This document shows, piece after piece, positions 1-64,000 of a DNA stretch of 64,000 nt. Origin of the DNA: Verrucomicrobiota bacterium. Its GTDB lineage: Bacteria; Verrucomicrobiota; Kiritimatiellia; JAAZAB01. How positions within the stretch are numbered: the stretch's first letter is position 1; every line of letters begins with the position of its first letter. The position numbers were made by a program, and so were the translations under genes. The stretch covers positions 1,560 through 65,559 of the forward strand of contig JAHIJO010000014.1 in NCBI GenBank assembly GCA_018898455.1. Direction: 5' to 3'. A model generated the notes under the pieces. The model did not search any database and was not told where the DNA came from. It saw nothing but the letters and a program-made list of their open reading frames with translations.

Positions 1-788
1 AGGCGATGATTGCCGAGGATATCGAGCAGGCGCAGGTCGGTCCGGTCACAGGCCGGATTGTGGCGGCCATTTCGCCCCATGCCGGCTATGAATGTTCCGG
101 ACGGGTGGCCGGTTACGTGTTTCGCGCTATTCGCGATCAGGCCAAGAAGGGTGATGCGCCGAAGACCGTCGTGATCCTGGGGGTCAGTCATCAGGTCGGC
201 TTCCGGGGGGTGGCGCTGATGGATGGCGACGCCATGACTACACCCCTGGGCGAATCGGCTTTGGATCGGGAGGCGGCGAGTCTGCTCGTCCGGCAAAGTC
301 CAATGATTCGAATGGACTATAAGCCGCACGTTGGTGAACATTCGGCGGAAAACCAGGTTCCGTTTGTCCAGGCGATTCTGCCCGCCGCCCGGCTGGTGAT
401 CGGATTGATTGGCGATCACGATCCCCAGACCCTGGCGGGGCTCACCAAGGCCCTGGGGGAGTTGGCGCAGAAGCAGGCGATCCTTGTCATTGCCAGCTCG
501 GATATGCTGCACGATCCGGATTATGATCTGGTGACAAAAACGGATCAACAGACGCTGCAAGAAGTGACGGCCATGAACCTGGCGGTTCTGATGAGTGGTT
601 GGAGTCCTCGTCACCAGCTTTTCTGCGGCATGTCCGCCGTGGCGGCGACGCTGGATTTTGCGAAAGCCGGGGGGTGCAGGGAAGGCACGGTTCTTTTCTA
701 TCGGAACAGCGGCGATTATTTTCCGGAAGGCCGCGGCCAATGGGTTGTCGGCTATGGCGCGGTGGTGTTCACCGTGCCGGGAAAATGA
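1..788 (+). CDS. MEMO1-family protein (AmmeMemoRadiSam system protein B), probably 5'-truncated by window edge
   Basis: ORF 6..788. The SPHAGYxxSG motif sits unusually close to the N-terminus, and the downstream His/Asp-rich core is typical of the MEMO1/AmmeMemoRadiSam B family. Confidence 0.7.
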   Translation, partial: AMIAEDIEQAQVGPVTGRIVAAISPHAGYECSGRVAGYVFRAIRDQAKKGDAPKTVVILGVSHQVGFRGVALMDGDAMTTPLGESALDREAASLLVRQSPMIRMDYKPHVGEHSAENQVPFVQAILPAARLVIGLIGDHDPQTLAGLTKALGELAQKQAILVIASSDMLHDPDYDLVTKTDQQTLQEVTAMNLAVLMSGWSPRHQLFCGMSAVAATLDFAKAGGCREGTVLFYRNSGDYFPEGRGQWVVGYGAVVFTVPGK

Positions 789-974
789 CATGATGCCGGG
801 CTGGATTTGCCGCTTGGAATATCTTTGCGTATAGGGAGTTTCAATCCGTTGCAGTTCTCGCCGCCCAAAGCGGCGGCTCGAACCGCCGCTCCACCTGCCC
901 GCAGTCGCAATCCGTCAGCTGACGGATTGCGGCGAAGCCGCCTAATTCAGTGTGGCGGCGGGCGCCTCCGTCAT

Positions 975-1934
975 TCAGGCGGTGATCTTCCGGCGTTCCA
1001 GGTATTCCTGCACGAGTCCGTCGCGCAGGCTTCGGTTGCTTATTGTGAGGGCCTGCATATCCAGTTCCGCCATTAACGTGTCCAGGATGGCGGCGCCGCC
1101 GATGATAATATCGGCCCGGTCCGGCTGGAGGCCGGGCACCTGCCGGCGCTGAGCCAGGGAGAGGGCGCATAAATGGCGGATGATCTGCCTCAGGCGCGCC
1201 ATACTGACGGGTTCCGGGCATTGCAAACGCCGATTAAAGTGGCGGCGCACGGCGATATTGCCCAGAGCCATGATGGTTCCGGAACTCCCCAACACGATAT
1301 CCACGCGATAACGGCGGAGCCGTTGCAGAACCTTTTGCGCGCGCCCGCGAACATATTCCTGGATGCGCCGGTACAGCTCCGGGGATACCGGCTGATCCAT
1401 TCCGGGCTTCAGAAACTGATTGCTCAGACGAACCGCGCCCAGGTTCAGCATTGCCAGATAATGGGGCTTATGCTGATTGCCGACACTCACTTCCGTACTG
1501 CCGCCTCCGATATCCAGAAATAAAGCCTGCCGGTTCTTCAGGTCCATAGTCCGGGATACGCCACGGTGAATCAGGCGGGCTTCATCTTCGCCGGACAATA
1601 TGCGGACCTCCAGGCCGACCTGGGTCCGCAGACGTCGCAGGAAGGCCCGTCGGTTTTTGGCATCCCGTATGGCGGAAGTGGCGACTGCCACGATGTCGCC
1701 GGCTCCGGTTGCGCGCGCCGCCTTGATCCATTGGCGGCAGAGAAGCGCGGCCCGATTCATGGCGTCATTGTCGAGTTGTTGGGCCGTGAAGGCATCCTCA
1801 CCCAGCCGCACGACCTGCCGGCGTTGTTCCAGGATATGATACTCGCCGGAGGCGCGCAGGCGGACGACCAGCATCCGGATGGCGTTGGTGCCGATATCCA
1901 GGAATGCGGCGATGGGCTGATCGTGAGTTGTCAT
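975..1934 (-). CDS. ppx: Ppx/GppA family exopolyphosphatase
   Basis: 319 aa ORF with an N-terminal actin-like ATPase fold (FLDIGTNAIRMLV ... DIGGGSTE) characteristic of Ppx/GppA. It lies adjacent to ppk1. Confidence 0.8.
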   Translation of the reverse strand: MTTHDQPIAAFLDIGTNAIRMLVVRLRASGEYHILEQRRQVVRLGEDAFTAQQLDNDAMNRAALLCRQWIKAARATGAGDIVAVATSAIRDAKNRRAFLRRLRTQVGLEVRILSGEDEARLIHRGVSRTMDLKNRQALFLDIGGGSTEVSVGNQHKPHYLAMLNLGAVRLSNQFLKPGMDQPVSPELYRRIQEYVRGRAQKVLQRLRRYRVDIVLGSSGTIMALGNIAVRRHFNRRLQCPEPVSMARLRQIIRHLCALSLAQRRQVPGLQPDRADIIIGGAAILDTLMAELDMQALTISNRSLRDGLVQEYLERRKITA

Positions 1935-2071
1935 CGAATTGGCATGCCTTAAACGCTTGCCCGTAAAGATACACGTTATTGCGAGTATCTTTCTGGGTAG
2001 CGGGTATTAGCCCGCCTTAATAGTAATTGTCCTGTTTCGGTTGATTCATATTCACGATCTTGCGGTCAATA

Positions 2072-4210
2072 TCAAGCCGGAGCCATTCGTTGGCGCGTCA
2101 ACTGCATCAGCGTTTCGTGAGTGCCCAGCGAGTATTCGGGATGGCAGGGCTGACGTTGAACATAGGATCCATCCGGTTGCATCTCCCAGGCCTGGCGCTC
2201 GTCCCGGATCAGCGTTTGCAGGATTTCCCAACACTTTTCACGCAAGGCCCGTGTTTCGATGGGCGTAATCGCTTCCACCCGTGCCAGCAGATTCCGATAC
2301 ATCCAGTCGGCCGACCCGATGAAAAACTCGCCGTCCAGCGGATCGGCGGCGCCGTTGCGGAAATAAAAAATACGGGAGTGTTCCAGGAAACGCCCGATTA
2401 CGGACAGGACACGGATGTTTTCGCTGACGCCCGGTACGCCGGGGCTCAGACAGCAGAAGCCCCGCACGAGCAGGGTGATCTCCACGCCGGCCTGCGAAGC
2501 GCAATAGAGCGCCCGGCAGATTTTGTCTTCTTCCAGGCTGTTCATCTTGGCGATAATCCCGGCGGGCCGGCCCGCCTGCCGATGGCCGATCTCACGCTCG
2601 ATCAGCGCCAGGAAGCGCTCCCGCATGTTGACGGGCGCAATGAGCAGTTTGCGATAATTCCGGTTCAGCGAGCGACCGGTGAGATAGTTGAAGAGCTCGA
2701 TAATTTCTTCGGTCAATTCGGGCCGGCAGGTCAACAGTCCAAGATCCGTGTAGAGTTTGGCCGTTTGACTGTGGTAATTGCCGGTGCCGATATGGGCGTA
2801 GGATCGGAGACCCTCGGCCTCTTCGCGAATGACCAGCGTGATCTTGGCATGAGTTTTCAGACCCACCAGGCCATACACGACATGGATGCCTGCTTTTTCC
2901 ATCAATTGGGCCCAGTAAATATTACGTTCCTCGTCGAACCGGGCTTTCAGCTCCACGAGGCATACGATCTGCTTTCCTTCCTCGGCGGCCTGGATGAGCG
3001 TGCGGATAAAGGGGCTTTCATCGCTGATGCGATACAGGGTCATCTTGATGGCCAGGACTTTCGGGTCCTCGGCGGCGGCGCGGATGAACCGCTCGACGCT
3101 GGCGGTGAAATCCTCGTAGGGATGATGCACCAGGATGTCGCTGCCGCGGATAAGGCTGAAGATGTCGCTTTGTTCGGCGGCCAGGGCCGGTGGTACCAGC
3201 GGAGTCCATGGCGCATAGTGCAGTGCCGGCAGGTTCAGCTCGGCGATCGTCTGCAGGTCGGTGTAATCGAGTCCGCCGGCAATTTCATACAAGTCATCGG
3301 GGGCGATTTCCAACTCATCGATCAGAAGCTTCAGCATCTCGGGGTGAGGGTTCGGGCCATGTTCCATGCGGACCACCTTTTCGAACCGGCGCTGGCGAAT
3401 TTCCTGTTCTATCAGTGCCAGCAGGTCTTCCGTGTCTTCTTCGTCCCGCTCCACATCGGCGTTGCGCGTGATCCGGAACGGCATGACCTGCCGAACGTCC
3501 ATTTCCGGGAAGAGCATGTCCAGGTTGTGCCGGATCAGATCGATCAGGCTGACAAAAAGAAAACGGTCGTTGCCGTCGGCCGTTTCCAGCCGGATCCATT
3601 GGGGCAGGACCTTGGGGATTTTGATCCTGGCAAAAAAATCTTCGGCGGTGTCGGGATGCTTCAGCATGACGCCCAGCGAGGTGGAGAGGTTGGAGATAAA
3701 GGGGAACGGATGTCCCGGATCCACGGCCAGGGGCGTAAGCACCGGGAAGACGCGGGTTTTAAAATAACCATGCGCCGCCTCACGTTCGGGGCCGGTGAGT
3801 TTGGCCCAGGGCGTCAGGTCGATATGGCGCTGGGCCAGCGCCGGCTTGATGTCGCGCTCGAAACAGGTTGCCTGCAGGCGAAGCATGGGAAGCACCTGGT
3901 TCCGGATGGCGGCTAACTGCTGTTCCGGCCGCATGCCGTCCGCAGATCGATGCGTGACCCCTGCCAGAATCTGCCGTTTGAATCCGCCCACCCGCTTCAT
4001 AAAGAACTCGTCCAGGTTGAATGTGAAGATGCCCAGAAATTTGATCCGCTCCAGTAGCGGTGTGCGCGGGTCGCAGGCCTCGTGGAGAACCCGGCGATTG
4101 AATTCCAGCCACATCAGTTCGCGGTTGAGGAACGGGGCGGATTCGGGGCTGGCGCTCTCTGCGGCGGGCGTTACCGCTTCCGGGACTCTGGATTTCTTTA
4201 TTTTTTTCAT
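2072..4210 (-). CDS. ppk: polyphosphate kinase 1
   Basis: 712 aa ORF with the PPK1 N-terminal and two PLD-like C-terminal domains, full PPK1 length and an FNLDEFF-containing N-terminal domain. Confidence 0.9.
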   Translation of the reverse strand: MKKIKKSRVPEAVTPAAESASPESAPFLNRELMWLEFNRRVLHEACDPRTPLLERIKFLGIFTFNLDEFFMKRVGGFKRQILAGVTHRSADGMRPEQQLAAIRNQVLPMLRLQATCFERDIKPALAQRHIDLTPWAKLTGPEREAAHGYFKTRVFPVLTPLAVDPGHPFPFISNLSTSLGVMLKHPDTAEDFFARIKIPKVLPQWIRLETADGNDRFLFVSLIDLIRHNLDMLFPEMDVRQVMPFRITRNADVERDEEDTEDLLALIEQEIRQRRFEKVVRMEHGPNPHPEMLKLLIDELEIAPDDLYEIAGGLDYTDLQTIAELNLPALHYAPWTPLVPPALAAEQSDIFSLIRGSDILVHHPYEDFTASVERFIRAAAEDPKVLAIKMTLYRISDESPFIRTLIQAAEEGKQIVCLVELKARFDEERNIYWAQLMEKAGIHVVYGLVGLKTHAKITLVIREEAEGLRSYAHIGTGNYHSQTAKLYTDLGLLTCRPELTEEIIELFNYLTGRSLNRNYRKLLIAPVNMRERFLALIEREIGHRQAGRPAGIIAKMNSLEEDKICRALYCASQAGVEITLLVRGFCCLSPGVPGVSENIRVLSVIGRFLEHSRIFYFRNGAADPLDGEFFIGSADWMYRNLLARVEAITPIETRALREKCWEILQTLIRDERQAWEMQPDGSYVQRQPCHPEYSLGTHETLMQLTRQRMAPA

Positions 4211-4225
4211 GGCGAAAAATCCAAG

Positions 4226-5656
4226 CTAACCTTTGACGCAGATTACCGGCGCCAGCTTGGCTACGGGCCGGGCCAGGCGTGCCTGGGCGGTGGCCGCCAC
4301 AACGTCATGGATGTCCTTGTAGGCGCCGGGCGCCTCTTCGGCGACGCCGCGTAACGAACGGGTGCGGATCAGGATGTTTTTCAGCGCCAGATTTTTGATG
4401 ACGTCCTTGCCTTGCCACTGCTTCGCGGCCTGGGTCCGGCTCATTTTCCGTCCGGCGCCATGACAGGCAGAGCTGAAGGAAAGCGACTCGCTTTCGGCGG
4501 TGCCCGTCAGGATATAGGATGCGGTGCCCATACTGCCGCCAACCAAAACAGGCTGGCCGATGGTTCGCAGTTCTGGGGGGAGTTCCGGATGGCCGGGACC
4601 GAGAGCTCGCGTAGCCCCCTTCCGATGCACATACAACGTTTTTGTCCTGCCGGCGACGGTATGGTTTTCCAGATTACAGGTATTGTGGGATACGTCATAC
4701 AGCAGGGGCAAGGTCATGTTTCCAAACAGCTTGCAGAAAGTTTCCCGGACCAGGCTGGACAGGATTTGACGATTGGCCAGGGCGCAGTTGATGGCGGCCC
4801 GCATGGCGCCCAGATACGCCTGGCCCTCGGATGAATTAATCGGTGCGCAGGCCAGTTCCCGGTCGGTGATGGCGATGCCGTGGACGTGAGCGGCTTGAAG
4901 CATGGATCGGGAAAACTCCGTTGCTACTTGATGGCCCAGTCCGCGGGAGCCGCAATGGATACTGACGACGATTTCGTTCTCGCGCAGGCCGAACGCACCG
5001 GCCGCTTTGGGATCGATGATATCAATGACCTGCTGGATTTCAAGATAATGGTTGCCGGAGCCGAGTGTGCCCATTTCATCCTGTTGCCGCTTGCGGGCCT
5101 GCTCAGAGATGGTTTCCGGGCGGGCCTCGGTGTTTTCGCCGCGATTTTCAATCCGTTCCAGATCATCTTGGACGCCATACCCCCGTTGCACGGCCCAGCG
5201 GGCTCCTCCCGTCAGCATGGCGTCCATTTCCCTGCGGTTGAGGGATAATGCGCCGGTACTGCCGATGCCGGCGGGGATGTTGTTGAACAGCGCGTCGGCC
5301 AGCGTGTCCTTTTTCGGGAGCAATTCGTCAGATGACAGGCCGGTGAGGAGGGTGCGGACACCGCAGGAAATATCGAAGCCAACACCGCCGGCGGAGACCA
5401 CTCCGCCACGGTCGGCGTCAAAAGCCGCCACGCCGCCGATGGGGAAGCCATACCCCCAGTGAGCATCGGGCATGCAATAGGCCGCGCTTTCGATACCCGG
5501 CAGGGCGGCCACGCGGCTGATTTGGTCCAGGACCTTGGCGTCCATTTCGCGGATCAGGGTTTCCGATGCATACAGGATGGCCGGGACGCGCATCGGTCCC
5601 GCGGGAGGTATCAGCCATTGACATTCGTCTTTACGCTGGAGCAATGCAATATCCAT
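4226..5656 (-). CDS. rtcB: RNA-splicing ligase RtcB
   Basis: 476 aa ORF with a conserved RtcB active-site region (DAHWGYGFPIGGV, metal-binding His/Cys). Confidence 0.9.
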   Translation of the reverse strand: MDIALLQRKDECQWLIPPAGPMRVPAILYASETLIREMDAKVLDQISRVAALPGIESAAYCMPDAHWGYGFPIGGVAAFDADRGGVVSAGGVGFDISCGVRTLLTGLSSDELLPKKDTLADALFNNIPAGIGSTGALSLNRREMDAMLTGGARWAVQRGYGVQDDLERIENRGENTEARPETISEQARKRQQDEMGTLGSGNHYLEIQQVIDIIDPKAAGAFGLRENEIVVSIHCGSRGLGHQVATEFSRSMLQAAHVHGIAITDRELACAPINSSEGQAYLGAMRAAINCALANRQILSSLVRETFCKLFGNMTLPLLYDVSHNTCNLENHTVAGRTKTLYVHRKGATRALGPGHPELPPELRTIGQPVLVGGSMGTASYILTGTAESESLSFSSACHGAGRKMSRTQAAKQWQGKDVIKNLALKNILIRTRSLRGVAEEAPGAYKDIHDVVAATAQARLARPVAKLAPVICVKG

Positions 5657-5808
5657 GGTATCTTGTCCCTATCCACACGGCGCAGGATATCATTTTGTTT
5701 TTCAGTTTCAAAGACGTTTCTCGTTGCGTGGGGGGATTGACAGGTGCGGGGTAAACATGCTTAGTATTATTTGGTATTCAGACAGATGAATTTCCGCATG
5801 GCATCCGG

Positions 5809-8085
5809 ATGAAAAATAAGCCGATCACGACCATTGACAAATTGCGGGCCATTCCCTGGGTGTATGGGTTTAGCGCCGGTAATATGGTTTTCTGCCTGCT
5901 GACGGTGTTCGGTCCGATTTTCCCTTTGTATTTGACCGGCTTGGGCATGCCCTACACCAAGATCGGCTTTATCGTTTCGCTGATTCCCTTTTGCGGGCTC
6001 GTATCATTGGTGCTCTCGCGTTGGGTCACACGCGTCGGTCCCAAGCGGATTTTCATTACCTTCTACAGCGTGAGGAAATTGGTTGTTGGTCTCCTGCTGA
6101 TCTCTCCATGGATCATGGCCCGGTTTGGGAGCACGGCCGTTTTTTACTGGGTCGCAGGAATCATTGTGTTATTTGCGCTTTGCCGCGGTATTGCGGAAAT
6201 TGGGTATTTACCCTGGGCGCAGGAATTTGTTCCCAATCGAATCCGGGGGAAGGTGGACGCAATCAATTCCCTGATTTCAGGGGTGGTGGCGTTGCTGGTT
6301 GCCTTGGGGGCCTCCTGGATCGTGAAGCAGGTAACGGGTTTGACGGGCTATTCGCTGTTGATCGGGGTGGGGGTTCTGGTCGGGCTAATTTCTGTTGTTT
6401 TGATGGGCTTTGTTCCCGGGGGCCGGCCTATGCCGGTGGAACAAAAGGAAACACCATTTTGGGAGGAAATGCTGGGACCCATCCGAGACCGCAATTTCCA
6501 GTATTACCTTGGCGGGGTTGCCCTGTTTTCTCTCGGCATCGGTTTTTTTTCATTTTTGCCGATATTTTTAAAAAATCAGATTGGTTTGGGATCCGATAAA
6601 ATCCTGCTTCTGGATGCCGTGATGAGAATAGGTATCCTCAGCTCCAGTTTTTTATGGGGCTGGAGTGTGGATCGTTTTGGCGGAAAACCCGTGCAGATTT
6701 CCGGCCTGATCATCATGCTGCTTTTTCCCCTGATTCTGATATTCATGCCGCGTGAACAGGGGGGAGTTCTGGCCTGGGTGATGACGGCTTATGTCATTTT
6801 GGGCGTGGGACTTCAGGGGTATATGGCGGGGGCCAATCGCTATTTTTTTATCAGGGCAGTTCCTCCCGGGAACCGGAATCAATCTTATTATTCCCTGAAT
6901 TACGCTTGCCTCAGTTTGTTTTCAGCTTTGGGTCCGCTGGGGGCTGGATGCCTTCTGGATATGGGGCGATTCCTCCAGATCCACCACTGGGGCATCGTGG
7001 TGGACGCATTTATGATCCTTTTTGCGTCCAGCACAGCGGTCTTGATCGCTTCGGCCTGGATGTTTCATCGGATGGGTAATGATGGGGTGGTGCGCACCGG
7101 AGAATTTCTTTCCATGTTCATTCAAGGCAATCCTCTATTGGCGTTTGAATCCATGGTCCGGTATCGGCTGGCAAGGGACGAGGGCCACCGAATCTCCGTG
7201 ACGGAGCAAATGGGGCAGACGAAAAATGCATTAAGCGCAGACGACCTGCTGGAGGCTTTGTCGGATCCGAGTTTTAACGTCAGATATGAGGCGATTGTCT
7301 CCGCGGCCCATATGCCCCCGCACTCGAAACTGACTGAGGCCCTGATTCACATTCTGCGTCGGAAAGAACCGGACCTGAGCGTTGTAGCGGGATGGGCGCT
7401 GGGCCGGATTGGTGACCGGCGCGCCGTCCCTGCGTTGCGGGAAATGCTGGTCTCGGAATACGCCCTTTTACGTTCGCGGAGTGCGCGATCGCTGGCGAAC
7501 CTGGGTGACACCGAGAGCGTGCCCCTGCTGTTGAAGGCCTTTAAGAATGAACTCCATGATGGCATTCGCGTGGCTTACGCGTCGGCGCTGGGGGTCTTCA
7601 AGGCCGAGGCCGCATTGGACGACCTGATAGGTCTCCTGCATCGTTTGACGGAAGAACCTTTACGCAATGAGGTTGCGCTGGCTCTGGCCAGGATCATCGG
7701 CGGGGAGCATCATTATATTCGTCTCTGGCGCGCCACGCGATCGGATTTCGGGACGGCCGGCGCGCAGACGATTATGGACTTAAAAGAAAAGATGTTCAAA
7801 CAGGACTTTGCGACGTCGCCGGTCATGGCGCTGATGGATGATTGTGCCCAGCATCTGGGCGGCCAGGATTTGGATCTGGCTGCCCTGGCGATGTGCCGCC
7901 TGCTTGATGATCTGGCGCCGGAGCCGTGGGGTATGACTATTCATAAATTATTGCGGGAATGCGCGCGGTATTTACTGGAATTCAAGGGGGAGCGTGCGGA
8001 ATATATGTTGTTGGCTTTTACCGCGCTGGAAGCGGGCATCGTCGCGATCCGACGCCGGAAAAGCATCCGGGTTGAACCTCGATGA
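5809..8085 (+). CDS. MFS-type transporter fused to C-terminal HEAT/PBS-lyase-like repeat domain
   Basis: 758 aa ORF. The N-terminal ~430 aa hold about 12 hydrophobic helices (MFS-like). The C-terminal ~300 aa hold repeated RAVPALxxxL and DxxVRxxA helical repeats typical of HEAT/PBS lyase repeats. Confidence 0.65.
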   Translation: MKNKPITTIDKLRAIPWVYGFSAGNMVFCLLTVFGPIFPLYLTGLGMPYTKIGFIVSLIPFCGLVSLVLSRWVTRVGPKRIFITFYSVRKLVVGLLLISPWIMARFGSTAVFYWVAGIIVLFALCRGIAEIGYLPWAQEFVPNRIRGKVDAINSLISGVVALLVALGASWIVKQVTGLTGYSLLIGVGVLVGLISVVLMGFVPGGRPMPVEQKETPFWEEMLGPIRDRNFQYYLGGVALFSLGIGFFSFLPIFLKNQIGLGSDKILLLDAVMRIGILSSSFLWGWSVDRFGGKPVQISGLIIMLLFPLILIFMPREQGGVLAWVMTAYVILGVGLQGYMAGANRYFFIRAVPPGNRNQSYYSLNYACLSLFSALGPLGAGCLLDMGRFLQIHHWGIVVDAFMILFASSTAVLIASAWMFHRMGNDGVVRTGEFLSMFIQGNPLLAFESMVRYRLARDEGHRISVTEQMGQTKNALSADDLLEALSDPSFNVRYEAIVSAAHMPPHSKLTEALIHILRRKEPDLSVVAGWALGRIGDRRAVPALREMLVSEYALLRSRSARSLANLGDTESVPLLLKAFKNELHDGIRVAYASALGVFKAEAALDDLIGLLHRLTEEPLRNEVALALARIIGGEHHYIRLWRATRSDFGTAGAQTIMDLKEKMFKQDFATSPVMALMDDCAQHLGGQDLDLAALAMCRLLDDLAPEPWGMTIHKLLRECARYLLEFKGERAEYMLLAFTALEAGIVAIRRRKSIRVEPR

Positions 8086-8094
8086 AAACCAGTG

Positions 8095-8122
8095 TTGACT
8101 TTCAGATGGAAACGCGTACTTT
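8095..8122 (+). promoter_or_regulatory. candidate sigma70-like promoter for SGNH hydrolase gene
   Basis: TTGACT (8095-8100), a 16-nt spacer, then TACTTT (8117-8122). AAGGAG follows at 8150-8155. Confidence 0.3.
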
Positions 8123-8166
8123 TTCATACCGGCGTGTTGTAAATAAAAGAAGGAGATTTGACGGAA

Positions 8167-8811
8167 ATGAAGACCAGGATACAAGGTGGCCAGAAGATCG
8201 TTTTTATCGGTGACAGCATCACGGATTGCGGGCGACGCGGCGCGGAACGTCCGCTGGGTTCGGGGTATGTCAAACTGTTTCATGACCTGATGATCCTGCG
8301 GGAGCCGGAGAAACGCGTCATGTTCATCAACAAGGGAATCGGCGGCGATACCGTGGTCGGATTATCGAATCGCTGGTCGGATGACGTGCTGCGCCATAAG
8401 CCGGACTGGCTGTCGATCAAGATCGGCATCAATGACTTGCACGGAATGTTGCGTGATCCGCAGAATGGAATAACACCCCGGCGTTTTTTGAAGGAATACA
8501 CGGCGATCCTGGAACGGACGGTGTCTCAGTTGCCGAAATGCCGCATCCTGCTTATTGACCCGTTTTACATCAGCACGGATAATTCGCCGAACAGTTTCCG
8601 TCATAAAGTCCTGGAATTGCTTCCCGAGTATCTGGCGGTGGTTCACCAGATAAGTCGGAAATTTAAAACGCGCCTGATCCGAACCCATGAGCTTTTCGGC
8701 GCCCAACTCAAGTATCACGATCCGGATACGTTCTGTCCGGAACCCGTGCATCCCAATCTGATCGGGCACCTGTTGATTGCCGAGGCCGTTTATCAAGCCT
8801 TTTGCCGGTGA
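8167..8811 (+). CDS. SGNH/GDSL-family hydrolase
   Basis: ORF 8158..8811 has an IVFIGDSITD block (GDSx catalytic Ser motif) near the N-terminus. The ATG at 8167 is preceded by AAGGAG. Confidence 0.75.
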   Translation: MKTRIQGGQKIVFIGDSITDCGRRGAERPLGSGYVKLFHDLMILREPEKRVMFINKGIGGDTVVGLSNRWSDDVLRHKPDWLSIKIGINDLHGMLRDPQNGITPRRFLKEYTAILERTVSQLPKCRILLIDPFYISTDNSPNSFRHKVLELLPEYLAVVHQISRKFKTRLIRTHELFGAQLKYHDPDTFCPEPVHPNLIGHLLIAEAVYQAFCR

Positions 8812-9079
8812 TCATTGACCAATTAGATCATGCCGCCTGCTATTTTGGGATCGGATCACGGGTTGCAGCCGGTCTGCAGTTCCTCCGCGAAACGAATCTG
8901 GCCGGCTTGGATAATGGCCGGCATGAAATTGACGGCGATGCCATCCAGTCCCTGGTATGCGAGTATCAGACGAAACCCATGGGGCAGAGTCAATGGGAAG
9001 CGCGCCGGCGCTGGTTAAAAAAGTTGTGATCAAGGTTCTTGTTTAAATGATTCCAATTCGATAAATTATGGAGATAAAC

Positions 9080-9253
9080 ATGGAAAAGAAGATTTGCAAG
9101 GGGGCGCATCGGGGGCATTTGTGTGTGCTGGCCAGCGCCGATAAATTGGATGAAATAAAAAAACTAGCTTGCAAACCGCGCTATATCTGTTTTAATTGTG
9201 GCCGCGTGGCTAATTGCGGGGAAAATCTCTGCAATCCCATGGCGTTGGACTAG
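9080..9253 (+). CDS. small cysteine-rich protein (7 Cys in 57 aa, CxxC-type)
   Basis: ORF 9068..9253. The second ATG is preceded by GGAGA at a 6-nt spacing. It contains CFNC and CGENLC motifs. No recognisable family, so confidence is low. Confidence 0.3.
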   Translation: MEKKICKGAHRGHLCVLASADKLDEIKKLACKPRYICFNCGRVANCGENLCNPMALD

Positions 9254-9282
9254 TCGAAGTAACCAAACGAAAGGAGGGCGGT

Positions 9283-9603
9283 ATGCGGAAACTGTTAAGC
9301 GGATTGAGTCTCGTGGCGGTTGCGGGCGCGCTCGCAGTAGTGATGGGGTGCGCGTCACCGGCGCCCGTCGGCGTGTTGTACACTGAAATCACATTGCCGG
9401 CGATCGCCACCTCGAATGCTCAGGCGACTAAGGTGGGTGTGTCGGAATGCACCTCCATCCTGGCGCTCGTAGCTATGGGCGATGCCAGCATTGATGCGGC
9501 GGCGAAAAATGGCGGGATCACGAAGATTCACAGCGTGGATTGGGAAGCCAAGAGCATCCTGGGAATCTATGGTACTTACCGCACTATCGTTCGCGGCGAA
9601 TAA
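9283..9603 (+). CDS. TRL-like lipoprotein (signal peptide + GC lipobox)
   Basis: ORF 9214..9603. The internal start MRKLLSGLSLVAVAGALAVVMGC gives a lipoprotein signal. The GVLYTEITxP and GIYGTY region resembles the TRL domain family. Confidence 0.55.
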   Translation: MRKLLSGLSLVAVAGALAVVMGCASPAPVGVLYTEITLPAIATSNAQATKVGVSECTSILALVAMGDASIDAAAKNGGITKIHSVDWEAKSILGIYGTYRTIVRGE

Positions 9604-9634
9604 TCAACTATTGCTCTCGGATTACGTAACCTTA

Positions 9635-9680
9635 AAGCGGGTAGTCGTCCGGTCTGCACGGGCGATTACCCGCTTTTTTT
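9635..9680 (+). terminator. rho-independent terminator
   Basis: Stem AGCGGGTA...TACCCGCT followed by a T7 run directly after the TRL gene stop. Confidence 0.6.
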
Positions 9681-9768
9681 GTCACGGATAATGTGGAGCT
9701 GGCGGACAACGGGCGGAAGGATACTCCCCACGAATTCAGGACAACCACGAATGCTGCAACCGGCAGAA

Positions 9769-10638
9769 CTACTCCTTCTTCGTTGAATACGTCATCTTGA
9801 CGTCGAGTTGTTTCTTGCCGAAATTGACAATCATTCCCCATGACACATGGAGTAGCCGGATATAGGTCTGCATGATGGCACGATCGGCGGCGCGAATGCT
9901 TTCGTGAAGCGCCAGGATGATCGCAGCGCCATGGTCCCCTATCTTCATGCAGTCCAAAAGTGTGTGTCCCAGGGTGTATTCTCCTGAAGCCACATCCGTT
10001 TCGGGATTAAGATGGAAAGATACACCTTTCATCCGAAGATCGGCGGACAGTAAGCCTCGATAGGTTGTATCCCGATATCCCAAGCCATACTCTAAATAAA
10101 TTTGGCGTATAGATTCTGTGCAACCGTCCAGCATGGTTTTTTCAGGACAAGCCTCAAGAACTATGGGTAAAGTATCAAGGACATCGTTGTTTGCCCGATC
10201 AGGAGCGTCAAAGATAACGCGTTTTCGTACTAAGCTCTCTTTGCCAAAGTCAATGAGCCAGCCCGTTCTAATTGCCCAGAACTTCTGATAACACATCAGT
10301 TGCGCGTAATGTTCGGGTGCCAGGGGGCCGCGCAACGCTTTTAACTCCAGCACCAGTTTCCCTTCGACAATTAAATCCCCCTCAAATTCGTCGGCGACAA
10401 TGCCGTGGTGCTTCAATTGCCCCTTCGGCTTGAATTGATGCTCAATTCCCTTCGCGGCCAATTTATCCGCCAATAAACGGTGATAGAAGATTTCGTCCAA
10501 GCCAGGCCCAAGTTCCCGATGGACAGCCATCGCCTGTCCTATGACGGCATAGCTCAACTTATCTTCGCCCGCTTTCATCATTCGTGGTTGTCCTGAATTC
10601 GTGGGGGGGGATATCTTCATTCTTTGTCCGGTCAGCAT
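9769..10638 (-). CDS. GxxExxY protein (tandem PD-(D/E)XK-like GxxExxY domains)
   Basis: 289 aa ORF. The first half has GPGLDEIFY (a GxxExxY motif) with downstream E/K catalytic-like residues. The second half is a diverged repeat of the same fold. Confidence 0.7.
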   Translation of the reverse strand: MLTGQRMKISPPTNSGQPRMMKAGEDKLSYAVIGQAMAVHRELGPGLDEIFYHRLLADKLAAKGIEHQFKPKGQLKHHGIVADEFEGDLIVEGKLVLELKALRGPLAPEHYAQLMCYQKFWAIRTGWLIDFGKESLVRKRVIFDAPDRANNDVLDTLPIVLEACPEKTMLDGCTESIRQIYLEYGLGYRDTTYRGLLSADLRMKGVSFHLNPETDVASGEYTLGHTLLDCMKIGDHGAAIILALHESIRAADRAIMQTYIRLLHVSWGMIVNFGKKQLDVKMTYSTKKE

Positions 10639-10657
10639 GCCTTGCTGCGTATGATTG

Positions 10658-11530
10658 TCACGAGCGGTCCAAGTTGTTCGAGCTTATTTCAAAATATCGT
10701 TCCATCGCGGACAGCCCCTCGGGGGTGCCCATGTCCAGGAGCGGCGGTGGAACGGGGAAGGCACGCAACTGGCCTTGCGCCGCCAGTTCGGGAAAGATGT
10801 CCGTTTCGAGCGATATCTTCTTGCCGACTGCGAACGGGGCCAGGGCCTTCTTGTCCATCAGATAGGCGCCACCATTGACCCATCCTTCCTGGCGCTCCGC
10901 CTTTTCATGGAATGCGCTGATCCTGCGATCCGGATCGAATTCAATCGTTCCATAGCGGCCGGTTTCACGAATTGTGGTCACGGCAAGGCTCGCGAGTGGG
11001 CCAGCCTGCTCATGGGCTTGTCGAAATGCCGCGAAATCCAGATGGGGCAGGAACGAATCGCCGTTCAACACCAGGAATGGATCGGAGCGAATGTGTTTTT
11101 CCACGTGTTTCAGTCCTCCGCCGGTGCCCAGGGGCGAGGGTTCGGCGGAGAAAGAAAGCGAGAGATCAGAGGAGAAAGGAAAAAAAATAGCCTTGCTGAT
11201 GCGAAATAATTGCCCGTGAATTCCATCGGTCTTTTTGCTGATTTCTGACCCACCTTCGCCCCTTGACGGCTGGCTATGGCGGGCGAGCCTCTGACCTCTG
11301 ACTTCTGATTTCTGACTTCTAGCTTCTGCCGGGCACAGCCATTCTTGAATGGCTTCGCTCATATGGCCGGAGGCCAGATGGATATCGCGCACCCCGCCTT
11401 GGCTCAGCCAAGCCAACTGATGCTCCAGGAACGGTATTCCGGCGACCGGGATAAGGGCCTTCGGCCGATCCGGATATAACCGGCTGATGCGGATTCCTTT
11501 GCCGCCAACAAGAATGATCGCTTGAACCAT
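10658..11530 (-). CDS. sugar-1-phosphate nucleotidyltransferase (HddC/mannose-1-P guanylyltransferase-like) carrying ~40 aa low-complexity in-frame insertion
   Basis: The N-terminus ILVGGKGIRISRLYPDRPKALIPVAG matches the GGxGxRLxxLT-type motif, and EPSPLGTGGGL matches the EPLGTAG motif. The segment between them is about 40 aa longer than usual. It is encoded by a repeat-like insert containing an A8 tract and TCTGAYT heptamers. Confidence 0.6.
   Translation of the reverse strand: MVQAIILVGGKGIRISRLYPDRPKALIPVAGIPFLEHQLAWLSQGGVRDIHLASGHMSEAIQEWLCPAEARSQKSEVRGQRLARHSQPSRGEGGSEISKKTDGIHGQLFRISKAIFFPFSSDLSLSFSAEPSPLGTGGGLKHVEKHIRSDPFLVLNGDSFLPHLDFAAFRQAHEQAGPLASLAVTTIRETGRYGTIEFDPDRRISAFHEKAERQEGWVNGGAYLMDKKALAPFAVGKKISLETDIFPELAAQGQLRAFPVPPPLLDMGTPEGLSAMERYFEISSNNLDRS
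11290..11331. repeat. imperfect heptanucleotide tandem repeat (TCTGACC/TCTGACT/TCTGATT/TCTGACT/TCTAGCT/TCTGCCG) inside CDS
   Basis: Read directly from the sequence: 6 units with a 7-bp period. Confidence 0.8.
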
Positions 11531-11605
11531 GACGCTTCAGATAATATACTTATATGCCTTTTTGTCAAAAAGGGATTTCACGCGGATTAATTGCCTCCAA
11601 AGCTT

Positions 11606-12634
11606 ATGGCAGATGCTAACAGACCCGATCTTTCGGTTGTGATCCCGACACTGGGCCGTCCTTTTGTCGTCCGCACGCTGACGTCCTTGGCGGCAGCTCA
11701 TGGATTTTCGAAACTGGAAATCCTCCTGATCGGCAAGATTCCGGATGTTTCTGTGGCCGAGCGGGTGCGGGCCATTTCGATGCAGTATCCGCAGATTCGC
11801 CATATCGCTGTTTCGTTTGAGACCGGCGATTCCAGCGAAAAGAAGAATGCCGGCCTTCGGGCAGCGAGCGCGGATATCGTGGCGTTTCTTGATGACGACG
11901 TCATCGTGGCGCCGGACTGGGCAGAAAAAATACTGACGCCGTTTTCACAGCCTGATGTCGGATTGGTCAGCGGTCCCAGCCTGGTGCCCGCTGATATCCC
12001 GTTGCCGGGGCGTCTGGCCGGCCTGGCGCTGTCGTCATATGCGGCCGGTTACGTTGCCCGGCGCTACCTGCGACAACAGGAGGGGCCGCATGCCGCCACC
12101 TGGTCGCAGATTATCGGCTGTAATATGGTTTACCGGAAATCCGTGCTGATTGACATCGGTGGGTTCAATCCGAGATTCTGGCCCGGGGAGGAAATGATCG
12201 CGTCGTATCGGACGGCTCAGCGCGGCTATCGGATTATTTTTCATCCGCAGGCCTGTGTCGACCATTATCCCCGGACATCGGTGATGGGCTTTATGCGTCA
12301 GATGTTTGGATACGGGGCCACGCGCATTCGGCTTATCCGGGCGGGCGTTACATTGGAACCGATGACGCTGATTCCCGGGCTATGGTTGTTGTCGTTGGTG
12401 ATATTGCTGCCGGGGGCCTGGGTCTCGTATTGGGTTGCGATGTTGCTGGCGGTCAACATTGGAGCTTACGCCCTGATCGATATCGCCATAACCATGATGA
12501 AGGTAATGGCCACCCGCCGCGCGATTGACCTATTGCTATTGGGCTACATTCCGCTCATGCACTTGAGTTACGGACTGGGGGAATGGATAGAATTGCTGAT
12601 GCCAGGCCGGGATTTGAGCGAGCAACGCGGTTAG
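11606..12634 (+). CDS. family 2 glycosyltransferase with C-terminal membrane segments
   Basis: ORF 11591..12634 has DLSVVIPTLGRP and DDD motifs of GT-A/GT2 followed by 3-4 hydrophobic helices. The start is ATG 11606 or TTG 11591. Confidence 0.75.
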   Translation: MADANRPDLSVVIPTLGRPFVVRTLTSLAAAHGFSKLEILLIGKIPDVSVAERVRAISMQYPQIRHIAVSFETGDSSEKKNAGLRAASADIVAFLDDDVIVAPDWAEKILTPFSQPDVGLVSGPSLVPADIPLPGRLAGLALSSYAAGYVARRYLRQQEGPHAATWSQIIGCNMVYRKSVLIDIGGFNPRFWPGEEMIASYRTAQRGYRIIFHPQACVDHYPRTSVMGFMRQMFGYGATRIRLIRAGVTLEPMTLIPGLWLLSLVILLPGAWVSYWVAMLLAVNIGAYALIDIAITMMKVMATRRAIDLLLLGYIPLMHLSYGLGEWIELLMPGRDLSEQRG

Positions 12635-12850
12635 CCCGGGATTATTCCGTTGATTTTGTCATTATCCCATGATGGGCCGAAAGGGGTAATCGCATTCCGG
12701 CAAAGACGCCATGGGAATACTCGTCACGGTCTTCGCTATTGGATGTCTGGGCCTGGGTCAGCCAATGGTTCCACCAGCGCGTCAATTCTTCATGAGACAG
12801 ATGGCGGATATCCAAATCCTCTTCGCTGAGAAATTCATCTGCGACGGGAA

Positions 12851-13660
12851 TCATGGCATTGCCTCCGGCAAAGGATTGAAAGGCAATAGAGACACAGCGT
12901 GTTGAGCAAGAAGGTTGTGCGCTTTGGTCAAAGGCATGGCTTGGCATTCCTCTTGCAGTTTCGGCCAGGCATTCAGCCATGCTTGAGCGGCGTCACGATA
13001 AACCGATAGTCTTTTCTCGTTGGCATGGATCAATGCCCGGCGTTCGGCGTCCAGCTTTTCCTCAAGGCGCTCACGACCCTCTGATATTGCGGCCAGTATA
13101 GGACGTTGAGAAATGAGCCGGTTTGCCAAATCCGGGTTCAGGGCCGCCAGCTCGATTAAGTCCCCCGCGCTTCGGGAGAAAATCAGTTGGTCGGCGGGAT
13201 CGTCCATGCGCCGCGCAATTTCCCCGATGATGACATAATCTTTTTCCCGATTGGTCTGTTTGATTTTTGCCAGTTGTTTCAGACTGACGACCGGGATGTC
13301 TTGGGTAGCGGCAGTGTTCCAGAGATTCTGGAGTTCCGGCGATGACAAGCGGGGTGGATGCGAGAAGAAATCAGTACGAACACGTAATTCCTGATATGGA
13401 AACTCAAAATGGGAACTCCAACCATGCGCCAGCCAGCGGATATCCAGCGGCGCTCCAAACCGATAATGGGCACCGTGTTGCTCCAGCACGGACAACACAT
13501 GACGACAGGTATCTTCATCATTATGCAGGATCCAATCGCCGTCCTTGCTCATGATCGCAATGCGATGCAGGACCGCGGCCTGCCCTGAGCAAATCACGGT
13601 TCTCAGTTTGCCGCGATTGAATTCTTCGGTCAATCGGATATAGATATTTTCCATGAACAC
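12851..13660 (-). CDS. hypothetical protein (possible nucleotidyltransferase-fold, AbiEii-like)
   Basis: 269 aa ORF. The CSGQAAVLHRIAIMSKDGDWIL segment weakly resembles the GGxAxxxxxxR.S.D.D nucleotidyltransferase motif. No firm family assignment. Confidence 0.4.
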   Translation of the reverse strand: MFMENIYIRLTEEFNRGKLRTVICSGQAAVLHRIAIMSKDGDWILHNDEDTCRHVLSVLEQHGAHYRFGAPLDIRWLAHGWSSHFEFPYQELRVRTDFFSHPPRLSSPELQNLWNTAATQDIPVVSLKQLAKIKQTNREKDYVIIGEIARRMDDPADQLIFSRSAGDLIELAALNPDLANRLISQRPILAAISEGRERLEEKLDAERRALIHANEKRLSVYRDAAQAWLNAWPKLQEECQAMPLTKAHNLLAQHAVSLLPFNPLPEAMP

Positions 13661-13679
13661 CCTGTCCTGCTAATAAATC

Positions 13680-14981
13680 TTAAATCGGAGCATCCGATTT
13701 GCGGCTTTGCGACTTCACAATCAGAGCAATCCCGGCGCCCAGACAGATCATAATGCCGAGCCATTGCCAGATTAATTGCCTTTTGTCCGGGGCGTATTTC
13801 AACATGACTTCGTGTAATCCCGGCGATGGCACCAGGATTCCCTGGCAAATGAAATCCACCCGCCTGACCGGAACCGGTTCCCCATCAATCCAGGCATGCC
13901 AGTCGCGATCGTATTTTTCCGAAACTCGCAGTATGGACGGGCCATCGGATGAAACCTTGAGTTTCATGTAACCAGGCTTGTATTCAATCAGTTGGACTTG
14001 GCCGACAATCCCGCGGCCGTCCGTCGCCGGCAATCCGGCGACGGATTCGGGGGCCACCAAGACTTTTTCAAAAGGCACAAAGTCGCGCGCGCCCAGCCGG
14101 CGGAGCGCCTCGTCGTCCCCGACTTCCTGCCAACCGGCGATCAGCGCAAAGCGGGGGGCGGGCTTTTTCAGGCGCAGGATCGCGTGCTGGCCCGGCGTGC
14201 TGGGCGTGGCCGGAATGACCTTGACCCCCATTTCCGCCGGCGTCACATTGTAGGCATAAACAAGGTCAAAAGCGTCCTTCATGGCCGGGTCGTTTTGGAT
14301 CTGGCCCCAAACCTGGGACGGCGCCAGAACATAGCCGACGGCCGAGAGTTGCCAATACCTAAGCGCGTGTCCCCCGACGGCTTCCAGGTAGCGTTTGTAG
14401 TCCGCCGGCATCCGCGGCATCTGGGTCACATTCATGGTAAGAATGTGATAATAAGGAAACACATAGGTCAGCCAGAAATTGTAGAATCCATCCTGCGATA
14501 CCAAGGCCACGCGGTGTTCCGGCATATCGGACTTTAATATCCGGATAACGTCATTTTCTTCGAACACCGACATGGGCATGGTTTTGATATAGTGACGGGA
14601 GAGCCAGAGGGCGTCGCCGGCAACGATCAGGACCAGTATCCAAGCCGGTGCCCGGCGCCACATCGAAGCGCGCCTGAGGGGGGATGTAAGAATCCACAGG
14701 CATACGCCTGCGGCCAAAGTCATGAGCGCGGCATGCCATAAAGCCGTCACTTTGTTGCCGACAATTATTGCGGCATACGATCCCCAGCCCTGGGAGTTCA
14801 TCAGGGCCGTTTCCTCGCGAACGGCGCCGGTTTGCATCAGGGCCCAGAGGGCCAGTAGCCCCCCCAGGATGAACACCCCGGTGACAAAATGCCGGACCCA
14901 GCGTGGGATTGTCGTTACCAGGGTATCGAACGCCGGAGCTGACTTTTTCGTTGAAGGCTCAGGTTGTTTCTGTTTCTTCAT
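13680..14981 (-). CDS. membrane protein with large extracytoplasmic C-terminal domain (possible GT-C/YfhO-like C-terminal module)
   Basis: ORF 13680..15086 with an internal start MKKQKQ at 14981. It has four TM helices, then a ~300 aa soluble domain, then a C-terminal TM. Confidence 0.5.
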   Translation of the reverse strand: MKKQKQPEPSTKKSAPAFDTLVTTIPRWVRHFVTGVFILGGLLALWALMQTGAVREETALMNSQGWGSYAAIIVGNKVTALWHAALMTLAAGVCLWILTSPLRRASMWRRAPAWILVLIVAGDALWLSRHYIKTMPMSVFEENDVIRILKSDMPEHRVALVSQDGFYNFWLTYVFPYYHILTMNVTQMPRMPADYKRYLEAVGGHALRYWQLSAVGYVLAPSQVWGQIQNDPAMKDAFDLVYAYNVTPAEMGVKVIPATPSTPGQHAILRLKKPAPRFALIAGWQEVGDDEALRRLGARDFVPFEKVLVAPESVAGLPATDGRGIVGQVQLIEYKPGYMKLKVSSDGPSILRVSEKYDRDWHAWIDGEPVPVRRVDFICQGILVPSPGLHEVMLKYAPDKRQLIWQWLGIMICLGAGIALIVKSQSRKSDAPI

Positions 14982-14988
14982 GAAGAGA

Positions 14989-15100
14989 TTGGCCCGCGAA
15001 ACACGCGAAAGGACCGTGAATATAAATACCTGAAAATTGCACGGAGGCGTGCAATTTTCACCCTCCGGGCCGTCGTAACCCCGCATTAATGCGGGGTTAC
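14989..15100. repeat. palindrome-dense intergenic block
   Basis: It contains a CGCGAA-family repeat at 14989-15020. A perfect 12-bp IR GAAAATTGCACG/CGTGCAATTTTC lies at 15032-15059, and a perfect 26-bp palindrome GTAACCCCGCATTAATGCGGGGTTAC lies at 15075-15100. Homologous CGCGAA-rich copies lie at 38400 and 40837. Confidence 0.7.
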
Positions 15101-15150
15101 AAGGGGTTAACCACTTGCGTTTAGCGTATAACCCATTGGGTTATCCGCCC

Positions 15151-15228
15151 AACGCGACGTCTTTTCGCCAATGCCTTGTCAGCATTGACGAAAAGTGAAT
15201 ATTGCGCAATTTTCGCGCAATATTCAGG
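15151..15228. repeat. ~75-bp intergenic repeat copy A ending in 11-bp perfect IR GAATATTGCGC(N7)GCGCAATATTC
   Basis: About 80% identical to 21390-21456 (copy B). Read directly. Confidence 0.75.
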
Positions 15229-15238
15229 AAATACATAG

Positions 15239-15691
15239 TTAACTTGATATGCTTATCATTTTTTTTCTTGTATTTGCCAGCCGTTCCCATTCCAGCTTGG
15301 GATAATGTCCGAAATTAACCAGTAAGCCGAGCTTAAAGCCAGTCGCTTGGAGATAATTGATTACTTGCGCTCTGTGCTCGTCGGTTAGTTGAGAAACGGC
15401 TTTAATTTCCGCAATTATTTTTTCGTAACAAATAAAATCAGGTTCGTAAGCGTGTTTGAGACGGCGTCCTTTGTATTCCAGAGCAAGCGTTTTCTGGGAG
15501 ACAAAAGGCATGCCTAGTAGCTCGAATTCTATTTCGAGGCATTCCTGATAAACAGGCTCAAGAAATCCGCATCCCTTATTTCCATAAACCTCAAGACATG
15601 CGCCCACAACCTTAAACGCTTCCTCTCTATATATCAGGTTATCCATATTCGCGTTCGTTTCGCGGGCTACATTCTTATCTTGCCTTTCCAT
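15239..15691 (-). CDS. GxxExxY protein (PD-(D/E)XK-like)
   Basis: 150 aa ORF with GCGFLEPVY (a GxxExxY motif) and a typical ~125 aa core. It overlaps the stop of the upstream membrane-protein gene by 25 bp. Confidence 0.75.
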   Translation of the reverse strand: MERQDKNVARETNANMDNLIYREEAFKVVGACLEVYGNKGCGFLEPVYQECLEIEFELLGMPFVSQKTLALEYKGRRLKHAYEPDFICYEKIIAEIKAVSQLTDEHRAQVINYLQATGFKLGLLVNFGHYPKLEWERLANTRKKMISISS

Positions 15692-16992
15692 CTGCAGAGC
15701 AATCCGTCCAATCCATACGCCGCCAGGATACCCAGCGCCAACTGGAATATATGTAAAAACTTGTTCGGATTACGAATGGACGACACCATCGGCAATTTGT
15801 AAAACAAGGCATACAGAGGAAAGAACTTCCCAAACGCCAGCAACAACGTAACCACCGCCACACATCCCCAGAAAATAATCTCCGCTCTCCGCTCCGCATC
15901 TTCCGTGTCATTCGGTGTGTTCCGCGGGTCATTGCGATTCCTGATTCCGGCCGTCGCCATCAGGACGGCAAACAATGCCAGCAGAATGGGAATAGCGCCG
16001 AGATACTGGTTCTCCAGCTTAAAATTCATGAACCCCTGCCGGGTTTGTTCCCACCCTGCCGAACGTCCCATCCGCCCCCAGTACGGACCCGCCGGTTCAC
16101 CACTGCGCCAGCCCATATAGCCCGGGGCGATAAAATCAATGCATTCATCCGGCGGCCAGCTCCATTGCGTCGCGAAATCCCAATTTGCCTTGGGCGATTC
16201 AGTCTGCATACTGACCGCACCCTTGACATTAAATGCATAACTACTGAGCGTTGAGGACGCGGAAATTAACAGGCCAATCCCACCCATTAAGCTGAGAGCA
16301 ATCGCCGATTTTACCCAAGTGCCATTTGCCCGCCCTTGCCGAACAGCCAGGAACAAAGCATAGGCGCCCAGGATAAAGCCGAAAAAAAGGGCCACATCCG
16401 GTTGTTCGAGGAACATGAACCCGATGGCGCCGCCTGCCAGAATGCCCCAAAGCAGACTCGGTTGCCGGGCTAAAGCGCGCGAAATGCAATACAAAGCCAC
16501 ACTGGCCAGCATCAGCACTCCATATTTCCCGAGATGGCCGGCATACGTCAGGGTCAAATTACTACCCAGCCAGAAGGCGGTCAGCAGCCCCAACGCGATG
16601 GATGCCCATCCGGCTTTCTGTTCCCGCATAAACAACACGGAAAAAAATGAGGCAATAATAAGATCAAGAGCATGAACCCAGTTGATATACATCTTGACCG
16701 GCAGGAGCCAGACCAGAAGATAAGCCCATGAATGCGGCATAAACTTGCCCCCATTGCCCAGATAAGGCGTATCGCCCCACGCCCCGAAAAAGGCTTGCGG
16801 CAAAATAGATTTGGATCCTGCGACGCTCCCGATATTGTCGTCCGTGGAAAACAGACAACAGTCCGGGGCCAGGATTTGACGGAACATCAGGAGCGCAAAG
16901 CCGATGAGCGCCAAGGCCATGAGCCATGTCGCCCCGCGACCTGTTGATTCGTTGCTGCGATGCTGGGTTACTTGGTCCATACAGCCAGACAA
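15667..16992 (-). CDS. polytopic membrane protein (~10 TM; possible GT-C/YfhO-like N-terminal module)
   Basis: 441 aa ORF, highly hydrophobic, with an STDDNIG segment in the first loop. Confidence 0.5.
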   Translation of the reverse strand: MSGCMDQVTQHRSNESTGRGATWLMALALIGFALLMFRQILAPDCCLFSTDDNIGSVAGSKSILPQAFFGAWGDTPYLGNGGKFMPHSWAYLLVWLLPVKMYINWVHALDLIIASFFSVLFMREQKAGWASIALGLLTAFWLGSNLTLTYAGHLGKYGVLMLASVALYCISRALARQPSLLWGILAGGAIGFMFLEQPDVALFFGFILGAYALFLAVRQGRANGTWVKSAIALSLMGGIGLLISASSTLSSYAFNVKGAVSMQTESPKANWDFATQWSWPPDECIDFIAPGYMGWRSGEPAGPYWGRMGRSAGWEQTRQGFMNFKLENQYLGAIPILLALFAVLMATAGIRNRNDPRNTPNDTEDAERRAEIIFWGCVAVVTLLLAFGKFFPLYALFYKLPMVSSIRNPNKFLHIFQLALGILAAYGLDGLLCRWKGKIRM

Positions 16993-17093
16993 TCAATGAG
17001 TTTTCTAACTGTGCAATTCCTATGCATCAGGTGAGAACCTACGATATTTATCTGCGGGGAACAAGCACAACCCGGTAATTCTTGAAATATCGT

Positions 17094-17230
17094 AGTTACA
17101 GGGGGAATTTGGTGCAACCGAGTTGGGCAGAGGGCTTCAGTTGTAGCGGCCGTTCGACAGAACGGCAATCCGCGGTTCTCCCCACTCGGAGCGGGACAAG
17201 CTCGAACCGCATCTACACCCCCCTGTAACT
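17094..17230 (+). repeat. ~137-nt structured element closed by 12-bp stem AGTTACAGGGGG/CCCCCTGTAACT (candidate ncRNA or MITE); related copy at 63925-64000
   Basis: The terminal stem and an internal hairpin CCGTTCGACAGAACGG were read directly. The 30-nt core CAGTTGTAGCGGCCGTTCGACAGAACGGCA matches 63971-64000 at 26/30 positions. Confidence 0.5.
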
Positions 17231-17396
17231 CTGAGGCATTACTCTTGCTCATCAGGCAGGCTTGCTTTTACCGCCACCTTCCCCTACAATCATGAGTTCT
17301 GACATCATGGAAACAGTTTCTTATGCTGGACGGGGAATTTCTCCCTGGGGGAGGCCTTGCCTTGCCTATTCATGGCGATTTAATGAAAGAAAAAAT

Positions 17397-17963
17397 ATGA
17401 ACGAATCATATATCGAGAGACTGCGTGTTCTCCACGAAGTGCTTTTGGGACTGCAGGTAACTAACGGACGCGGTTCCAGGTTGGATCCGGCAACGGGCTT
17501 TAACAGACTGCTTCAATTGACCCTCGATGCCAGAAAGAAGCATAGCGCCATTTTTTTGGTCGGCAATGGCGCCAGCGCCTCAATGGCCAGCCATATTGCG
17601 GCGGATCTTTGTAAAAATGCCGACCTGAACACGGAAGTGTTTTCTGATTTCTCGCTGCTGACGGCTGTTGCCAATGATGTCGGCTCCGATCATCTCTATG
17701 CGGTGCCTTTAAAACGCCGGGCGAAAGCAAACGACATCCTGGTTGCCATAAGCAGTTCTGGTAAATCGCGGAATATATTGGAGTCGGTTCGCATGGGCCG
17801 CAAGATGGGGGTGAAAGTGATTACGTTTTCGGCAATGAGCATTAATAATCCCTTGCGTAAAACGGGCGATCTGAATTTTTATATAAGGGCCGGTTCATAT
17901 GGGCTGGCCGAATCCGCTCATGCGGTTTTGCTGCATTACTGGGTTGATATGCTTTCTCGTTGA
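17397..17963 (+). CDS. gmhA: D-sedoheptulose 7-phosphate isomerase (SIS domain, GmhA-like)
   Basis: ORF 17262..17963 with an internal start MNESYIERL. The SIS-domain motifs are present (VGNGASASMASHIAADL, ISSSGKS). Confidence 0.75.
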   Translation: MNESYIERLRVLHEVLLGLQVTNGRGSRLDPATGFNRLLQLTLDARKKHSAIFLVGNGASASMASHIAADLCKNADLNTEVFSDFSLLTAVANDVGSDHLYAVPLKRRAKANDILVAISSSGKSRNILESVRMGRKMGVKVITFSAMSINNPLRKTGDLNFYIRAGSYGLAESAHAVLLHYWVDMLSR

Positions 17964-18003
17964 ATAGGTGATTATCCGGACAGCTTATCCAGGATGTTCG
18001 ATA

Positions 18004-19017
18004 ATGAGTGTCAATTTTAAGAAAGTTCTTGTACTGGGAAGCAATTCATTCACCGGCTCGCATTTGATCAGATGTTTGCTGGACAATACCGAAGCGGAAA
18101 TAGTTGGTATAAGCCGGTCGGCGGAATATAATCCTGTTTTTTTACCGTATCGTTATCTCAAGAATATTCCGGCGCGGTTTAGATTTTGCCGGATTGATTT
18201 GAACAATGATTTTGCCGGAGTTGCCCGGCTTTGCGATGAGTTTCGCCCTGAAATTATCGTGAATTATGCCGCCCAAGGCGAAGTGCGCAATAGCTGGAAC
18301 TGGCCGGAGCAGTGGTATCGGACTAATTGCCTCGCGGTTGTCCGCGTTTCGGAAATTTTTAAAACAAAGGACTATTTGAAAAAATATATTGCTGCTTCCA
18401 CTCCGGAGGTTTATGGCGCAACGGGGCTGAATATAAAAGAAAGCCACAGCTATTATCCAAGTACACCGTATGCCGCTTCAAAGCTTGCGGGGGATTTGCA
18501 TCTTTTTGCTTTGCATAAACGCCATGGGTTCCCGGTTGTGTTTTCAAGGACGGCAAATGTTTATGGCATTCATCAACAGCTTTATCGTATCATTCCACGC
18601 ACGATTATTTTTCTAAAAGCCGGCAAAAAGATTACGCTTCACGGGCGCGGCGAGTCCCGGCGGGCTTTTATTCATGCCCGTGACGTCGCCGATTTTACCT
18701 TACGTTTGATCTTGCGGGGCAAGCCGGGTGAAATTTATCATTTGTCGCCGAAGGAAGGATTAATGCGCATTGCCGATGTGGTGCGGCAGATATGCGGCAT
18801 GATGGGACGCGGCTTTGACGAATCGGTGGAGTTGGTTGACGAAAATTACGGTCAGGATGATCAATACAGCCTTGATTCGACGAAGGCCGGCCGCGAACTT
18901 GGCTGGCGCCAGGCCGTGCCGTTTGAGGAAGGTTTAAAGGAAACAATAACCTGGATATCCGACAATTGGGATTTTATCCGCGCCCAGCCGTTGGAATACA
19001 AGCATATTGCGAGTTAA
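18004..19017 (+). CDS. NDP-sugar 4,6-dehydratase family (NAD-dependent epimerase/dehydratase, extended SDR)
   Basis: ORF 17968..19017 with GSNSFTGSHL (the Rossmann GxxGxxG motif), a YxxxK catalytic motif and the ~340 aa length of RmlB/GDP-heptose dehydratase-like enzymes. Confidence 0.75.
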   Translation: MSVNFKKVLVLGSNSFTGSHLIRCLLDNTEAEIVGISRSAEYNPVFLPYRYLKNIPARFRFCRIDLNNDFAGVARLCDEFRPEIIVNYAAQGEVRNSWNWPEQWYRTNCLAVVRVSEIFKTKDYLKKYIAASTPEVYGATGLNIKESHSYYPSTPYAASKLAGDLHLFALHKRHGFPVVFSRTANVYGIHQQLYRIIPRTIIFLKAGKKITLHGRGESRRAFIHARDVADFTLRLILRGKPGEIYHLSPKEGLMRIADVVRQICGMMGRGFDESVELVDENYGQDDQYSLDSTKAGRELGWRQAVPFEEGLKETITWISDNWDFIRAQPLEYKHIAS

Positions 19018-19023
19018 CCAAAC

Positions 19024-20172
19024 ATGAAAAAAGAGCGCAACTATTTACCCGAGCAATATAGCCGGACCGCCGGCTTGCCCATCAACCATAATTATCTTCG
19101 GCAGCAGTTTGCGGATTACGCGAAAATACTGAAAAAAATCGGGCGCCTCGCGCAGGAGGGCGATTACACGCTCGGGAAACAGGTCGATGAATTCGAAGCC
19201 AATATCAGGAAATTGACCGGCAGCCGGCATGCTATAGGCGTAGGGAGCGGGACGGATGCCATCTTTTTGAGCCTGAAAGCCTCCGGCATCGGGAACGGTG
19301 ACGAAGTTATTACCACGCCCTATACCTTCGTGGCAACCATCGGCGCCATTGTGGCGACCGGCGCCAAGCCGGTGTTCGCGGATATAGGCGAAGATTACAA
19401 CCTTGACCCCGCCTTACTCGTTCCTAGGATTTCGGCCCGGACCAAGGCCATCCTGCCGGTGCACTGGTCAGGGCTTCCTTGCCGGATGGATGCGATTCTG
19501 AATATTGCCCGGCAGCATCATTTGTCGGTCATTGAAGACTCCTGCCATGGCATCCGGGCTTATTTCAAAGGAAAAGCGGCAGGAACATTTGGATTGTGCG
19601 GCTGTTTTAGCATGCATCCCTTGAAAAACCTCAATGTCTGGGGGGATGGGGGATATATCGTCACGGATTCGGACGAAATTTATAAACGGTTAATGCTTCT
19701 TCGCAATCACGGCTTGGCGGACCGCAATGAATGCCGGATATTCGGCTATAACTCGCGCTTGGATTCGATCCAGGCGATTGTGGCCAACCATCTTCTGCAA
19801 AAAATCGACGCCATAACCAAAGCGCGTATCGATAATGCGCGTTTATATGATGAAGTTTTGCGCGAGATTAAGCAGATTATTATTCCCCCGCGCCGGCCGG
19901 ATGCCGTTCAGGTGTATCACCTGTATATTGTCAGGGCGGAGAGGCGCGATGAATTGCAGAAATATTTGCTGAAAAACGGCATTGACGCCAAGGTTCATTA
20001 TCCGGTTCCGATGCATTTACAGCCGGCGGCAAAGATTTATGGATATAAGGCTGGAGATTTTCCGGTCTGCGAGCGGACCTGCAAATCCGTCATTTCATTG
20101 CCGGTCCATGAATTTATTACGGAAAAACAGATCAAAACTGTTGCCAAAAAGATAAAAGAATTTTATGCGTAA
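19024..20172 (+). CDS. DegT/DnrJ/EryC1/StrS-family PLP aminotransferase (sugar aminotransferase)
   Basis: 382 aa ORF with a typical DegT core and Lys-containing PLP region (FSMHPLKNLNVWGDGG). Confidence 0.85.
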   Translation: MKKERNYLPEQYSRTAGLPINHNYLRQQFADYAKILKKIGRLAQEGDYTLGKQVDEFEANIRKLTGSRHAIGVGSGTDAIFLSLKASGIGNGDEVITTPYTFVATIGAIVATGAKPVFADIGEDYNLDPALLVPRISARTKAILPVHWSGLPCRMDAILNIARQHHLSVIEDSCHGIRAYFKGKAAGTFGLCGCFSMHPLKNLNVWGDGGYIVTDSDEIYKRLMLLRNHGLADRNECRIFGYNSRLDSIQAIVANHLLQKIDAITKARIDNARLYDEVLREIKQIIIPPRRPDAVQVYHLYIVRAERRDELQKYLLKNGIDAKVHYPVPMHLQPAAKIYGYKAGDFPVCERTCKSVISLPVHEFITEKQIKTVAKKIKEFYA

Positions 20173-21364
20173 AATACAATTCGTCAATTTAGGACTTCAA
20201 TACCGCTCACTGCGCAGTGAAATTCTGGCTGCGTTTGATCGTGTTTCCCGGCAGGGGGCTTATGTGCTGGGAAAAGAGGTGGGACTATTTGAGGAAGAAT
20301 TCGCCGATTATTGTGGAACAAGGCATGCGGTGAGTGTGGCGAACGGTTCGGATGCTTTGTATCTCGCCTTAATCGCGCTTGGAATCGGGGCTGGCGATGA
20401 GGTGATAACTGTTCCGAACTCATTCCTGGCGACGGCTTGGGCGATCGCGCGGACGGGCGCGCGCATTGTATTCGTTGATGTCGGCAATGATATGAATATT
20501 AACCCGGCCTTGATTGAAAGAGCCTGTACGCGGCGGACAAAGGCGATTATGCCGGTGCATTTGACGGGGCGGGTTGCCGATATGGATGCAATTTTAAAGA
20601 TAGCCAAACGTCGGCGGCTTCATGTTGTTGAGGATGCGGCGCAGGCCGTGGGCGCGCGTTATCACGGTCAATACGCGGGATCATTCGGCGTGTGCGCGGG
20701 CTTTAGTCTGCATCCCTTGAAGAACTTGCATGTCCATGGTGATGGCGGTGTAATAACAACCAGTAACGAAAAAATATATTCAACCCTGATCCAACTTCGG
20801 AATCATGGGCTGGTGAGCCGCGATATCTGTAATCTGATCGGAATTAATTCGCGGTTGGATTCCGTCCAGGCCGCCATAGCCAGAATTAAATTGAGACGTC
20901 TGGAAAAATGGAATAGGCGCATGCGATTTCTTGCCGGGATTTACTCCAGCGGTCTGAGCCGTTTTGTCGTCGTGCCCGAAGAAAAACGCTATGAAGAATC
21001 CTGTTATCATCGGTATATGATCAGGCTTGAGAAGCGGGATGATCTCGGTAAATTTCTGGAAAACAACGGCATAGAAACAAAAGTCAATTATCCCGTGCCG
21101 ATTCATCTCCAGCCGGCCGCAAAAAGTTTGGGATACCGGCGCGGCGATTTTCCGGTCGCCGAAAAGCTGGCCGATACCATATTGAGTTTGCCGCTTTATC
21201 CGGAGATGAAGGATCCTGATGTGACATTCGTTATTGAGATGATAAGGCGGTATTTTGAAAGAAGGGGAAGTTGTGAGAAGGGGCCGGCAGGGCGCGCTCG
21301 CCGCCGCGGTTTCAGGTTCCGCCGGAGCGCGACGTCCAAGCGAGGGTGCTATGCCAAGGCATAG
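20165..21364 (+). CDS. DegT/DnrJ/EryC1/StrS-family PLP aminotransferase, second paralog
   Basis: 399 aa ORF paralogous to the preceding gene (FSLHPLKNLHVHGDGG). Its Arg-rich C-terminal tail probably reads through a GC-rich repeat, so the true stop may be earlier. Confidence 0.8.
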   Translation: MRKIQFVNLGLQYRSLRSEILAAFDRVSRQGAYVLGKEVGLFEEEFADYCGTRHAVSVANGSDALYLALIALGIGAGDEVITVPNSFLATAWAIARTGARIVFVDVGNDMNINPALIERACTRRTKAIMPVHLTGRVADMDAILKIAKRRRLHVVEDAAQAVGARYHGQYAGSFGVCAGFSLHPLKNLHVHGDGGVITTSNEKIYSTLIQLRNHGLVSRDICNLIGINSRLDSVQAAIARIKLRRLEKWNRRMRFLAGIYSSGLSRFVVVPEEKRYEESCYHRYMIRLEKRDDLGKFLENNGIETKVNYPVPIHLQPAAKSLGYRRGDFPVAEKLADTILSLPLYPEMKDPDVTFVIEMIRRYFERRGSCEKGPAGRARRRGFRFRRSATSKRGCYAKA

Positions 21365-21389
21365 CCGGCGAAGCCGCCCGCCGCGACGT

Positions 21390-21456
21390 CTTTGCGCTAA
21401 TGCGTGGTTATCATTGGCGTAAAGTTAATATTGCGTGATTTTCGCGCAATATATTA
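21390..21456. repeat. ~70-bp intergenic repeat copy B (palindromic AATATTGCGTGATTTTCGCGCAATAT end)
   Basis: About 80% identity to 15151-15228. Read directly. Confidence 0.75.
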
Positions 21457-21479
21457 TTGATTAAAAAGCAAAACTATTA

Positions 21480-23036
21480 TTGACTGTCCGTGCCATGGGA
21501 ACCGCAAATAAAATAATTCATTTCAACGAGGCGCACGCTTTCTTTGCGAAATTGCGCAAGGCGGGCAAGAAGATCGTACAATGTCACGGCACGTTTGATT
21601 TGCTGCATCCCGGCCATGTTATTCATTTTGAGGAAGCGAAGAGGCTGGGCGATGTTTTGGTGGTGACCGTCACTGGCGCCAGGCATGTCAATAAGGGGCC
21701 CGGTCGGCCGTGTTTTAACGATGAATTGCGGCTTAAATCAATCGCCGCTTTGGAATGCGTCGATTTTGTGGTTTTGATTCCATATCCGGCGGCCGTAGAA
21801 GCCATTGAGTGTGTCGGGCCTCATTTTTATTGCAAAGGCAAGGAATATGAACGTGCCGATACGGATGTTACCGGCAATTTTTACGATGACATTCAAACGG
21901 TTGAAAGCCTGGGAGGTAAAGTCTGCTATGTCGGTTCGGTCGTGTTCAGCTCAAGCAAACTGCTGAATTTGCATTTTGATACGCATAATCCAAAGATAAA
22001 AAGCTTCTGCCGGCAGGTTGCGAAAGAAATTCCTTTTCAACAATGTCGTACCATTGTGGAAGATTTTAAAAAACTTAGGGTTCTCATTATCGGTGATATC
22101 ATCTTTGACCGCTACTCAACAATGTCCGTTCAGGGCTTGACTTCAAAAAACAGGATCATTTCCGGACGGTTTGTTGGCGAAGATCTTCAGGCCGGAGGGG
22201 CTTTGGCAGTTTTGCGTCATATCCGCGAGTTCGCGCCAAAAGTCAAATTAATTAGCTTGGTAGGAACAGAACCATGGGTCGAAAGTTCTTTGCGGAATTT
22301 TATTAAGCCGGAAGAAGATAACATCCTGCGCGTAAATGATTTTACGACCATCGTCAAACAGCGTTTTGTTGAATCTCAGCAAGAAGGAAAAGAATTATCC
22401 AAATTATTTGCGGTTAATTACATTGACGCCTTACATCCCAAGGCACCGCTGCTCAAGAGGGTTCTTGAAAGGATTCGTAAGACAATTAAAACGTATGACT
22501 TGATTGTCGTGATGGATTTCGGGCATGGGTTGATGGGCGATGCGATCAGGGAAATGGTCCAGGCCAAAGCGCCTTTCCTGGCACTCAATTGCCAGACGAA
22601 CAGTAATAATCACGGATTCAATATCATCAATCGCCAATACCAGAGAGCCGACTCATTTTCACTTGATCAGACGGAAATCCGGCTGGCTTTTGGCAAGCGT
22701 GAAATCAACGGACTGCCAGAACTGGCCGATCTTCGTAAACAATTAAAAGCACAATACGGATGGTTGACCCGCGGCGATATTGAGACCATCGGAATTAAAC
22801 ATGACGGCACAACATGCGCCTGTCCTCCGCTCGAGGTCAATATCGTAGATACGGTCGGAGCCGGCGATGCGTTCAGCGCCGTCGCCTCCCTAGCCGCCGT
22901 GAGCGGGCTCCCGATCGAATTGGCGACTTTCATGGGGCAACTGGCGGGTGCCCATGCAGTCCGCATCGTCGGAAATTCTGAGGCAATAAAGAAGTCTGTA
23001 TTTCTAAAGGGCTGTGAAGCATTGTTGAATTACTGA
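21480..23036 (+). CDS. hldE: bifunctional heptose-1-P adenylyltransferase / heptose-7-P kinase (HldE-like) with reversed domain order
   Basis: The N-terminal ~160 aa form a cytidylyltransferase-like domain with CHGTFDLLHPGH (the HxGH-type nucleotidyltransferase motif of HldE domain II). The C-terminal ~330 aa form a PfkB ribokinase-like domain with DTVGAGDAF (HldE domain I). Confidence 0.75.
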   Translation: MTVRAMGTANKIIHFNEAHAFFAKLRKAGKKIVQCHGTFDLLHPGHVIHFEEAKRLGDVLVVTVTGARHVNKGPGRPCFNDELRLKSIAALECVDFVVLIPYPAAVEAIECVGPHFYCKGKEYERADTDVTGNFYDDIQTVESLGGKVCYVGSVVFSSSKLLNLHFDTHNPKIKSFCRQVAKEIPFQQCRTIVEDFKKLRVLIIGDIIFDRYSTMSVQGLTSKNRIISGRFVGEDLQAGGALAVLRHIREFAPKVKLISLVGTEPWVESSLRNFIKPEEDNILRVNDFTTIVKQRFVESQQEGKELSKLFAVNYIDALHPKAPLLKRVLERIRKTIKTYDLIVVMDFGHGLMGDAIREMVQAKAPFLALNCQTNSNNHGFNIINRQYQRADSFSLDQTEIRLAFGKREINGLPELADLRKQLKAQYGWLTRGDIETIGIKHDGTTCACPPLEVNIVDTVGAGDAFSAVASLAAVSGLPIELATFMGQLAGAHAVRIVGNSEAIKKSVFLKGCEALLNY

Positions 23037-23514
23037 CCAGGCAGGAGACGGAATTCAGCAGTCAGAATATCTTTGCATTATTCCGACTACTGACTACGGA
23101 TTGCTGGCTTCTGGGCATCTTGTTTTTTAGGGCCTTCCACAGATTTTTCCGCCTCGGGAGGAATCTTCGGGAAAATATTGGGAATAATTTCCGCCGAAGG
23201 CGGATCTGCCTATGGCAGACACCACGGAGGCATCCGCCTTTGTGCGATGCAACGGCAGGACAGGCGGAGGTATGGACCTGCCTGCCCACAACACTTCGTG
23301 CAGCAACCCGTCTGCAAGGCTGTGCATAGCACTGCGGGCAGGCGTGGGCAGGGTGACCCCTACCTTTTGAGCTTTCTTAGGGAATGGTAGGGCGCGGCGT
23401 CTCGCCAAGCCGTCTGAAAACACCTTTTACCCAAGAATGATACAGGACGTGAGGCGAGTAGTACTACCTGAATATTTGTTTGATGTTCCGTAAGTTTATG
23501 TTACTATCGCTGTT

Positions 23515-23841
23515 ATGAAACATCTCGATGAAATAATACTGCATAATATGACCGATAGGTTGGTCGCTGAGTTTGACCCGGACCAGATTATTCTATTCGG
23601 TTCACACGCATGGGGTACTCCTTCTGAAGACAGCGATGTTGACTTATATGTGATCGTACCGGAGAGCAGCGAACGTCCGCTGCGGCGGGCACGACGTGCA
23701 ATTGCCTGCCTTGGGGGCATGCGGATTTCCAAGGATATTCTGGTGCGAACACGGACAGAGGCGGAAAAGTACCGGCATGTGTATGCCTCGTTGGAAAGTC
23801 AAGTTTTCGAGAAGGGGCGTGTTCTGTATGAGCGGCACTAA
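23515..23841 (+). CDS. nucleotidyltransferase (MNT) domain protein, antitoxin-type
   Basis: 108 aa ORF with the GSxxxGxxxxxSDxD motif of minimal nucleotidyltransferases (GSHAWGTPSEDSDVDL). Confidence 0.75.
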   Translation: MKHLDEIILHNMTDRLVAEFDPDQIILFGSHAWGTPSEDSDVDLYVIVPESSERPLRRARRAIACLGGMRISKDILVRTRTEAEKYRHVYASLESQVFEKGRVLYERH

Positions 23842-24235
23842 AGAAAAGCTTGCCAGAAACTGGCTTATTAAGGCCAATCGCGATCTCCTCTCGGCACGTG
23901 AATTGGCGGAGGCGGATATTCCGTTGCTGGATACTGCCGCATACCATTGTCAGCAGGCCGCTGAAAAAGCCATCAAGGCCTTTCTGCTCTTTCATGATGT
24001 TCGTTTTGAAAAAACTCATGATATCGAAGTGTTGATATTGCAGGCTATAGATATTAATCCTGATTTTAGGAGTTGCCATGAAGCAGCAAGCATTCTTACT
24101 CCGTTTGCTGTCGAGTTTCGTTACCCTGGCAACGATATGGAACCGGAAGCGGATGAGTACGGGGATGCTTTTGAAGTAGCTGCTGGTGTCTATCAGTTTG
24201 TTCTTCAGAAGCTTCCAGCGGTAGTCCATCCATAG
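23828..24235 (+). CDS. HEPN domain protein (toxin-type partner of MNT)
   Basis: ORF 23696..24235 with an internal start MSGTKEK overlapping the MNT stop by 14 nt. It is helical with an Rx4-6H-like HEPN signature region. Confidence 0.65.
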   Translation: MSGTKEKLARNWLIKANRDLLSARELAEADIPLLDTAAYHCQQAAEKAIKAFLLFHDVRFEKTHDIEVLILQAIDINPDFRSCHEAASILTPFAVEFRYPGNDMEPEADEYGDAFEVAAGVYQFVLQKLPAVVHP

Positions 24236-24374
24236 AAGATTACGGATTATCGTACTCCGGGGATCAGGGTAAAAATAATAGTAAGTGCTCACAAGCAAAA
24301 CTGTGAAATAATCGTCCGTTGGGGTCACCGGGTCTACAAAACGGCCATAGATTTGGCGGAGGAGCCATTTTGAA

Positions 24375-25325
24375 ATGCGCATTTTATTAACAGGCGGCTG
24401 CGGATATGTGGGTTCGGTGTTAACCCCGAAACTGCTTGAGCGGGGACACGAGGTAACCGTCTACGACATCATGTGGTTTGGAAATTTCCTGAAAGAGCAT
24501 CCGAATCTAACAATCATCCAGGGGGATATCAGAGACATTGACGCCGTTCCGATGGATGGCATGGATACCGTCATTCATCTCGCCAATATTGCCAACGATC
24601 CGTGCAGTGAGTTAAACCCGAAATTATCATGGGAAGTCAATGTCCTGGCCATGATGCAGCTGGTGGAGCGGGCGATAGCCTGCGGAGTCGGCCAGTTTGT
24701 TTACGCCAGTTCCGGCAGTGTTTACGGCGTTAAGGATGAACCCGAAGTGACGGAGAATCTTTCCCTGTTGCCCATTTCCGATTACAACAAAACAAAAATG
24801 ATCAGCGAGCGGGTTCTCCTGAGTTACCAGGATAAAATCATCGTTCAAATCGTTCGTCCGGCAACTATTTGCGGTTATTCCCCGAGAATGCGTCTTGACC
24901 TTTCCGTAAACATGTTGACCATGCAGGCTTTAACAAAGGGGAAGATCACCGTATTTGGCGGAAATCAAACCCGTCCTAATATTCACATTCAGGATATTAC
25001 GAATGTATTTATCCACTTTCTCGGATTGGGCGACAAAGTAACAGGCATTTACAACGCCGGCTTTGAAAACATATCCATTTTAGACATCGCCCGAATGGCC
25101 GCCGAATTTATTCCCGCCAAGATCATTGTTACGGAATCAAACGATCCGCGCTCCTACCGCCTCAATGCGGATAAATTACTGAACACCGGTTTCAGGCCAA
25201 CATTCAAAGTTGTTGATGCCATTAAGGAAATAATTGCCGCCTTCCGGACGGGCAAACTCAAAGATGAAGACGGATGCTATAATATCAGGACCATGAGGCG
25301 AATGGAAAGCAATGGGAAAATGTAA
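24375..25325 (+). CDS. NAD-dependent NDP-sugar epimerase/dehydratase (extended SDR)
   Basis: 316 aa ORF with LLTGGCGYVGS Rossmann motif and a YxxxK motif. Confidence 0.8.
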   Translation: MRILLTGGCGYVGSVLTPKLLERGHEVTVYDIMWFGNFLKEHPNLTIIQGDIRDIDAVPMDGMDTVIHLANIANDPCSELNPKLSWEVNVLAMMQLVERAIACGVGQFVYASSGSVYGVKDEPEVTENLSLLPISDYNKTKMISERVLLSYQDKIIVQIVRPATICGYSPRMRLDLSVNMLTMQALTKGKITVFGGNQTRPNIHIQDITNVFIHFLGLGDKVTGIYNAGFENISILDIARMAAEFIPAKIIVTESNDPRSYRLNADKLLNTGFRPTFKVVDAIKEIIAAFRTGKLKDEDGCYNIRTMRRMESNGKM

Positions 25326-25332
25326 TAACGTT

Positions 25333-26301
25333 ATGAATCCTGATTTGAAAAAAAAACTATTATTTAACATGCTCCGTATCCGGCTTGTGGAGGAGGCGAT
25401 TGCCGAACGCTATAGTGAGAAAAAGATGCGATGCCCTGTTCACCTTTGTATAGGACAGGAAGCCATCGCCATCGGCGTTTGCGCGCATCTATCAACAAAG
25501 GATTATGTAATGAGTGCCCATCGTTCTCATGGTCATTATCTGGCAAAAGGCGGTGATCTGAAGGCCATGCTGGCTGAAATTTATGGAAAAGTTACAGGAT
25601 GTTCCTTGGGCAGAGGCGGTTCGATGCACCTCGTTGATTTAGATGCTGGATTCCTGGGAGCTACGCCAATTGTCGGTGGTACCATCCCGATAGCTGTGGG
25701 TGCGGCATTTGGGTCCCAGATGAAAGGGGAAAGCAGAATATCCGTAGTTTTCATGGGGGAAGCCGCGACCGAAGAAGGGGTATTCAGCGAAAGTATCAAT
25801 TTTGCCTCATTGAAAAAACTTCCAGTCATTTTCGTTTGTGAAAATAATTTGTATTCTGTCTATTCCCCGTTATCCGTTCGACAATCGGCAGAAAGGAATA
25901 ATAGCGCCATTGTCAAAGGGTATGGAATTTATACCGATAAGGGTGACGGCAATGACGTTATTGAAATTTATCAAAAGATGGAAAATGCTGTTGGACATGC
26001 GCGTCAGGGCCTTGGACCGGCTTATCTGGAGTTTGATACATATCGCTGGCGGGAACACTGCGGGCCAAACTATGACAATAACATCGGCTATCGGTCGGAA
26101 GAGGAGTATTTGGATTGGCGGAAACGATGTCCCATTACATGCTTTGAAGAAATATTGAAACAGGAAAAGGTTCTTTCCGACCTGGAAGTTAAAGAAACGG
26201 TAAAGAAAATTACCGCTGAAATTGAGGGAGCTTTTAACTTCGCCGTATCCAGCCCTTTCCCTCCTGAAAAAGACCTTTACCATCATCTTTACGCCTATTG
26301 A
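25333..26301 (+). CDS. TPP-dependent dehydrogenase E1 component alpha subunit (pyruvate/acetoin dehydrogenase E1alpha-like)
   Basis: ORF 25312..26301 with the TPP-binding GDG...N fold signature and E1alpha length. Confidence 0.8.
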   Translation: MNPDLKKKLLFNMLRIRLVEEAIAERYSEKKMRCPVHLCIGQEAIAIGVCAHLSTKDYVMSAHRSHGHYLAKGGDLKAMLAEIYGKVTGCSLGRGGSMHLVDLDAGFLGATPIVGGTIPIAVGAAFGSQMKGESRISVVFMGEAATEEGVFSESINFASLKKLPVIFVCENNLYSVYSPLSVRQSAERNNSAIVKGYGIYTDKGDGNDVIEIYQKMENAVGHARQGLGPAYLEFDTYRWREHCGPNYDNNIGYRSEEEYLDWRKRCPITCFEEILKQEKVLSDLEVKETVKKITAEIEGAFNFAVSSPFPPEKDLYHHLYAY

Positions 26302-26316
26302 GTCAGATGGGTTTTT

Positions 26317-27378
26317 ATGGAACGCGAAATAAGCTACGTAAAAGCTATTTTGGAAGCAACGGCCCAGAGCATGGCCGAAGACGCATCGGTTTATATCATG
26401 GGGTTGGGCGTTCCTGACCCGAAAGGCATTTTCGGGACAACCCTTGGTCTCAAAGAGCAATTTGGAAACCAGAGAATAATGGACATGCCGGTATCAGAAA
26501 GTGCCATGACCGGCGTGGCTATCGGTTCGGCCATGGTCGGGATGCGGCCGATATTGACTCATCAGCGACTTGATTTCATACTCGTGTCCCTGGATCAAAT
26601 TATCAATAATGCGGCCAAGTGGCACTATATGTTCGGCGGAAAAATGAGCGTGCCAATCGTGATTCGCCTGATTGTTGGGCGGGGCTGGGGGCAGGGTCCT
26701 CAACATTCGCAAAGCCTGCAATCTTTATTTGCCCATATCCCGGGATTAAAAGTTGTCATGCCTTTCACCCCTTATGACGCCAAGGGGTTGCTCGTTTCCG
26801 CCATTAGGGATAATAATCCGGTTATCTATATTGAACATCGCTGGCTTCACAATATTACAGGTATTGTTCCGGAAAAGATCTACACCGTACCCTTGGGGAA
26901 GGCCAGGGTCGTAAAAGAAGGAAAAGATATCACCATTGCGGCGTCATCATACATGGTTTTAGAATCCATGAAAGCGGCGGATTATTTAGGTAAAGATGGC
27001 ATCTTCGCCGAAGTGCTTGATCTGCGCACGTTACAACCTCTTGACCGGGAAAGCATCATTAATTCCGTAGAAAAGACCGGCCGCCTCCTCGTTGTTGATG
27101 GCGCCTGCCATACCGCCGGCTTTGCTGCGGAAGTTATGGCCACAGCAACAGAAAAAGCCTTCGGTCATCTAAAGGTATCGCCCCAAAGAATAACTTACCC
27201 GGACCTGCCGACGCCGACCAGCCCGGCCCTGGCGAATGTGTATTATCCTCGTGTTATCAACATCATCAATGCCGTCCGGTCTATGTTCAGACTTCCGGGA
27301 AGAACGGAAGATGAATTAGGCATAAAGCATGATCAGCCTTTGGACGTGCCGGACAAGTCGTTCACGGGACCTTTCTGA
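26317..27378 (+). CDS. TPP-dependent dehydrogenase E1 component beta subunit (transketolase-like pyrimidine-binding + C-terminal domain)
   Basis: 353 aa ORF with E1beta architecture, immediately downstream of the E1alpha gene. Confidence 0.8.
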   Translation: MEREISYVKAILEATAQSMAEDASVYIMGLGVPDPKGIFGTTLGLKEQFGNQRIMDMPVSESAMTGVAIGSAMVGMRPILTHQRLDFILVSLDQIINNAAKWHYMFGGKMSVPIVIRLIVGRGWGQGPQHSQSLQSLFAHIPGLKVVMPFTPYDAKGLLVSAIRDNNPVIYIEHRWLHNITGIVPEKIYTVPLGKARVVKEGKDITIAASSYMVLESMKAADYLGKDGIFAEVLDLRTLQPLDRESIINSVEKTGRLLVVDGACHTAGFAAEVMATATEKAFGHLKVSPQRITYPDLPTPTSPALANVYYPRVINIINAVRSMFRLPGRTEDELGIKHDQPLDVPDKSFTGPF

Positions 27379-27502
27379 TAAACGCGACGAAATGATTAGA
27401 ACCCATAACACAAATTAATTTTTAAAAAACATACTGCGAGATATTTGCCGGGAAGGGAAATATAAATGGAAACAATCGACAGCACATGATGTAGAAAAAG
27501 GC

Positions 27503-28597
27503 TTGATTCTGGATGGAACAAAAATTCAATGGCACACAGACCGGGTAAAAGCATGGATGAACGGAGAAAGAATTGCTCCGATTACAGTTGATATGGCATT
27601 GACAAGGGCTTGCAATTATAAATGCGAGTTCTATTATGGAAAGCTTCAAGAGAATCCGAGAATGAAAATAACCAAAGATACAATTTACCGTTTTCTTGAC
27701 GATGCAGCTGAGATTGGAGTAAAGGGGGTTAGTTTTGTAAGTGACGGAGAAAGTTCATGTGCCCCATTTTTTGTTGAAGCAATTATCAGAGGTAGCAAAA
27801 ATGGTTTGTCAATGGCTATGGCTTCGAATGGGCACCTGGTTACCAAAGAGAAACTGGAGCAAATACTTCTACATTTAACATATTTTCGCTTCAACATATC
27901 AGCGGGAGAATCGCGAAGATACGCTGATATTATGGGGGTTCCAGAATCATATATTTTCACAGTTTGCCAAAACATTCAAGATGCGATGGAGATTAAAAAC
28001 AAATACAATCTTAACGTAACTATTGGCATGCAAATGGTTCTTATGCCGCGGTATGGCGATCAAATTCTTCCGCTTGCAAAGCTAGGCTCAAAACTAAAGC
28101 CCGATTATCTTGTTATAAAACACACTTCTGACGATGAAAAGGGAAGCCTTGGCGTGAATTATAAAGGATATCGCGAATTATACAAAGACCTCAAAAAAGC
28201 TGAATCATTAAGCACGGATAAATATATTGTAAAAGTAAAATGGTCGAAAATTCAAGATGAAGGAAAAAGAAGATATAGCCAATGCTACGGCCCTCCTTTT
28301 TTAATACAACTATCAGGCGGTGGATTGGTTGCCCCCTGCGGAATGTTATTTGGCGAAGATTATCGTAAATATTGGATTGGCAATATAGTTGACCAGCCTT
28401 TCAAGGCAATTTGGAATTCCGAACGTTATTGGTCAGTAATGCATGAGATAGCTTCAAATAGATTTAATGCAAGAACAATGTGCGGATGTTTATGCGTTCA
28501 ACACAAATCAAATGAATTCCTTTGGGATTTGAAACAAGGGAAGGCAACCATGGGGCATCCCGTCGGGTCAGCGCCGATGCATATCAACTTTGTATAG
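27503..28597 (+). CDS. SPASM/twitch-type radical SAM-like protein with noncanonical CX3CX2Y motif
   Basis: ITVDMALTRACNYKCEFYYG aligns to the rSAM CNLxCxYC cluster, but the third Cys is Tyr. A GNIVDQPFKAIWNSERY block is typical of SPASM-domain enzymes. No in-frame ATG exists before M at 27557 (otherwise TTG 27503). Confidence 0.6.
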   Translation: MILDGTKIQWHTDRVKAWMNGERIAPITVDMALTRACNYKCEFYYGKLQENPRMKITKDTIYRFLDDAAEIGVKGVSFVSDGESSCAPFFVEAIIRGSKNGLSMAMASNGHLVTKEKLEQILLHLTYFRFNISAGESRRYADIMGVPESYIFTVCQNIQDAMEIKNKYNLNVTIGMQMVLMPRYGDQILPLAKLGSKLKPDYLVIKHTSDDEKGSLGVNYKGYRELYKDLKKAESLSTDKYIVKVKWSKIQDEGKRRYSQCYGPPFLIQLSGGGLVAPCGMLFGEDYRKYWIGNIVDQPFKAIWNSERYWSVMHEIASNRFNARTMCGCLCVQHKSNEFLWDLKQGKATMGHPVGSAPMHINFV

Positions 28598-28687
28598 CCT
28601 GAAGCAGGATTGCCCAGAGGGTTTTCCTGTAATCTGACCATGCCGTTCTAATCCAATAAAACAAACGGGAAGGTTTGATCTGCACGT

Positions 28688-29968
28688 ATGCCAGTCAAGA
28701 AGTTGATTAATTCACCGATCTTCTATTTTATACGGGGATATTTTACCGGAGATAATGTGGCTTACTATCTGCCGGCAAAATATCTCTGGACGGTTTGCAA
28801 TGTAACCAAAACCGGATTTCACCAACCGGTCTATGATTTTAAGCTGGATGGCCCGATCACGTTGGATTTCATGTTTTATCCGGAACAGCCACAACACAAG
28901 TATTTTAAAAAACCGGACTGGATCAACGAGTTCATTGTAGCTGGTGACACGGTCGCAGCACAACAGATCGCTGGACACTATGACTATTGCATCAATAATT
29001 ATCGCAATCGTGGCGCACAACCGGCCGAATTGAACTGGGGATATCCACCCGGCATGCAAGCGATCGAGCTATATGCTTACCCCTATTCCTATAAAGCTAT
29101 TTACGAACAGAGCATTTATCTTGACGACCTGTTTCTGACTGATGAATACCAGGAATATTTACAGTCGGTAAACCAGGCAGTCAATCCGGATCGGCGCCCG
29201 GTAATCGCCTTGCATCACCGCGGCGGCGATCGTTGGAAACGCCATCTGCCGAACAGCGCCGCTCTTTCCGAAGTATTATTGCGCAATTTACTGGACGCCT
29301 ATCCGGAACATCAGATCGTGCTGCTGGGTGAATCCTGGCGCTATCATCGTCACCCAAGGATCAAATACCTTGAAGATTCCATCAATCTCCGCAATCTGAA
29401 AAAGCGATTCGAGGATTATTCGGCTTGTTTGCAATTTATCCTGGCTGCTTATTTTTGCCGCGATGCCGATATGGTATTTTGCGGCATATCCGGTTTTAGC
29501 GCTTTCATCGAAAGCATTCGTCCGTTGGATAAAACACCGCCGATCCCGATTTTCTGGGGACCAAAGACTTTTACCGGCACCTGTACCTTCATGAAAAAGA
29601 TGAACTGGAATTGCTGCGCCGAATTGGCCGATTACCGCAAAGCTCACCCCGAAGACGCAGCGTTTCTGCACGATACCCCGAATTTTCTTTATTACAATCG
29701 GAATGAAGTCCTGCTAAAGCCCTATTGTCTGGATTATCCTAATAACTTGGACAAAATATTTACCCTCCTGAAACAAATATCGGAAGTGAAGGAATATAAA
29801 ATTGAGATTCGCACTCTACAGCAGGGGTTTAGTGAACGGTTGATTACTTATTTCTGGCATTTCAAGTCGTATGTAAGGCTATTAAAGCGTTTATGTCAGA
29901 TTATATTTTTAGAAAAAGCGGGGTGGGGACGGATTATGCTAATCGTAAAAGAGTTAATGACGAAGTGA
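28688..29968 (+). CDS. putative GT-B glycosyltransferase, GT9 (heptosyltransferase)-like C-terminal half
   Basis: The segment IVLLGESW...NLRNLKKRFEDYSACLQFILAAYFCRDADMVFCGISGFSAFIE...IPIFWGPK matches the GT9 C-terminal pattern (vvl.G...nl.G.t.l.e.aal...a.l.ig.DSG..H.a.a....lfGp). Confidence 0.4.
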   Translation: MPVKKLINSPIFYFIRGYFTGDNVAYYLPAKYLWTVCNVTKTGFHQPVYDFKLDGPITLDFMFYPEQPQHKYFKKPDWINEFIVAGDTVAAQQIAGHYDYCINNYRNRGAQPAELNWGYPPGMQAIELYAYPYSYKAIYEQSIYLDDLFLTDEYQEYLQSVNQAVNPDRRPVIALHHRGGDRWKRHLPNSAALSEVLLRNLLDAYPEHQIVLLGESWRYHRHPRIKYLEDSINLRNLKKRFEDYSACLQFILAAYFCRDADMVFCGISGFSAFIESIRPLDKTPPIPIFWGPKTFTGTCTFMKKMNWNCCAELADYRKAHPEDAAFLHDTPNFLYYNRNEVLLKPYCLDYPNNLDKIFTLLKQISEVKEYKIEIRTLQQGFSERLITYFWHFKSYVRLLKRLCQIIFLEKAGWGRIMLIVKELMTK

Positions 29969-30058
29969 ATATAATATTTACTCTCGCTATGCGGACGCAA
30001 GCTGAGCGACGGCAATTCCGTTTCCACTATTTTCCAATGAGGACGAAAGCGACGCTTA

Positions 30059-31795
30059 ATGAATTTTCTTTTTGTTAACCCAAAAGTGGCCGCACGTGGG
30101 CAGTATTATGATTTCCCTCTTGGCCTGGCGTATGTTTCCGCTTACATGAAACATTCGGGGTTCGCCACATACTGCCTTAACCTATGTCACGATGACAGCC
30201 CCATTGAGAGGCAGTTGCTTAATGCGATCACAAGTAACAACATAAATGTTGTGTGCACGGGCGGCATGTCGGTTAACTTCAATGCCATCAAAGAGGTCGT
30301 TCAGGCGGCCAGAAAGGTAAGTCCGGATATCAAGATTGTTGTCGGCGGAGCGGTTGTAACGGCGGATCCCGCTTTGGCAGCCGAGCTTTTGCAGTTTGAT
30401 TATGGGGTTGTCGGTGAAGGCGAAATCACTATGGCGGAATTGGCCGGTGTGCTAACCGGCAACGGAGATGCTTCACAAGTTGCAGGTCTGATCTATCGCG
30501 ATGGGCAGGGGAATTCCCGCGTGCCCGTGATAGAACGTCTGGATCGTTACATTACCACGGGGCAACGTCAGCCGATCATGGACTTGGATTCACTCCCCTT
30601 CCCGGATTGCGCGGGGCTTGGCTATGTCGAATATTTAAAGACTTTCGCGCCCAATTGCTCGAACAATATGTTTACCATCAATGACGCTCCGCGTGCTGCG
30701 TTTGTGATTGCCTCGCGATCATGCCCGTTCGACTGCACCTTCTGTTACCATCCGCTCGGAAGGAAATATCGGCAGCGGAGTCTCGACAGTGTCATGGCGG
30801 AAATCGATCACATGAAGCGGAAGTATGACATCAATGTTCTGGTACTGATGGATGAGTTGTTTTCCACTTCCATTGAACGGCTTCTCCTGTTCTGTAAAAG
30901 AGTAAAGGATTATCACCTCCAGTGGATGGTGCAACTCAGGGTTTCAGACGTGACCGAAGAAGTCCTTCGCGCCATGAAAGAATCAGGAGTGTATGCGGTC
31001 AGTTACGGCGTGGAGAGCATGAGCGACGACATTCTTAAGAGTATGAATAAGAAAACAACTTCAACCCAAATTGAAAAAGCCTTGAGTATGACACGTTCAC
31101 TAGGCATTGGCGTATTCGCGAATCTGATCTTTGGCGACCCGGAAGAAACGGATTTAACGGTGAAAAAGTCACTAGACTGGTGGTTTGCCCATATTGAGTA
31201 TGGCGTCACGCTGTATATGATCAGGGTTGTTCCAGATTCGCCCATCTATAGATATGCGCTGGAAAGCGGCATTATCAAGGATAAGGCAAAGTTTATGAAG
31301 GATGGTTTTCCGATCATAAACATAAGCAAACTCTCGCCCTCCGCCTTTACTCGTCTCTGTCATCTCATAGACTGGTATACCTTTGCGAAAATTCCAGGTC
31401 AACCGGGGCAGGTCATGCAATCATCCGTGATAGGCTGGGACACCTTTAACCGGCGTATATATTCAGTTGATATCCTGTGTCCTCAATGTAATGCCCGGAC
31501 TACTTATACTAATCTAGCGCAGATGGACTACTTTGGTTTTAGGGGTTACCTTCAAGTGTTTTGCCGGAATTGTCACCACCGCGTGAATGTGTCGCCCAAG
31601 CAAGTGTTTGGTGAAAACTACAAGTTGAGAAATAATTCAATCTTCAGGTTCATCGCGGTGAATTCCATAGATATGCTTTTCCGGTCACGTATTATTTTTA
31701 CTATTTTGAACATTATTCGCCTCCAGTTCTTTGATATCCGTCGCTTGCACAGGCTTTTCCGGAAACTGGCGGTGTCCCGTCCTGCAGAAACATGA
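30059..31795 (+). CDS. B12-binding domain radical SAM protein (class B rSAM) #1
   Basis: It has an N-terminal cobalamin-binding-like domain, then CPFDCTFC (a CX3CX2C motif). Confidence 0.8.
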   Translation: MNFLFVNPKVAARGQYYDFPLGLAYVSAYMKHSGFATYCLNLCHDDSPIERQLLNAITSNNINVVCTGGMSVNFNAIKEVVQAARKVSPDIKIVVGGAVVTADPALAAELLQFDYGVVGEGEITMAELAGVLTGNGDASQVAGLIYRDGQGNSRVPVIERLDRYITTGQRQPIMDLDSLPFPDCAGLGYVEYLKTFAPNCSNNMFTINDAPRAAFVIASRSCPFDCTFCYHPLGRKYRQRSLDSVMAEIDHMKRKYDINVLVLMDELFSTSIERLLLFCKRVKDYHLQWMVQLRVSDVTEEVLRAMKESGVYAVSYGVESMSDDILKSMNKKTTSTQIEKALSMTRSLGIGVFANLIFGDPEETDLTVKKSLDWWFAHIEYGVTLYMIRVVPDSPIYRYALESGIIKDKAKFMKDGFPIINISKLSPSAFTRLCHLIDWYTFAKIPGQPGQVMQSSVIGWDTFNRRIYSVDILCPQCNARTTYTNLAQMDYFGFRGYLQVFCRNCHHRVNVSPKQVFGENYKLRNNSIFRFIAVNSIDMLFRSRIIFTILNIIRLQFFDIRRLHRLFRKLAVSRPAET

Positions 31796-32008
31796 CAGGG
31801 ACGGCCAAAGAGATCGGGCGTCGTGAAATAACAGCACAATCACGACCGATAATCCATAGATATTGATTGCATCATACCGTGCCAGCGCCTGTTCCATATC
31901 GCCGCGTTACGGCTTTGATGCTTTGCATTCCCACATCTTAACCATTTTTACCTTTCTGCTTGCCTCCAAGCCCCTGCCTTGCCACAATTATGGTCTCGAA
32001 CGCATCTT

Positions 32009-33547
32009 ATGAATACGCAGGACAAGGCATTACGGATTCTCTTTGTTAACCCGCCACTTTCAATAGTGCGCGGGCATTTGTGCACCATGCTTAAGTTCCC
32101 CCTCGGCTTTCTCTATCTCGCCACACCCTTGGAGCGGGATGGGTTCGACGTCAAGATCCTCGATGCCCCGCTATATTACCGGACGACCACCACGGTGGAT
32201 GACAATACGGTCCGCATCGGAATGACGTTTGAACAAATCGCCGAAGAGATCCGGAGCTATGCGCCCCAGATCGTCGGCGTCAGTTGCGCCTATACCATGA
32301 GCGAAGCCGATTCGTTTGCCGTGATTGATTATATCAAGCAAAGGTTCCCATCGGTCCTGCTGGTGGTGGGTGGAGCGCATACTTCGGCGAATCCCGGCTA
32401 TGTTTTGAGGAATCGCAATATTGACTTGGCGGTGATCGGCGAGGGCGAATTGACCATGCTGGAAATTGCGCGGCAATTCCGGTCCGGCAAGTCGCTCCAG
32501 GATATCCCGGGCACAGCCCTTGTCATTGAGGGACAGGTGCGGATCAACGAACGCCGCGAATACATGGCCGACCTGGATGAGTATGGCGCGAGCTGGCACC
32601 TGCTCGATATGGCGCAATATTTCGCGCATCCCAACAATGCCGACGCCACCCTGCGGCGCAATGCGGTGGACTTGGTCACCAGCCGCGGATGTCCGGGAAA
32701 GTGTGTCTTTTGCTCCATTCATACGGTCTGGGGACGCAAGTGGCGGGCCCGTTCGCCCAAAAACGTGGTGGACGAAATGGAGTTGCTTTGCCGCCAATAC
32801 GGCGCGCGGCAATTCCGCATCCAGGACGACAATCTGACCCTGGATAAGCGGCGGATTATAGAAATATGCGATGAAATCGTCCGCCGCAAGCTTGATATCC
32901 GCTGGGACACGCCGAACGGCATCGCATTGTGGACGTTGAACGAGGATGTTCTGAAGAAAATGAAGCAGGCCGGCTGTTACCGCGTGACATTCGGTATCGA
33001 GTCCGCATGTTCCCGTACCCAGCAATACATCGGCAAGATTGTCAATCTCCAGCGGATCAGGGATATTGTAAATTACTGTCACCGCATTGGCTTATGGATC
33101 TGCGGCACTTTTATCATCGGGTTTCCCGATGAGACCCGTGATGAAATTCGGGAAACTGAGCAGTTTATCGTAAAATCACGGTTTAATTTTCCCTTCATCT
33201 ATGTAGCGCAACCGATGCAGGGGACACGGCTGTACGAGGATTTCAAGGCCCACAACCTTCTGCCTGACGAATTCCGTCCCATGAGTTCCGTTGATCAGAC
33301 GCGCTATGACACCCTGCACTTCAATCAGTCTGAATTGAATGACATGGTGCGCAATATTTACATGAGGTTTTACAGGCATAAAGCTCTGTCCTATTTGAAT
33401 CCCCTGCGGTGTTACCGCGAATTCCTTTCGAAAATAAGATCCCGGGAAGACCTGAATTATGTACTGCGCATGGCCGTGGCAATCTGGTATCCTCTCCGGT
33501 TGAAAAAGTTTGCCAAAAAACATGCTGTTGACCAGGTTGGGGAATGA
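32009..33547 (+). CDS. B12-binding domain radical SAM protein (class B rSAM) #2
   Basis: ORF 31979..33547 with an ILFVNPP N-terminal B12-like domain and a CPGKCVFC motif. Confidence 0.8.
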   Translation: MNTQDKALRILFVNPPLSIVRGHLCTMLKFPLGFLYLATPLERDGFDVKILDAPLYYRTTTTVDDNTVRIGMTFEQIAEEIRSYAPQIVGVSCAYTMSEADSFAVIDYIKQRFPSVLLVVGGAHTSANPGYVLRNRNIDLAVIGEGELTMLEIARQFRSGKSLQDIPGTALVIEGQVRINERREYMADLDEYGASWHLLDMAQYFAHPNNADATLRRNAVDLVTSRGCPGKCVFCSIHTVWGRKWRARSPKNVVDEMELLCRQYGARQFRIQDDNLTLDKRRIIEICDEIVRRKLDIRWDTPNGIALWTLNEDVLKKMKQAGCYRVTFGIESACSRTQQYIGKIVNLQRIRDIVNYCHRIGLWICGTFIIGFPDETRDEIRETEQFIVKSRFNFPFIYVAQPMQGTRLYEDFKAHNLLPDEFRPMSSVDQTRYDTLHFNQSELNDMVRNIYMRFYRHKALSYLNPLRCYREFLSKIRSREDLNYVLRMAVAIWYPLRLKKFAKKHAVDQVGE

Positions 33548-33742
33548 ACAACCTCCACAACCCTGTCAAATTCCCTGGGTCTTCCGCAGTTACATGACGT
33601 GAAATGCGGAGAGAGTTGCAATAGGATTTACAGGATTGCCCTGTCTGCGGCAAAAGGGGCCACTTGCCTGGCGACGTGGTAAAATGGAATACTCGGATAG
33701 GATTTTAGACAGGATTAACAGGATTTACATGATTGTCTGATC

Positions 33743-34126
33743 ATGGAATACAAGGAATTAACGGAAAAGATAATTGGTTGCGCCATGAAAGTGCATCAGG
33801 CGCTCGGTCCGGGGTTCCTGGAATCAGTCTATCAGAAAGCGTTAGCTCATGAACTCTGTAAGGCGGGTCTTGCCTTCGAATGTGAAAAGGCCATCCAAGT
33901 TCTCTATGACAGCGTGATCGTTGGCGACTTTTCTGCCGACATGCTGGTTGAAGGCACTGTCATGGTGGAAAATAAATCAGTCCAATCCCTCGTCGCGGCC
34001 CACGAAGTGCAATTAGTGAACTACCTGACCGCCACCGGCATTGAAGTGGGTCTCTTGCTGAACTTTGGCGCAGCCAGTTTGGAAATCAAACGCAAGACCC
34101 GTACCTACCGTCCAAAATCGCCTTAA
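33743..34126 (+). CDS. GxxExxY protein (PD-(D/E)XK-like)
   Basis: 127 aa ORF with GPGFLESVY motif. Confidence 0.75.
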   Translation: MEYKELTEKIIGCAMKVHQALGPGFLESVYQKALAHELCKAGLAFECEKAIQVLYDSVIVGDFSADMLVEGTVMVENKSVQSLVAAHEVQLVNYLTATGIEVGLLLNFGAASLEIKRKTRTYRPKSP

Positions 34127-34198
34127 AATCCTGTAAATCTTGTTAATCCTGTCAAAATTCATGAAATAGTATGCCGGAAAACAAGAAGGGATGGATAT

Positions 34199-34879
34199 AT
34201 GAATCTGCTGCGTATGATCAAGCGAGTGATACTTAAAAGCGGATTCCCTCCGTCTAAACGAGTGGACTTTTGTAACGCGCTCTTATCTCTCGGGCAATGG
34301 CTGAAAGCAAATCCAGCGCCCATCCATTTGGAAAGCAGGGAAAAACTGTATGAATACGTTGCCGGCAAGATGAATGGGGAGCCGTTTGACTACATTGAAG
34401 CCGGCGTTTTTCGCGGCGACTCAATTCGATATTGGGCCCAACTATCAAGTTGCCCGGGATCGCGATTCTTTGGATTCGATACATTTACCGGCCTTCCCGA
34501 AGCCTGGCATGCCGGTCTTACTACGTTCAAGATTGGTCATTTCGACGCTGGGGGCGCCTTGCCGCTGACCCAAGATGAACGCGTTCGTTTTATCAAAGGC
34601 CGCTTCCAGGATACGGTTCCGGATTTCCTCCGTACCTATTGTCGCCCGAAGAACTTAATAATTCATTGTGACGCGGATCTCTATACCTCAACGCTATACT
34701 TCCTGGCGTCCTTCCATAACGTTATGACCGCTGGAACCTACCTGCTGTTCGACAATTTCTCGGTTGCCCCCCACGACTTTCGAGCGTTTTCTGACTATAC
34801 CCAGTCGTTCTGCCGCGCCTATGACGTCGTGGCGACCGCGGAAGTCGACTTCGAAAAAATTGCGTTTCTCTTGAAGTAG
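34199..34879 (+). CDS. TylF/MycF-family SAM-dependent O-methyltransferase (macrocin-O-methyltransferase-like)
   Basis: EAGVFRGDS...FGFDTFTG...HCDADLY blocks resemble the TylF family. Confidence 0.6.
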   Translation: MNLLRMIKRVILKSGFPPSKRVDFCNALLSLGQWLKANPAPIHLESREKLYEYVAGKMNGEPFDYIEAGVFRGDSIRYWAQLSSCPGSRFFGFDTFTGLPEAWHAGLTTFKIGHFDAGGALPLTQDERVRFIKGRFQDTVPDFLRTYCRPKNLIIHCDADLYTSTLYFLASFHNVMTAGTYLLFDNFSVAPHDFRAFSDYTQSFCRAYDVVATAEVDFEKIAFLLK

Positions 34880-34952
34880 AAACGGAGATGAATCTGCTTC
34901 CAATCCTGCCCGTGACAGCGTAGGATAACAATAAACAAAAGGATAAAGACTC

Positions 34953-35180
34953 ATGACCACAGCTACGATCAATATGAAACTTGACGCGGACACGGCCAGT
35001 ATCTTTACGGAGGCGCCGGCAGAGGACCGCAATAAACTCTGTGTTCTGTGGAGCGTGTTATTGCGGGAATATAAGTCGGCCCCCATGCCGTTAAGCAAGC
35101 TCATGGATCAGATCGGCGCCAGGGCAAAGGCACGCGGGCTGACTACCGATAAACTGGAATCCATTCTCGATGCCGACTAA
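34953..35180 (+). CDS. small antitoxin-like protein (possible VapB-type partner)
   Basis: 75 aa ORF overlapping the downstream PIN-like ORF by 11 nt. Family uncertain. Confidence 0.3.
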   Translation: MTTATINMKLDADTASIFTEAPAEDRNKLCVLWSVLLREYKSAPMPLSKLMDQIGARAKARGLTTDKLESILDAD

Positions 35181-35385
35181 ACAGCTAACCAAAGCCGTTG
35201 CAGACTGTCGCGATCCGAAAGACAACATGTATCTTGAGCTTGCCAATGAGGCACGGGCTTCATGTATCATCACGGGTGACAAGGACTTGCTCGATCTCCA
35301 TCCGTATCGAGGCATTGCCATTCTGACTCCCAAGCAGTTCTTCGATGGTTCCCCAGAATCCGATGTTGCAGGTTATTTCCACTGA
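35170..35385 (+). pseudogene. PIN-domain toxin C-terminal fragment (TIGR00305-like), N-terminal catalytic Asp region absent
   Basis: CRDPKDNMYLELANEARASCIITGDKDLL matches the C-terminal half of the PIN-family TA toxin. Only 71 aa remain, against ~130 aa for a full domain. Confidence 0.4.
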
Positions 35386-35418
35386 TCACGATTCTGTAAA
35401 TCACACGAGGAGTCGAAG

Positions 35419-36195
35419 ATGAAAATTCATTTATTTCATATTTACCCCCTGGGCTTGATCCGCATCTTTTACCAGCTTTGGGCGGGCTTGAAATTGTGCC
35501 GGAAATACGGCGTGCCGTTGCGCCGCTACGTGCCCCTCTGCATTAACCCGATGACCTCGGTGTATAATGCCGACCGGATCCTGGCCGACCAGCCTCGTCC
35601 GCGGACGATCATTGATGTCGGCGCCAACGAAAGCCAGATGGCGCGCCTGCTCAGCCTGATAGCCGAACCCGGTGCGCGGGTGCTGTCCTTTGAGCCGATC
35701 CCTGCCCTGAACCCCATCGGGCAGCGGTTCACCCAGGCGCTTGCCGATACGGATGGGACGGCGGACTTTTTTATTCCCGGCAAGAACGATGCTGAATTGG
35801 GAAGTCTGTATTCCGACGTGGTCAGCCGGCCGGGGCAGGAAGGGCGGACAATCCAGGTCCAGACCGCCCGGTTCGATACGCTGGTGTCCAAGGGGGTGGT
35901 TTCCTGGCCTGAACTGCAACGGCCGATCCTGTTAAAACTGGACACGGAGGGCAGTGAACTGAAAGTATTGAAGGGGTTCGGAACATTTCTTCGAGATGTG
36001 GATTATGTCCTGACCGAGGTGGAAAATGATGACGCCCGCGGCCGTCATTACGACCTGATGGAATTGTGCCGCCGGCTGGAGGAAGCGGGCTTCAATCGCT
36101 CCCGCCTGACCCATGCCTGTTTCTGCGGGACCACTGTCCCATCTTATTTTGACCTGCTCTTCTGGCGCGCGCCGGAACAAAATCCACCCACCTGA
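35419..36195 (+). CDS. FkbM-family methyltransferase
   Basis: 258 aa ORF. IIDVGANESQMARLL...LKLDTEGSEL are hallmark FkbM-domain motifs. Confidence 0.75.
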   Translation: MKIHLFHIYPLGLIRIFYQLWAGLKLCRKYGVPLRRYVPLCINPMTSVYNADRILADQPRPRTIIDVGANESQMARLLSLIAEPGARVLSFEPIPALNPIGQRFTQALADTDGTADFFIPGKNDAELGSLYSDVVSRPGQEGRTIQVQTARFDTLVSKGVVSWPELQRPILLKLDTEGSELKVLKGFGTFLRDVDYVLTEVENDDARGRHYDLMELCRRLEEAGFNRSRLTHACFCGTTVPSYFDLLFWRAPEQNPPT

Positions 36196-36331
36196 TCCGT
36201 TCAATGACGATACGGCGCTTCTGGGTTTCGCGTTGGATTTTTCATTGACTCAAAACAGGAATCGATACCATATTAACGGTTAATCATGGCTCGCTCTTTG
36301 TCCGTCATTCCGAGCGAAGTCGAGGAATCTC

Positions 36332-36709
36332 ATGTCCCGCGAGGCATTTTACGTTTACATGATGACCAACAAGGGACAGACGACGCTGTATATCGGAGTC
36401 ACGAACAGCCTGGTGCGTCGGGTGCATCAGCATCGATCGGGTGACGTGTCCGGGTTCACGGAACGATACAACCTGAATCGTCTTGTGTACTACGAGCAGT
36501 ACAACGATCCGCGGGATGCGATTGCGCGAGAGAAGCAGCTGAAGCGTTGGCGCAGAGAGAAGAAGGAGGCCCTGATCGGAAAGATGAATCCGACGTGGGC
36601 GGATTTGGCCGAGAGTGTGCTCGGCCTCGGGTCGGCACCCGCGCCGGGGTGGAAGAGAACGGAGATCCCTCGACAAGCTCGGGATGACGGATGTGGAAGC
36701 TCGGGATGA
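36332..36709 (+). CDS. GIY-YIG nuclease family protein (UPF0213-like) with short repeat-encoded C-terminal tail
   Basis: FYVYMMTN...TLYIGVTNSLVRRVHQH matches the GIY-YIG motif. The 3' end spans a 16-bp direct repeat AAGCTCGGGATGACGG x2 (36675-36690 and 36697-36712). Confidence 0.8.
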   Translation: MSREAFYVYMMTNKGQTTLYIGVTNSLVRRVHQHRSGDVSGFTERYNLNRLVYYEQYNDPRDAIAREKQLKRWRREKKEALIGKMNPTWADLAESVLGLGSAPAPGWKRTEIPRQARDDGCGSSG

Positions 36710-36753
36710 CGGCAGGGGCAGGGGGATATCGCCAATGCTTATCCTTCCGTGTC

Positions 36754-38232
36754 CTATATCCGTTTCGCCCGTCCGAAATCCTTCAGGTGCCCCAGGACCG
36801 CCCTGGCGCCGCGTAAAAGAAACGCGATGTCATCCCATCCGCGGATGGCCTTGAGCCGATGCCACATGTAGCGCGGTGACAGGAAAATGCTGTAAATCTG
36901 GCCGCAGATTTTACGGACCTCCTCCGGGGACATGCGTGTTTTGAGCACCGGTTCGTTCATATCGAAACGTTCATATTCCTGCGGATCGAACAGGAATCCA
37001 TTTTCTTTCAGCGCCTGTTCGTAGAGCGGCGTACCGGGATAAGGAACGACGGTCGTGGCCTGCAGTAAATCAGCTTTCCCGGTGAGCATCAGTTTCCGGG
37101 CCAGTCCCAATGTGCGCAGGGCATCTTCCCGTGTCTCCCAGGGAAAGCCGACGATCATGGTCAGGTGCACGGTCAGCCCGGCTTCCTTGGCCCAGCGACA
37201 GCCTTCCTCGATTTGTTCCACGCGTGTTTTCTTCTGCAGGCGATCCAGCGTCTCCTGATTGGCGGATTCCAGCCCGAACTTCAAGAGCCGAAAACCGGCC
37301 TGGCGCATCATCTCGTAGTCTTTCTTCTCCAGGGCGCCGAAGCGCATATTGCAGGAATACCGGATCTTGCGGGAATAACCGCGCTGTTGTAATCCTTCAC
37401 AAAGGCGGGCCAGCCATGGGCCCGTGTTCAGGGTGCCGGAATCATCGAAGATTTCGGTTACCTGGTACTCGTCAATCAAGCGGCCGATTTCATCCAGAAC
37501 GTTTTCGGGACTGCGTACCCGGAAGCGCGGATACATCACCGTCCAGGCGCAAAAGGTGCACTTGCCATGCCAGCAGTCCCGGCCGGACATGATGTACATG
37601 AAGGGATGTCCGCGTAAATTGTATTCTTTTTGATAGAGATCCCATCGCGTCAGGCGGCGGTCAATAAAGGGGGCCTCATCCAGCTTGTGATTCAGCTCAA
37701 AATGCTTATGGCCGGCGATCTGCCCGTTTTGGCGATAGACAATGCCGCCGGGCAGCGGCGCGCCGGTGGTCAAATGCCGGAGCAGGTCGCCCAGCAGAAA
37801 ATCATAATCGCCCCCGCAGAGCACAAAGTCAACGGGCGCATTTTGCAGAGTTTCTTCCGGACGGGCGGTGACATGATCCCCGCAAACAACTAGTTGCAGG
37901 GCGGGAAATTCCGATTTGAGAGCTTGGGCCGTCAGCCAATGCAGGCGGACAACCGGTGTTTTGGTTTCGAACAGGAACAGATCCGGTTTTTCCCGGCGCA
38001 GAAAGGTCCGAAATTCGTCGGTATCCATGTTTTCGGCAATGGCGTCTTTCCAGATGACCTTGTGGCCGGCTTGTTGAGCCATGGTGGCGGCGCCGGCGAG
38101 CACCACGGGAAATATCCGGGTTTCATGGCTGAACCACTGAAATTGGCGATTCTGGGAAAGCAGGGCCAGTCCTTTGGCGGAACGAGTGGGTGGATATCCG
38201 ACGACAATTTTCATGCTTTCCAACAACCTCAT
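36754..38232 (-). CDS. B12-binding domain radical SAM protein (class B rSAM) #3
   Basis: 492 aa ORF with an N-terminal B12-like domain, a CWHGKCTFC cysteine cluster, and the C-terminal region typical of this family. Confidence 0.7.
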   Translation of the reverse strand: MRLLESMKIVVGYPPTRSAKGLALLSQNRQFQWFSHETRIFPVVLAGAATMAQQAGHKVIWKDAIAENMDTDEFRTFLRREKPDLFLFETKTPVVRLHWLTAQALKSEFPALQLVVCGDHVTARPEETLQNAPVDFVLCGGDYDFLLGDLLRHLTTGAPLPGGIVYRQNGQIAGHKHFELNHKLDEAPFIDRRLTRWDLYQKEYNLRGHPFMYIMSGRDCWHGKCTFCAWTVMYPRFRVRSPENVLDEIGRLIDEYQVTEIFDDSGTLNTGPWLARLCEGLQQRGYSRKIRYSCNMRFGALEKKDYEMMRQAGFRLLKFGLESANQETLDRLQKKTRVEQIEEGCRWAKEAGLTVHLTMIVGFPWETREDALRTLGLARKLMLTGKADLLQATTVVPYPGTPLYEQALKENGFLFDPQEYERFDMNEPVLKTRMSPEEVRKICGQIYSIFLSPRYMWHRLKAIRGWDDIAFLLRGARAVLGHLKDFGRAKRI

Positions 38233-38399
38233 TTAAGTATTCAAATTGCAGTGAATTATGTATACCATTTGACATGTTTGAGCAAGCGGTAAAGCGACGG
38301 GAATGGTAATGTGGAACAACAACTGTGAGCGGGATATAATCCACACCTTAAGTATCCGGGACGACGAAGAAAACCTAGCAAAGGGGAAAAGCCTTACAA

Positions 38400-38521
38400 T
38401 TGCCCGCGAACCACGCGAAAGGAACGCGAAAACTGATTACTCAACTGGCTTGAATTTCCTATTCATCGATTTGGATATATAAAATTTACTATTCGTGTCC
38501 TTTTGCTTGTTTCGCGGGCAA
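38400..38521. mobile_element. MITE-like 122-bp element with 13-bp terminal inverted repeats TTGCCCGCGAACC / GTTTCGCGGGCAA
   Basis: TIRs read directly with 12/13 complementarity. The internal motif CGCGAAAGGAACGCGAAAACTGATTAC is shared with 40837-40876 and 14989-15012. Confidence 0.6.
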
Positions 38522-38559
38522 ACTCTTTGGGGTTTCAGCCGCCCCTGGCGGATTTGACT

Positions 38560-39789
38560 ATGACAGCACCTGCATCCAATGATCGGAAACTGCGCGTGGC
38601 CTTGCTTTACCGGTATGGGGTTCACGATCACAAGGAATTGTATCCAATCATTCCCGAGGTGCTGCGGCAGTTGGGCCGGCAGTGTGAAGCGCTCTATATG
38701 GGACCTAATCGCCGGCGGGCGGGCATTCAATACCGGTTCCCAGGCGTCAGCTATCGCTTTCTGCCTTTTACCGTGAACCGGGCCAGCACCTTCGACAAGA
38801 TAACCAAGGCTTTGCTCTGGTATGCCTGTCTGCCTTTTGTGGCGTTTTTCTTTCGTTTTGTTTGGCGCGCTGATTTGATTTGGATTGATGAAAGCAGTCT
38901 GCCGGCGCAGGGACGCCTGATGCAGATGATTTCCGGCCGGCCGCTGGCCATAACGGTCTGCGATTTTTTTCTTAGCATCTACAGCGAAAAAATTTCCTGG
39001 TTGCGTCCTTGGGGGATATGGCTCAACGCCATTGACCAGAAGAGCTGGCTTAAGGCGGCCGGTCTGTTTACGCGATCGGAAAGCCTGCGGCGCTATCTGC
39101 TTGCGCGGGGAGTATCGCCCGAGCGCGTGGTGGTGGCCCGGGATGCCGTGTTGCCTGATTTGTTTGTGCCCGGTGACGCCGCGGCGCTGCGACGCAAACT
39201 GGGGTTTGGCGATGCGGATGTGGTGCTTTGTCATCACGGCATCCTGCATCCGAACAAAGGCATTCTGCGCGTTGTCCGCTGGATGCTCCCGATAATGAAG
39301 TCGGATCCGCATCTGAAACTGTTGATTATCGGAGGCGGACCGGACTTGGAACCGCTGCGGGAACTGGTTCGGAAGAATCAACTCCAGAATCAAATCATTC
39401 TTACCGGCTGGCTGGCATCCCATGCGGAAGTGAATGCGCATCTTAATGCCGCGGATATTGGGCTGGTCATGCGGGTCGGGCAAAGCTCGGATCATTTCCA
39501 TGTGACCGGCGCCTTGATCCACAGCATGATGTGCGCCCTGCCGGTGCTGGCGTGCCGGCTGGAGGGCATCCAGGAGATAGTCACGGAAGGTCAGGAAGGC
39601 GTGCTGTTCGATCCGGATTCGGCCGGGGAATTTCTACAAAAACTGGATGTGCTTAAACAGAATGCCGCGCGGCGGCGCGAGATGGGGCAGAAGGGACGGA
39701 CCAAGGCGCTGGCTGAATTCAATCCCGAGCATATTGCGAAGCAAACCGTGGAGACCTTGATCCGGTTTGCCCGCCGGGGCCGGCCGTGA
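38560..39789 (+). CDS. family 4 (GT-B) glycosyltransferase
   Basis: ORF 38503..39789 with an internal start MTAPASN. The C-terminal EGxxGVLFDP motif (E-x7-E region) matches GT4. Confidence 0.8.
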   Translation: MTAPASNDRKLRVALLYRYGVHDHKELYPIIPEVLRQLGRQCEALYMGPNRRRAGIQYRFPGVSYRFLPFTVNRASTFDKITKALLWYACLPFVAFFFRFVWRADLIWIDESSLPAQGRLMQMISGRPLAITVCDFFLSIYSEKISWLRPWGIWLNAIDQKSWLKAAGLFTRSESLRRYLLARGVSPERVVVARDAVLPDLFVPGDAAALRRKLGFGDADVVLCHHGILHPNKGILRVVRWMLPIMKSDPHLKLLIIGGGPDLEPLRELVRKNQLQNQIILTGWLASHAEVNAHLNAADIGLVMRVGQSSDHFHVTGALIHSMMCALPVLACRLEGIQEIVTEGQEGVLFDPDSAGEFLQKLDVLKQNAARRREMGQKGRTKALAEFNPEHIAKQTVETLIRFARRGRP

Positions 39790-39797
39790 TGGAATCC

Positions 39798-40802
39798 TTA
39801 TCCGGGCTTTGCCGCCGCCACGCTGGGTTCATAAAAAATAATTTGGCTGCCCAGCGATTCGAATTCAAAGGGCACATGGAGCAATGGCGCCATCTGCCGG
39901 CGGAAATGAACCTGCTTGTCCGGCGGCACAAAGAACAGCATGAATCCGCCGCCGCCGGCGCCCAGTAGTTTGCCGCCGATCGCGCCCGCGGCCAGACCCC
40001 TGGCATAGATATCGTCCAAGTAGGCGTTCGATATTTTTGCGCTGAGGGAGCGCTTGATTTCCCAGCCTTCGTGCAAGAGCCGGCCAAAATCACCGATATC
40101 GCCGCTGCCAATGATTTTCATGGCCTCATCCACCATGGCTTGGATGGCCTGCAGTTCCTTTTCCATTTTCGGTGTGTTCCGGATCTGGTCGGCGGCAATT
40201 TCGGAAGCGTTCCGGGAGAAGCCGGTAAAATACAGCAATAGATGGTTTTGCAGTAAATGGATGCGATCGAGCGGCAGGGTTACGGGATGGATTGTTATCC
40301 GGTCGCCCGGTGAAAACCGGATCACGTTCAGTCCGCCGAAGGCGGCAGTCACCTGGTCCTGGGCCCCCACATTCTCGCCGATAAGGTCCCGCTCGACATG
40401 AATCGCTTCCTGGGCCAGTTGCATCCGGGTGCACATTTCACCGCGCATCCCATGCAGGGCGTGTAAAAGCCCCACCGTGAACGAGGAACTGGATCCCAAT
40501 CCCGCCCGGGCCGGCAGGTCGCTGTCATTATGGATCTCAACGCCATCGGTTATTCGCATGAATTGCAGGCCTTTTCGTACGGCCGGGTGCTTGATGTCCT
40601 CAATGGTTCGGACGTCCTCAACCATCGAATACACAATGCGAAACTTGTGTTCGAAGAACGGCGGCAGGTAACGGCAATTGATATAACAGTAGCGATTGAT
40701 ACTGGTGGCGAGCACGGCGCCGCCATGTTCATTGTACCAGACCGGGTAATCCGTGCCTCCGCCAAAAAACGAGATGCGAAAAGGTGTGCGGCTGATGATC
40801 AT
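39798..40802 (-). CDS. hddA: GHMP-family sugar kinase, D-glycero-D-manno-heptose 7-phosphate kinase (HddA)-like
   Basis: The N-terminus RISFFGGGTDYP and the GHMP motif PARAGLGSSSSF have the architecture of GDP-heptose-pathway HddA kinases. Confidence 0.7.
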   Translation of the reverse strand: MIISRTPFRISFFGGGTDYPVWYNEHGGAVLATSINRYCYINCRYLPPFFEHKFRIVYSMVEDVRTIEDIKHPAVRKGLQFMRITDGVEIHNDSDLPARAGLGSSSSFTVGLLHALHGMRGEMCTRMQLAQEAIHVERDLIGENVGAQDQVTAAFGGLNVIRFSPGDRITIHPVTLPLDRIHLLQNHLLLYFTGFSRNASEIAADQIRNTPKMEKELQAIQAMVDEAMKIIGSGDIGDFGRLLHEGWEIKRSLSAKISNAYLDDIYARGLAAGAIGGKLLGAGGGGFMLFFVPPDKQVHFRRQMAPLLHVPFEFESLGSQIIFYEPSVAAAKPG

Positions 40803-40836
40803 GATCCTTCTCCGTGTTGTGAAATTGAGCGGAATC

Positions 40837-40922
40837 TTGCCCGCGAACTACGCAAAAGGAATGCGAAATGATTACATAAAAAAACGGATTTATTCGCGTC
40901 TCATTCGCGTAATTCGCGGTTA
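40837..40922. repeat. CGCGAA-family intergenic repeat copy (TTGCCCGCGAACTACGCAAAAGGAATGCGAAATGATTAC ... TTCGCG x3)
   Basis: Read directly, similar to 38400-38440. Confidence 0.6.
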
Positions 40923-40951
40923 ATATGTTTTATTGTGGTCAATGGCGGAAT

Positions 40952-41893
40952 TTATGAGTGAATCTTGTTGTTGCGATACAGGAGATACCATTTCACGGTT
41001 TTTTCAATGCCCTGTTTAAGCGTATATTTCGGTTTCCAGTTAGTTTTTGCAATAAAGCGTTTGTTGTCAAGCACTTTGTGTTTTACGCCGGTGTATCTGT
41101 CTTTATTAAAAAACAGATTTCCCCGATAACCGACCGCATCGCGGATGATCTCGGCAACTTCCCGAATCGGATATCCTTTTCCATTGCTTATATTTACAAT
41201 CTCATTTTCAAAATGTTCCGCGGCCAGCAGCATCGCGTCGATTTGATCGTCGACATAAAGCAATTCCCGGATTTGCGTTCCATCGCCCCATATCTCAACC
41301 TGCGGCTCATGCTGCTCCTTGGCCTTGATAAACTTGATAATTAGCGCCGCCATGACATGGGTACGGATCGGATCGCCAAAGTAGTCGTCGGGACCAAACG
41401 GGGTCGCATAAATCACATGCACGTACTTTAAATTGTATTGTAAACTATATGCCCGCAATCCTACATCCGCCATGCGCTTGGTATTGGCATAATAAAACAC
41501 CGATTCATCAACCGGTCCCTGATGAAAGTCCGGCTCATACAACAGGCTCATGCTGGCCGGGTACGCGCAGCTGGTTCCGACAAAGATGAGTTTTGCCTGC
41601 GGCTGATACCGGCGCCAGGCCTCCATCGTGTTCGTGTGAATCTGTCCATTGTCATGGACGAGTGACGCGGCCATGCCTTTCTGAAATTCGGGAGCTCCGC
41701 CGCCTTGAATTGCAGCCATGTGGATGATCCGGTCGAATTTATCGAGGGTCCGGAAAAAGGCGAATGTCTGTTCTTCGTTACGCAAGTCGCATTCCCGGCT
41801 ATGGAAGACCCGATAACGGATCGCGCGGTCCGTAAGGATTCGGGCAAGGTTTTTCCCGATAAAACCGGTGCCGCCGGTGATTAATATGTTCAT
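40952..41893 (-). CDS. NAD-dependent epimerase/reductase (extended SDR; GDP-sugar 3,5-epimerase/4-reductase-like)
   Basis: 313 aa ORF. ILITGGTGFIGKNL Rossmann motif and YxxxK (YYANTK) motif. Confidence 0.75.
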   Translation of the reverse strand: MNILITGGTGFIGKNLARILTDRAIRYRVFHSRECDLRNEEQTFAFFRTLDKFDRIIHMAAIQGGGAPEFQKGMAASLVHDNGQIHTNTMEAWRRYQPQAKLIFVGTSCAYPASMSLLYEPDFHQGPVDESVFYYANTKRMADVGLRAYSLQYNLKYVHVIYATPFGPDDYFGDPIRTHVMAALIIKFIKAKEQHEPQVEIWGDGTQIRELLYVDDQIDAMLLAAEHFENEIVNISNGKGYPIREVAEIIRDAVGYRGNLFFNKDRYTGVKHKVLDNKRFIAKTNWKPKYTLKQGIEKTVKWYLLYRNNKIHS

Positions 41894-41917
41894 TCAAGAC
41901 TCCTGATTGCCGTGTGT

Positions 41918-42634
41918 TTATCGCTTATCCGGCGCTGTTTTCAATAACTCTTGCCTGACATATTTCCAGACTTCCTGCGAACTGGGCATTCCCGCTTCCA
42001 CCCGGTCGGAATATACGATTTCCTTTTTTCCTTCGTACTCAACTTCGGGCCACGCCTCTTGCGCAATTTCAGCCAGGGTAATCGTATCGCGCGCCGCAAT
42101 TTCTTTTATCCCGGTTTGATTAATATTATCGATGATCCAGGCCGCGGCAAAGTCAACGTCAAGATAATTATATGCGCTGTGAATATCGACATACACTTTC
42201 TTGCGATGGATCAGGTCATGGAGTGCGCCTTTGTTGAATCCTTTTCCATATAGCGCCGCCAGCCGGATAATTAATGAATGCTCATGGGTTTCAACCAGCG
42301 ATTCGGCCGTCCGTTTGTTAATGCCATAAGGAACATCGAGCTGGGTCCTTGCCGAAAGAGAGCTGATCTGCACGAATTTGCCGTATTTCCATTCGTAGAT
42401 CAATTCCGCTGTCAAGCGGACCGTTGCGTCAAAATCAAGCAGGGGGTTCTGGAACGCCCAAAACCTTTTGGAGGGCATGGCGGTGTTGATTAAAACATCA
42501 TATTCTTGCGCCTTATGCTGGGCGTAAGTTTGGCGGGAAATCATGACTGGTTCCAAGACCGCCGGATGTGTTGCTACCGCTCGACACAATGCCTGGCCGA
42601 TAAAACCATTGGCTCCGACAATACCTACCTTCAT
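41918..42634 (-). CDS. NAD(P)-binding SDR-type oxidoreductase (RmlD-like reductase candidate)
   Basis: 238 aa ORF. VGIVGANGFIGQAL Rossmann motif. Confidence 0.5.
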   Translation of the reverse strand: MKVGIVGANGFIGQALCRAVATHPAVLEPVMISRQTYAQHKAQEYDVLINTAMPSKRFWAFQNPLLDFDATVRLTAELIYEWKYGKFVQISSLSARTQLDVPYGINKRTAESLVETHEHSLIIRLAALYGKGFNKGALHDLIHRKKVYVDIHSAYNYLDVDFAAAWIIDNINQTGIKEIAARDTITLAEIAQEAWPEVEYEGKKEIVYSDRVEAGMPSSQEVWKYVRQELLKTAPDKR

Positions 42635-42660
42635 GATGACAAGGTTCCCTTATGTTACTG

Positions 42661-43116
42661 TTAATGAATATGCTTGGCGATTTTGTTTTGTTCTTTGAAA
42701 TAAGCGCTCTTGGGATCGCCATGGTCGCCTTCGCCCATACCCAGATTCTCGTGGATAATTGGTTTTTTGCAGTCGTTCCAGCGCTTGGTCAGAAAAGACA
42801 CGGATTGGCAATCGGTGATTGCAAGGAAAACATGGTACGTGCCGCGTGGGATATAGATGCAATCGCCCTTGGCCATCGAGATAAAATACTCCTTGCCGTT
42901 CTTCGTGTCCTTTTCTACCTCCACGCCGTTACCGTCCACGAGCAGGATATATTCGTCGAATTCAGGATGGCAGTGATTTCCCCGAATCTTGCCGGTCTTG
43001 ATGAACTGATGCGTGAATTCCCGGATTGGCTGATTCGGCGCAAAGGAAAAAATAGCGCCGCGTCCATCGCGAATGGTGTTCAGGTTGCAGGCCGGCTTGA
43101 AAGACTTCATTTTCAT
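42661..43116 (-). CDS. cupin-fold sugar-nucleotide epimerase/ketoisomerase-like protein (RmlC/FdtA/WxcM-like)
   Basis: 151 aa ORF with a beta-rich cupin pattern and conserved His (GNHCHPEFDEY). Confidence 0.45.
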   Translation of the reverse strand: MKMKSFKPACNLNTIRDGRGAIFSFAPNQPIREFTHQFIKTGKIRGNHCHPEFDEYILLVDGNGVEVEKDTKNGKEYFISMAKGDCIYIPRGTYHVFLAITDCQSVSFLTKRWNDCKKPIIHENLGMGEGDHGDPKSAYFKEQNKIAKHIH

Positions 43117-43207
43117 GATTGGGCTCCTTCATCATAACAGTCGAATGTAATATCATTCTACTATGTCGGCCAATCCAGGCAAGCCTGCGTTCGGTCTCTT
43201 CGCAGTT

Positions 43208-44470
43208 CTAGGTCTGTATCGGTGTCCGTAATCTGCGGATGTGAATTCCAAGGCCTTTAATCAGGACCAGCAACGTCAAGACACTGACGATCGCAAGGAC
43301 AGCAACGATTTCCAGGACGGAAGTGTGCCGGATCGAGACCCCGATCAAGTACCCGCCGGCGCACAGGATTAACGGCACGGTCATGCGGAAGCGGTTTTGG
43401 GCCAGTTCAAAAGACATGATGATAAAGGCAAGTCCCAGGGGGCTCATGGCCCAGATCGTACAGCGGACCAGCCGGCACATGGCGATGCTGGGAGTCCAGT
43501 CGCGGTACAGAATGCCGAGCGGCAATTGCGGCAGAACGCTGCATACCAGGAGCGCGGGCACAATGATCAGGCCGGCATAGGCCAGGGCGCGCGCCAGCAG
43601 TTTTCCGTGCTGGGCGCTCATGGCGCCGTTCGACACCGTTTTGGGGAAAAGGGCTCCGGCAATCGGCATAGGGAGAAAAATGATCATGCGTCCGATCGTG
43701 CCCGCCCGCGCAAAAAGTCCCGCTTGATCCTCGGGAAAATAATGTTTCACGATCAGCACGTCGGCGTTCATGAGGAAGGCGAAAGAGGCCAGCACCACAA
43801 ATGTGCGTAGAAAATACGTATGGGTTCCCGGCAGGGGCTTATCCGATGGCGATGCGTTTCGGAGGATTATCCAAATACCGGCCAGCCCGAGCGCGCCGCC
43901 GGCGATGATGCCCAAGCCTTGTCCCACCAGCGCCCACTGGGCGGCGGCGGCGATAAAATACACCAGGGCGCCGCCGGCGATCAGCCGGACAATGCTCCAG
44001 ATTGTGCCTGAAAAGGATGCCCAGACGAAAGCCTGGATGCCCTGCAGAACTCCCCCGATAACCGGCGGAAAGAATGACAAGGCCAGAATGGTCAGCGCCA
44101 GGATGATGGCGTACCGATCCGGCAATTGGAAAAATTGCGCCAGCGGGTGGCTTAACAGGATACCGGCCGCAAGCAAAGGAACGGCGATCAGCAGGAGTTT
44201 CCACGACCAGGAGCGCACGAGCGGAAAAATGTCTCCGGCGCGATCCTGCTGAAGCAGTTGCGCGGAAAAGAATGCCAGGGCATTGCTCAGGGCGCTTAAC
44301 GGCATGCCGGCAATCAGGACCACGCCCAGCATGGATGAGAGAATGCCGTATTCCGCGGGCAAAAGCCACCGGCCCATGGCCATGTGAAAAAGCACGTTGC
44401 AGAGGTTGCTCACCTGGCCGGCTGCCATCAGCAAGAGACTATGCCGCAGAAGATGGTCTTTAATATGCAC
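43208..44470 (-). CDS. Wzx-like oligosaccharide flippase (MOP/MATE-like polysaccharide transporter)
   Basis: 420 aa ORF with about 12 TM helices and a polysaccharide-locus context. Confidence 0.7.
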   Translation of the reverse strand: MHIKDHLLRHSLLLMAAGQVSNLCNVLFHMAMGRWLLPAEYGILSSMLGVVLIAGMPLSALSNALAFFSAQLLQQDRAGDIFPLVRSWSWKLLLIAVPLLAAGILLSHPLAQFFQLPDRYAIILALTILALSFFPPVIGGVLQGIQAFVWASFSGTIWSIVRLIAGGALVYFIAAAAQWALVGQGLGIIAGGALGLAGIWIILRNASPSDKPLPGTHTYFLRTFVVLASFAFLMNADVLIVKHYFPEDQAGLFARAGTIGRMIIFLPMPIAGALFPKTVSNGAMSAQHGKLLARALAYAGLIIVPALLVCSVLPQLPLGILYRDWTPSIAMCRLVRCTIWAMSPLGLAFIIMSFELAQNRFRMTVPLILCAGGYLIGVSIRHTSVLEIVAVLAIVSVLTLLVLIKGLGIHIRRLRTPIQT

Positions 44471-44539
44471 GGTAATTACCGGAGTATCCGGCGCCTGATC
44501 CGGGCGCTAAATGGAGTCAGGAAAAAGCATGGGCGCCGG

Positions 44540-45091
44540 TTATAGAAATGTTTTTGAACATAACGAAAACTGTTTCCGAATTTCCGGGATATCCGGAATA
44601 CGGGCCTTCTCCAGAAGTGCGCGAACATCCTGGCGGGTCATGCCGGAACGCTCAAGGATGAATTGGGCATCGCCCAGGTCCAGGGGGTCATAACGCATGA
44701 GTTTGGTCAAAAAAAGATCCTGATCGCTCAGCCGCATGAGGCAAAGATTCTGCCATGAGCCATTAATCGGCATGCGCTGTTGACGCCATTGTGCAGTTAA
44801 AATCAGCTGGGATTCTTCAAAGAAGTGGCTGATGTAGAGCCCTTGCGGGGCGAGTTCCCGATTAGTGATCTCAACAGCCTCCCAAAAATTACCGATCCGC
44901 ATTAAGGACTCGGCTTGCCCCATCCAGAATACGCCGTCGACATCCATGCTTTGCGCGTATTCAGAAGGCGGTTTGGAAAAACCTAATTGCAGGGCCGCCC
45001 GTCCATACAGGGTTAATTCAACCCTTGCGGTGAGGTGCTTGTCTAATGCTCGGAGGATTGTTTCAGCGTTGTTCATGACACGAGCTTCCAA
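44540..45091 (-). CDS. hypothetical protein, weak nucleotidyltransferase-fold signature
   Basis: 183 aa ORF. VELTLYGRAALQLGF...SMDVDGVF resembles the GGxAxxxxG...DxD motif. Weak. Confidence 0.3.
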   Translation of the reverse strand: MEARVMNNAETILRALDKHLTARVELTLYGRAALQLGFSKPPSEYAQSMDVDGVFWMGQAESLMRIGNFWEAVEITNRELAPQGLYISHFFEESQLILTAQWRQQRMPINGSWQNLCLMRLSDQDLFLTKLMRYDPLDLGDAQFILERSGMTRQDVRALLEKARIPDIPEIRKQFSLCSKTFL

Positions 45092-45627
45092 TATTTCGCG
45101 TTACAGCCCCTGTCATCTGGAACGGGCACAGCCAATCGGGTCCAGTGCAGCAGGGGGGACGAGAGGGGGGGGGTCTTAGATAAGGCTTGATGAATCCTCT
45201 GCCAGACGAAGTGTTCCGGCGCAACACGGATGGCTTGGCGAGACAGTTCAGCCAGGACCAGTTCCGCCCGTTCGCGGCGCGCCGCTGCCAGTAAAGTGTC
45301 CGCATTCACGGCTTGCATGGAAACTAACTGCGCGGCGGCGCGCAACATTTGCGGCCGATCCTGGTTGTTCGGTTGGCAAATGGCGACAACCAGTTCCTCA
45401 TTGGAAAGCAGGCTTAACGGCGGCGGAACGAAGTCCGGGCTGGCTGGCGGCCAGCGGGTTACAAACCGTGCCCCTCTAGCATTAATGACATCCAAAAGCC
45501 AGTCTTCCAAACATTGCGCGCCCGCGGAAGGATATGCCCGCATTAGACTTCCCAGCCGAATCCGCAAAGCCGAAACGTGTATGGTCACGCCCAGCCGTTG
45601 GGCAAGGATGAGTGGGCGTTGATTCAT
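45073..45627 (-). CDS. hypothetical protein (possible partner of downstream NTase-like gene)
   Basis: 184 aa ORF overlapping the next gene by 19 bp. No family recognised. Confidence 0.3.
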   Translation of the reverse strand: MNQRPLILAQRLGVTIHVSALRIRLGSLMRAYPSAGAQCLEDWLLDVINARGARFVTRWPPASPDFVPPPLSLLSNEELVVAICQPNNQDRPQMLRAAAQLVSMQAVNADTLLAAARRERAELVLAELSRQAIRVAPEHFVWQRIHQALSKTPPLSSPLLHWTRLAVPVPDDRGCNAKYWKLVS

Positions 45628-45822
45628 GAAATATCGCTTCCGGTCCCGAGGTGGAACTCCACAAGTTTCTCCAAATTGTGAATGAATGGGAATTCCATTT
45701 TGCGGAACGTCATATGTGCCTTGAGATATTTTTCCGCCGCCTGCGGTTTGACTTGCTCAATCATTTTCGTGAAAGCCAATCACTACTATGTGTCTTTGTG
45801 CCTTGGTGGCATATTATCCAAG

Positions 45823-46758
45823 CTAGACATTGGCGTATTGGTTGCGCCGGATCACTTGATAGCCCTTGATGAGTTCCGCAATGCCCGTTTGCAGGCCGAC
45901 CTGCGGCTTATAGCCGGTGTGCTCAATTTTTTCGTTGCTGACGTTGTAATTCCGCTGATCTGGATCCACGCCAATCTTGGATTCCAGGATATGGAATTCA
46001 GGGACCTGTTTCTTGATTTCCAGACAAAGTTCCATCTTGGACAGATTGGCATCGCTGAGTCCCACGTTGTACGTCTCGTTGCGCATCGCATCGAAATGCT
46101 CGATGGCATGGATAAAGGCGCGCGCCACATCCCGGACGTGGATGTAATTACGCTTGAAATGGGCTTCGAAAAGAACCACAAACCGGTCCGTGACCGCGCG
46201 ATATGTAAAATCATTCACCAGCAGGTCCAGCCGCATACGGGGGCTGATCCCGAATGCGGTGGCCAGGCGCAGGGAAATGGCGTGGCCTGAATCCAGGAGA
46301 TATTTTTCCAGGTCCACTTTTAAGCGCCCGTACAGGGAAACAGGCCTCAAAGGCGTTTTTTCGGTGCAATACCCGCTCTTTTTTCCGATGCCGTACCCGC
46401 TGTTCGTGGTCGGGGAAACGATCATCTGACTTCGACTGCTCAACCCCGCCAGCAGTTTCACAGCCTCCAGGTTGATCGCTCGCGCTTCGATGGGTCGTTG
46501 TGCGCACACGGGAGCTCCCACAAGACAAGCCAGGGGAATCAGAACATCCGCTTTCCGTAGATGACTTTTTAGAAGAGCCTTGTCCCGCGCGTCACCGCGA
46601 ATAATGGTCAGGCGGGGCTGATGACAGCAATCCAGCAGTGAGGTCTGGCCATACAGGAAATTATCAATGACGGTGACCGCGTGTCCGTCAATTAAAAGCA
46701 TGGGAACCAGGACAGATCCGATATAGCCGGCGCCGCCGGTCACGAGAATGTTCATCAT
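45823..46758 (-). CDS. NAD-dependent epimerase/dehydratase (UDP-glucose 4-epimerase-like extended SDR)
   Basis: 311 aa ORF. ILVTGGAGYIGS Rossmann motif and YxxxK. Confidence 0.8.
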   Translation of the reverse strand: MMNILVTGGAGYIGSVLVPMLLIDGHAVTVIDNFLYGQTSLLDCCHQPRLTIIRGDARDKALLKSHLRKADVLIPLACLVGAPVCAQRPIEARAINLEAVKLLAGLSSRSQMIVSPTTNSGYGIGKKSGYCTEKTPLRPVSLYGRLKVDLEKYLLDSGHAISLRLATAFGISPRMRLDLLVNDFTYRAVTDRFVVLFEAHFKRNYIHVRDVARAFIHAIEHFDAMRNETYNVGLSDANLSKMELCLEIKKQVPEFHILESKIGVDPDQRNYNVSNEKIEHTGYKPQVGLQTGIAELIKGYQVIRRNQYANV

Positions 46759-46823
46759 GGGGCCTCCTAATGGGCGTTACACTATCGGGTATCAAGACGG
46801 ATGTCAACAGCCGGTTTAGCGAA

Positions 46824-46852
46824 TTGACATTAACGGGCTCCGGGCATATGCT
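46824..46852 (+). promoter_or_regulatory. candidate sigma70 promoter (TTGACA-17-TATGCT) giving near-leaderless transcript for downstream gene
   Basis: TTGACA at 46824-46829 and TATGCT at 46847-46852. The ATG at 46859 lies 7 nt downstream. Confidence 0.35.
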
Positions 46853-46858
46853 TGCAAC

Positions 46859-49141
46859 ATGAAAAAGACAGGCATGGTGCGGGTGGCGGGGCTGGGGTTG
46901 GGCTTGGTCATGGCGTGTTGTGTTGGGTGTCGGGAATGGTTTCCCCGGCGTGTCGTCACATGGGCGGATTTGGTCAAACAGCTGGGTGATTTCGATCGTA
47001 TCGCCCGGTTGGATGTTCCCTCCTCCTTGATCATTACATCCTTTGACCCCAAGGGCGGTAATGACGATTATAACAACTTCGTGCGGAAAAGCAAAACGCC
47101 CGGGTGGGTCGTGCTGGCTGATTTGAAAGGGCCGGGCTATATGTCCCGGTTCTGGTTCACGGGGGCGGGTGGTGAGCGCCCTCTTCGATTCTACTTTGAC
47201 GGCGAAAAAAAACCGAGAATTGAAACTACCCTCGACGAGTTTTGCGCAAAAAATGGGCCATTTTTCCCGATTCTGGCGGGTAATGAGAATATTTGCTGGT
47301 ATTCTTTTGTTCCTATTCCCTATCACAACCGATTGATCATCGAAGCCAAAGAGGGGGGGGATCAACCGGGTGGCTGGCCGAGGCTGTTCTACCAGGTCAA
47401 TTATGCCTCCCTGCCACCGGGACAAACCGTCGCCAGTTTCCCCGCCGCATTATCAGCCGAGGATCTTGCCCTGCTCCAAAAAATCCGTGATCGCTGGAAG
47501 GCGTTTTCCACAGAACGTCCGTTGCCGGGTCCGGTATCGGCTGAAACCAACGTCCTGTTAAAGGCGGGTATGGCATTGGATTTGTTTCAGATACCGGGTC
47601 CCGCCCTGCTCCGTTCGCTTTGGATTCAGCCCGACTTTGATGCGATCACGGCGTCGGCCTTGGCCCGGGAAAATATTCTAAGAGAAGTGGTGCTTCGCAT
47701 TCGATGGAACCGTTTGCCAGCCGCCAGCGTGGAGGTGCCCTTGGGCGATTTCTTCGGGAGTTGCTGGCAGAGATCCCGGTATCAATGTCTCTACTTCGGC
47801 TTGACGAATGACACGTTGATCAGCCGCTTTCCGATGCCGTTCGAAGCGTCCGCCCGAATCAGCCTTGAGAATCAGGGAACTCAGACGATTGCCCTGAAAG
47901 CGGGCGTTGGATTTGAACCGCTGAAGCAGTGGGACCCCGCCTGGGGATATTTCCATAGCGGCTGGCATCGGACCGGTCCGGAAGATTTGGGTAAGCCGCA
48001 TCCGGTTCTGCGAGCGAAAGGCAGGGGGAAATACGTGGGCTGTATCATGGCCGTGTCCAGCGCCGACCGCAGTTACTGGATGTTGGAAGGGGATGAGACC
48101 ATTCGGAAAGATAACGAGGAGATGCCGGCGTGGCGCGGCACCGGGCTTGAAGATTATTTCAACGGAGGCTGGTATTATCGCAATGTCCTGATTCGTCCGC
48201 TTCATGGGCTTCCATTCAAGGTTCCCTTTCGCACCGTGCAATACAGCTTGCATTTGATGAATCCGACGCTGTTCCGGTCCTCTCTTGACATGGTGTTTGA
48301 ACGCGGTCCCGACCATGCCAGCCGCGGATGGATGGAAAGCGTGGCCTTTTATTATATGGCCCAACCATGCCAGGCGTTTGCGCGGCTGGGCGCGCCGGCT
48401 GAAAGACTGGCGCCGATCGAAGACTTGGCCCGCATGACTCTCATGACGGAACTATGGAATTGCGAGCGGCTTGGCGATTTCAAAGGAGCCAATGACTATC
48501 TTGACCGTTACCTGGAACGCTATCCCGATTTTCCGTTTGCGGGAGTCTTACGATTACGTCAATTGGCTTATGCTGAACGGGAAAAAGGATTTGATACTGT
48601 GCGCCCAGCGTATGAACGAATTGTGGCGACGGAAACCAATGAGCTGGTACGTCAGTATGCCAACATCCTGTTGTGGTATCAGCAATCTTCATCCAATGCT
48701 CTCCTGATGGCTTTTGCCAACACGCGAACAAAGGTATATCTGGATGGAAGGGAGATCGGCGAATCAGGCGATCCGGAGCGCCTCATGGTATGGGGGCTTC
48801 AGGTGGGGTCCGGCAGGCATGTTCTGGCGATGCAGGCCCAGTGGAGGCAGTATCCGGACTGGAATCAGGCCATGCTCCGGACCCACCAGGGCGATGTGTT
48901 TACCACGATGGATTGGAAGAATGCCATCAATCCGACGCCCGGCTGGCTTTCTCCTGACTATGACGACCGGTCATGGAAATCGGCGGGAACATGCAAAGGG
49001 CCTCCGGATGAACCTTATGTCTGGGTGATGCCGGATCCATTGGTGGATGTGCAGTCAAAAGCCGTTGGCTTGAGTCCCGGCAGTGAATGGCCGGACCATC
49101 GGGGGATGATCGTGTATCGCAAAGTGTTTGATTTGCCCTAG
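46859..49141 (+). CDS. secreted/lipoprotein-like large protein, DUF2961 (GH172)-like region (tentative)
   Basis: It has a signal peptide ending in a Cys cluster (LVMACCVGC). GTGLEDYFNGGWYY and EGDE blocks recall DUF2961. Tentative. Confidence 0.45.
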   Translation: MKKTGMVRVAGLGLGLVMACCVGCREWFPRRVVTWADLVKQLGDFDRIARLDVPSSLIITSFDPKGGNDDYNNFVRKSKTPGWVVLADLKGPGYMSRFWFTGAGGERPLRFYFDGEKKPRIETTLDEFCAKNGPFFPILAGNENICWYSFVPIPYHNRLIIEAKEGGDQPGGWPRLFYQVNYASLPPGQTVASFPAALSAEDLALLQKIRDRWKAFSTERPLPGPVSAETNVLLKAGMALDLFQIPGPALLRSLWIQPDFDAITASALARENILREVVLRIRWNRLPAASVEVPLGDFFGSCWQRSRYQCLYFGLTNDTLISRFPMPFEASARISLENQGTQTIALKAGVGFEPLKQWDPAWGYFHSGWHRTGPEDLGKPHPVLRAKGRGKYVGCIMAVSSADRSYWMLEGDETIRKDNEEMPAWRGTGLEDYFNGGWYYRNVLIRPLHGLPFKVPFRTVQYSLHLMNPTLFRSSLDMVFERGPDHASRGWMESVAFYYMAQPCQAFARLGAPAERLAPIEDLARMTLMTELWNCERLGDFKGANDYLDRYLERYPDFPFAGVLRLRQLAYAEREKGFDTVRPAYERIVATETNELVRQYANILLWYQQSSSNALLMAFANTRTKVYLDGREIGESGDPERLMVWGLQVGSGRHVLAMQAQWRQYPDWNQAMLRTHQGDVFTTMDWKNAINPTPGWLSPDYDDRSWKSAGTCKGPPDEPYVWVMPDPLVDVQSKAVGLSPGSEWPDHRGMIVYRKVFDLP

Positions 49142-49368
49142 CAGCCTGTCGGGCTTAAGCCCTCCAGTCTGCTTCAACAAGGAGGATGGCGGACGTGGCG
49201 AAGCCAAAGTCCGACAGCCTCCTAACTTGATTGTATGGTGCTGACGTCGCATCGGCAGAGCGCGGCGTGTCTGCGACGGGGCATAGCCCCACACAGGCTA
49301 TGTCCTCGCGCACAGAACGCGGCTCTGCCGGATGCGCTGCTGCATCCTTTTGTGAAAGGACGTTCCCT

Positions 49369-50521
49369 ATGCCCGATGATCTCAAAGAACGAGTCAAGCG
49401 TTTCGAAGTCCATGTCTTGGAGATGCGGGGGTATCTTTGACGTCGCCAGCCGCGAAAAGGTACTGGCAGAGCTGGAGGTTCGGATGGCCGCCGCCGATTT
49501 CTGGAACAATCAGACCGCTGCCAGGGGAATCATTGACCAAGCGAATGCCCAGCGGGCGGTGCTGAATCCGTTCAAGGTTCTTCAGTCCGGTCTTGACGAT
49601 AACCGAACCCTCTTGGAACTGGCGGAATCCGAGCCCGATGAAGCCCAGCGGCAAAGCACGTGGGATATGATTGCACAGGATCTGGGCCGGCTGGAAACCG
49701 CGTTCCGGAAGCTGGAAATCGAATCGCTGTTCGATGGACGACTGGACCGGCATAATGCCTTCTTGAGCCTGCATGCCGGAGCCGGCGGCACTGAAGCCTG
49801 CGATTGGACTGAAATGTTGTACCGCATGTATCGCCGGTATTGTGAAGAGCATGGGTTTGAAGTCAGCCTGTTGGATATTCTGCCCGGCGAAGAAGCGGGT
49901 CTGAAGAACGTAACGTTCGCCGTGACCGGCGATTGTGCCTATGGCTACCTGTCGGCGGAACGCGGTGTGCATCGCCTGGTGAGAATCAGCCCGTTTGACA
50001 CGAACAAGCGGCGCCATACCTCGTTTGCCTCGCTGGATGTCGTTGCGGAGCTTGACGATGATGCCGAGGTTGAAATCAAGGATGACGATCTGCGGGTGGA
50101 TACCTACCGGTCGGGGGGGGCCGGCGGCCAGCATGTCAATAAGACGGATTCGGCGGTGCGGCTGACCCATCTGCCCACGGGAATTGTCGTGGCCTGTCAG
50201 ACCGAGCGGTCCCAGCATGCGAACCGGACCCGCGCCTTGAAGCTCCTGCGCGCCCGACTCTATGAATGGACGCAGGATCAGAAACGCCGCGAGATGGAAA
50301 AGTTTTATGGGGAGAAGGGCGAAATTGCCTGGGGCCGGCAAATCCGATCCTATGTGCTCCAGCCCTATACCATGGCCAAGGATCATCGGACCGACGTGGA
50401 GATCGGCAATGTCATGGGAGTCCTGGAGGGTCATCTGGATCCGTTCATTGAGGCTTACTTGAAGTTCAAGCGGAGTTCGGCGACAGTGGAGAGCAAGCCG
50501 TCCAGTGGAATACTGGAATGA
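49369..50521 (+). CDS. prfB: peptide chain release factor 2 with programmed +1 ribosomal frameshift (join 49369..49437, 49439..50521)
   Basis: ORF0 is MPDDLKERVKRFEVHVLEMRGYL, ending at the in-frame UGA at 49438-49440. The +1 frame continues DVASREK... and carries SPF and GGQ motifs. Confidence 0.9.
49426..49440 (+). promoter_or_regulatory. prfB autoregulatory +1 frameshift site (internal SD-like GGGGG + CUU UGA C)
   Basis: The sequence GGGGGTATCTTTGAC was read directly. It is the canonical RF2 recoding signal. Confidence 0.85.
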
Positions 50522-50630
50522 TGGGGTAATGGATTGAAAATTAAGCCATAGCTGGTATAAAACCGACTCTACCAGCATGATGCATCAGGAGGTAGAGCAG
50601 GCTTTACGCCTGCTATTTTCAGGAGACTTG

Positions 50631-51515
50631 ATGGCAATTCACAGCATGACGGGATTTGGACGGGGGACAGCGGCTGCCCGGGGCATCCGGGTGATGGTGG
50701 AATTGAAGTCCGTCAACCATCGGCAGTTTGACTGCCGCATTGACCTGCCGCCGCCGCTGGGAGAGTGGGAGGTCGCCGTCCGCGAACAAATTCATGAATC
50801 CATTGCCCGCGGTTCCATCGCGTGCAAGGTTGTGTTGGATGTCTCACCGGTAATTCGAAGGCAATCGGCAACGGTGGATGAGGCGCTGGCCCGGGCCTAC
50901 CTGGCCCGCTTGCGGCAAATCGCCGGCCGGCTTGGCCTGAAAGATGACCTGAGTTCCGCATCCCTGCTGAATCTGCCGGGAGTGGTTAGTTTTGAAAGCC
51001 CGGCGGCCGGCTTTCGATCCTGCCGCACGCTGATCCGGATCGGTTTGAACAAAGCCATCAAGGCTCTCAATGCCATGCGGGAGCGGGAAGGCCGGACGCT
51101 GGGGCGCGATATTGCCGACCGACTTAAGCGCCTGCAGGCGCTTATGCTTCGAATCGAACGCCGGGCGCCGGGTGTTGCCCCATATTACCGTCAGGCGCTC
51201 TTGAAACGCATTCACGAGGCCGGCCTGAATGTCAATGCCGAGGATCCGCGTTTGTTGAAGGAAATTGCCTTGTATGCCGATCGTTCGGATATTTCAGAAG
51301 AAATTACGCGGTTGCGCAGTCACTTCCAGCAATGCGTTGCCGTGATTGCAACGGGAGAATTGGCGGGACGCCCGCTGGATTTCCTGGTCCAGGAACTGTT
51401 TCGCGAAATCAACACCATCGGCTCCAAGGCCAATGACCGGGTGATCGCTTCTGAAGTGATCCGGTTCAAGGCGGAATTGGAACGCATCCGGGAACAGGTG
51501 CAGAATATCGCATGA
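50631..51515 (+). CDS. YicC-family protein (DUF1732)
   Basis: ORF 50577..51515 with an internal start giving MAIHSMTGFGRG, the N-terminus typical of YicC. Confidence 0.8.
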   Translation: MAIHSMTGFGRGTAAARGIRVMVELKSVNHRQFDCRIDLPPPLGEWEVAVREQIHESIARGSIACKVVLDVSPVIRRQSATVDEALARAYLARLRQIAGRLGLKDDLSSASLLNLPGVVSFESPAAGFRSCRTLIRIGLNKAIKALNAMREREGRTLGRDIADRLKRLQALMLRIERRAPGVAPYYRQALLKRIHEAGLNVNAEDPRLLKEIALYADRSDISEEITRLRSHFQQCVAVIATGELAGRPLDFLVQELFREINTIGSKANDRVIASEVIRFKAELERIREQVQNIA

Positions 51516-52120
51516 TCTCACGGCCCCAGAGACCGCTATGCATCGTTATCTCCTCGCCGTCCGGCGGAGGCAAAACCACGTTGTGCGGCCGATTATTGCG
51601 CGAGTTTCCGTCCATGGTGTATTCCATCTCCTGCACGACGCGCGCCCCGCGGCCGGGAGAGGTCGAGGGGGAAAATTACTATTTTTTGGCGGAGCCGGAA
51701 TTTCAGCGCCGAGTCAAGGCGGGAGACTTTATCGAGTATGCGCAGGTGCATGCCCACTGGTATGGTACGCCGAAACAACGCATTGAAAAGGCCTTGAATG
51801 AGGGGCGGGATGCCTTGCTGGCCATTGATGTGCAGGGCGCCGAACGCATTCGGACCTTGATTTCCGGGCCGGTCTCGGATATCCTTAAAACTGCGTTGGT
51901 GGATATTTTCGTTGTTCCGCCGAGCATCAATGTCTTGCAGCAGCGGCTGGATGGGCGTGGCCAGGACACGGAGGAAACGATTGCCCTGCGGCTTGCCAAC
52001 GCGGAAAAGGAAATGGCCTGCCGGGATCGGTACAAGTATGTGATTGTCAATGACCGGCTGGACGATGCCTTTGAACGTCTTAAGGTCATTATCGAGGCCG
52101 AACATCGTCGGGTGGTGTAA
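51512..52120 (+). CDS. gmk: guanylate kinase
   Basis: 202 aa ORF with a P-loop SPSGGGKTT, Gmk length and motifs. It overlaps the yicC stop (ATGA). Confidence 0.85.
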   Translation: MISRPQRPLCIVISSPSGGGKTTLCGRLLREFPSMVYSISCTTRAPRPGEVEGENYYFLAEPEFQRRVKAGDFIEYAQVHAHWYGTPKQRIEKALNEGRDALLAIDVQGAERIRTLISGPVSDILKTALVDIFVVPPSINVLQQRLDGRGQDTEETIALRLANAEKEMACRDRYKYVIVNDRLDDAFERLKVIIEAEHRRVV

Positions 52121-52123
52121 ATC

Positions 52124-52696
52124 ATGAAAACAAATCCGCACATTGTATTGGGAGTCACCGGGTCCATTGCGGCCTACAAGGCCGCGGAACTGGTTCGCCT
52201 GATGGTTAAAAAGGAATGGGATGTGTCGGTGATCATGACCGGGGCCGCAACCCGCTTTGTGAGTGAGTTGACGTTTCGAACGCTCTCCCGTCGACCGGTC
52301 GTTGTAGATATGTTTGAGGAAACCGACGCTTGGCGGCCCACGCATATTTCCCTGGCCGATCTGGCGGACGTGCTGGTGATTGCTCCCTGCACCGCCAATG
52401 TCATGGCCAAACTGGCGCAGGGCTTGGCGGATGACGCTCTGGCCGCGACGGCGCTGGCCTGCGCCGCGCCGCTGGTCATCGCTCCGGCCATGAATGATAA
52501 GATGTGGGATCATCCGGCAACCCGGGAGAATCTCCGTATTTTAAAGTCGCGCAAATCGGTCGTCGTGGACGTGGGGCAAGGCGACTTGGCCTGCGGCTGC
52601 GAGGGACGGGGCCGGATGGCGCCGGTGGAAGTCATCCTGGCGGCTGTGGAGAAGGCGCTGAAATCCAAAATAAGTACTAGATATTCGGCTAAATAA
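52124..52696 (+). CDS. coaC: phosphopantothenoylcysteine decarboxylase (flavoprotein, CoaC)
   Basis: 190 aa ORF with the N-terminal flavoprotein motif GVTGSIAAYKA and PAMN motif. Confidence 0.85.
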   Translation: MKTNPHIVLGVTGSIAAYKAAELVRLMVKKEWDVSVIMTGAATRFVSELTFRTLSRRPVVVDMFEETDAWRPTHISLADLADVLVIAPCTANVMAKLAQGLADDALAATALACAAPLVIAPAMNDKMWDHPATRENLRILKSRKSVVVDVGQGDLACGCEGRGRMAPVEVILAAVEKALKSKISTRYSAK

Positions 52697-52721
52697 TGGT
52701 ATCGGAAACACTAGAGCGACG

Positions 52722-52988
52722 TTGAAAACGATAATCCAACGGCTCAAGCTTGAACTCCGGGTTTATCGCCTGGTAATGAAGGATCAACGGACGCCGCGCC
52801 GGGCCAAGTGGTTTGTATGGCTGGCGCTGGCATACGTGGTTTCGCCGTTCGATCTCATTCCAGACTTCATCCCGGGCGTCGGTTGGCTGGATGAACTGGT
52901 TGTCGTACCGATCCTGCTGGGGCTGGCGCGAGTTTGGATCCCCGCTGAAGTTCTGGCCGATTGCCGGACGCGGGCGGAATGGATGTAA
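52722..52988 (+). CDS. DUF1232 (YkvA-like) small membrane protein
   Basis: 88 aa ORF. SPFDLIPDFIPGVGWLDE is the signature motif of DUF1232. Confidence 0.6.
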   Translation: MKTIIQRLKLELRVYRLVMKDQRTPRRAKWFVWLALAYVVSPFDLIPDFIPGVGWLDELVVVPILLGLARVWIPAEVLADCRTRAEWM

Positions 52989-52994
52989 TAGAAA

Positions 52995-53200
52995 ATTGTT
53001 ATGTAGGGGCTGAGCTCTTGTCACGCCGTAGTGCGCCACGGCGAACGAAGGGGGATGCTCAGCCCAGGGTTTTGAACCATAAAGACGGGTTCAACCACGT
53101 CGCCTCAAAACGAGGCAAGTGGTCCCTTGGCCGCTGACGGGACAAGCTGAACCCCTGCATTGATCCGGAAATCCGCCCCGCTTGGGGGCCTAAGAATTAA
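52995..53200. other. structured non-coding spacer between coaC/DUF1232 and coaB with weak similarity to repeat X/Z
   Basis: Nested stems (GGGGCTGAGC...GCTCAGCCC; GCCGT...ACGGC). TGTAGGGGCTG and CGGGACAAGCTGAACC are shared with 63978 and 17196. Confidence 0.3.
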
Positions 53201-53203
53201 TTC

Positions 53204-53914
53204 ATGAAAATACTCGTGACAGCCGGGCCCACTCGCGAGCCCATTGATCCGGTTCGGTTCATCAGTAACCGCTCAAGCGGTAAGATGGGCTATGCCGTGG
53301 CAGGCGCCGCCGTGCGGTTGGGCCATGAAACAGTCTTGGTGTCCGGGCCGGTGGCGTTGACCCCGCCGGAAAAGGTGGAAGTGATTTCCGTTGTTACTGC
53401 CGAGGAAATGCTGGCTGCCGTCCAACAGCGCATCGGATGGTGTGATGCGCTGGTCATGGCGGCCGCCGTGTGCGATTGGCGGCCTCGCTCCCCCTGCCTT
53501 CAGAAAATCAAAAAATTGGAAATGTCCCGGGGTCTGCAATTGAAGGCAACGCCGGATATTCTCCGGATCGTGCGGTCCCGGAAGGAGAATCGGATCTTTG
53601 TCGGATTTGCCGCCGAGACCCGGGATGTGACCAAAGAAGCCCAACGTAAACTCGCTGAAAAAGGGCTCGATTTAATCGTGGCCAATGATGTCAGTCAGAA
53701 GGATGCCGGGTTTGAAGTGGATACCAACCGGGTCAAGCTTATTTCTGCCGATGGAAAGTGTGACAGCCTGCCATTGATGTCGAAGAATGAAGTGGCGGAG
53801 CGAATCATAAACTGGATTATGTCCAAAGATAAGAATTGTCCGCCAGACGCGGGTTCCGCCAAAGGACGGACAAGCTCGCCTCCGGCGGACATTTCTATAG
53901 ATGGGAAGCGGTGA
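53204..53914 (+). CDS. coaB: phosphopantothenate--cysteine ligase (CoaB)
   Basis: 236 aa ORF. ILVTAGPTREPIDPVRFISNRSSGKMG is the CoaB N-terminal signature. Confidence 0.85.
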   Translation: MKILVTAGPTREPIDPVRFISNRSSGKMGYAVAGAAVRLGHETVLVSGPVALTPPEKVEVISVVTAEEMLAAVQQRIGWCDALVMAAAVCDWRPRSPCLQKIKKLEMSRGLQLKATPDILRIVRSRKENRIFVGFAAETRDVTKEAQRKLAEKGLDLIVANDVSQKDAGFEVDTNRVKLISADGKCDSLPLMSKNEVAERIINWIMSKDKNCPPDAGSAKGRTSSPPADISIDGKR

Positions 53915-53958
53915 TCCCGCGCCTGCCCTGTTCCGGGCGGGGCCAAATTCCAGACGCC

Positions 53959-56298
53959 ATGAACACGTTTCTTCTTGGATTGTCTTTGATAATGGGTATT
54001 TTTGCCGGGATCCGGACCCCGGCGCTGACGGCTGATGATCTTTCCGGATCCGGAACTTCGAATGGTTTGTCCTTGTCGATGTCAATCCTCAAGTCTTCCT
54101 CACTTCAGTTGGGCGGCCCGGGATATGCGCCTGTTGCCGGTGATTTCGACGGCGACGGCAAGGCCGATCCCGCTGTGTATAAAACATCAAACGGTACGTG
54201 GCAGGTGCTGTTGTCCGCCAATGGATATGCGCCGGCGTCAACTGTGCTGGGAACAAATGGCTGGCAAGCGGTGGCCGGTGATTTTGATGGCGACGGTAAA
54301 TCCGATCCCGCAATTTATCAAGCGGCAAGTGGGCGATGGAATGTGATGTTGTCGGCCGGCGGATATGCCTTGGCTTCAACTGTATTCGGCGATCTTGGCT
54401 TCCAGGCGATTCCTGGTGATTTCGACGGTGATGGCCAGGCCGACCCGGCCGTCTATTCCCAGTCCAACAGGCTGTGGGCCGTCATGCTGTCCGGTTCCGG
54501 TTATGCCGTTGCCACCGTGACATTCGGCGGTGAGGGTTGTCAGCCTGTCCCCGGCGATTATGACGGCGACCGCAAAACCGATCCGGGTGTGTATGATGAA
54601 TCAAGCGGTAACTGGCAGGCGCTCCTGTCGGCCAGTGGTTATGCGGCGGCCTCCGTTCAATTCAACTGTAGCCCCGGCGCTCTGTCGCCGGGTCAGCCTG
54701 TTCAATCTGATTACGATGGCGATGGTAAAGTGGATCCCGCCGTCTTTGAAACCGCAATCGGCAAGTGGGAAGTGATGCTCTCCAGCATGGGGTATCCCGT
54801 GGCTTCCACGAACTTTGGCTCCGGCGGCATGCCCGTGTCGGCGGACTACGACGGCAACCGGGCGGCGGAATTGGGCGTGTATTACGCCGCCTCTGGTGTC
54901 TGGAGCGTAGCCATCGGCGCTTCCGATGACGGAAGCACCGGCAATACTTACTATGTCGCCCCGACGGGCGATGACAGTCATCCGGGATCCCTGGCCGAGC
55001 CGTGGGCCACGCCGGGATACGGCTCGCGCCGGTTACAGCCCGGCGAGACGTTGATTATCATGGGCGGGATATACAATATCAGCCAATATGACGCCGACGA
55101 TATTGTGCCGCCTTCCGGCGCGCCCGGCGCCTGGGTAACCGTCAGGGGCGAAACCGGGAACCGGCCGGTTCTGCGCGGAAGCGATGGATTGCGCGCGGCT
55201 GTGGATATCGGCGGAAAAAGCTATGTGGCCATCGAGAATCTGGAATTCACCAGTCTGATTGACAGTCCCTATTCGGGTGGGCTGGGGCTGGGGATCGAAG
55301 GGGGCGGTTCCGGGGCCGGCGCGGCGGATATCAGCAATGTTCGAATCAAGGATGTCTATATCCATCATGTGGAAAGCGGGGGAATCAATTTCTCCGGCGA
55401 TATGAATGCCGTGGTCGTCAGCGGCACACGCATCGATCATGCCTGCCTGGGCGGTATCGGCGCGCCGACCTCCTACGGCCGCGGCGGCTGGAGGAACGTG
55501 GTCATTTCCAACTGCTACTTTGGCTATTCAGGCCATTTTTACCAGGGCCAGGAACACGACGACGTTTCGCTCTATGATCGGCCTGACGGGTTCGGGATCG
55601 AGCCGTCGGATGGTCCGATCGAGATTACAGGCACCACAGCGGAACATAATTTCGGCGACGGCCTGGATTCCAAGTCGCGGAACACCACGATCCGCAACTG
55701 CATTGTGGCGAATAATTCCTGTGATGGCGTGAAACTGTGGGGTGGGGGTAGCCAGGTGGAAAACACCTTAATTTATGGCAGGGGCGACGGAAACACGACG
55801 ACCACTCCATGGTCCGCCATCGTCATTGGCACCGAACAGACGAATGCGACGTTTGAAATCGTCAACGTCACGGTAGATGATGAGTTGGGCGGGAACTATC
55901 TCATGTATGTTCAGTATGATAATCCCCAAATCCCGATCTCACTGACGATTCGAAACACAATTTTCAGCAGTCGTGGCGCTAATGCCGGCATCTACCTCGG
56001 CGGCGCCGTCACCGGCGCGCTGGAATATAACCTGTTCTATTTCCCGAATAGCGGCACGGTGCTGGAGCGCGGTTCGACCAGCTATGACAGCGCCCACGTT
56101 GGCGATTTGGGAACGGGCAACCTGTACGGCGATCCGTTGTTCATGGCAACCGGCTTCGGCGCAACCGGCGACTACCATGTGGCGGCGTCGAGTCCGGCTG
56201 TCAAGCACGGGGCCGCGTCCTATGCGCCGGCAACCGACCTGGATGGCCGCTCCCGCCCGCAAACCGGCGCCGGTGACATCGGCTGCTATGAGCAATAA
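53959..56298 (+). CDS. secreted protein with 7 FG-GAP/VCBS-like repeats followed by right-handed parallel beta-helix domain
   Basis: ORF 53836..56298 with an internal start MNTFLLGLSLIMGIFAG (signal peptide). It has seven GDFDGDGKxDPAVY-type repeats, then a beta-helix region with NxxI/V repeats. Confidence 0.7.
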   Translation: MNTFLLGLSLIMGIFAGIRTPALTADDLSGSGTSNGLSLSMSILKSSSLQLGGPGYAPVAGDFDGDGKADPAVYKTSNGTWQVLLSANGYAPASTVLGTNGWQAVAGDFDGDGKSDPAIYQAASGRWNVMLSAGGYALASTVFGDLGFQAIPGDFDGDGQADPAVYSQSNRLWAVMLSGSGYAVATVTFGGEGCQPVPGDYDGDRKTDPGVYDESSGNWQALLSASGYAAASVQFNCSPGALSPGQPVQSDYDGDGKVDPAVFETAIGKWEVMLSSMGYPVASTNFGSGGMPVSADYDGNRAAELGVYYAASGVWSVAIGASDDGSTGNTYYVAPTGDDSHPGSLAEPWATPGYGSRRLQPGETLIIMGGIYNISQYDADDIVPPSGAPGAWVTVRGETGNRPVLRGSDGLRAAVDIGGKSYVAIENLEFTSLIDSPYSGGLGLGIEGGGSGAGAADISNVRIKDVYIHHVESGGINFSGDMNAVVVSGTRIDHACLGGIGAPTSYGRGGWRNVVISNCYFGYSGHFYQGQEHDDVSLYDRPDGFGIEPSDGPIEITGTTAEHNFGDGLDSKSRNTTIRNCIVANNSCDGVKLWGGGSQVENTLIYGRGDGNTTTTPWSAIVIGTEQTNATFEIVNVTVDDELGGNYLMYVQYDNPQIPISLTIRNTIFSSRGANAGIYLGGAVTGALEYNLFYFPNSGTVLERGSTSYDSAHVGDLGTGNLYGDPLFMATGFGATGDYHVAASSPAVKHGAASYAPATDLDGRSRPQTGAGDIGCYEQ

Positions 56299-56360
56299 AC
56301 TCAAGGATTAGCCATGGTGGCTGATCGTGAGTTGAATTAGGCAGGTGGTTTTCCAAAGTT

Positions 56361-57215
56361 ATGAATATCGCCTTCGGAATCGCGGGTTGGTCGTATCCGG
56401 ACTGGACCGGCACGGTCTATCCTCCCGGGATCAAGGATAAATTGGCCTATGCTGCCCGGTATGTTGATCTGATCGAGATCAACAGCACATTTTACCGTCC
56501 GCCCTCGACGCGCGACAGCGCATCCTGGCTCCAGCGGGTTGGCCCATATCCGGACTTTTATTTCACTGCCAAGCTCCATCAGGATATTACTCATGGCGGC
56601 GCACTGGAGGAAGGCATGGCCGCGCAATTCCATGAAGGGTTTCGGCCGCTGGCAGAAGCCGGCCGCTTGCGCCATCTTCTGGCTCAGTTCAAGTACGACT
56701 TCAACGATACTCCCGGGCATCGGGAGCATCTCCGGCGCATCCGGGACCGGTTCATGAGCTTGGCCCATGTGACCTTGGAACTTCGCCACAAATCCTGGCA
56801 ATTGCCGGAAGCCCTGGCCTTCCTCGAGTCGCTGGAGGTCACCGTAACCAACCTGGATTATCCGCTGTCGCAGACCGCCTTCAGTCTCCAGGAATGCAAC
56901 GTGGGCAACCATCGCTATCTGCGCTTGCACGGACGCAACCGCGCCGCCTGGTTTGACAAGAAGGCAGGGCGAGACGAGACCTATAATTACCTCTATTCTC
57001 GCGCCGAGCTTGAAGATATCGGCCGGCGCGCGGCGGGATTGGCGGCATCGGCCCAGAGCCTGACCGTCGTGGGCAACAATCATTACCAGGGCAAGGAGCT
57101 GGCCAACATCCTGCAATTGAAATCCATGCTGATAAATACCAAAATTCCAGTGCCGCCTCTCTTGATCGGCCATTACCCGGATCTGAAGGATATTGCTTTG
57201 CCGGAAAATGAATGA
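56361..57215 (+). CDS. DUF72 family protein
   Basis: 284 aa ORF with the N-terminal IAGWSYPDW motif typical of DUF72. Confidence 0.8.
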   Translation: MNIAFGIAGWSYPDWTGTVYPPGIKDKLAYAARYVDLIEINSTFYRPPSTRDSASWLQRVGPYPDFYFTAKLHQDITHGGALEEGMAAQFHEGFRPLAEAGRLRHLLAQFKYDFNDTPGHREHLRRIRDRFMSLAHVTLELRHKSWQLPEALAFLESLEVTVTNLDYPLSQTAFSLQECNVGNHRYLRLHGRNRAAWFDKKAGRDETYNYLYSRAELEDIGRRAAGLAASAQSLTVVGNNHYQGKELANILQLKSMLINTKIPVPPLLIGHYPDLKDIALPENE

Positions 57216-57218
57216 AAT

Positions 57219-57638
57219 TCATTTTACGATTACGGTGAAAACATTGGTCCTGGCTGGCGCCACATCTTTCTCCCACGGCCGGACGTATTTCAGCGAAATG
57301 GCGGCCTGCCCCTGTCCGATTGCCTTGAAGATCCACACTTCATGGCCGCCGCCACCGACTCTCAGCATGTCGGTTTGATCCTGAACGTAGCTGTTTGTGA
57401 TCAAGACAGCCACGGTCTCATCCATCGGCTTAGCCAACTGCCAGCCATAGCCGGTCGTGGGATTGGCCGCGATGCTTATGGAAAACTTCCGTCCGGCGGT
57501 AACTCGGATCGGCTCGCCCGGATTCAGGTACTCCTCGATTCTTTCGGCCGCGGAGTTTGCAGCCATGCTCCGGACTGAAGCGCCAGAATTCGTTGCCGTC
57601 AATGTTGGGGTTTCCTGTGCCCCGGTCATCATGACCAT
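57219..57638 (-). CDS. chagasin-family (I42) cysteine-peptidase inhibitor
   Basis: NPTTGYGW motif and beta-rich ~110 aa core. A signal-peptide-like segment is encoded in frame upstream of the first ATG. Confidence 0.7.
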   Translation of the reverse strand: MVMMTGAQETPTLTATNSGASVRSMAANSAAERIEEYLNPGEPIRVTAGRKFSISIAANPTTGYGWQLAKPMDETVAVLITNSYVQDQTDMLRVGGGGHEVWIFKAIGQGQAAISLKYVRPWEKDVAPARTNVFTVIVK

Positions 57639-57787
57639 GGCCAGGATTATGAGACCGGTGATGAATCGTTGTGTGATATTACCCTCCGCTATTCGATTTA
57701 CTCGTCTTGGAAATCAGCCCATGAAAGGATTGTATCGGCCTGCCCAGGCAAAACAAGTCGATAAAAAACCGATGTTGGGTCAACCGG

Positions 57788-59749
57788 TCAAGGAGCTGGA
57801 GGGCCATGCTTACTGCGCCCCTGACCGGAATGGGCACAGACGGGTTCAGCATCCTCCTCCGCCAGCTTTTCCCATTCGGCGACCAGGATGGCCAGGGATT
57901 CGACCACCCCGGTGAGTTCCCGGTTGATGGCCATCGGTTTCCCCGAGCTGTTTTCATAAGTGGCCGGATTTTCAAGTTCGCCGGTCAGCGCCTGCTGACG
58001 CGCTTCCAGGCTTTCAATCTCCGCTTCCAGCTTGGCCAGTTTCCGCTGATGTTCCCGTAACGCCTTGGCCCGTGTTTGCCGGGTTACCGCCTCCATTCGG
58101 CGTTGGGTTTTCCGGGAGGGTGTGTTTGGCTTCGGGCGGCTGTCGGTAAGTGTTTTGCCGGCTCTCAGTAAGACGTTGGCGGTCTGGGCCCTGGTCCGTT
58201 CCAGGTAATAATCGTAATTGCCGGCATAGGGCGTGAGCTGACCGGCCTGAATATGCAGGACCGTCGTGGCGATGGCGCGGATGAAATAGACGTCATGGCT
58301 GATGAAGATCAGCGTGCCGTTATATTGTTTCAAGGCCTCGATCAGGGCGTCGATGCTCGCCATGTCGAGGTGGGTTGTCGGCTCGTCCATCAGCAGGCAA
58401 TTGGGAGGATTGAGAAGCATTTTGACCAGGGCAAGCCGGCTTTTTTCGCCGCCGCTCAGGACGCTGACGCGCTTGAAGGCGTCATCCCCCGGGAACAAGA
58501 ACGATCCCAGCACGGTGCGCGCCTTTTGTTCGGCGAGGGGATGGGGCGTGTCAAGCGCCTCCTCCAGAACCGTCCGTCCCGCCTTCAACATGTCGATGCG
58601 ATGCTGGGCGTAGTAGCCCAAGCGGACATGCAATCCGAGTTCGCGGGCGCCGGCCTGGAATGGAATTGCGCCGGCAAGCAGTTTCAACAAGGTGGATTTG
58701 CCGGATCCGTTCGGGCCGACGAGGACGGTGCGCTGGCCCCGTTCTACGGTATAATTCAGGTCGCGATAAACCTCCACGGAACCATAGGCCTGATCAATAT
58801 GGTTCAAGGTGATGACCTTCTGCCCGGTCCGCGGCGGCTGGGGCCATTGAAAATGGATTATACGGGTAGCCGCCGCCGGCGCCTCGATGATGTCCATGCG
58901 TTCGATCTGCTTGAGTTTGCTCTGCGCCTGGGCAGCTTTGCTGGCTTTGGCGCGGAACCGGTCGGCAAAGTGCTGAAGCGACTGGATTTGCCTTTGCTGG
59001 TTCTTGTAGGCTGCCAGATGTTGTTCTTCACGGGCGGCTCGCTGGGACAAATAGACGTCGTAATTGCCCCGGTAATGGATGATGGCGGTCCGGTTGATTT
59101 CAAGAATATCGCCGACCAGCTGATTGAGAAATTCCCGGTCATGGGAAATCAGCAGAATGGCGCCTGAATAGGCGCGCAGGTAGTCCTGGAGCCAGATCAG
59201 CGATTCGATATCCATGTGGTTGGTCGGCTCGTCCAGCAGGAGCAGGTCCGGCGCCTGCACGAGCAATCGCGCGAGGTGGGCGCGCATAATCCAGCCGCCG
59301 CTGAGCGAACGCGTCAGCCGGTTAAAATCGGATTGCCGGAACGCCAGTCCTGCCAGGATGCGCCGGGCCTTGGGCTCCAATTCATATAGCCGTAACTCAT
59401 CCAGCTGTGCCTGGGCCCACTGGTGCGATTCGGAGTCCGTGGGGTTAGAGCGCAGGTTATGGCGCAGCGCCGTGATTTCCGGGGAGACAGCCGTGGCCAG
59501 TTCCAGCACCGTTTCGTCGCCGCTGGGCGCAATTTCCTGGGGAAGATAGCCAATCCGGCTTCCATTCCGGAACGCGATCTTGCCGGCATCAGGTTCCAGA
59601 TCGCCCAGGATCAGGCGGAACAGGGTGGATTTTCCCGAGCCATTGGGGCCCACCAGACCGATCCGGTCGGATCGGTTCACGTGAAATGACGCCGCCCGGA
59701 ACAGGACCCGGTCGCTGAATGATTTGCTTAGTTGTGAAACCGTGAGCAT
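57788..59749 (-). CDS. ABC-F family ATPase (tandem ABC domains, no TMD; C-terminal coiled coil)
   Basis: It has two Walker A motifs (GPNGSGKST x2), two ABC signature motifs, and a charged C-terminal helix. Confidence 0.85.
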   Translation of the reverse strand: MLTVSQLSKSFSDRVLFRAASFHVNRSDRIGLVGPNGSGKSTLFRLILGDLEPDAGKIAFRNGSRIGYLPQEIAPSGDETVLELATAVSPEITALRHNLRSNPTDSESHQWAQAQLDELRLYELEPKARRILAGLAFRQSDFNRLTRSLSGGWIMRAHLARLLVQAPDLLLLDEPTNHMDIESLIWLQDYLRAYSGAILLISHDREFLNQLVGDILEINRTAIIHYRGNYDVYLSQRAAREEQHLAAYKNQQRQIQSLQHFADRFRAKASKAAQAQSKLKQIERMDIIEAPAAATRIIHFQWPQPPRTGQKVITLNHIDQAYGSVEVYRDLNYTVERGQRTVLVGPNGSGKSTLLKLLAGAIPFQAGARELGLHVRLGYYAQHRIDMLKAGRTVLEEALDTPHPLAEQKARTVLGSFLFPGDDAFKRVSVLSGGEKSRLALVKMLLNPPNCLLMDEPTTHLDMASIDALIEALKQYNGTLIFISHDVYFIRAIATTVLHIQAGQLTPYAGNYDYYLERTRAQTANVLLRAGKTLTDSRPKPNTPSRKTQRRMEAVTRQTRAKALREHQRKLAKLEAEIESLEARQQALTGELENPATYENSSGKPMAINRELTGVVESLAILVAEWEKLAEEDAEPVCAHSGQGRSKHGPPAP

Positions 59750-59814
59750 CGTTTGTTATTCAAATCCAGTGCGGCGCTTTAATCGGTCCTGGTTGGGTTC
59801 GATTCCCACTCGCT

Positions 59815-61329
59815 CTATAAAACCGGCATCAGCAGGTGGCAGAAATTCTCCAGCAGGCGGTGAAAGGCCGGTCGGGTCTGCCAAGTCGGCAGGTTAATTT
59901 CACGGCTCTGGGCAATGTCGGCCAGCACGATACGCTTAAGGGCATTGACGGATTCGGTGTCGAAAACCAGCAGGTTGGTTTCATAATTCAGGCGCAGACT
60001 GCGCACATCCACGTTGGCGCTTCCAACCAGCGCCAGCTTGTCGTCCATGATTAACGCCTTGGCATGCATAAACGGCGGCTGCCGCTCGAAAATCCGGATG
60101 CCGGCGGCCAGCATTTCCTCGTAGAGCGCTTTCCCGGCCAGGCCGGCGTAAAAATGATTGTTATCTTCGGGAACCACGAGGCGGACATCCACGCCCCGCG
60201 ATGCGGCTGTGCGGAACGCATGCAAAATGTCCTGAGGCGGCACAAAGTAGGGGGTCACCACCAGCAGTTGTTTCCGGGCTGAGACCAGGCATTCGAATAA
60301 TACATCGGCAATGTTTTCCATTTCATCGGGCGTGGGGCCGCTGTTGACCAGCCGGGCCTGCGCCGATCCCATCGCCGGCACGTGCGGAAAATGCGTTTTC
60401 TGGAGCAGGATTTCCGGGTCTTCATCCGTCATGAAATACCAGTCGCGCAGAAAGGAGTATTGCAGTTCCTGGACAATGGGACCCTGGACGGCAAAATGAT
60501 AGTCGCGGATTGCCGGTCGGCCGGGCTGGGTCACGTTCTCGCTGTGGAGATTGATTCCGCCGAAAAAGGCTTCCTGTCCGTCAACCACGAGAATTTTTCG
60601 ATGGTTTCTCAAGTTAATCTGGAATTGGCGCTTGAATGCATTGGCCTGTGTCCAGCCGCAGATATGCAGATTGGGCACATGCCGGTAACAGGAAAAGAGC
60701 CGGCTGATGACGGCGCCGGTGGATCCGAACTGGTCATAGAGAACCCGCACCGTGATGCCGTCCCGGGCTTTTTGGGCCAGTAAGTCGAGGAATTCCCGGC
60801 CGACGGCATCGTTGCGGATAATGAAGGATTGCAGGTGCACGTGATGCCGGGCCCGCCGGATGGCCTCAAGCATGGAGGGGTAGGCCTCATCGCCATCCAC
60901 CAGTGGGCGGATCCGGTTGCCGCCCAGGAGCGGATGGTTTGGCAAGAGATGATCCATGGCGCCATTAATTTCCCGCGCATCGGGATCGTCGGGTTCCGCG
61001 GCGAGCGCTTCATGCACGGCCTGCCAGTAGACCATGGGCAATGCTTCATCTTCCCTTGCCTGGCGCTCAGCGAGAAACTCACTGTCGGCGCGTTGTTTGC
61101 GCCACGCCTTGCGGGGCATCCGGTTAATGCCGAAGATGAAATACAACCCGGCGCCGATCAGAGGAAAAGACCAGGCCATGAAGATCCACAGGAGCGCGGA
61201 GGTTGACTCCCGCCGGGTTCTCAGGCAATGAAGGCTGACGAGCAGAAAAAGCATGAGATGCAGAGCCAGGTCCAGCCAGAGCCACGGCGAAACTGCCGCC
61301 ACTAAAACTGTGTTCGGGTCGGTCATCAT
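59815..61329 (-). CDS. cls: cardiolipin synthase (two PLD/HKD domains, N-terminal TM helices)
   Basis: 504 aa ORF with two HxKxxxxD motifs (HICGW.., HAKALIMDD) and N-terminal TM helices. Confidence 0.85.
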   Translation of the reverse strand: MMTDPNTVLVAAVSPWLWLDLALHLMLFLLVSLHCLRTRRESTSALLWIFMAWSFPLIGAGLYFIFGINRMPRKAWRKQRADSEFLAERQAREDEALPMVYWQAVHEALAAEPDDPDAREINGAMDHLLPNHPLLGGNRIRPLVDGDEAYPSMLEAIRRARHHVHLQSFIIRNDAVGREFLDLLAQKARDGITVRVLYDQFGSTGAVISRLFSCYRHVPNLHICGWTQANAFKRQFQINLRNHRKILVVDGQEAFFGGINLHSENVTQPGRPAIRDYHFAVQGPIVQELQYSFLRDWYFMTDEDPEILLQKTHFPHVPAMGSAQARLVNSGPTPDEMENIADVLFECLVSARKQLLVVTPYFVPPQDILHAFRTAASRGVDVRLVVPEDNNHFYAGLAGKALYEEMLAAGIRIFERQPPFMHAKALIMDDKLALVGSANVDVRSLRLNYETNLLVFDTESVNALKRIVLADIAQSREINLPTWQTRPAFHRLLENFCHLLMPVL

Positions 61330-61416
61330 CGGGCCTTATTTATGACGTCCTTCGGCGTGGTTGTCAACCTTGTTTACAGCTTGATTCCGGGATGCTCTTG
61401 TCCTATTTTGCAGACC

Positions 61417-62421
61417 ATGACCTCGACCATCCATACGCTGTGTGTGTTAAACCCGACCGCCGGGAACGGCGAACCGCTTCAGCGCTGGCCCCGGGTCGCC
61501 TCCTTGATGGAGTCGTTCGGTATAACCTGCGATCTGTTGTCGCGCTATGAGGAATCGCCCGGCGCCCAGGTTGTCCGCCGGCTGGAACAGGAAGGTGCGG
61601 GTCGGTATGCGGCCATTGTCGGGGTGGGCGGGGACGGCACCCATTCGAATGTCATGAACGCGCTCATGGCCTTCCGGTCGTCCCGGCCGGAGATCACATT
61701 GCCGCCGTACGCCATGATCCCGATGGGCACCGGAAACTCCATCGCCAAATCTTTCGGCTTGGATTCGCACGAGGATATTTTTACCAGCGATCTGCGCCGC
61801 GCGGTGGCGACCATCCGCTATGGCGCCGATTACCTCATGGACCTCGGACGGCTGGATCAGGCCTGGTTTGTGAACGCCTTAACGATTGGACTGGATTCCA
61901 GCATTCTCCGGGAACACAATCGCCGCAAGGAGGAGATGTCAAAAGTGCCCCTGTTGCGCCGCCTGATCAGGGGTAACCTGCTGTACACCTGGTGCGCGGG
62001 CGTCCGGTTGTGGCGTCAGCGCCTGATCGAAGCGCAGATCGATGTGGACGGCAATCCCTGGTATTCCGGAACGGTCGTCAACCTGGTCATCAACAACACG
62101 CGTGTTTATGCCGGTGAATTCGTGCTTTGCCCGGATGCCTTTGCCAACGATGGCCTGCTGGAAGTCGTGGTGATCGCGGGGCATACCGACTACCTGAAAA
62201 AATACTTATTGTCGTTCCGCACCCATCCCCGCCAGATCCGGACCATGCCGGAACGCTTCCGGCGGGAGTCCGCCATGAAACAAGGGAAACGGATTGAGGT
62301 GCGCCTGTCACGACCGGAGCCGGCCCAGTTCGACGGCGAGGAACTGCCCGCCAGTGTTCGGTTTGAAGTGGAGGTGGCCCCCCGCGCCCTGCGCATCAAA
62401 ATCCCCGCCGAACCGGTGTAG
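61417..62421 (+). CDS. diacylglycerol-kinase catalytic-domain lipid kinase (YegS/BmrU-like)
   Basis: ORF 61342..62421 with an internal start MTSTIHTLCVLNPTAG and a GGDGT motif (GVGGDGTHSNV). Confidence 0.8.
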   Translation: MTSTIHTLCVLNPTAGNGEPLQRWPRVASLMESFGITCDLLSRYEESPGAQVVRRLEQEGAGRYAAIVGVGGDGTHSNVMNALMAFRSSRPEITLPPYAMIPMGTGNSIAKSFGLDSHEDIFTSDLRRAVATIRYGADYLMDLGRLDQAWFVNALTIGLDSSILREHNRRKEEMSKVPLLRRLIRGNLLYTWCAGVRLWRQRLIEAQIDVDGNPWYSGTVVNLVINNTRVYAGEFVLCPDAFANDGLLEVVVIAGHTDYLKKYLLSFRTHPRQIRTMPERFRRESAMKQGKRIEVRLSRPEPAQFDGEELPASVRFEVEVAPRALRIKIPAEPV

Positions 62422-62437
62422 CCTGGTGGAAGATTCA

Positions 62438-62675
62438 CCACGGAGGCACGGAGAGGAAAATAGAAGAGGAGATTCAATCAAATCCTAGATTGACGGGGCT
62501 CCAATCCCAGATTTGATGGAACAGTCTGTATTGGGAAGGAAGTCAAAAAGTTTTTATAGAACCATTCAGAGAATTCTAAATATCAACAGCGAGTAAACGG
62601 ACGCACCGGTTGGCCGGGGCGTCCGTTTGCGAGTCTCGGTGTCATGTATATTTCGTGTCCTCCGTGCCTCCGTGG
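62438..62675. mobile_element. 238-bp element bounded by 16-bp perfect inverted repeats CCACGGAGGCACGGAG (MITE-like) between convergent genes
   Basis: The IRs are at 62438-62453 and 62660-62675 (reverse complement), read directly. An internal 9-bp-stem hairpin AACGGACGC...GCGTCCGTT lies at ~62599-62633. Confidence 0.55.
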
Positions 62676-62747
62676 TAAATACTTGCCGATCTACCCGTAG
62701 CTTCTGGTAAGGAACCGGAAAAAGTTGTCCGGCGGTTGCCTAATGGT

Positions 62748-63857
62748 TCATTCCTCGCGTACACCGAACACCGTGATTTCCCGCCGATCGTGGTAAAGCT
62801 GGCGCATCTGGAAGCGCAGGCCGGGAATTCGACGCAGGTAATCTTCAATGGGTTTTAAAACGGGGTAGGGATGCTGTTGCGGCAGTTTGACGTTGAATAC
62901 AAAGCGGCGGGTCAGGGGTTCCTCCAGCCATTTACGGATCATTCCCAGGGTCTTTCCCGGCGGGATCAGCATGTCGCTGACCAGCCAGTCAACCGGTGGT
63001 TGGTCTGCAGGCGGCCGGAACGAAATGCCGTTTTCCCGCAGATGAACAAGCCGGCCGCCTGCATCGCCGTGCGATTTTAACTTCATCGGACCATGATCGA
63101 CGGCCAGCACCTGACAGCCCCGCTTGAGGAACGCATAGCTCCAGCCGCCCGGCGCGGCGCCAAGGTCCACCACGCGTTGCCGGGACTTTGGCATCTGGCC
63201 CATCCGTTCAAAGACTTCTTCGATTTTCAAATAGGAACGTGACGGCGCCTGGGGATCAAAGTGCATGCGATGGATGCCCCCGGGACAGGGGTCCGTCAAC
63301 TGGGAGAGCGGCATAACCGATCCCCAAAGTCCCTGCGGCGCCAGGCACAACTGCAGGACGAGCAGGGGGGGCTGTGTCGCGGCCCGTTCGGGCGGGCGAT
63401 ACCGTTTAACAACAACCGTAAAGCGTTGGGCACAGAACTCCAGGAAAATATCCCGCAAATTCGCGGCGCGCCGCGTCAGCGGCTGATCGCTGTCGGGGTT
63501 GGCCGCGAAGGTATGCAGGCTCCAGGGCAGGTGGCTTCGGGAAATATCGGGAAGAAGCCGGACGGCAATCTCGCGGGCCAGGCGCTTCAGCGGCAGATTC
63601 TCCAACCAGACGGCCTGATTCAGTCTCTGCCTTTCGAAGATGAAAGCGGAGGGTAAGGTGTCCGTCACGGGCCGGGTGGTTCCGCTGATCTTAACCAGTC
63701 CCTGGCCGGCTTCGACGGTGAGTCGGGTGGTTGTGTCCCGCTGTTGTGCGTTGAGTTTGGCGCGGACCTCTTCCAGAAGAGCCTGTTCGAAGGTTTCCCG
63801 GCAGAGCAGGATCAGCGGTCTTGTTGCGGTGATAGGGGAAGTTATCATGGGATTCAT
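62748..63857 (-). CDS. rlmM: 23S rRNA (cytidine2498-2'-O)-methyltransferase RlmM
   Basis: 369 aa ORF. It has an N-terminal THUMP-like domain, a C-terminal SAM-MTase with SRSYLKIEE...VDLGAAPGGWS, and RlmM length. Confidence 0.8.
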   Translation of the reverse strand: MNPMITSPITATRPLILLCRETFEQALLEEVRAKLNAQQRDTTTRLTVEAGQGLVKISGTTRPVTDTLPSAFIFERQRLNQAVWLENLPLKRLAREIAVRLLPDISRSHLPWSLHTFAANPDSDQPLTRRAANLRDIFLEFCAQRFTVVVKRYRPPERAATQPPLLVLQLCLAPQGLWGSVMPLSQLTDPCPGGIHRMHFDPQAPSRSYLKIEEVFERMGQMPKSRQRVVDLGAAPGGWSYAFLKRGCQVLAVDHGPMKLKSHGDAGGRLVHLRENGISFRPPADQPPVDWLVSDMLIPPGKTLGMIRKWLEEPLTRRFVFNVKLPQQHPYPVLKPIEDYLRRIPGLRFQMRQLYHDRREITVFGVREE

Positions 63858-63924
63858 GGGTCAACATGATTCATGCCGCCGGACTTGTCAACGCCAAAAG
63901 CCGCGGAGGCCGCGATTCTCAGTA

Positions 63925-64000
63925 ATGCGTTATTGGAGGGCAAACTGGTTGTATGGTATCCAGTTTTTCCAGTTGTAGGGGCTGTTCGATAGAACGGCAT
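63925..64000 (+). repeat. second copy (Z, truncated by window end) of the structured repeat seen at 17094-17230
   Basis: CAGTTGTAGGGGCTGTTCGATAGAACGGCA matches the 30-nt core of the 17094-17230 repeat at 26/30 positions. The hairpin CTGTTCGATAGAACGG is conserved. Confidence 0.5.

Follow-up and report, generated by a model that had tools for sequence, protein, structure and literature searches.

Two-carbon branching of 4-keto sugars is documented for E1-type and for YerE-type enzymes (PMC4425429, PMC9306805). While AviB1/B2 and Pau11/12 are the proposed two-carbon branching enzymes of E1 type, YerE performs this branching with a different fold. The DNA analysed here (64,000 nucleotides, referred to as the window) carries an E1alpha/E1beta pair among genes for glycan and nucleotide-sugar biosynthesis, and a preliminary description had tentatively assigned them all to one pathway acting on a single hypermodified heptose.

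Gene content of the island

ORF calls together with Pfam and NCBIfam recovered every gene class of the preliminary description within about 40 nt of the start given there, and the observed gene content and synteny bear out a glycan/nucleotide-sugar biosynthetic island. Curated cut-offs are those of NCBIfam equivalogs, domain calls those of Pfam, and fold comparisons were made against the PDB. The island is flanked by housekeeping genes. The housekeeping proteins encoded in the window (RtcB, Ppk, Ppx, Gmk, YicC, cardiolipin synthase, and ABC-F) have identical counterparts in Verrucomicrobiota MAGs, and several island proteins are labelled Kiritimatiellae or Actinobacteria. The region may well be an O-antigen- or capsule-like cell-surface glycan locus of this Verrucomicrobiota bacterium; for the explanation as a whole (surface-glycan locus, two modules, and the routes proposed below), our confidence is middling. 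An aminoglycoside-like metabolite, which had also been considered, found no support.

A widespread cassette around the E1 pair

The first group of genes (module A, 17.4-30 kb) comprises the following:

17397..17963, +: GmhA-like SIS isomerase, probable sedoheptulose-7-phosphate isomerase (Pfam SIS_2; NCBIfam gmhA, 60.6 bits vs. cut-off 209)
17968..19017, +: RmlB-like extended SDR, probable NDP-sugar 4,6-dehydratase (Pfam Epimerase/GDP_Man_Dehyd; RmlB, 191 bits vs. 365)
19024..20172, +: DegT aminotransferase 1 (Pfam, 1.6e-103; PLP lysine present)
20165..21364, +: DegT aminotransferase 2, tandem paralogue (Pfam, 6.2e-107; PLP lysine present)
21480..23036, +: reversed-order HldE-like bifunctional enzyme, CTP_transf_like + PfkB (Pfam, NCBIfam; HldE, 125.6 bits vs. 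521)
24375..25325, +: Cj1427-like extended SDR, probable NDP-heptose C4-dehydrogenase yielding a 4-keto sugar (PDB)
25312..26301, +: ThDP-dependent E1 alpha, stand-alone, no E2/E3 (Pfam E1_dh, 8.9e-65; TIGR03182, 299 bits vs. 394)
26317..27378, +: E1 beta (Pfam Transket_pyr + Transketolase_C)
27503..28597, +: radical SAM/SPASM protein (Pfam; motif CNYKCEFY; GC3 0.35)
28688..29968, +: orphan GT-B glycosyltransferase, GT9/fucosyltransferase-like fold (fold likeness)

The families of heptose activation genes are present as described, with assignments that hold at the family level. No heptose-route enzyme reaches its curated equivalog cut-off, and we therefore infer every substrate, as well as the order of steps and the products. 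Among the 15 PDB matches of the SIS protein, 13 are phosphoheptose isomerases (best E 9.5e-14) and the other 2 are DiaA; however, an Asp that is conserved in its own family takes the place of the catalytic Glu of GmhA. Similarly, the RmlB-like SDR matches dTDP-glucose 4,6-dehydratases (2.8e-39), but reads T-P-E where the RmlB type has T-D-E, the Asp of the Asp-Glu pair being missing. The HldE-like enzyme is indeed encoded at 21480, but with its domains in reversed order: the nucleotidyltransferase (residues 22-156, HPGH) precedes the PfkB kinase (residues 193-501, GAGD), an arrangement that its relatives keep identically, and the kinase domain matches the heptose-7-phosphate kinase 4e84 and rfaE models. 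The best PDB match of the SDR at 24375..25325 is 6vo6/6vo8 (E 1.6e-41), of which 6vo6 is presumably C. jejuni Cj1427, the PDB name itself being generic. DegT 1 matches 3uwc best (5.6e-110), followed by DesV-, QdtB-, and WbpE-type entries, and DegT 2 matches QdtB (8.5e-96).

The E1alpha family was found in at least 599 stretches (57-76% identity) among GTDB species representatives, ranging from Nitrospirota to Cyanobacteria, Planctomycetota, Chlamydiota, and Omnitrophota; across more than 20 phyla, its members show 57-79% identity. Within the 32 E1alpha loci flanked by 8 kb or more on each side, E1beta is present in 88%, the Cj1427-like SDR and the reversed HldE in 81% each, the RmlB-like SDR in 78%, and the SIS protein in 62%, while 91% encode the reversed HldE or the SIS protein. 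A GmhB-like HAD occurs in 7 of these 32 loci, and no GmhB-type HAD phosphatase was found among the window ORFs screened with Pfam and NCBIfam. In 63 of 75 loci, E1beta is the next gene 3' of E1alpha; in 36 of 72, the Cj1427-like SDR is the gene immediately 5' of E1alpha. Tandem DegT genes follow E1beta in many loci. As this core synteny is conserved across phyla, the clustering exceeds chance, and the accidental adjacency against which co-conservation had been proposed as a check is not what we observe: in many phyla the E1 pair travels with genes for GmhA-like, HldE-like, and 4-keto-forming SDR proteins, and it is thus genetically tied to an NDP-heptose-like pathway. A genuine pyruvate dehydrogenase is rejected for this pair, since the E2 catalytic motif is absent from all 84 loci (1.37 Mb) and E1alpha scores below the corresponding equivalog cut-off (299 vs. 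394 bits).

By analogy with the branching enzymes above, the most likely role of the E1 pair is to attach a two-carbon branch to a 4-keto sugar. The E1 cassette is often accompanied by YerE-like and split-transketolase genes. It is widespread and apparently uncharacterised, and its product is most likely an aminated seven-carbon sugar with a carbon branch. In the route that we propose, the GmhA-like isomerase and the reversed HldE-like enzyme would convert sedoheptulose 7-phosphate to an NDP-heptose, from which the Cj1427-like SDR, the RmlB-like SDR, or both would form a 4-keto (or 4-keto-6-deoxy) sugar as acceptor for the two-carbon branch. The tandem DegT pair, in place of which other genomes carry reductases, would aminate the keto group(s) in the variant found in the window. 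The orphan GT-B enzyme is a candidate transferase for the completed sugar, and a Pfam GT9 gene is also present in another locus (L089).

The SPASM protein is possibly inactive, judging by its motif: the third Cys of CX3CX2C is replaced by Tyr (codon tat), as checked in both protein and DNA. In contrast, a homologue with 64% identity that adjoins the E1/DegT cassette in locus L082 retains an intact CNYACGFC.

A proposed second sugar route and a conserved block for probable sugar decoration

The remaining genes (module B; 30-44.5 kb together with genes at 10.6-12.6 and 45.8-46.8 kb) are largely native in composition:

10658..11530, -: sugar-1-phosphate nucleotidyltransferase, HddC/ManC-like (Pfam NTP_transferase, 7e-20)
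11591..12634, +: GT2 glycosyltransferase (Pfam Glyco_tranf_2_3, 2.7e-24; Glycos_transf_2)
30059..31795, +: B12-binding radical SAM protein (B12-rSAM) a, CPFDCTFC (Pfam)
31979..33547, +: B12-rSAM b, CPGKCVFC (Pfam, NCBIfam; 81% homologue in L085)
34199..34879, +: TylF-like SAM methyltransferase (Pfam TylF, 3.7e-11; 80% homologue in L085)
35419..36195, +: FkbM-family methyltransferase (Pfam Methyltransf_21; 73% homologue in L085)
36754..38232, -: B12-rSAM c, HpnJ-like, CX4CX2C (Pfam, NCBIfam, motif)
38503..39789, +: GT4 glycosyltransferase, likely start 38560 (Pfam Glycos_transf_1; 80% homologue in L085)
39798..40802, -: GHMP sugar kinase, HddA-like (Pfam; NCBIfam HddA, 149.6 bits vs. 600)
40952..41893, -: GDP-fucose-synthase-like SDR, 4-keto sugar epimerase/reductase (NCBIfam Fcl, 173.8 vs. 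500; PDB)
41918..42634, -: short SDR-like protein (Pfam Epimerase, 1.7e-8)
42661..43116, -: small cupin, sugar ketoisomerase/epimerase-like (weak Pfam Cupin_2, FdtA)
43208..44470, -: membrane protein with about 10 TM segments, Wzx-like by transitive homology (66% homologue in L085)
45823..46758, -: second Cj1427-like extended SDR, paralogue of that at 24375..25325

About 28 kb separate the HddC-like gene from the HddA-like gene. The HddC-like protein, which has an insert of about 58 residues (63-120), is matched by NCBIfam HddC in two stretches (98.8 bits vs. 300). In L054, L062, and L089, homologues of the GHMP kinase (44-48%) are found close to E1 cassettes, and in L089 a 59% homologue of the second Cj1427-like SDR adjoins a GHMP/SIS/NTP-transferase set. 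The two Cj1427-like SDRs of the window share 32% identity (E 5e-41) and the motif SPRMRLDL. PDB matches were to GDP-fucose synthetases for the SDR at 40952..41893 (8.6e-34) and to WxcM-like proteins for the cupin (2.2e-5), with Cap5F and RmlC weaker. The predicted Wzx flippase stood as far as its approximately 10 hydrophobic segments and its 26-27% identity to proteins of L099, L100, and L102 are concerned, the L100 protein matching Polysacc_synt/Polysacc_synt_3; the protein itself has no Pfam or PDB match. The window yielded no initiating transferase, Wzy, or ligase.

In the L085 relative, B12-rSAMs a, b, and c, TylF, FkbM, GT4, and Wzx recur as a block with 66-85% identity; for its B12-rSAM, TylF, FkbM, and GT4 members the range is 73-85%. 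The FkbM protein passes the TIGR01444 cut-off, while B12-rSAM a lies far below those of all NCBIfam equivalogs. Its homologues occur in glycan loci (L085-L087), and those of B12-rSAM c (46-63%) in polysaccharide loci in the order GT2 - B12c - Wzx, the GT2 genes directly 5' being 22-29% identical to that of the window in many metagenome loci. Neighbours of both sets include AglB, Bac_transf, Wzx, GT2/GT4, GDP-mannose dehydratase, and DegT. RiPP maturation, the alternative raised for the B12-rSAMs, is not supported for a and c, as their homologues lie in glycan rather than RiPP loci; for b, the genomic context comes from L085 only. Most likely, the three B12-rSAMs with TylF and FkbM methylate or otherwise radically modify glycan sugars. 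With its HddA-like kinase, HddC-like transferase, second Cj1427-like SDR, cupin, and GDP-fucose-synthase-like reductase, module B would provide another sugar route in the style of C. jejuni, and would also supply the GT4, the Wzx-like flippase, and the tightly conserved block for sugar decoration.

One pathway or separable modules

The convergence of all these chemistries on one heptose found no support. In L085, the decoration block recurs and the 10 kb read upstream of it contain no E1 cassette, although 10 kb per side were readable and one may lie farther along that contig. GC3, the GC content at third codon positions, marks module A as foreign in composition (0.35-0.60), vs. a host-like 0.65-0.72 in the other half and 0.64-0.73 in host genes. 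From one genome to the next, moreover, the E1 core is surrounded by different, freely exchanged accessory genes. On these grounds a single pathway is not supported, and the island is, on a balanced judgement, composed of at least two separable modules with different histories; module A, whose cassette is found in hundreds of species, would have been acquired horizontally. The B12 enzymes may nevertheless be functionally linked to the branched sugar, since B12-rSAMs of other subfamilies directly follow E1beta in several loci and a 36% relative of B12-rSAM a adjoins the E1/DegT cassette of L082.

Membrane protein genes beside module A

Two further genes precede the module A operon:

13680..15086, -: membrane protein with a large soluble domain, possible GT-C part (YfhO, E 0.013; three hydrophobic segments)
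15667..16992, -: 8-TM membrane protein, divergent from the module A operon (homologue in L007)

The former has no Pfam match at E<=0.001, its resemblance to YfhO being weak and C-terminal, and a repeated motif lies directly 5' of its likely start. The latter matches neither Pfam nor NCBIfam; its homologue in L007 (Verrucomicrobiota), which is 50% identical, is likewise divergent from an E1 cassette.

Gene content and modular organization of the glycan island

ORF listing combined with Pfam and NCBIfam scans recovered all gene classes that a preliminary description of this DNA had named, each where it had been placed. The island lies between housekeeping genes, with Memo, ppx, ppk, rtcB, and genes for an MFS/HEAT protein, a GDSL lipase, and a TRL protein on the left, and DUF2961, prfB, yicC, gmk, and coaBC on the right. 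tRNA and Rfam scans revealed no element at the island borders and no riboswitch, and the database labels of several island proteins are Kiritimatiellae or Actinobacteria. The following genes are central to the analysis; L-numbers denote homologous loci from other genomes or metagenomes.

Main features of the island (window positions; strand where assigned)
10658-11530, HddC/ManC-like nucleotidyltransferase, grouped with module B
~17.4-30 kb, module A: SIS/GmhA-like isomerase, RmlB-like SDR, two DegT aminotransferases, reversed HldE, Cj1427-like SDR, E1alpha/E1beta, SPASM radical SAM (rSAM) enzyme, orphan GT9-like glycosyltransferase (GT)
24375-25325, Cj1427-like SDR
25312-26301, E1alpha
26317-27378, E1beta
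27503-28597 (+), SPASM rSAM
~30-44.5 kb, module B: three B12-binding rSAMs (B12-rSAMs), TylF, FkbM, GT4, GHMP kinase, SDRs, cupin, Wzx-like protein
30059-31795 (+), B12a
31979-33547 (+), B12b
36754-38232 (-), B12c
43208-44470, Wzx-like protein
45823-46758, paralogue of the Cj1427-like SDR, grouped with module B

The evidence favors a region composed of at least two modules. GC3 amounts to 0.35-0.60 from the SIS gene to approximately 31 kb, compared to 0.64-0.73 in the flanking housekeeping genes and most genes between 32 and 44 kb. Furthermore, a relative (L085) encodes B12a, B12b, TylF, FkbM, B12c, GT4, and the Wzx-like protein at 66-85% identity and in the same order, while its kinase and SDR genes are far more divergent than the B12 block. 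In the 10 kb read upstream of this block, FG-GAP proteins and guaA take the place of the E1 cassette, the conserved core around E1alpha and E1beta.

The preliminary description had united all of these chemistries on a single hypermodified heptose. Such a linear pathway would have every enzyme between 10.6 and 46.8 kb act serially on one heptose scaffold, giving a sugar with a carbon branch, C-methyl groups introduced by the B12-rSAMs, O-methyl groups, and amino groups. The adjacency of all genes in the window speaks for it, as do B12-rSAMs of other subfamilies directly after E1beta in L003, L005, L007, and L029, the order E1alpha-E1beta-DegT-DegT followed by a B12a relative (36%) and a SPASM ortholog (64%) in L082, and the TylF, SPASM-rSAM, and B12-rSAM genes contained in the E1 cassette of L002. 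However, base composition differs between the two halves, and the segment from B12a through B12b, TylF, FkbM, and B12c to GT4 is found at 73-85% identity in L085 with no E1 cassette within 10 kb upstream. Many glycan loci with B12a or B12c homologs have no E1 genes, and two separate activation routes together with two Cj1427-like SDRs in the window point to two sugars. A single linear pathway is clearly unlikely on this evidence. Thus, while the link between the E1 pair and heptose-type genes and the glycan context drawn in the preliminary description held up, its single hypermodified-heptose product was not borne out, given the split in composition and the L085 block lacking an E1 cassette in the 10 kb upstream. 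The B12a, B12c, and SPASM rSAMs have no obligatory link to the E1 cassette, and a connection between the B12 enzymes and the branched sugar is possible.

A 21-nt motif, CCCGCGAAnnACGCrAAAGGA, occurs in 4 copies in the window compared to 0.04 expected, in the same orientation relative to each gene, 10-170 nt upstream of the gene at 13680-15086 and those for B12c, GT4, and the GHMP kinase. Module A has no copy upstream, and the motif was found neither in L085 nor in the other fetched loci; it is a candidate for a shared regulatory element.

Copies of the 21-nt motif
14993-15013 (+)
38403-38423 (+)
38498-38518 (-)
40840-40860 (+)

A conserved cassette ties the E1 pair to sugar biosynthesis genes

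Homologs of E1alpha number in the thousands, the closest of which (57-79% identity) belong to very diverse phyla. Scanning one genome per GTDB species with E1alpha yielded at least 599 matching stretches, with a best match of 76% among the GTDB representatives; 80 of the stretches were fetched. Across 84 loci, tblastn with the island proteins and clustering of all ORFs delineated a recurrent core consisting of the reversed HldE, the SIS isomerase, an extended SDR, E1alpha, E1beta, and the RmlB-like SDR. Among the 32 well-flanked loci (at least 8 kb on each side), E1beta was present in 88%, the SDR and the reversed HldE in 81% each, the RmlB-like SDR in 78%, and either the reversed HldE or the SIS isomerase in 91%. 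In 36 of 72 loci, E1alpha is immediately preceded by the Cj1427-like SDR gene. Around this core, YerE-like enzymes, split transketolases, sugar C-methyltransferases, short-chain reductases, and Zn-ADH are frequent and interchangeable accessories, and in about a third of the loci, Microcoleus among them, a tandem DegT pair follows E1beta. The orphan GT9-like GT sits within the cassette in L007, L088, and L089. In the latter two, a UDP-galactopyranose-mutase-like flavoprotein (GLF) is encoded between a SPASM rSAM and the orphan GT (L088, 8827-10017; L089, 8802-10004), a hint that the organisms concerned may use the sugar as a furanose.

An obvious alternative is that the pair represents an ordinary pyruvate or acetoin dehydrogenase E1, placed among sugar genes by accident. 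The best structural matches are indeed PDH and BCKDH E1alpha, E1beta narrowly clears the cut-off of a PDH-E1beta subfamily model (329.5 vs 321 bits), and the public annotation of E1alpha homologs reads pyruvate/acetoin dehydrogenase. However, E1alpha reaches only 299.4 bits against the TIGR03182 cut-off of 393.85, and its neighborhood of sugar genes keeps its order in different phyla. No E2 or E3 domain was detected among the window proteins, and the E2 catalytic motif DHRxxDG occurs in no ORF of the 84 related loci (1.37 Mb), for which reason a genuine PDH was rejected. On this evidence, an ordinary dehydrogenase E1 in an accidental position is extremely improbable. A genuine PDH and an accidental adjacency had both been raised in the preliminary description as possible objections; the lack of E2/E3 domains and the co-conservation with heptose-type genes across phyla speak against them. 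Taken together, the missing E2 motif and the co-conserved core argue that, as judged from gene content and synteny, the E1 pair belongs genetically to the sugar pathway.

Evidence for a proposed heptose-derived, branched sugar

Among the 15 PDB matches of the SIS protein, 13 are phosphoheptose isomerases (GmhA; best E 9.5e-14) and 2 are DiaA, while its NCBIfam gmhA score is 60.6 bits vs a cut-off of 209, with Asp in place of the catalytic Glu. The HldE-like protein has the nucleotidyltransferase first and the PfkB kinase second, and thus does not match the HldE architecture of an N-terminal kinase and a C-terminal adenylyltransferase. It nevertheless retains both the HPGH and GAGD motifs (HldE score 125.6 vs 521 bits), and the sole PDB relative of its kinase domain is heptose-7-phosphate kinase. 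The RmlB-like SDR has a substitution in its catalytic residues, and for the heptose enzymes and the 4,6-dehydratase alike, every match is below the curated NCBIfam cut-off. Pfam and NCBIfam scans of the window ORFs revealed no GmhB-type HAD phosphatase; a GmhB-like HAD is encoded in 7 of the 32 related loci, and a GmhB could lie at another place in the genome. One related cluster (L089) ends with a Pfam GT9 gene.

Both DegT copies retain the PLP lysine, for which reason a ColD-type 3-dehydratase was rejected for either of them. Their closest solved relatives in the PDB include QdtB, DesV, and WbpE, which act at C3. For the SDR at 24375, the best PDB match (E 1.6e-41) is 6vo6, which we take to be C. 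jejuni Cj1427. This enzyme is a GDP-D-glycero-D-manno-heptose C4-dehydrogenase (PMC10680097). A 4-keto sugar is also the acceptor in the two documented systems of two-carbon branching, i.e., the E1-type enzymes AviB1/B2 and Pau11/12, and YerE (PMC4425429, PMC9306805).

From the heptose-type relatives, the Cj1427-like SDR, the precedent of 4-keto acceptors, and the DegT pair, we infer a route in which an NDP-heptose would be formed and converted into a 4-keto (or 4-keto-6-deoxy) sugar, to which a ThDP-dependent enzyme would add a C2 branch. The branched keto sugar would then be aminated in the window variant, or reduced in other genomes, and the orphan GT9-like enzyme would transfer the resulting sugar. 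We hold the heptose substrate and the C2 branching with moderate confidence, and consider the chances of the mechanistic picture overall to be evenly balanced. The core of GmhA-like isomerase, reversed HldE, Cj1427-like SDR, and E1alpha/E1beta, which is found in at least several hundred species from more than 20 phyla, may constitute an undescribed pathway in which the E1 pair would form a C-C bond on an NDP-4-keto-heptose, leading to nine-carbon, C-branched sugars with hydroxyethyl or aminoethyl substituents, and the B12-rSAMs may separately form a recurrent class of surface-glycan tailoring enzymes without a characterized example. This combined proposal is tentative, and we rate its chances as somewhat short of even.

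Alternatively, the module A cassette may be real and its chemistry different, with a non-heptose substrate or an E1 reaction other than C4 branching; for instance, the E1 pair might transfer a ketol, decarboxylate a keto-acid sugar, or extend the chain at an oxidized side-chain carbon. The heptose-enzyme matches that are all far below curated cut-offs, the reversed order of the HldE domains, and the deviating catalytic residues of the SIS protein and the RmlB-like SDR are consistent with this, as are an extra NTP_transferase that often follows the reversed HldE and the common partnership with Zn-ADH and class I methyltransferases, whose roles are unexplained. On the other hand, the structural relatives of the SIS protein (13 of 15) and of the kinase domain are heptose enzymes, related loci carry GmhB-like and GT9 genes, a heptose C4-dehydrogenase is what the closest SDR partner of E1alpha looks like, and use of a 4-keto acceptor is the documented logic of ThDP-dependent sugar branching. 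We regard a different chemistry as a fairly unlikely alternative to heptose branching.

Radical SAM enzymes in glycan contexts

All three B12-rSAMs combine PF02310 with PF04055, although the B12 domain of B12c scores 29.9 bits and thus below the GA of 32.1. Their cluster motifs are CX3CX2C in B12a and B12b and CX4CX2C in B12c. Of the characterized equivalogs, which include HpnR, KedN5, and TsrM, none was reached, with the best NCBIfam matches being PhpK (139 vs 600 bits), Sden_1168 (221 vs 575 bits), and HpnJ (172 vs 578 bits), the last of which is the best family match of B12c. A phosphonate pathway, considered since the best matches of the B12-rSAMs are P-methyltransferases, was dismissed, as the window proteins contain no PEP-mutase or phosphonopyruvate-decarboxylase domain.

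Homologs of B12a with 42-49% identity are found in two clusters, a glycosylation cluster with AglB and one from Planctomycetes that encodes three tandem B12-rSAMs, GT11, GT2, and GT4 enzymes, and an initiating transferase. B12c homologs (46-63%) occur in the order GT2-B12c-Wzx in classical polysaccharide loci, including human-gut contigs.

Loci of the B12c family, commonly with GT2 before and Wzx after
L091, L095, L099-L102, L108, L119-L126
L103-L114, human-gut contigs

The SPASM ortholog in L082 (64%) adjoins an E1/DegT cassette. RiPP maturation, another objection raised in the preliminary description, finds no counterpart here: the homologs of B12a, B12c, and the SPASM rSAM are glycan-associated, and the window showed no gene for a RiPP precursor peptide, or for a peptidase or transporter of such a cluster. 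These homolog contexts therefore identify the tested rSAMs as glycan-associated rather than RiPP-associated. The exact role of the B12 enzymes can be assigned with low confidence.

The SPASM rSAM itself carries the motif CNYKCEFY (27611-27634), in which Tyr (tat) replaces the third cluster Cys, while the Bryobacteraceae homolog with 64% identity (L082) has an intact CNYACGFC. The gene may be inactive, or the sequence may contain an error.

Proposed sugar route and export functions of module B

The GHMP kinase best matches HddA (149.6 vs 600 bits). For the nucleotidyltransferase at 10658-11530, mannose-1-P guanylyltransferase is the best match (126.4 vs 440 bits) and HddC the second (98.8 vs 300 bits); its HddC/ManC-like domain is split by a low-complexity insert of ~58 residues (residues 63-120, 11171-11344). 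The GFS-like SDR has a PDB match at 8.6e-34, and the matches of the cupin are weak. By homology, the genes of module B, taken with the HddC-like gene at 10.6 kb and the paralogous Cj1427-like SDR at 45.8 kb, appear to follow the logic of the C. jejuni GDP-heptose route. In L089, a combination of this type (kinase, transferase, C4-dehydrogenase, cupin, and GFS-like reductase) adjoins the E1 cassette.

The Wzx-like protein, with ~10 TM segments, found no direct match in Pfam or the PDB; it shares 26-27% identity with proteins from L099, L100, and L102, of which the L100 relative carries Polysacc_synt_3. An initiating phosphoglycosyltransferase, Wzy, a chain-length regulator, and a ligase were not recognized in the 64-kb window by Pfam and NCBIfam. 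This agrees with a small-molecule product, either secreted or linked to a lipid (an aminoglycoside-like compound or a glycolipid), instead of a surface polysaccharide, as does the occurrence of DegT, B12-rSAM, TylF-type, and E1-type enzymes in antibiotic sugar pathways. However, the window encodes the Wzx-like flippase, GT2, GT4, and GT9-like GTs, and a possible YfhO-like protein, while genes for an aglycone, a cyclitol, an NRPS, or a PKS are lacking. In related loci, AglB, Bac_transf, PMT_2, NeuB, and Wzx are encoded, and the cassette is spread over hundreds of unrelated species. A small-molecule product is consequently very unlikely, and we conclude with high confidence that this is a glycan locus, and neither a PDH nor a RiPP locus.

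Comparison with known systems

GenK and GenD1 are class B radical SAM enzymes that carry out C-methylation in gentamicin, and HpnJ catalyzes ring contraction of a hopanoid-linked sugar. Like class B rSAMs, the B12 enzymes of the window consist of an N-terminal B12-binding domain and a radical SAM core, with B12a and B12c homologs in sugar contexts. B12c relatives also pair with GT2, as HpnJ does with HpnI, and this combination of GT2 and an HpnJ-like enzyme recalls hopanoid sugar tailoring. In contrast to GenK, GenD1, and HpnJ, the substrate would be a surface-glycan sugar, and the equivalog cut-offs are not approached.

AviB1/AviB2 (eurekanate of avilamycin) and Pau11/Pau12 (paulomycose) are E1alpha/beta-type ThDP enzymes, which provide 4-keto sugars with a two-carbon branch on C4. 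By gene content and context, the window pair is similar, with E1alpha and E1beta standing alone without E2/E3 and adjoining enzymes predicted to form 4-keto sugars. The Avi and Pau enzymes belong to actinomycete antibiotic pathways and modify hexose or pentose units, reportedly once glycosyl transfer has taken place (PMC4425429), whereas the window pair lies in a primary surface-glycan locus with heptose-type activation genes and belongs to a family present in more than 20 phyla.

The capsular GDP-heptose pathway of C. jejuni comprises GmhA, HddA, GmhB, HddC, Cj1427, a 4,6-dehydratase, cupin epimerases, and GFS-like C4-reductases, includes no ThDP enzyme or B12-rSAM, and has one DegT-type enzyme, a PLP-dependent C3-dehydratase (PMC10680097). 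In the window, the corresponding families are represented by an SIS isomerase, a GHMP kinase, and an NTP transferase, by two Cj1427-like SDRs and one RmlB-like SDR, and by a cupin and a reductase that resembles GDP-fucose synthase. However, all matches are distant, the main activating enzyme is the reversed HldE-like fusion, GmhB was not seen, and a tandem aminotransferase pair replaces the single DegT-type enzyme.

YerE/YerF (yersiniose) and ErwE/MyGE achieve ThDP-dependent acyl branching of a 4-keto nucleotide sugar, followed by reduction, in LPS sugars (PMC9306805). The proposed outcome is comparable, i.e., ThDP-dependent branching in a cell-envelope glycan, and YerE-like genes often join the same cassette elsewhere, but the window has none of these single-chain flavoproteins of acetolactate-synthase fold and encodes the heterodimeric E1 fold instead.

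Thus, the enzyme types and the ThDP-dependent branching of 4-keto sugars are already known. Full-text literature searches, which cover the literature incompletely, found no description of the cassette or of B12-rSAMs in O-antigen or capsule loci. What appears to be new, in that no description was found, is the conserved association of an E1-type enzyme with heptose-type activation, the wide range of phyla that share it, and the B12-rSAM tailoring blocks in surface-glycan loci. Should the chemistry hold, C-branched "higher" sugars would be widespread in the envelopes of many mostly uncultured phyla, whereas their known occurrence is confined to some antibiotics and a small number of LPS structures. 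The pyruvate/acetoin dehydrogenase label on such E1alpha/beta pairs would then be a systematic misannotation that distorts metabolic reconstructions from MAGs, the enzymes would be candidate biocatalysts for C-C bond formation, and many B12-radical-SAM genes of polysaccharide loci would gain a testable role. Since the core comprises just five to six genes and has cultured carriers such as Microcoleus anatoxicus PTRS2, Lusitaniella coriacea LEGE 07167, Singulisphaera, and Rariglobus, the question is open to direct experiment.

Additional observations on the sequence

For the protein at 43208-44470, the 8-TM protein at 15667-16992, and the one at 12851-13660, Pfam searches at E<=10 and PDB searches were uninformative. 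The idea that 15667-16992 and 13680-15086 form one YfhO gene split by a PDDEXK insertion is unsupported, since the L007 homolog is a stand-alone protein of 438 aa.

PDDEXK_3 genes (GxxExxY-type nuclease) are dispersed in the glycan locus (9769-10638, 15239-15691, and 33743-34126). Inverted repeats flank two of them (9726-9768/10564-10606 and 33686-33734/34127-34175), GC3 is 0.41 in the third, and these genes look like small mobile cassettes. An intergenic direct repeat of 79 nt (84% identity) has one copy downstream of a PDDEXK_3 gene (15145-15223) and the other between the DegT2 and reversed HldE genes (21374-21452). Among the non-biosynthetic small genes within the island are those for a GIY-YIG nuclease and for an MNT-type nucleotidyltransferase, the latter likely belonging to a toxin-antitoxin system; three more are soluble, unassigned ORFs.

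Small non-biosynthetic genes of the island
12851-13660
23515-23841
36332-36709
44540-45627

In the right flank, prfB (49370-50521) contains, at 49435-49441, the sequence CTT TGA C, which is the classical site of programmed +1 frameshifting in RF2 and follows a G-rich Shine-Dalgarno-like stretch; the 428-aa ORF from 49235 is longer than the real protein. The two halves of CoaBC are separate ORFs approximately 500 nt apart and not fused, with the Flavoprotein domain at 52124-52696 and the DFP domain at 53204-53914.

Follow-up and report, generated by a model that had tools for sequence, protein, structure and literature searches.

Within the window, the 64-kb stretch of DNA analysed here, an open reading frame on the reverse strand encodes a sugar nucleotidyltransferase whose two conserved halves are separated by an expanded loop containing heptanucleotide repeats. 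The gene and its parts are as follows.

10658..11530, reverse strand: CDS of an HddC-like NDP-sugar pyrophosphorylase (NTP_transferase), 290 aa, identified by ORF, profile and fold matches
11336..11530, reverse strand: N-terminal core, aa 1-65, with the GGxGxR nucleotide-binding loop and helix 55-65 as its last element (HddC match, homologs, AlphaFold2)
11162..11335, reverse strand: expanded loop, aa 66-123, with low pLDDT and apparently near-neutral evolution; the basal ortholog loop has 12-13 residues
11290..11328, reverse strand: heptamer array 1, coding strand (A/G)(A/G)(T/C)(C/T)AGA x 5.6, encoding ARSQKSEVRGQR (TRF)
11231..11251, reverse strand: second mini-array in the orientation of array 1, coding strand GGGTCAGAAATCAGCAAAAAG
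11198..11224, forward strand: motif GATGCGAAATAATTGCCCGTGAATTCC, whose position encodes GIHGQLFRI, aligning with KTHEHLFNI of the related protein P0002
11180..11187, reverse strand: A8 on the forward strand, T8 on the coding strand, encoding IFF
11156..11179, reverse strand: degenerate inverted arm, coding strand CCTTTCTCCTCTGATCTCTCGCTT, encoding FPFSSDLSLS
10658..11161, reverse strand: C-terminal core, aa 124-290, with the EPxPLGTGG motif, the sugar-binding half and the LDMGTP motif; pLDDT >90

The product is identical to protein P0121, listed as NCBI MBU4198532.1 and under three other accessions (MBU4247625.1, MBU4290806.1 and MBU4428352.1). Pfam NTP_transferase (PF00483) spans residues 4-273 (E = 7e-20; 72.1 bits against a gathering cut-off of 21.2), the G-x-G-x-R and E-x-x-L-G-T-G-G motifs are both present, and G9, G10, G12, R14, E130, L134, G135, T136, G138 and G139 are invariant across 34 homologs. 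The best sequence match of the core is HddC 6jq8 (E = 4e-25). Foldseek aligns the AlphaFold2 model (mean pLDDT 87 for the whole transferase, >90 in the core) with HddC 5xhw/6jq8 at E ~1e-19, with a TM-score of 0.90 for 5xhw (normalised to the 225-residue target), and in this predicted model the Rossmann-like nucleotidyltransferase fold is complete and superposable on HddC. Pairwise differences at the three codon positions of the core are 0.22/0.17/0.50 (three sequences, protein-guided alignment); motifs and substitution pattern show a complete enzyme core maintained by purifying selection. The NCBIfam HddC equivalog NF049965 is matched in two stretches at 98.8 bits, under a cut-off of 300, the repeat-derived loop splitting the match and thereby depressing family-model scores. 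Because the score falls far under the NCBIfam equivalog cut-offs, the substrate is left unassigned; the transferase is HddC-like by family, and heptose-1-P guanylyltransferase is a candidate role only. A GT2 gene adjoins the transferase gene, and SIS, epimerase and DegT sugar-nucleotide genes are close by, the SIS-domain gene and sugar-nucleotide-modifying genes lying 6-10 kb away.

Alignment to HddC 6jq8 is split, query residues 2-61 matching chain residues 2-61 and query 124-273 matching chain 74-217, which places 62 residues of the window protein against 12 of HddC. The loop that joins helix 55-65 to strand 124-128 exceeds that of insert-less orthologs by ~51 residues (~153 bp), and the expansion in the window protein is confined to this one loop. 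An earlier note on this DNA had recognised the in-frame extra segment and its excess over HddC, but its estimate of ~40 aa (~120 bp) was too small. The six imperfect heptamers that it had placed at 11290-11331 are recovered by TRF as 5.6 copies at 11290-11328 (period 7, 81% matches, consensus TCTGACT, score 50), and the A8 run exists one base away from the position first given (11179-11186), while the 27-nt motif at 11198-11224 is exactly as quoted. Array 1 thus consists of at least three head-to-tail 7-nt units at a frequency above chance: TCAGARGTCAGAR with at most one mismatch occurs four times in the window against 0.21 expected, three of the four matches lying inside the insert. All three frames of array 1 are open on the coding strand, and period 7 is kept without a mismatch for at most 15 nt (11288-11302). 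Part of the mini-array (11238-11249) is identical to part of array 1 (11305-11316), and the inverted arm at 11156-11179 is 71-82% complementary to array 1 (11295-11318), with 115 nt between the arms. A long-range stem does appear in the MFE structure; the hairpin is no better than shuffles (z = -0.2 to -0.7).

No second copy of the insert was found in the 64-kb window (blastn-short returned only chance-level 9-13-mers), nor any other substantial heptamer array, so that mobility in this genome is at most putative. Neither terminal inverted repeats nor a target-site duplication could be defined at the insert, divergence being too great for the latter. The central ~110 nt of the insert have no relatives other than orthologs. 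Searching proteins with only the peptide of the insert gave no candidates, an uninformative outcome given that even the identical protein was missed; an Rfam scan of 10400-11800 (E <= 1) gave a single spurious miRNA match outside the insert. An intein or intron is ruled out by the size of the segment, the missing motifs, the preserved frame and selection against stops. The earlier note had also likened the quoted motif to CGCGAA/TTGCCCGCGAAC repeats at 38400 and 40837. A small TTGCCCGCGAAC...GCGAAA family does occur in the window (38400, 38498-38521 on the reverse strand, 40837, 14992 and 15648-15664 on the reverse strand), and the insert matches it in two separate 13-nt stretches, at 12/13 each and in the wrong order, with a nominal p of about 0.01-0.02, uncorrected for multiple testing. 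We judged these marginal, non-collinear matches insufficient for homology.

Loop length was measured from GxGTR to LGTGG in 72 of 80 ortholog loci, about 60 of which have the basal length of 219 +/- 9 nt. Inserts among these 72 are found only in loci L001-L005, L007, L011, L016, L027, L036 and L055; L063 (+48 aa) and L071, which were measured separately, also carry one, as does the window. Where present, the insert adds 8 to 51 residues and its DNA is strongly 7-periodic, with a heptamer type that varies by clade (GTCAGAR, GTTTCAG, AGTGTTC, GGTGTCA). For example, the insert of L002 reads (GGGCAGAAGTCAGG) x 3.5 followed by (GTTTCAG) x 5.4, and that of L016 reads (AGTGTTC) x 4. The loop is homologous among the closest relatives, namely the window protein, P0002, P0003 and L027. 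Most orthologs being without the segment, the comparison proposed in the earlier note supports an insertion into a surface loop rather than a conserved domain, and alignment to the HddC structure agrees in placing it on the surface beside a well-superposed core. In a rough NJ tree, several clades have arrays at this same loop, a recurrence that could reflect targeting or function beyond mere tolerance.

The loop evolves differently from its host. Its pairwise differences per codon position, from the same three sequences and protein-guided alignment, are about 0.40/0.45/0.54, with no third-position excess, suggesting that the insert drifts almost neutrally and without codon-position bias. AlphaFold2 assigns pLDDT 53-60 to residues ~70-120 against >90 for the core, and the in-frame position at the surface is compatible with the host fold. 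From the kept reading frame we infer that the loop is translated.

Arrays of this type are not restricted to the transferase. A metagenome scan for (GTCAGAR)3 returned at least 120 stretches, and the matches listed include 82 arrays, 17 of them mid-ORF, 65 not in mid-ORF, and 10 with an inverted partner. In metagenome ORFs they lie in frame in Peptidase_M24, Aminotran_3, GT4, MiaB-like radical-SAM and Phos_pyr_kin proteins, the repeat shared across these unrelated hosts being the heptamer-array part only. TTCTGAC arrays occur at L005 (6436) and L018 (228). The unit is dispersed and mostly intergenic in the metagenomes, though not within the window. Strong inverted arms are present in L063, L071 and P0003, and hairpins inside coding sequences exceed shuffles in L063 (z = -8.4), L071 (-3.2), P0003 (-2.6) and L027 (-2.8), while the P0002 stem is poorer than shuffles (+1.1). 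In one arm of L063 a T-to-C change avoids a TGA. L008, L014 and L015 share an orthologous intergenic site with inverted pairs whose arms co-vary, with z-scores of -2.7, -2.2 and -5.2, respectively. Genes for 23S-rRNA-IVS-proteins (PF05635) are associated with arrays, and in L046 one such gene is bracketed by inverted arrays like a cassette. A literature search found no description of heptanucleotide repeats in Verrucomicrobiota or Kiritimatiellota.

We consider it probable that the segment is a translated, decaying in-frame insertion of heptamer-array DNA, selfish or neutral, in a permissive surface loop of an intact transferase. The repeat derivation proposed in the earlier note is borne out by the heptamer arrays themselves, by the dispersal of the type in related genomes and metagenomes, and by its in-frame occurrence in unrelated enzymes. 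An ancestor of the clade would have gained a heptamer-array hairpin in the loop, either because a small mobile element inserted there or because slippage expanded a local sequence. Versions would have survived only if they kept the frame and were free of stops, and in this orientation none of the three frames of GTCAGAR contains one. Point mutations and indels would then have eroded the element into a disordered loop of ~58 residues, probably without a function of its own. As the units are now imperfect, slippage would be rare and the tract an occasional frameshift hazard rather than a switch. More speculatively, and with doubts outweighing the appeal of the idea, inverted pairs of TCAG-core heptamer arrays may belong to a hairpin-element family so far undescribed, spread among Verrucomicrobiota, Kiritimatiellota and further bacteria of the environment. 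Such elements would be mobile or copied, could carry cargo such as PF05635 genes and would colonise intergenic sites and permissive enzyme loops; their long mRNA stems, while young, would affect expression, and the window insert would be an old, decayed member.

The arrays may instead have been born in place, a tolerant loop having been extended by slippage during replication and by local duplication, with no mobile element ever involved. Heptamers are reported as the slippage-favoured unit length in many bacteria (PMC4679880), clade-specific heptamer types are what local birth and concerted evolution would produce, and the window offers no further copy and no visible TIR or TSD. This origin nevertheless appears unlikely, as exactly this unit, GTCAGAR, turns up across many unrelated genes and at intergenic sites in metagenomes, inverted pairs of arrays are not a product of slippage alone, and the inverted arrays around the PF05635 gene in L046 are cassette-like.

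The earlier note had gone further and proposed a phase-variation switch, in which slippage in the heptamers or A8 would toggle the transferase, and hence a surface glycan, at high frequency. Slippage would indeed turn the gene off, the unit length not being a multiple of three: simulated changes of +/-7, +/-14 and +/-1 nt truncate the protein at aa 80-144, those of +/-1 within A8 at aa 121 or 139. The sugar-nucleotide and GT2 neighbourhood would suit such a locus, and L002 retains 3.5 perfect 14-mers. In L027, the closest genome relative, the gene is +1 frameshifted in a 68-nt interval, 41 nt of which form a (GAGGCCA)-type array, and a 283-aa ORF comes back with any -7 or -1 change; since 7-mer deletion throughout the whole insert rescues the ORF, it is comparison with relatives that narrows the frameshift to about 4200-4268. 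This out-of-frame allele comes from a single MAG, and assembly error or a pseudogene could account for it. Established phase switches are known for long perfect tracts and length polymorphism between close isolates. In the window, by contrast, units are adjacent and identical nowhere except in the one 15-nt run, the homopolymer is 8 nt, about 11 homopolymers are comparable to A8, and A8 is missing from P0002 and P0003, the closest relatives. Tract length is likewise not polymorphic among deposited close sequences, the insert being unchanged in P0121 (four NCBI accessions) and its JGI variant P0001, and of constant length in all members of seven other 90% clusters. We found no sign of a selected on/off switch, which is not supported for this allele and which we regard as quite unlikely; the tract is better described as a mutational liability that may occasionally inactivate the gene.

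Alternatively, the inverted heptamer arms could act at the RNA level as an mRNA stem, an RNase III target or a stability or attenuation element that tunes transferase expression. The very stable in-CDS hairpin of L063, the significant ones of L071, P0003 and L027 and the co-varying arms of the intergenic pairs in L008, L014 and L015 are consistent with this, as is the association with 23S-rRNA-IVS-protein genes, which recalls the intervening sequences excised by RNase III. The window stem itself does not exceed shuffles in stability (z = -0.16 and -0.7), the P0002 stem falls below them, Rfam gives no match for the insert, and most lineages show hairpin decay, which argues against constraint and makes such a role very doubtful.

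A protein segment with a function specific to the lineage, for instance in docking or as a regulatory linker, would explain the open frame kept over 58-70 residues in three diverged relatives and the weakly conserved flanks (E-x-R-[SG]-Q-[KR] at the start, [LV]F-x-[IV] ... SD[LI] at the end). We hold it to be highly improbable given the lack of a third-position substitution excess, the low pLDDT, a size that ranges from 8 to 51 extra residues with absence from most orthologs, and a composition dictated by the heptamer unit. Finally, repeats are prone to assembly error and L027 is frameshifted, but an assembly artefact or a dead gene open by chance, both raised in the earlier note, can be practically dismissed, as the identical protein is found on four contigs (the four NCBI accessions), P0001 differs at one residue outside the insert, homologous inserts occur in the independent assemblies of P0002, P0003 and L027, and the core has both invariant catalytic motifs throughout and the codon-position pattern of purifying selection.

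With a decaying repeat insertion as the preferred reading, the transferase should be annotated as intact, its odd length coming from a tolerated repeat-derived loop; a label of pseudogene, new domain or phase-variable gene is unwarranted on sequence alone. It appears that enzymes of PVC bacteria and of other uncultured lineages have repeatedly gained in-frame sequence from heptamer arrays, which are often paired in inverted orientation. Should these arrays turn out to be mobile or structured elements, they would make a workable model for how selfish repeats give rise to disordered protein loops, and would also pose frameshift hazards in glycan genes.

Among characterised enzymes, the core resembles HddC most in sequence and fold within the HddC and GDP-mannose pyrophosphorylases, whose characterised members are without the loop insert. 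Correia elements of Neisseria and ERIC elements of Enterobacteria, which the earlier note had offered as analogues, are likewise small non-autonomous repeats with inverted ends that occasionally lie within ORFs, but they are defined families confined to other phyla, multicopy and bounded by characteristic terminal repeats. The window insert shows no such defining feature, and the comparison is misplaced. Contingency loci of Haemophilus, Neisseria and Moraxella share with the window an intragenic non-triplet repeat, a surface-glycan neighbourhood and the capacity of slippage to cause frameshifts, yet the known ones differ in their long, perfect and polymorphic tracts, whereas the window tract, with its 15-nt run, is identical in deposited sequences.

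Closer in kind are heptanucleotide tandem repeats, namely the cyanobacterial STRR, the long simple sequence repeats and the TAACTGA repeats of Beggiatoaceae, Cyanobacteria and Bacteroidetes. Among long simple repeats, heptamers are the commonest class (PMC4679880), and TAACTGA repeats occur inside ORFs (PMC4679880; PMC4692102). Like GTCAGAR, these are dispersed arrays of 3-6 heptamers, mostly intergenic and sometimes inside ORFs in a stop-free orientation, and the complement of TAACTGA has the same TCAG core. The differences are that the unit here is GTCAGAR, that arrays are often inverted pairs, and that the window array lies in the middle of a conserved enzyme rather than at the protein periphery.

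To our knowledge, the sole well-known parallel to in-frame repeat-derived enzyme sequence is in Rickettsia. Rickettsia palindromic elements (RPE) insert in frame into protein-coding genes (PMC10969869). The window resembles them in having a hairpin-type repeat of ~150 bp in frame in a metabolic enzyme, contributing ~50 residues at a fold-compatible position, and in belonging to a repeat type found in frame in many unrelated genes. An RPE is a palindrome of unique sequence whose encoded peptide is conserved and of which a genome contains many near-identical copies, whereas the window insert, in a PVC bacterium rather than Rickettsia, has tandem heptamer arms, an unconserved centre and no second copy in 64 kb, where several dispersed copies would mark an RPE- or MITE-like element.

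The transferase ORF (10658-11530, minus strand, 290 aa) matches PF00483 (NTP_transferase) over residues 4-273 (Pfam, E = 7e-20), and its nearest NCBIfam models, mannose-1-P and heptose-1-P guanylyltransferases, match far under their equivalog cut-offs and always in two separate stretches. The best solved-structure relative is HddC of Yersinia pseudotuberculosis, whose alignment is likewise split (query 2-61 to chain 2-61, query 124-273 to chain 74-217), so that 62 transferase residues occupy the place of 12 in HddC. An AlphaFold2 model (mean pLDDT 87, core >90) falls to a pLDDT of 53-60 at residues ~70-120, between helix 55-65 and strand 124-128, and its top Foldseek match is again HddC, with a TM of 0.90 if normalised to the target (225 residues) or 0.70 if to the longer query. 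Together, the alignment, pLDDT profile and Foldseek match indicate a complete enzyme in which the extra segment is a surface-loop excursion.

Homologs of the transferase share 45-62% identity and range from 230 to 343 aa; those with a source name are labelled Verrucomicrobiota, Kiritimatiellota or Lentisphaerae and are mostly MAGs. Their length varies mostly at the insert loop, with a smaller share at a second internal loop and the termini. The GxGTR-to-LGTGG distance was measurable in 72 of 80 ortholog loci from species-representative genomes (L001-L080) and takes a basal value of 219 +/- 9 nt in ~60 of these, indicating that the insert is not a conserved domain, in line with the insertion proposed in the earlier note. 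Inserts of 8-40 residues occur among the 72 only in L001-L005, L007, L011, L016, L027, L036 and L055; measured separately, L063 carries +48 residues and L071 also has an insert. The window loop exceeds the basal form by ~51 residues (~153 bp), somewhat more than the ~40 residues (~120 bp) first proposed. A rough NJ tree that left out L063 and L071 groups the window with the homologous proteins P0002 and P0003 and with L027, L001 and L004, all insert-bearing, while the sisters of this group, L006 and L013, are without an insert. Further insert-bearing groups (L002/L003; L005/L011/L055; L016) are scattered elsewhere in the tree, implying that inserts were gained several times or else lost many times. 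By codon position, pairwise differences amount to 0.22/0.17/0.50 for the core, which is under purifying selection, and ~0.40/0.45/0.54 for the insert, which drifts.

The window insert contains the following features:

11290-11328: array 1 (coding-strand unit GTCAGAR), the one period-7 array reported by TRF in the insert, 5.6 copies, 81% matches
11231-11251: second mini-array, in which 11238-11249 is identical to 11305-11316
11180-11187: A8 run, starting one base from where it had been placed
11156-11179: degenerate inverted arm, 71-82% complementary to array 1 and 115 nt distant from it

The motif that the earlier note quoted at 11198-11224 is correct to the base. A heptamer-dimer pattern has four matches in the window against 0.21 expected, three of them within the insert, and no second substantial heptamer array besides array 1 was found across the 64 kb. 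Insert DNA is strongly 7-periodic in every insert-bearing locus, for example:

L002: (GGGCAGAAGTCAGG) x 3.5 perfect copies, then (GTTTCAG) x 5.4
L016: (AGTGTTC) x 4, then (ATTCACC) x 4
L027: (GAGGCCA) x 3 inside a 4.7-copy array
L063 and L071: (GGTGTCA)n, ~100 nt, then (TGACACC)n

The peptide signatures SEVRGQR, SGFRFQV and VSGVGCP arise because one heptamer is read in all three frames. GTCAGAR on the coding strand is open in all three, and its complement contains TGA; one unit of the complementary arm of L063 has C for T exactly at the would-be in-frame TGA, as selection on translated sequence would predict. Well-preserved arm pairs fold far better than shuffled controls (z = -8.4 in L063, -3.2 in L071, -2.6 in P0003 and -2.8 in L027); the window stem is not significant against shuffles (z = -0.16 and -0.7), and an Rfam scan gave no match to the window insert. 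Most heptamer units seen in related loci and metagenome contigs (TCAGARG, TCAGGTT, TCAGGTG, TCAGTGT, TCAGAAA) have a TCAG core in common, which also appears in the published TAACTGA repeat when read as its complement, TCAGTTA.

The earlier note interpreted these tracts as a candidate phase-variation switch. Slippage would indeed turn the gene off, as a length change of +/-7, +/-14 or +/-1 cuts the protein short at aa 80-144, and L027, the closest genome-level ortholog (57% identity), has a +1 frameshift in or beside its array of (GAGGCCA) type (4200-4268). This 68-nt interval is mostly array, both frames are open across the entire insert and a 283-aa ORF is regained by any change of -7 or -1; L027 may carry an off allele or a pseudogene, or its sequence may be misassembled. 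A selected switch in the window allele is however improbable, given that adjacent heptamer units all differ save for one 15-nt perfect run, that the A8 run is absent from P0002 and P0003 and that ~11 similar homopolymers occur across the window. Moreover, the window protein is identical to P0121, found under four NCBI accessions from 'Verrucomicrobia bacterium' MAGs (MBU4198532.1, MBU4247625.1, MBU4290806.1 and MBU4428352.1; longest contig 65.8 kb), P0001 (JGI) differs solely by G177D, outside the insert, and insert length is constant within seven other 90% clusters.

A proposed link to an intergenic CGCGAA repeat holds for the existence of the family, which is real at five window sites as a 24-32-nt element, TTGCCCGCGAAC-N-ACGCRAAAGGAAYGCGAAA, with CGCGAA boxes ~10-11 nt apart:

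14992-15013: family copy
38400-38431: family copy
40837-40868: family copy
15648-15664 (minus strand): family copy
38498-38521 (minus strand): family copy

The 38400 and 38521 copies lie ~100 nt apart in inverted orientation, and the family may be a motif bound by a regulator or associated with promoters. Its similarity to the insert amounts to two 13-mers, each 12/13 and in the wrong order, which is too little to claim homology, and the region compared aligns with ordinary P0002 insert sequence. Insert borders are recognisably shared by the three closest sequences, with E-x-R-[SG]-Q-[KR]-S opening the insert and [LV]F-x-[IV] ... SD[LI]S closing it; this shows inheritance and rules out an assembly artefact.

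The gene neighbourhood comprises:

9769-10638 (minus strand): 289-aa ORF with tandem double PDDEXK_3 (GxxExxY), 20 nt downstream of the transferase
10603-10610: G8 run (C8 on the coding strand) at the 5' end of this ORF
11591-12634: divergent GT2 gene upstream of the transferase
17262-21364 (plus strand): SIS-domain protein, NAD-dependent epimerase/dehydratase and two DegT/DnrJ/EryC1 aminotransferases

The sugar-nucleotide run and the GT2 gene indicate a glycan-biosynthesis neighbourhood, and nucleotide-sugar supply for a glycan is a plausible role for the transferase. Where the window has the PDDEXK_3 ORF, P0002 and P0003 carry a TRL-domain gene instead, suggesting that the ORF was inserted in the window. 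Orthologs have a second permissive loop of 17-71 residues after LDFxxLxxAH (L046 2526-2573 and L080 among them), of which the window has the short form (aa 162-183, ~10982-11047); it is filled by palindrome-type repeats encoding FQxLEK...FSxxWK or by heptamer arrays (ACGGAGG / AATCCCC at L038 4365-4450).

Period-7 arrays outnumber those of period 6 and 8 in the ortholog flanks (56 vs 19 and 38) and often occur as inverted pairs, including one ~120 nt apart that three genomes share at an orthologous intergenic site:

L008 1472-1661, L014 1652-1836 and L015 1467-1623: orthologous inverted pair
L046 1609-2150: PF05635 (23S rRNA intervening-sequence protein) ORF, cassette-like within inverted AACGTYS-type arrays
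L039 203-700: decayed L046-type copy, a truncated PF05635 ORF bracketed by decayed array pairs

Arms of the orthologous pair co-vary, their units differing yet staying complementary (ATTTTCG/CGAAAAT vs ATTTCTG/CAGAAAT), with fold z-scores of -2.2 to -5.2. The window's own unit recurs as TTCTGAC arrays at L005 6436. At L018 228-259, (TTCTGAC) x 4.6 abuts the start codon of an insert-less ortholog, directly upstream, a position recalling the one published for TAACTGA repeats, which lie just ahead of start codons. A metagenome scan recovered at least 120 (GTCAGAR)3 stretches; among the matches listed, 17 of 82 arrays are located midway along long open frames, and for 10 of 82 there is an inverted partner no more than 800 nt away. 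Host ORFs among the matches listed encode Peptidase_M24, a class-III aminotransferase, two GT4 glycosyltransferases, phosphomethylpyrimidine kinase and a MiaB-like radical-SAM enzyme with the array between its UPF0004 and Radical_SAM domains. Heptamer arrays in frame within unrelated enzymes are thus a recurrent phenomenon, of which the window insert is one old example.

We consider it rather probable that a heptamer-array hairpin was gained in the transferase loop by an ancestor of the window's clade, was filtered for frame and has since decayed without a function of its own. The loop position, heptamer composition, absence from most orthologs and shared ancestry with P0002, P0003 and L027 are observed, and the gain would have been an insertion as opposed to a local expansion. 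Stop-free, frame-preserving forms alone would have persisted; the same arrays are dispersed and tolerated in frame elsewhere. Decay, seen as near-neutral drift, would have left a disordered loop of ~58 residues, presumably translated and functionless.

No paper on heptanucleotide repeats in Verrucomicrobia turned up in a literature search. The closest functional parallel to the window insert is the Rickettsia palindromic elements, ~150-bp repeats frequently in frame in metabolic genes at fold-compatible positions (PMC10969869). Compositionally, heptanucleotide tandem repeats come closest: among long simple repeats, heptamers are reported to be the most abundant class, STRR are found in cyanobacteria, and TAACTGA repeats of Beggiatoaceae, Cyanobacteria and Bacteroidetes occur inside ORFs in the stop-free orientation only, mostly at protein ends (PMC4679880; PMC4692102). 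Window-type arrays differ from these known systems in their unit, frequent inverted pairing, mid-enzyme position and PVC host.

What the first reader, a model, noticed from the sequence alone, without database searches (positions are those of the whole stretch)
25333..27378. Pyruvate-dehydrogenase-type E1 alpha/beta pair embedded among sugar-modifying genes with no E2/E3
The two ORFs have canonical E1alpha (TPP-binding) and E1beta (transketolase-like) architectures. They are flanked by an SDR epimerase upstream and a SPASM rSAM downstream, and no lipoyl-E2 or E3 genes are nearby. From established knowledge, stand-alone E1alpha/beta pairs in deoxysugar clusters (AviB1/AviB2 type) transfer a hydroxyethyl or acetyl two-carbon unit to a 4-keto sugar to create branched-chain sugars. 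This predicts a branched heptose or aminosugar.
Basis: partly seen in the sequence, partly recalled or inferred. Interest (0 to 1): 0.6.

Follow-up and report, generated by a model that had tools for sequence, protein, structure and literature searches.

The report
Stand-alone E1 pair in heptose-sugar cassette
Two genes that look like the first enzyme of pyruvate dehydrogenase are instead a fixed part of a widespread, uncharacterised gene cassette that modifies a nucleotide-activated seven-carbon sugar, where they most likely attach a two-carbon branch.

Summary
ORFs 25312/25333-26301 (E1alpha) and 26317-27378 (E1beta) are intact TPP-type E1 subunits. No E2 or E3 is found in the 64 kb window.

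The pair is not housekeeping. Its E1beta belongs to a tight clade (at least 52% identity) carried by more than 20 phyla, including environmental Chlamydiae, cyanobacteria and archaea. In 79 related loci the pair sits with the same partners:
- a reversed-domain HldE-like kinase/nucleotidyltransferase
- a GmhA-like isomerase
- an RmlB-like SDR
- an SDR whose closest solved relative is 6VO6, which I recall to be Cj1427, the GDP-heptose C4-dehydrogenase of C. jejuni

L-2-hydroxyglutarate oxidase, which would recycle the by-product of Cj1427-type chemistry, lies in several of these loci. True acetoin E1beta genes, with E2 next door, fall outside the clade.

The clade has its own marks: an invariant C-terminal tail (LDVPDxSFxGPF) and a G-[E/D]-[G/A]-ATEEG TPP motif.

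The best reading is TPP-dependent transfer of a two-carbon unit from pyruvate to an NDP-4-keto-heptose. The chemistry is inferred, not shown. Relatedness to AviB1/B2 could not be tested, and AviB-type enzymes are themselves unproven. Literature places similar genes in the Coxiella burnetii O-antigen region; I could not check this by sequence.

The parts
25312..26301 (+). E1alpha-like TPP-binding subunit (329 aa; alternative start 25333 gives 322 aa)
   Evidence: Pfam E1_dh E=8.9e-65. NCBIfam PDH_E1_alph_y scores 299 bits, below its 394 cutoff. Best PDB hit is human PDHA1 at 173 bits. The TPP motif reads G-E-A-A-T-E-E-G...C-E-N-N; in 80 family members the second position is E (49) or D (28). 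His of YRWxEHCGP is conserved.
26317..27378 (+). E1beta-like subunit (353 aa) with a family-specific ~30-residue C-terminal extension ending LDVPDKSFTGPF
   Evidence: Transket_pyr plus Transketolase_C. NF006667 scores 329.5 against a cutoff of 321; the equivalog NF008854 scores 304, below 454. Best PDB hit is Geobacillus PDH E1beta at 262 bits, with the alignment ending at query residue 322. D343, P345, F349, G351, P352 and F353 are invariant in 55 sequences. The tail has pLDDT below 50 in a monomer model.
24375..25325 (+). SDR2: extended SDR directly upstream of E1alpha; candidate NDP-heptose C4-dehydrogenase (Cj1427-like)
   Evidence: Best PDB hit is 6VO6/6VO8 at E=1.6e-41, 146 bits, about 40% identity with a shared SPRMRLDLxVN block; the next hit scores 86 bits. 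Orthologs are present in 65 of 79 loci and are the immediate upstream neighbour of E1alpha in 33.
21480..23036 (+). Reversed-domain HldE-like bifunctional enzyme (N-terminal cytidylyl/adenylyltransferase, C-terminal PfkB kinase)
   Evidence: CTP_transf_like at residues 36-100 and PfkB at 398-499. HldE domains match in reversed order. Present in 59 of 79 loci.
17262..17963 (+). SIS-domain, GmhA-like sugar-phosphate isomerase (called from 17397 on identical contigs)
   Evidence: SIS_2 E=1.4e-12. gmhA models match at E=1e-14 to 1e-16 but below their cutoffs. The family is found in 53 of 81 loci.
17968..19017 (+). DH46: RmlB-like SDR with S-T-P-E-V-Y-G in place of RmlB's S-T-D-E-V-Y-G
   Evidence: TIGR01181 scores 191 bits against a cutoff of 365. 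Best PDB hits are dTDP-glucose 4,6-dehydratases at 139 bits. In 63 orthologs Pro is present in 59 and Glu in all 63. Present in 61 of 79 loci and the immediate downstream neighbour of E1beta in 38.
19024..21364 (+). Two overlapping DegT/DnrJ/EryC1 aminotransferase genes (19024-20172 and 20165-21364)
   Evidence: Pfam E=1e-103 and 6e-107. Both keep the Schiff-base lysine (S-x-H-P-L-K). The same pair follows E1beta in Azospirillum oryzae and in about 10 loci.
27503..28597 (+). Radical-SAM/SPASM protein downstream of E1beta
   Evidence: Radical_SAM plus SPASM. It is 62% identical to the Azospirillum cluster's rSAM. The cluster motif reads CNYKCEFY, with the third Cys replaced by Tyr; orthologs read CxxxCxxC.
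28688..38232 (.). Variable tailoring block: unknown 426-aa protein, three B12-binding radical-SAM enzymes (30059-31795 +, 31979-33547 +, 36754-38232 -), TylF-like (34199-34879) and FkbM-like (35419-36195) methyltransferases
   Evidence: Pfam hits. Gene calls on identical contigs.
39798..46758 (-). Second sugar module: GHMP kinase, three SDRs, a cupin and unknown proteins; resembles the E1-containing cluster of S. magneticus pDMC1
   Evidence: Pfam hits. The GHMP kinase is 55% and the SDR at 45823-46758 is 57% identical to the pDMC1 proteins.
10658..12634 (.). Left edge of the glycan island: NTP_transferase (10658-11530, -) and a GT2 glycosyltransferase (11591-12634, +)
   Evidence: Pfam hits. 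GC falls from 0.55-0.60 in the flanks to 0.43-0.50 inside the island.

Best explanation
The E1alpha/E1beta pair is a thiamine-diphosphate enzyme dedicated to nucleotide-sugar biosynthesis. It is not part of a 2-oxoacid dehydrogenase complex.

Proposed pathway:
1. A GmhA-like isomerase and a reversed-domain HldE-like kinase/nucleotidyltransferase convert sedoheptulose 7-phosphate into an NDP-heptose.
2. The adjacent Cj1427-like SDR, and/or the RmlB-like SDR, oxidises C4 to give an NDP-4-keto-heptose or its 6-deoxy form.
3. The E1 heterotetramer decarboxylates pyruvate to hydroxyethylidene-TPP and adds that carbanion to the sugar ketone. This gives a C-acetyl branch on a tertiary alcohol, as YerE does in yersiniose synthesis and as proposed for AviB1/B2.
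4. In this window, two aminotransferases, a radical-SAM enzyme, three B12-radical-SAM enzymes and methyltransferases then decorate the product.

Shown: the domain make-up, the absence of E2/E3, the conserved cassette and the distinct clade.
Inferred: the substrate, the position of attack, the donor and the product.
For: 1. Catalytic equipment is intact. The TPP/Mg motif is present with an acidic residue (E or D), E1alpha keeps its His, and E1beta keeps PxxE and GPQHSQS.
2. No E2/E3 domains occur in the window. No E2 or E3 motifs occur in the six-frame ORFs of 85 related loci.
3. E1beta homologs at 57-84% identity in 80 genome loci from more than 20 phyla all lie in sugar clusters. Of 79 loci with both subunits, 65 have SDR2, 61 have DH46 and 59 have the reversed HldE. 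SIS is in 53 of 81.
4. SDR2 is far closer to 6VO6 than to any other solved SDR (146 vs 86 bits). Cj1427 makes GDP-4-keto-heptose and reduces alpha-ketoglutarate to L-2-hydroxyglutarate (PMC10680097).
5. L-2-hydroxyglutarate oxidase, scoring above the NCBIfam cutoff, sits in cassette loci and in S. magneticus pDMC1.
6. In an NJ tree the 83 family E1beta sequences form one clade. It excludes true AcoB (E2 adjacent) and Geobacillus PDH E1beta.
7. Aminotransferases occur in only about 11 of 79 loci, so the E1 role does not depend on an amino group.
8. TPP-dependent acetyl transfer to NDP-4-keto sugars is the accepted logic for C4 two-carbon branches (PMC4753412; PMC10338323).
Against: - No biochemical data exist for this clade, nor for any E1-type sugar-branching pair.
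- The cassette holds two enzymes that could each make a 4-keto sugar (SDR2 and DH46). Their order relative to E1 is unexplained.
- DH46 lacks RmlB's catalytic Asp (Pro in 59 of 63), so its activity is uncertain.
- No GmhB-type phosphatase was seen in the cassette, so the activated substrate may differ from a plain NDP-heptose.
- No branched heptose is known from any carrier organism.
- The identification of 6VO6 as Cj1427 rests on my memory. The PDB table names it only 'putative sugar-nucleotide epimerase/dehydratase'.
- 30 of 81 related loci carry a second TPP enzyme (YerE-like or split transketolase). Which enzyme makes which bond is therefore open.
Confidence: 0.55

Rival explanations
1. 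The pair forms a C-C bond somewhere other than C4 of the NDP-sugar. Options are DXS-like condensation of pyruvate with the aldehyde of a heptose phosphate before activation, or chain extension at an oxidised exocyclic carbon (C6/C7), giving a linear higher-carbon sugar rather than a branched one.
For: - E1 is as tightly linked to SIS and the HldE-like gene as to the SDRs. HldE is the immediate upstream neighbour in 21 loci.
- E1beta shows weak similarity to DXS and transketolase.
- No phosphatase is present in the cassette.
- Many loci add a second TPP enzyme, suggesting stepwise carbon-chain building.
Against: - SDR2, whose best solved relative I recall to be a C4 dehydrogenase acting on an NDP-heptose, is the commonest direct neighbour of E1alpha (33 loci).
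- The HldE-type kinase needs a free anomeric carbon, which a 1-deoxy-2-ulose would not offer in the usual way (inference).
Confidence: 0.2
2. The pair decarboxylates a 2-oxo acid to supply an acyl or aldehyde unit for N- or O-acylation of the sugar. This could be through acetyl-TPP, or with a carrier encoded elsewhere.
For: - In this window and in Azospirillum the pair is followed by two aminotransferases.
- A stand-alone E1 pair also occurs beside NRPS/PKS and ACP genes on Streptomyces griseofuscus pSGRIFU1, with a similar F-x-G-P-Y C-terminus.
Against: - Aminotransferases are absent from most cassette loci (about 11 of 79), while E1 is constant.
- No ACP, lipoyl or acyltransferase gene is conserved with the pair.
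- An oxidant would be needed to reach acetyl-TPP.
Confidence: 0.08
3. The pair works in the cleavage direction, like acetoin dehydrogenase E1. It would cut a C-C bond next to a sugar ketone to shorten or rearrange the heptose.
For: E1beta is about as similar to acetoin E1beta (47%) as to PDH E1beta (46%). Ketone-forming SDRs are conserved alongside it.
Against: Cleavage next to C4 of a pyranose would open the ring, and no enzyme to process such fragments is conserved. Without E2, the TPP-bound fragment has no evident acceptor.
Confidence: 0.07
4. It is the E1 of a housekeeping pyruvate, acetoin or branched-chain 2-oxoacid dehydrogenase whose E2/E3 genes lie elsewhere in the genome.
For: Public annotations name family members 'pyruvate dehydrogenase E1 beta', 'acetoin:DCPIP oxidoreductase beta' or 'alpha-ketoacid dehydrogenase subunit beta'. 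E1beta just passes NF006667 (329.5 vs 321).
Against: - The pair lies mid-island with 25 kb or more on each side lacking E2/E3.
- All 79 related loci with both subunits place the pair in the sugar cassette.
- Genuine AcoAB operons have E2 directly downstream and fall outside the clade.
- E1alpha is far below the PDH equivalog cutoff.
- The conserved 30-residue C-terminal extension is absent from PDH/AcoB.
Confidence: 0.02

Closest known systems
AviB1/AviB2 (avilamycin), Pau11/Pau12 (paulomycin), EvdU5/EvdS3 (everninomicin): PDH-E1-like pairs proposed to add the C4 acetyl branch to NDP-4-keto sugars
   Same: A stand-alone E1alpha/E1beta pair without E2/E3. It lies in a nucleotide-sugar cluster beside an enzyme that makes a 4-keto sugar. 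The predicted chemistry is pyruvate-derived two-carbon transfer.
   Different: - Those pairs are in actinomycete antibiotic clusters and act on hexose- or pentose-derived sugars. This clade is in cell-surface-type glycan islands of more than 20 phyla and is wired to heptose activation.
- Sequence relatedness was not tested.
- Their function is itself only proposed (PMC4753412, PMC10338323).
YerE (Yersinia pseudotuberculosis), the TPP-dependent flavoenzyme that attaches the two-carbon branch of yersiniose to CDP-3,6-dideoxy-4-keto-glucose
   Same: The same proposed reaction type: hydroxyethyl-TPP from pyruvate added to a C4 ketone of an NDP-sugar in a Gram-negative surface glycan.
   Different: YerE is a single-chain acetolactate-synthase-type enzyme (TPP_enzyme_N/M/C), not an E1 heterotetramer. 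YerE-like proteins of about 600 aa occur in addition to the E1 pair in 17 of 81 related loci.
Cj1427 / MlghA pathway of Campylobacter jejuni capsule heptoses
   Same: The SDR next to E1alpha is closest to 6VO6, which I recall to be the Cj1427 structure. GmhA-like and heptose-activating genes are present. L-2-hydroxyglutarate oxidase in related loci fits the alpha-ketoglutarate ping-pong mechanism.
   Different: C. jejuni follows C4 oxidation with epimerases and a C4 reductase, and has no TPP enzyme. It activates heptose as GDP-alpha-heptose through a GHMP kinase, not a reversed HldE.
Heterotetrameric E1 of pyruvate / acetoin / branched-chain 2-oxoacid dehydrogenase complexes
   Same: The same fold and catalytic residues: 46-47% (beta) identity to Geobacillus PDH and proteobacterial AcoB, and a 173-bit match of the alpha subunit to human PDHA1.
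   Different: There is no E2/E3 partner. The pair forms a separate clade. It has a conserved C-terminal extension on beta, an altered TPP-motif neighbourhood (ATEEG instead of AANQG) and EHCGP instead of GHS after the YR motif.
Coxiella burnetii O-antigen region cbu0664-cbu0704 (literature only)
   Same: The papers describe, in one region: a phosphoheptose isomerase (CBU0674), two SDRs (CBU0676/0677), a reversed-domain HldE (CBU0678, essential for phase I LPS) and 'pyruvate dehydrogenases' CBU0686/0692/0693 (PMC5843353, PMC5423948, PMC13552124).
   Different: No Coxiella sequence could be retrieved, so orthology is unverified. The E1 genes there were read as fatty-acid/acetyl-CoA metabolism, and the role of CBU0678 is still called unclear (PMC13252051).

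Membership tests
2-oxoacid dehydrogenase complex E1 (PDH/acetoin/BCKDH, alpha2beta2 type) | E1_dh domain with a TPP/Mg-binding motif in alpha; Transket_pyr plus Transketolase_C in beta | tested here: met
   The motif is G-E-A...E-N-N, and the position is E or D across the family.
2-oxoacid dehydrogenase complex E1 (PDH/acetoin/BCKDH, alpha2beta2 type) | Works with a lipoyl-bearing E2 and an E3, usually encoded in the same operon | tested here: not met
   No such domains in the 64 kb window. No E2 or E3 motifs in 85 loci. Control AcoAB operons have E2 directly downstream. The rest of the genome could not be examined.
2-oxoacid dehydrogenase complex E1 (PDH/acetoin/BCKDH, alpha2beta2 type) | Scores above the curated equivalog cutoffs for PDH E1 alpha and beta | tested here: not met
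   Alpha scores 299 against 394. Beta equivalog NF008854 scores 304 against 454. Only the broad subfamily model NF006667 is passed, at 329.5 against 321.
2-oxoacid dehydrogenase complex E1 (PDH/acetoin/BCKDH, alpha2beta2 type) | Groups phylogenetically with E1beta of known complexes | tested here: not met
   In an NJ tree the 83 cassette sequences form a clade that excludes AcoB and Geobacillus PDH E1beta. Identity is at least 52% within the clade and 38-50% outside it. The tree was distance-based only, with no bootstrap.
AviB1/AviB2-type sugar-branching E1 pair | Stand-alone E1alpha/beta in a nucleotide-sugar cluster beside a 4-keto-sugar-forming enzyme | tested here: met
AviB1/AviB2-type sugar-branching E1 pair | Sequence or phylogenetic relatedness to AviB1/B2, Pau11/12 or EvdU5/S3 | not testable with these tools
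   No sequence of these proteins could be obtained. The plasmid, PDB and homolog searches did not return them.
AviB1/AviB2-type sugar-branching E1 pair | Product carries a C-acetyl or 1-hydroxyethyl branch derived from pyruvate | not testable with these tools
   This needs enzymology or glycan structure determination. It is also not demonstrated for the reference enzymes.
YerE-type TPP flavoenzyme | Single chain with TPP_enzyme_N/M/C (acetolactate-synthase fold) | tested here: not met
   The window pair has the E1_dh and transketolase-type domains instead. YerE-like proteins are separate genes in related loci.
Cj1427-type NDP-heptose C4-dehydrogenase (for the neighbouring SDR, 24375-25325) | Closest sequence relative is Cj1427, with a Tyr-x3-Lys SDR core | tested here: inconclusive
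   6VO6 scores 146 bits at about 40% identity, against 86 bits for the next hit. Y137 and K141 are invariant. That 6VO6 is Cj1427 is from memory and was not confirmed in the held papers. A single-sequence AF2 model was unusable, with pLDDT 33.6.
Cj1427-type NDP-heptose C4-dehydrogenase (for the neighbouring SDR, 24375-25325) | Uses alpha-ketoglutarate as oxidant, producing L-2-hydroxyglutarate | tested here: inconclusive
   Indirect evidence only. L-2-hydroxyglutarate oxidase (NF008726, 311-541 bits against a cutoff of 299) is encoded in at least 6 cassette loci and in pDMC1. None is present in this window.

The most novel reading that the evidence does not exclude
This E1 clade is an E2-independent carboligase that uses an NDP-heptose ketone as acceptor. 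Its cassette makes a so far undescribed branched (or chain-extended) nine-carbon sugar displayed on the surface of organisms from Chlamydiae and cyanobacteria to DPANN archaea. In about a third of carriers a second TPP enzyme extends it further. The invariant C-terminal tail of E1beta (LDVPDxSFxGPF) replaces E2 docking and gates the sugar-nucleotide site. The same cassette in Coxiella burnetii (CBU0674-0678 plus CBU0692/0693) would supply an unrecognised LPS sugar needed for phase I O-antigen.
Probability: 0.3. Interest if true: 0.8.

Novelty: new variant of a known kind. Interest (0 to 1): 0.6.

Why it matters
- It would give the first tractable, widely distributed system for testing whether PDH-type E1 pairs really build C-branched sugars. 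That idea has been repeated for more than 20 years for avilamycin, paulomycin and everninomicin without enzymology.
- It predicts an unknown higher-carbon heptose derivative on the surfaces of many uncultured lineages and of cultured Azospirillum and Solidesulfovibrio.
- It flags a systematic annotation error. The top 240 hits of two searches (each capped at 8000 candidates) carry, where named, labels such as pyruvate or acetoin dehydrogenase. These labels feed false steps into metabolic reconstructions. One Coxiella paper read such genes as boosting acetyl-CoA supply.
- If the Coxiella genes are orthologous, it offers a concrete hypothesis for why CBU0678 is essential for virulent phase I LPS.

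Tried and rejected
1. Housekeeping PDH/acetoin E1: rejected on context, clade and cutoffs.
2. Loss of the TPP-motif Asp as a sign of inactivity: rejected. The position is Glu or Asp across the family, always acidic apart from 3 of 80 with Arg.
3. Sequence confirmation of the Coxiella link: failed.
4. Direct comparison with AviB1/B2: no sequences were reachable.
5. Confirmation that PDB 6VO6 is Cj1427: two papers were not held and a full-text search was uninformative.
6. AF2 model of the SDR from a single sequence: pLDDT 33.6, unusable, so no fold search was run.
7. AF2 model of E1beta (pLDDT 83.7): it shows only that the conserved tail and the GWGQG loop are disordered in a monomer. It cannot place the tail.
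8. Literature searches for an E1 pair in heptose or O-antigen clusters found no description of this cassette.
9. N-acylation role: disfavoured because aminotransferases are absent from most cassette loci.
10. PDB search for the radical-SAM protein: no hit.
Full report
**Observation.**
The two ORFs are real and intact. E1alpha is 25312..26301 (329 aa). It matches Pfam E1_dh at E=8.9e-65.

E1beta is 26317..27378 (353 aa) and carries Transket_pyr and Transketolase_C. Upstream lies an extended SDR (24375..25325), and downstream a radical-SAM/SPASM gene (27503..28597).

I ran Pfam on the main ORFs of 150 aa or more across the 64 kb. None has a lipoyl, 2-oxoacid_dh catalytic or dihydrolipoamide-dehydrogenase domain. 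A six-frame motif scan found no E3 redox motif. It found a single DHRxxDG match that falls inside the Ppx/GppA gene, which I take to be chance.

**The island.**
The pair sits in a low-GC island (0.43-0.50 against 0.55-0.60 in the flanks) running from roughly 10.6 to 46.8 kb. The flanks are housekeeping genes: RtcB, PPK1, Ppx, RF-2, YicC, Gmk, CoaB/C and an ABC-F protein.

The plus-strand run contains, in order:
- a GmhA-like SIS protein
- an RmlB-like SDR ('DH46')
- two DegT aminotransferases
- an HldE-like bifunctional enzyme with its domains in reversed order
- a small MNT/HEPN toxin-antitoxin insert
- SDR2, E1alpha and E1beta
- the rSAM/SPASM protein and an unknown 426-aa protein
- two B12-radical-SAM enzymes, then TylF-like and FkbM-like methyltransferases

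A third B12-rSAM lies on the minus strand. It is followed by a second sugar module of GHMP kinase, SDRs and a cupin.

**The pair belongs to a large dedicated family.**
The 120 listed homologs of E1beta in the 5.8-billion-protein collection are 65-99% identical, and nearly all are 352-354 aa. Where they carry a name, it is pyruvate, acetoin or 'alpha-ketoacid' dehydrogenase beta.

A scan of one genome per species found 545 relatives. The best 80 (57-84% identity) come from:
- Verrucomicrobiota, Desulfobacterota, Nitrospirota, Nitrospinota and Chloroflexota
- Omnitrophota, Planctomycetota, Clostridia and Cyanobacteria (Microcoleus, Lusitaniella)
- many environmental Chlamydiae
- Elusimicrobia, Calditrichota, Fibrobacterota and Myxococcota
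- Alpha- and Betaproteobacteria
- Archaea (Methanosarcinales, Woesearchaeota, Naiadarchaeum)

I compared the window's proteins against six-frame ORFs of all loci. Of 79 loci with both E1 genes, 65 have an SDR2 ortholog, 61 DH46 and 59 the reversed HldE. SIS is in 53 of 81. Many of the misses are contig ends.

SDR2 is the immediate upstream neighbour of E1alpha in 33 loci. DH46 is the immediate downstream neighbour of E1beta in 38. Precomputed Pfam calls on three long contigs show the same picture. No locus has E2 or E3 motifs.

**How the family differs from true complexes.**
Within-family E1beta identity is at least 52% (median 62%). Against genuine AcoB from Paracoccus and Burkholderia, both with E2 directly downstream, and against Geobacillus PDH E1beta, identity is 38-50%. 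In an NJ tree the 83 family sequences form one clade that excludes all of these.

E1alpha scores 299 bits on the PDH equivalog model, whose cutoff is 394. E1beta passes only the broad subfamily model, by 8 bits.

Catalytic residues are kept:
- the cofactor-activating Glu in PxxE of E1beta
- the His in GPQHSQS of E1beta
- the His of E1alpha, in a family-specific YRWxEHCGP context
- the NN of the TPP motif

The GDG of the TPP motif reads G-E-A here. Across 80 members the position is E (49) or D (28), so it is acidic in 77 of 80.

E1beta carries a roughly 30-residue C-terminal extension ending LDVPDxSFxGPF, in which D343, P345, F349, G351, P352 and F353 are invariant. The extension is absent from AcoB and PDH. 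It is present in the Azospirillum protein, and echoed (FAGPY) in a stand-alone E1beta next to NRPS/PKS genes on Streptomyces griseofuscus pSGRIFU1.

An AlphaFold model built on 55 sequences is confident for the body (pLDDT 83.7) but leaves the tail below 50. That fits an arm which docks only in the assembly. From memory of the Geobacillus E1-PSBD structure, the free C-terminus of E1beta takes part in binding E2. An extension there would be expected to interfere. This is inference.

**The neighbour that matters most.**
SDR2's best solved relative is 6VO6/6VO8 (E=1.6e-41, 146 bits, about 40% identity, with a shared SPRMRLDLxVN block). The next hit scores 86 bits.

I recall 6VO6 as Cj1427 of Campylobacter jejuni but could not confirm the code from the held papers. 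[quoted passage not shown] It releases the 4-keto sugar and regenerates its tightly bound cofactor by reducing alpha-ketoglutarate to L-2-hydroxyglutarate (PMC10680097; PMC7949155).

L-2-hydroxyglutarate oxidase fits this chemistry. Proteins scoring 311-541 bits against a cutoff of 299 are encoded in cassette loci of a Nitrosomonadaceae MAG, a Nitrospina MAG and a chlamydial MAG, and in the E1-containing cluster of S. magneticus RS-1 plasmid pDMC1. The window itself has none.

DH46 resembles dTDP-glucose 4,6-dehydratases (139 bits). It has S-[ST]-P-E-V-Y-G where RmlB has S-T-D-E-V-Y-G, with Pro in 59 of 63 orthologs. Whether it is a true 4,6-dehydratase is therefore open.

**Mechanism proposed.**
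The proposed route has four steps.
1. Sedoheptulose 7-phosphate is isomerised and then phosphorylated and nucleotidylated to an NDP-heptose.
2. SDR2 and/or DH46 generate a C4 ketone.
3. E1alpha2beta2 decarboxylates pyruvate and adds hydroxyethylidene-TPP to that ketone, giving a 4-C-acetyl tertiary alcohol.
4. Tailoring follows.

This is the chemistry shown for YerE and proposed, but never demonstrated, for AviB1/B2, Pau11/12 and EvdU5/S3 (PMC4753412; PMC10338323).

In this window both DegT proteins keep the Schiff-base lysine. The rSAM/SPASM protein could provide a second ketone, by analogy with BtrN-type dehydrogenases (my knowledge). A diamino, C-methylated, branched heptose is a fair guess. 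All of this paragraph is inference.

**What does not fit neatly.**
- The cassette has two potential 4-keto-forming SDRs, and their order relative to E1 is unexplained.
- No GmhB-type phosphatase is conserved with the cassette.
- 30 of 81 loci carry a second TPP enzyme. It is either a YerE-like protein (17 loci) or a split transketolase (13 loci). The two are never found together, and each sits in a recurring block: short-chain SDR, methyltransferase, TPP enzyme, a 219-aa methyltransferase (55 loci) and a Zn-ADH (36 loci).

These points keep alive a rival reading in which E1 extends the chain or acts on a sugar phosphate. Acylation is disfavoured because aminotransferases occur in only about 11 of 79 loci.

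**Cultured carriers.**
Azospirillum oryzae KACC 14407 carries the cassette on a plasmid. In order, it has an SDR, a GalE-like SDR, the reversed HldE, SIS, SDR2, E1alpha, E1beta, two DegT genes, a hypothetical gene, an rSAM 62% identical to the window's, a NUDIX gene and three GT4 genes.

S. magneticus RS-1 pDMC1 has the pair with a GHMP kinase, a nucleotidyltransferase, SDRs, DegT, SIS and lhgO. Its kinase and one SDR are 55-57% identical to the window's minus-strand module.

**Coxiella lead (literature only).**
Papers on the C. burnetii O-antigen region cbu0664-0704 describe:
- a phosphoheptose isomerase (CBU0674)
- two SDRs (CBU0676/0677)
- CBU0678, with 'an unconventional, reversed domain arrangement' relative to HldE, which is essential for phase I LPS (PMC5843353; PMC13552124)

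[quoted passage not shown] A 2026 preprint still calls the role of CBU0678 unclear (PMC13252051).

The gene content matches this cassette, but I could not obtain any Coxiella sequence to test orthology.

**Verdict.**

- the pair belongs to a distinct, very widespread, unannotated E1 clade
- that clade is locked to a heptose-activation module and a 6VO6-like (by recollection Cj1427-like) SDR
- it has its own sequence signatures

I rate it a new variant of a known (proposed) kind, with interest 0.6.

Noticed in passing
window 27503-28597 (motif at about 27611-27634): The radical-SAM motif reads C-N-Y-K-C-E-F-Y, so the third cluster cysteine is Tyr (TAT). Orthologs in Azospirillum, L070 and L074 have the canonical CxxxCxxC. 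The same Tyr codon is present in four independent metagenome contigs, so it is not a sequencing error.
   Followed up: partly
window 23515-24235; 33743-34126; 35170-35385; 36332-36709; 9769-10638; 15239-15691: Small mobile or toxin-antitoxin-type genes are scattered between the sugar genes: an MNT/HEPN pair between HldE and SDR2, PDDEXK_3 proteins, a PIN_3 protein and a GIY-YIG protein. The MNT/HEPN pair splits the otherwise conserved HldE-SDR2 adjacency.
   Followed up: no
L001-L085 (e.g. L014, L015, L042 for YerE-like; L019, L021, L044, L045, L048 for split transketolase): 30 of 81 related loci carry a second TPP enzyme in a recurring block: short-chain SDR, 226-aa methyltransferase, YerE-like or split transketolase, 219-aa methyltransferase and Zn-ADH. 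The YerE-like and split-transketolase versions look mutually exclusive. The window lacks this block.
   Followed up: partly
L028, L031-L035, L038, L042, L043, L048-L050, L053, L057, L059, L061-L065, L077, L082, L083: Environmental Chlamydiae (Simkaniaceae, Waddliaceae, Parachlamydiales) share a fixed order: SDR2, GalE-like SDR, SIS, reversed HldE, E1alpha, E1beta, DH46. It is often followed by a methyltransferase, an MsbA-like ABC transporter, an RmlD-like SDR and a PhyH-like dioxygenase. This is a conserved glycan locus in reduced genomes.
   Followed up: partly
L087 (Streptomyces griseofuscus pSGRIFU1, 10986-13032): A stand-alone E1alpha/beta pair sits beside a condensation-domain protein, ACPs, ketosynthases and gamma-butyrolactone regulators. 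Its E1beta ends in FAGPY, resembling the cassette family's FxGPF tail. The tail may mark E2-independent E1 enzymes more generally.
   Followed up: no
window 17968-19017 and orthologs: The RmlB-like SDR has Pro where RmlB has its catalytic Asp (S-[ST]-P-E-V-Y-G; Pro in 59 of 63). In 12 of 63 orthologs the Lys of Y-x3-K is Arg.
   Followed up: partly
window 52124-52696 and 53204-53914: The CoaC (Flavoprotein) and CoaB (DFP) domains, usually fused as CoaBC, are separate ORFs about 500 bp apart.
   Followed up: no
window 5809-8085: A 758-aa protein fuses an MFS transporter (residues 23-376) to C-terminal HEAT/PBS-lyase repeats.
   Followed up: no
window 49235-50521: The RF-2-type release factor is read as a single 428-aa ORF from an ATG, with the PCRF domain starting at residue 75. 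I did not check whether the usual prfB programmed frameshift is absent or the N-terminus is over-extended.
   Followed up: no
literature: Coxiella burnetii cbu0664-cbu0704: Published descriptions of this O-antigen region list the same gene types as the cassette: SIS, two SDRs, a reversed HldE essential for phase I LPS, and three 'pyruvate dehydrogenase' genes read as acetyl-CoA metabolism. Orthology was not verified by sequence.
   Followed up: partly
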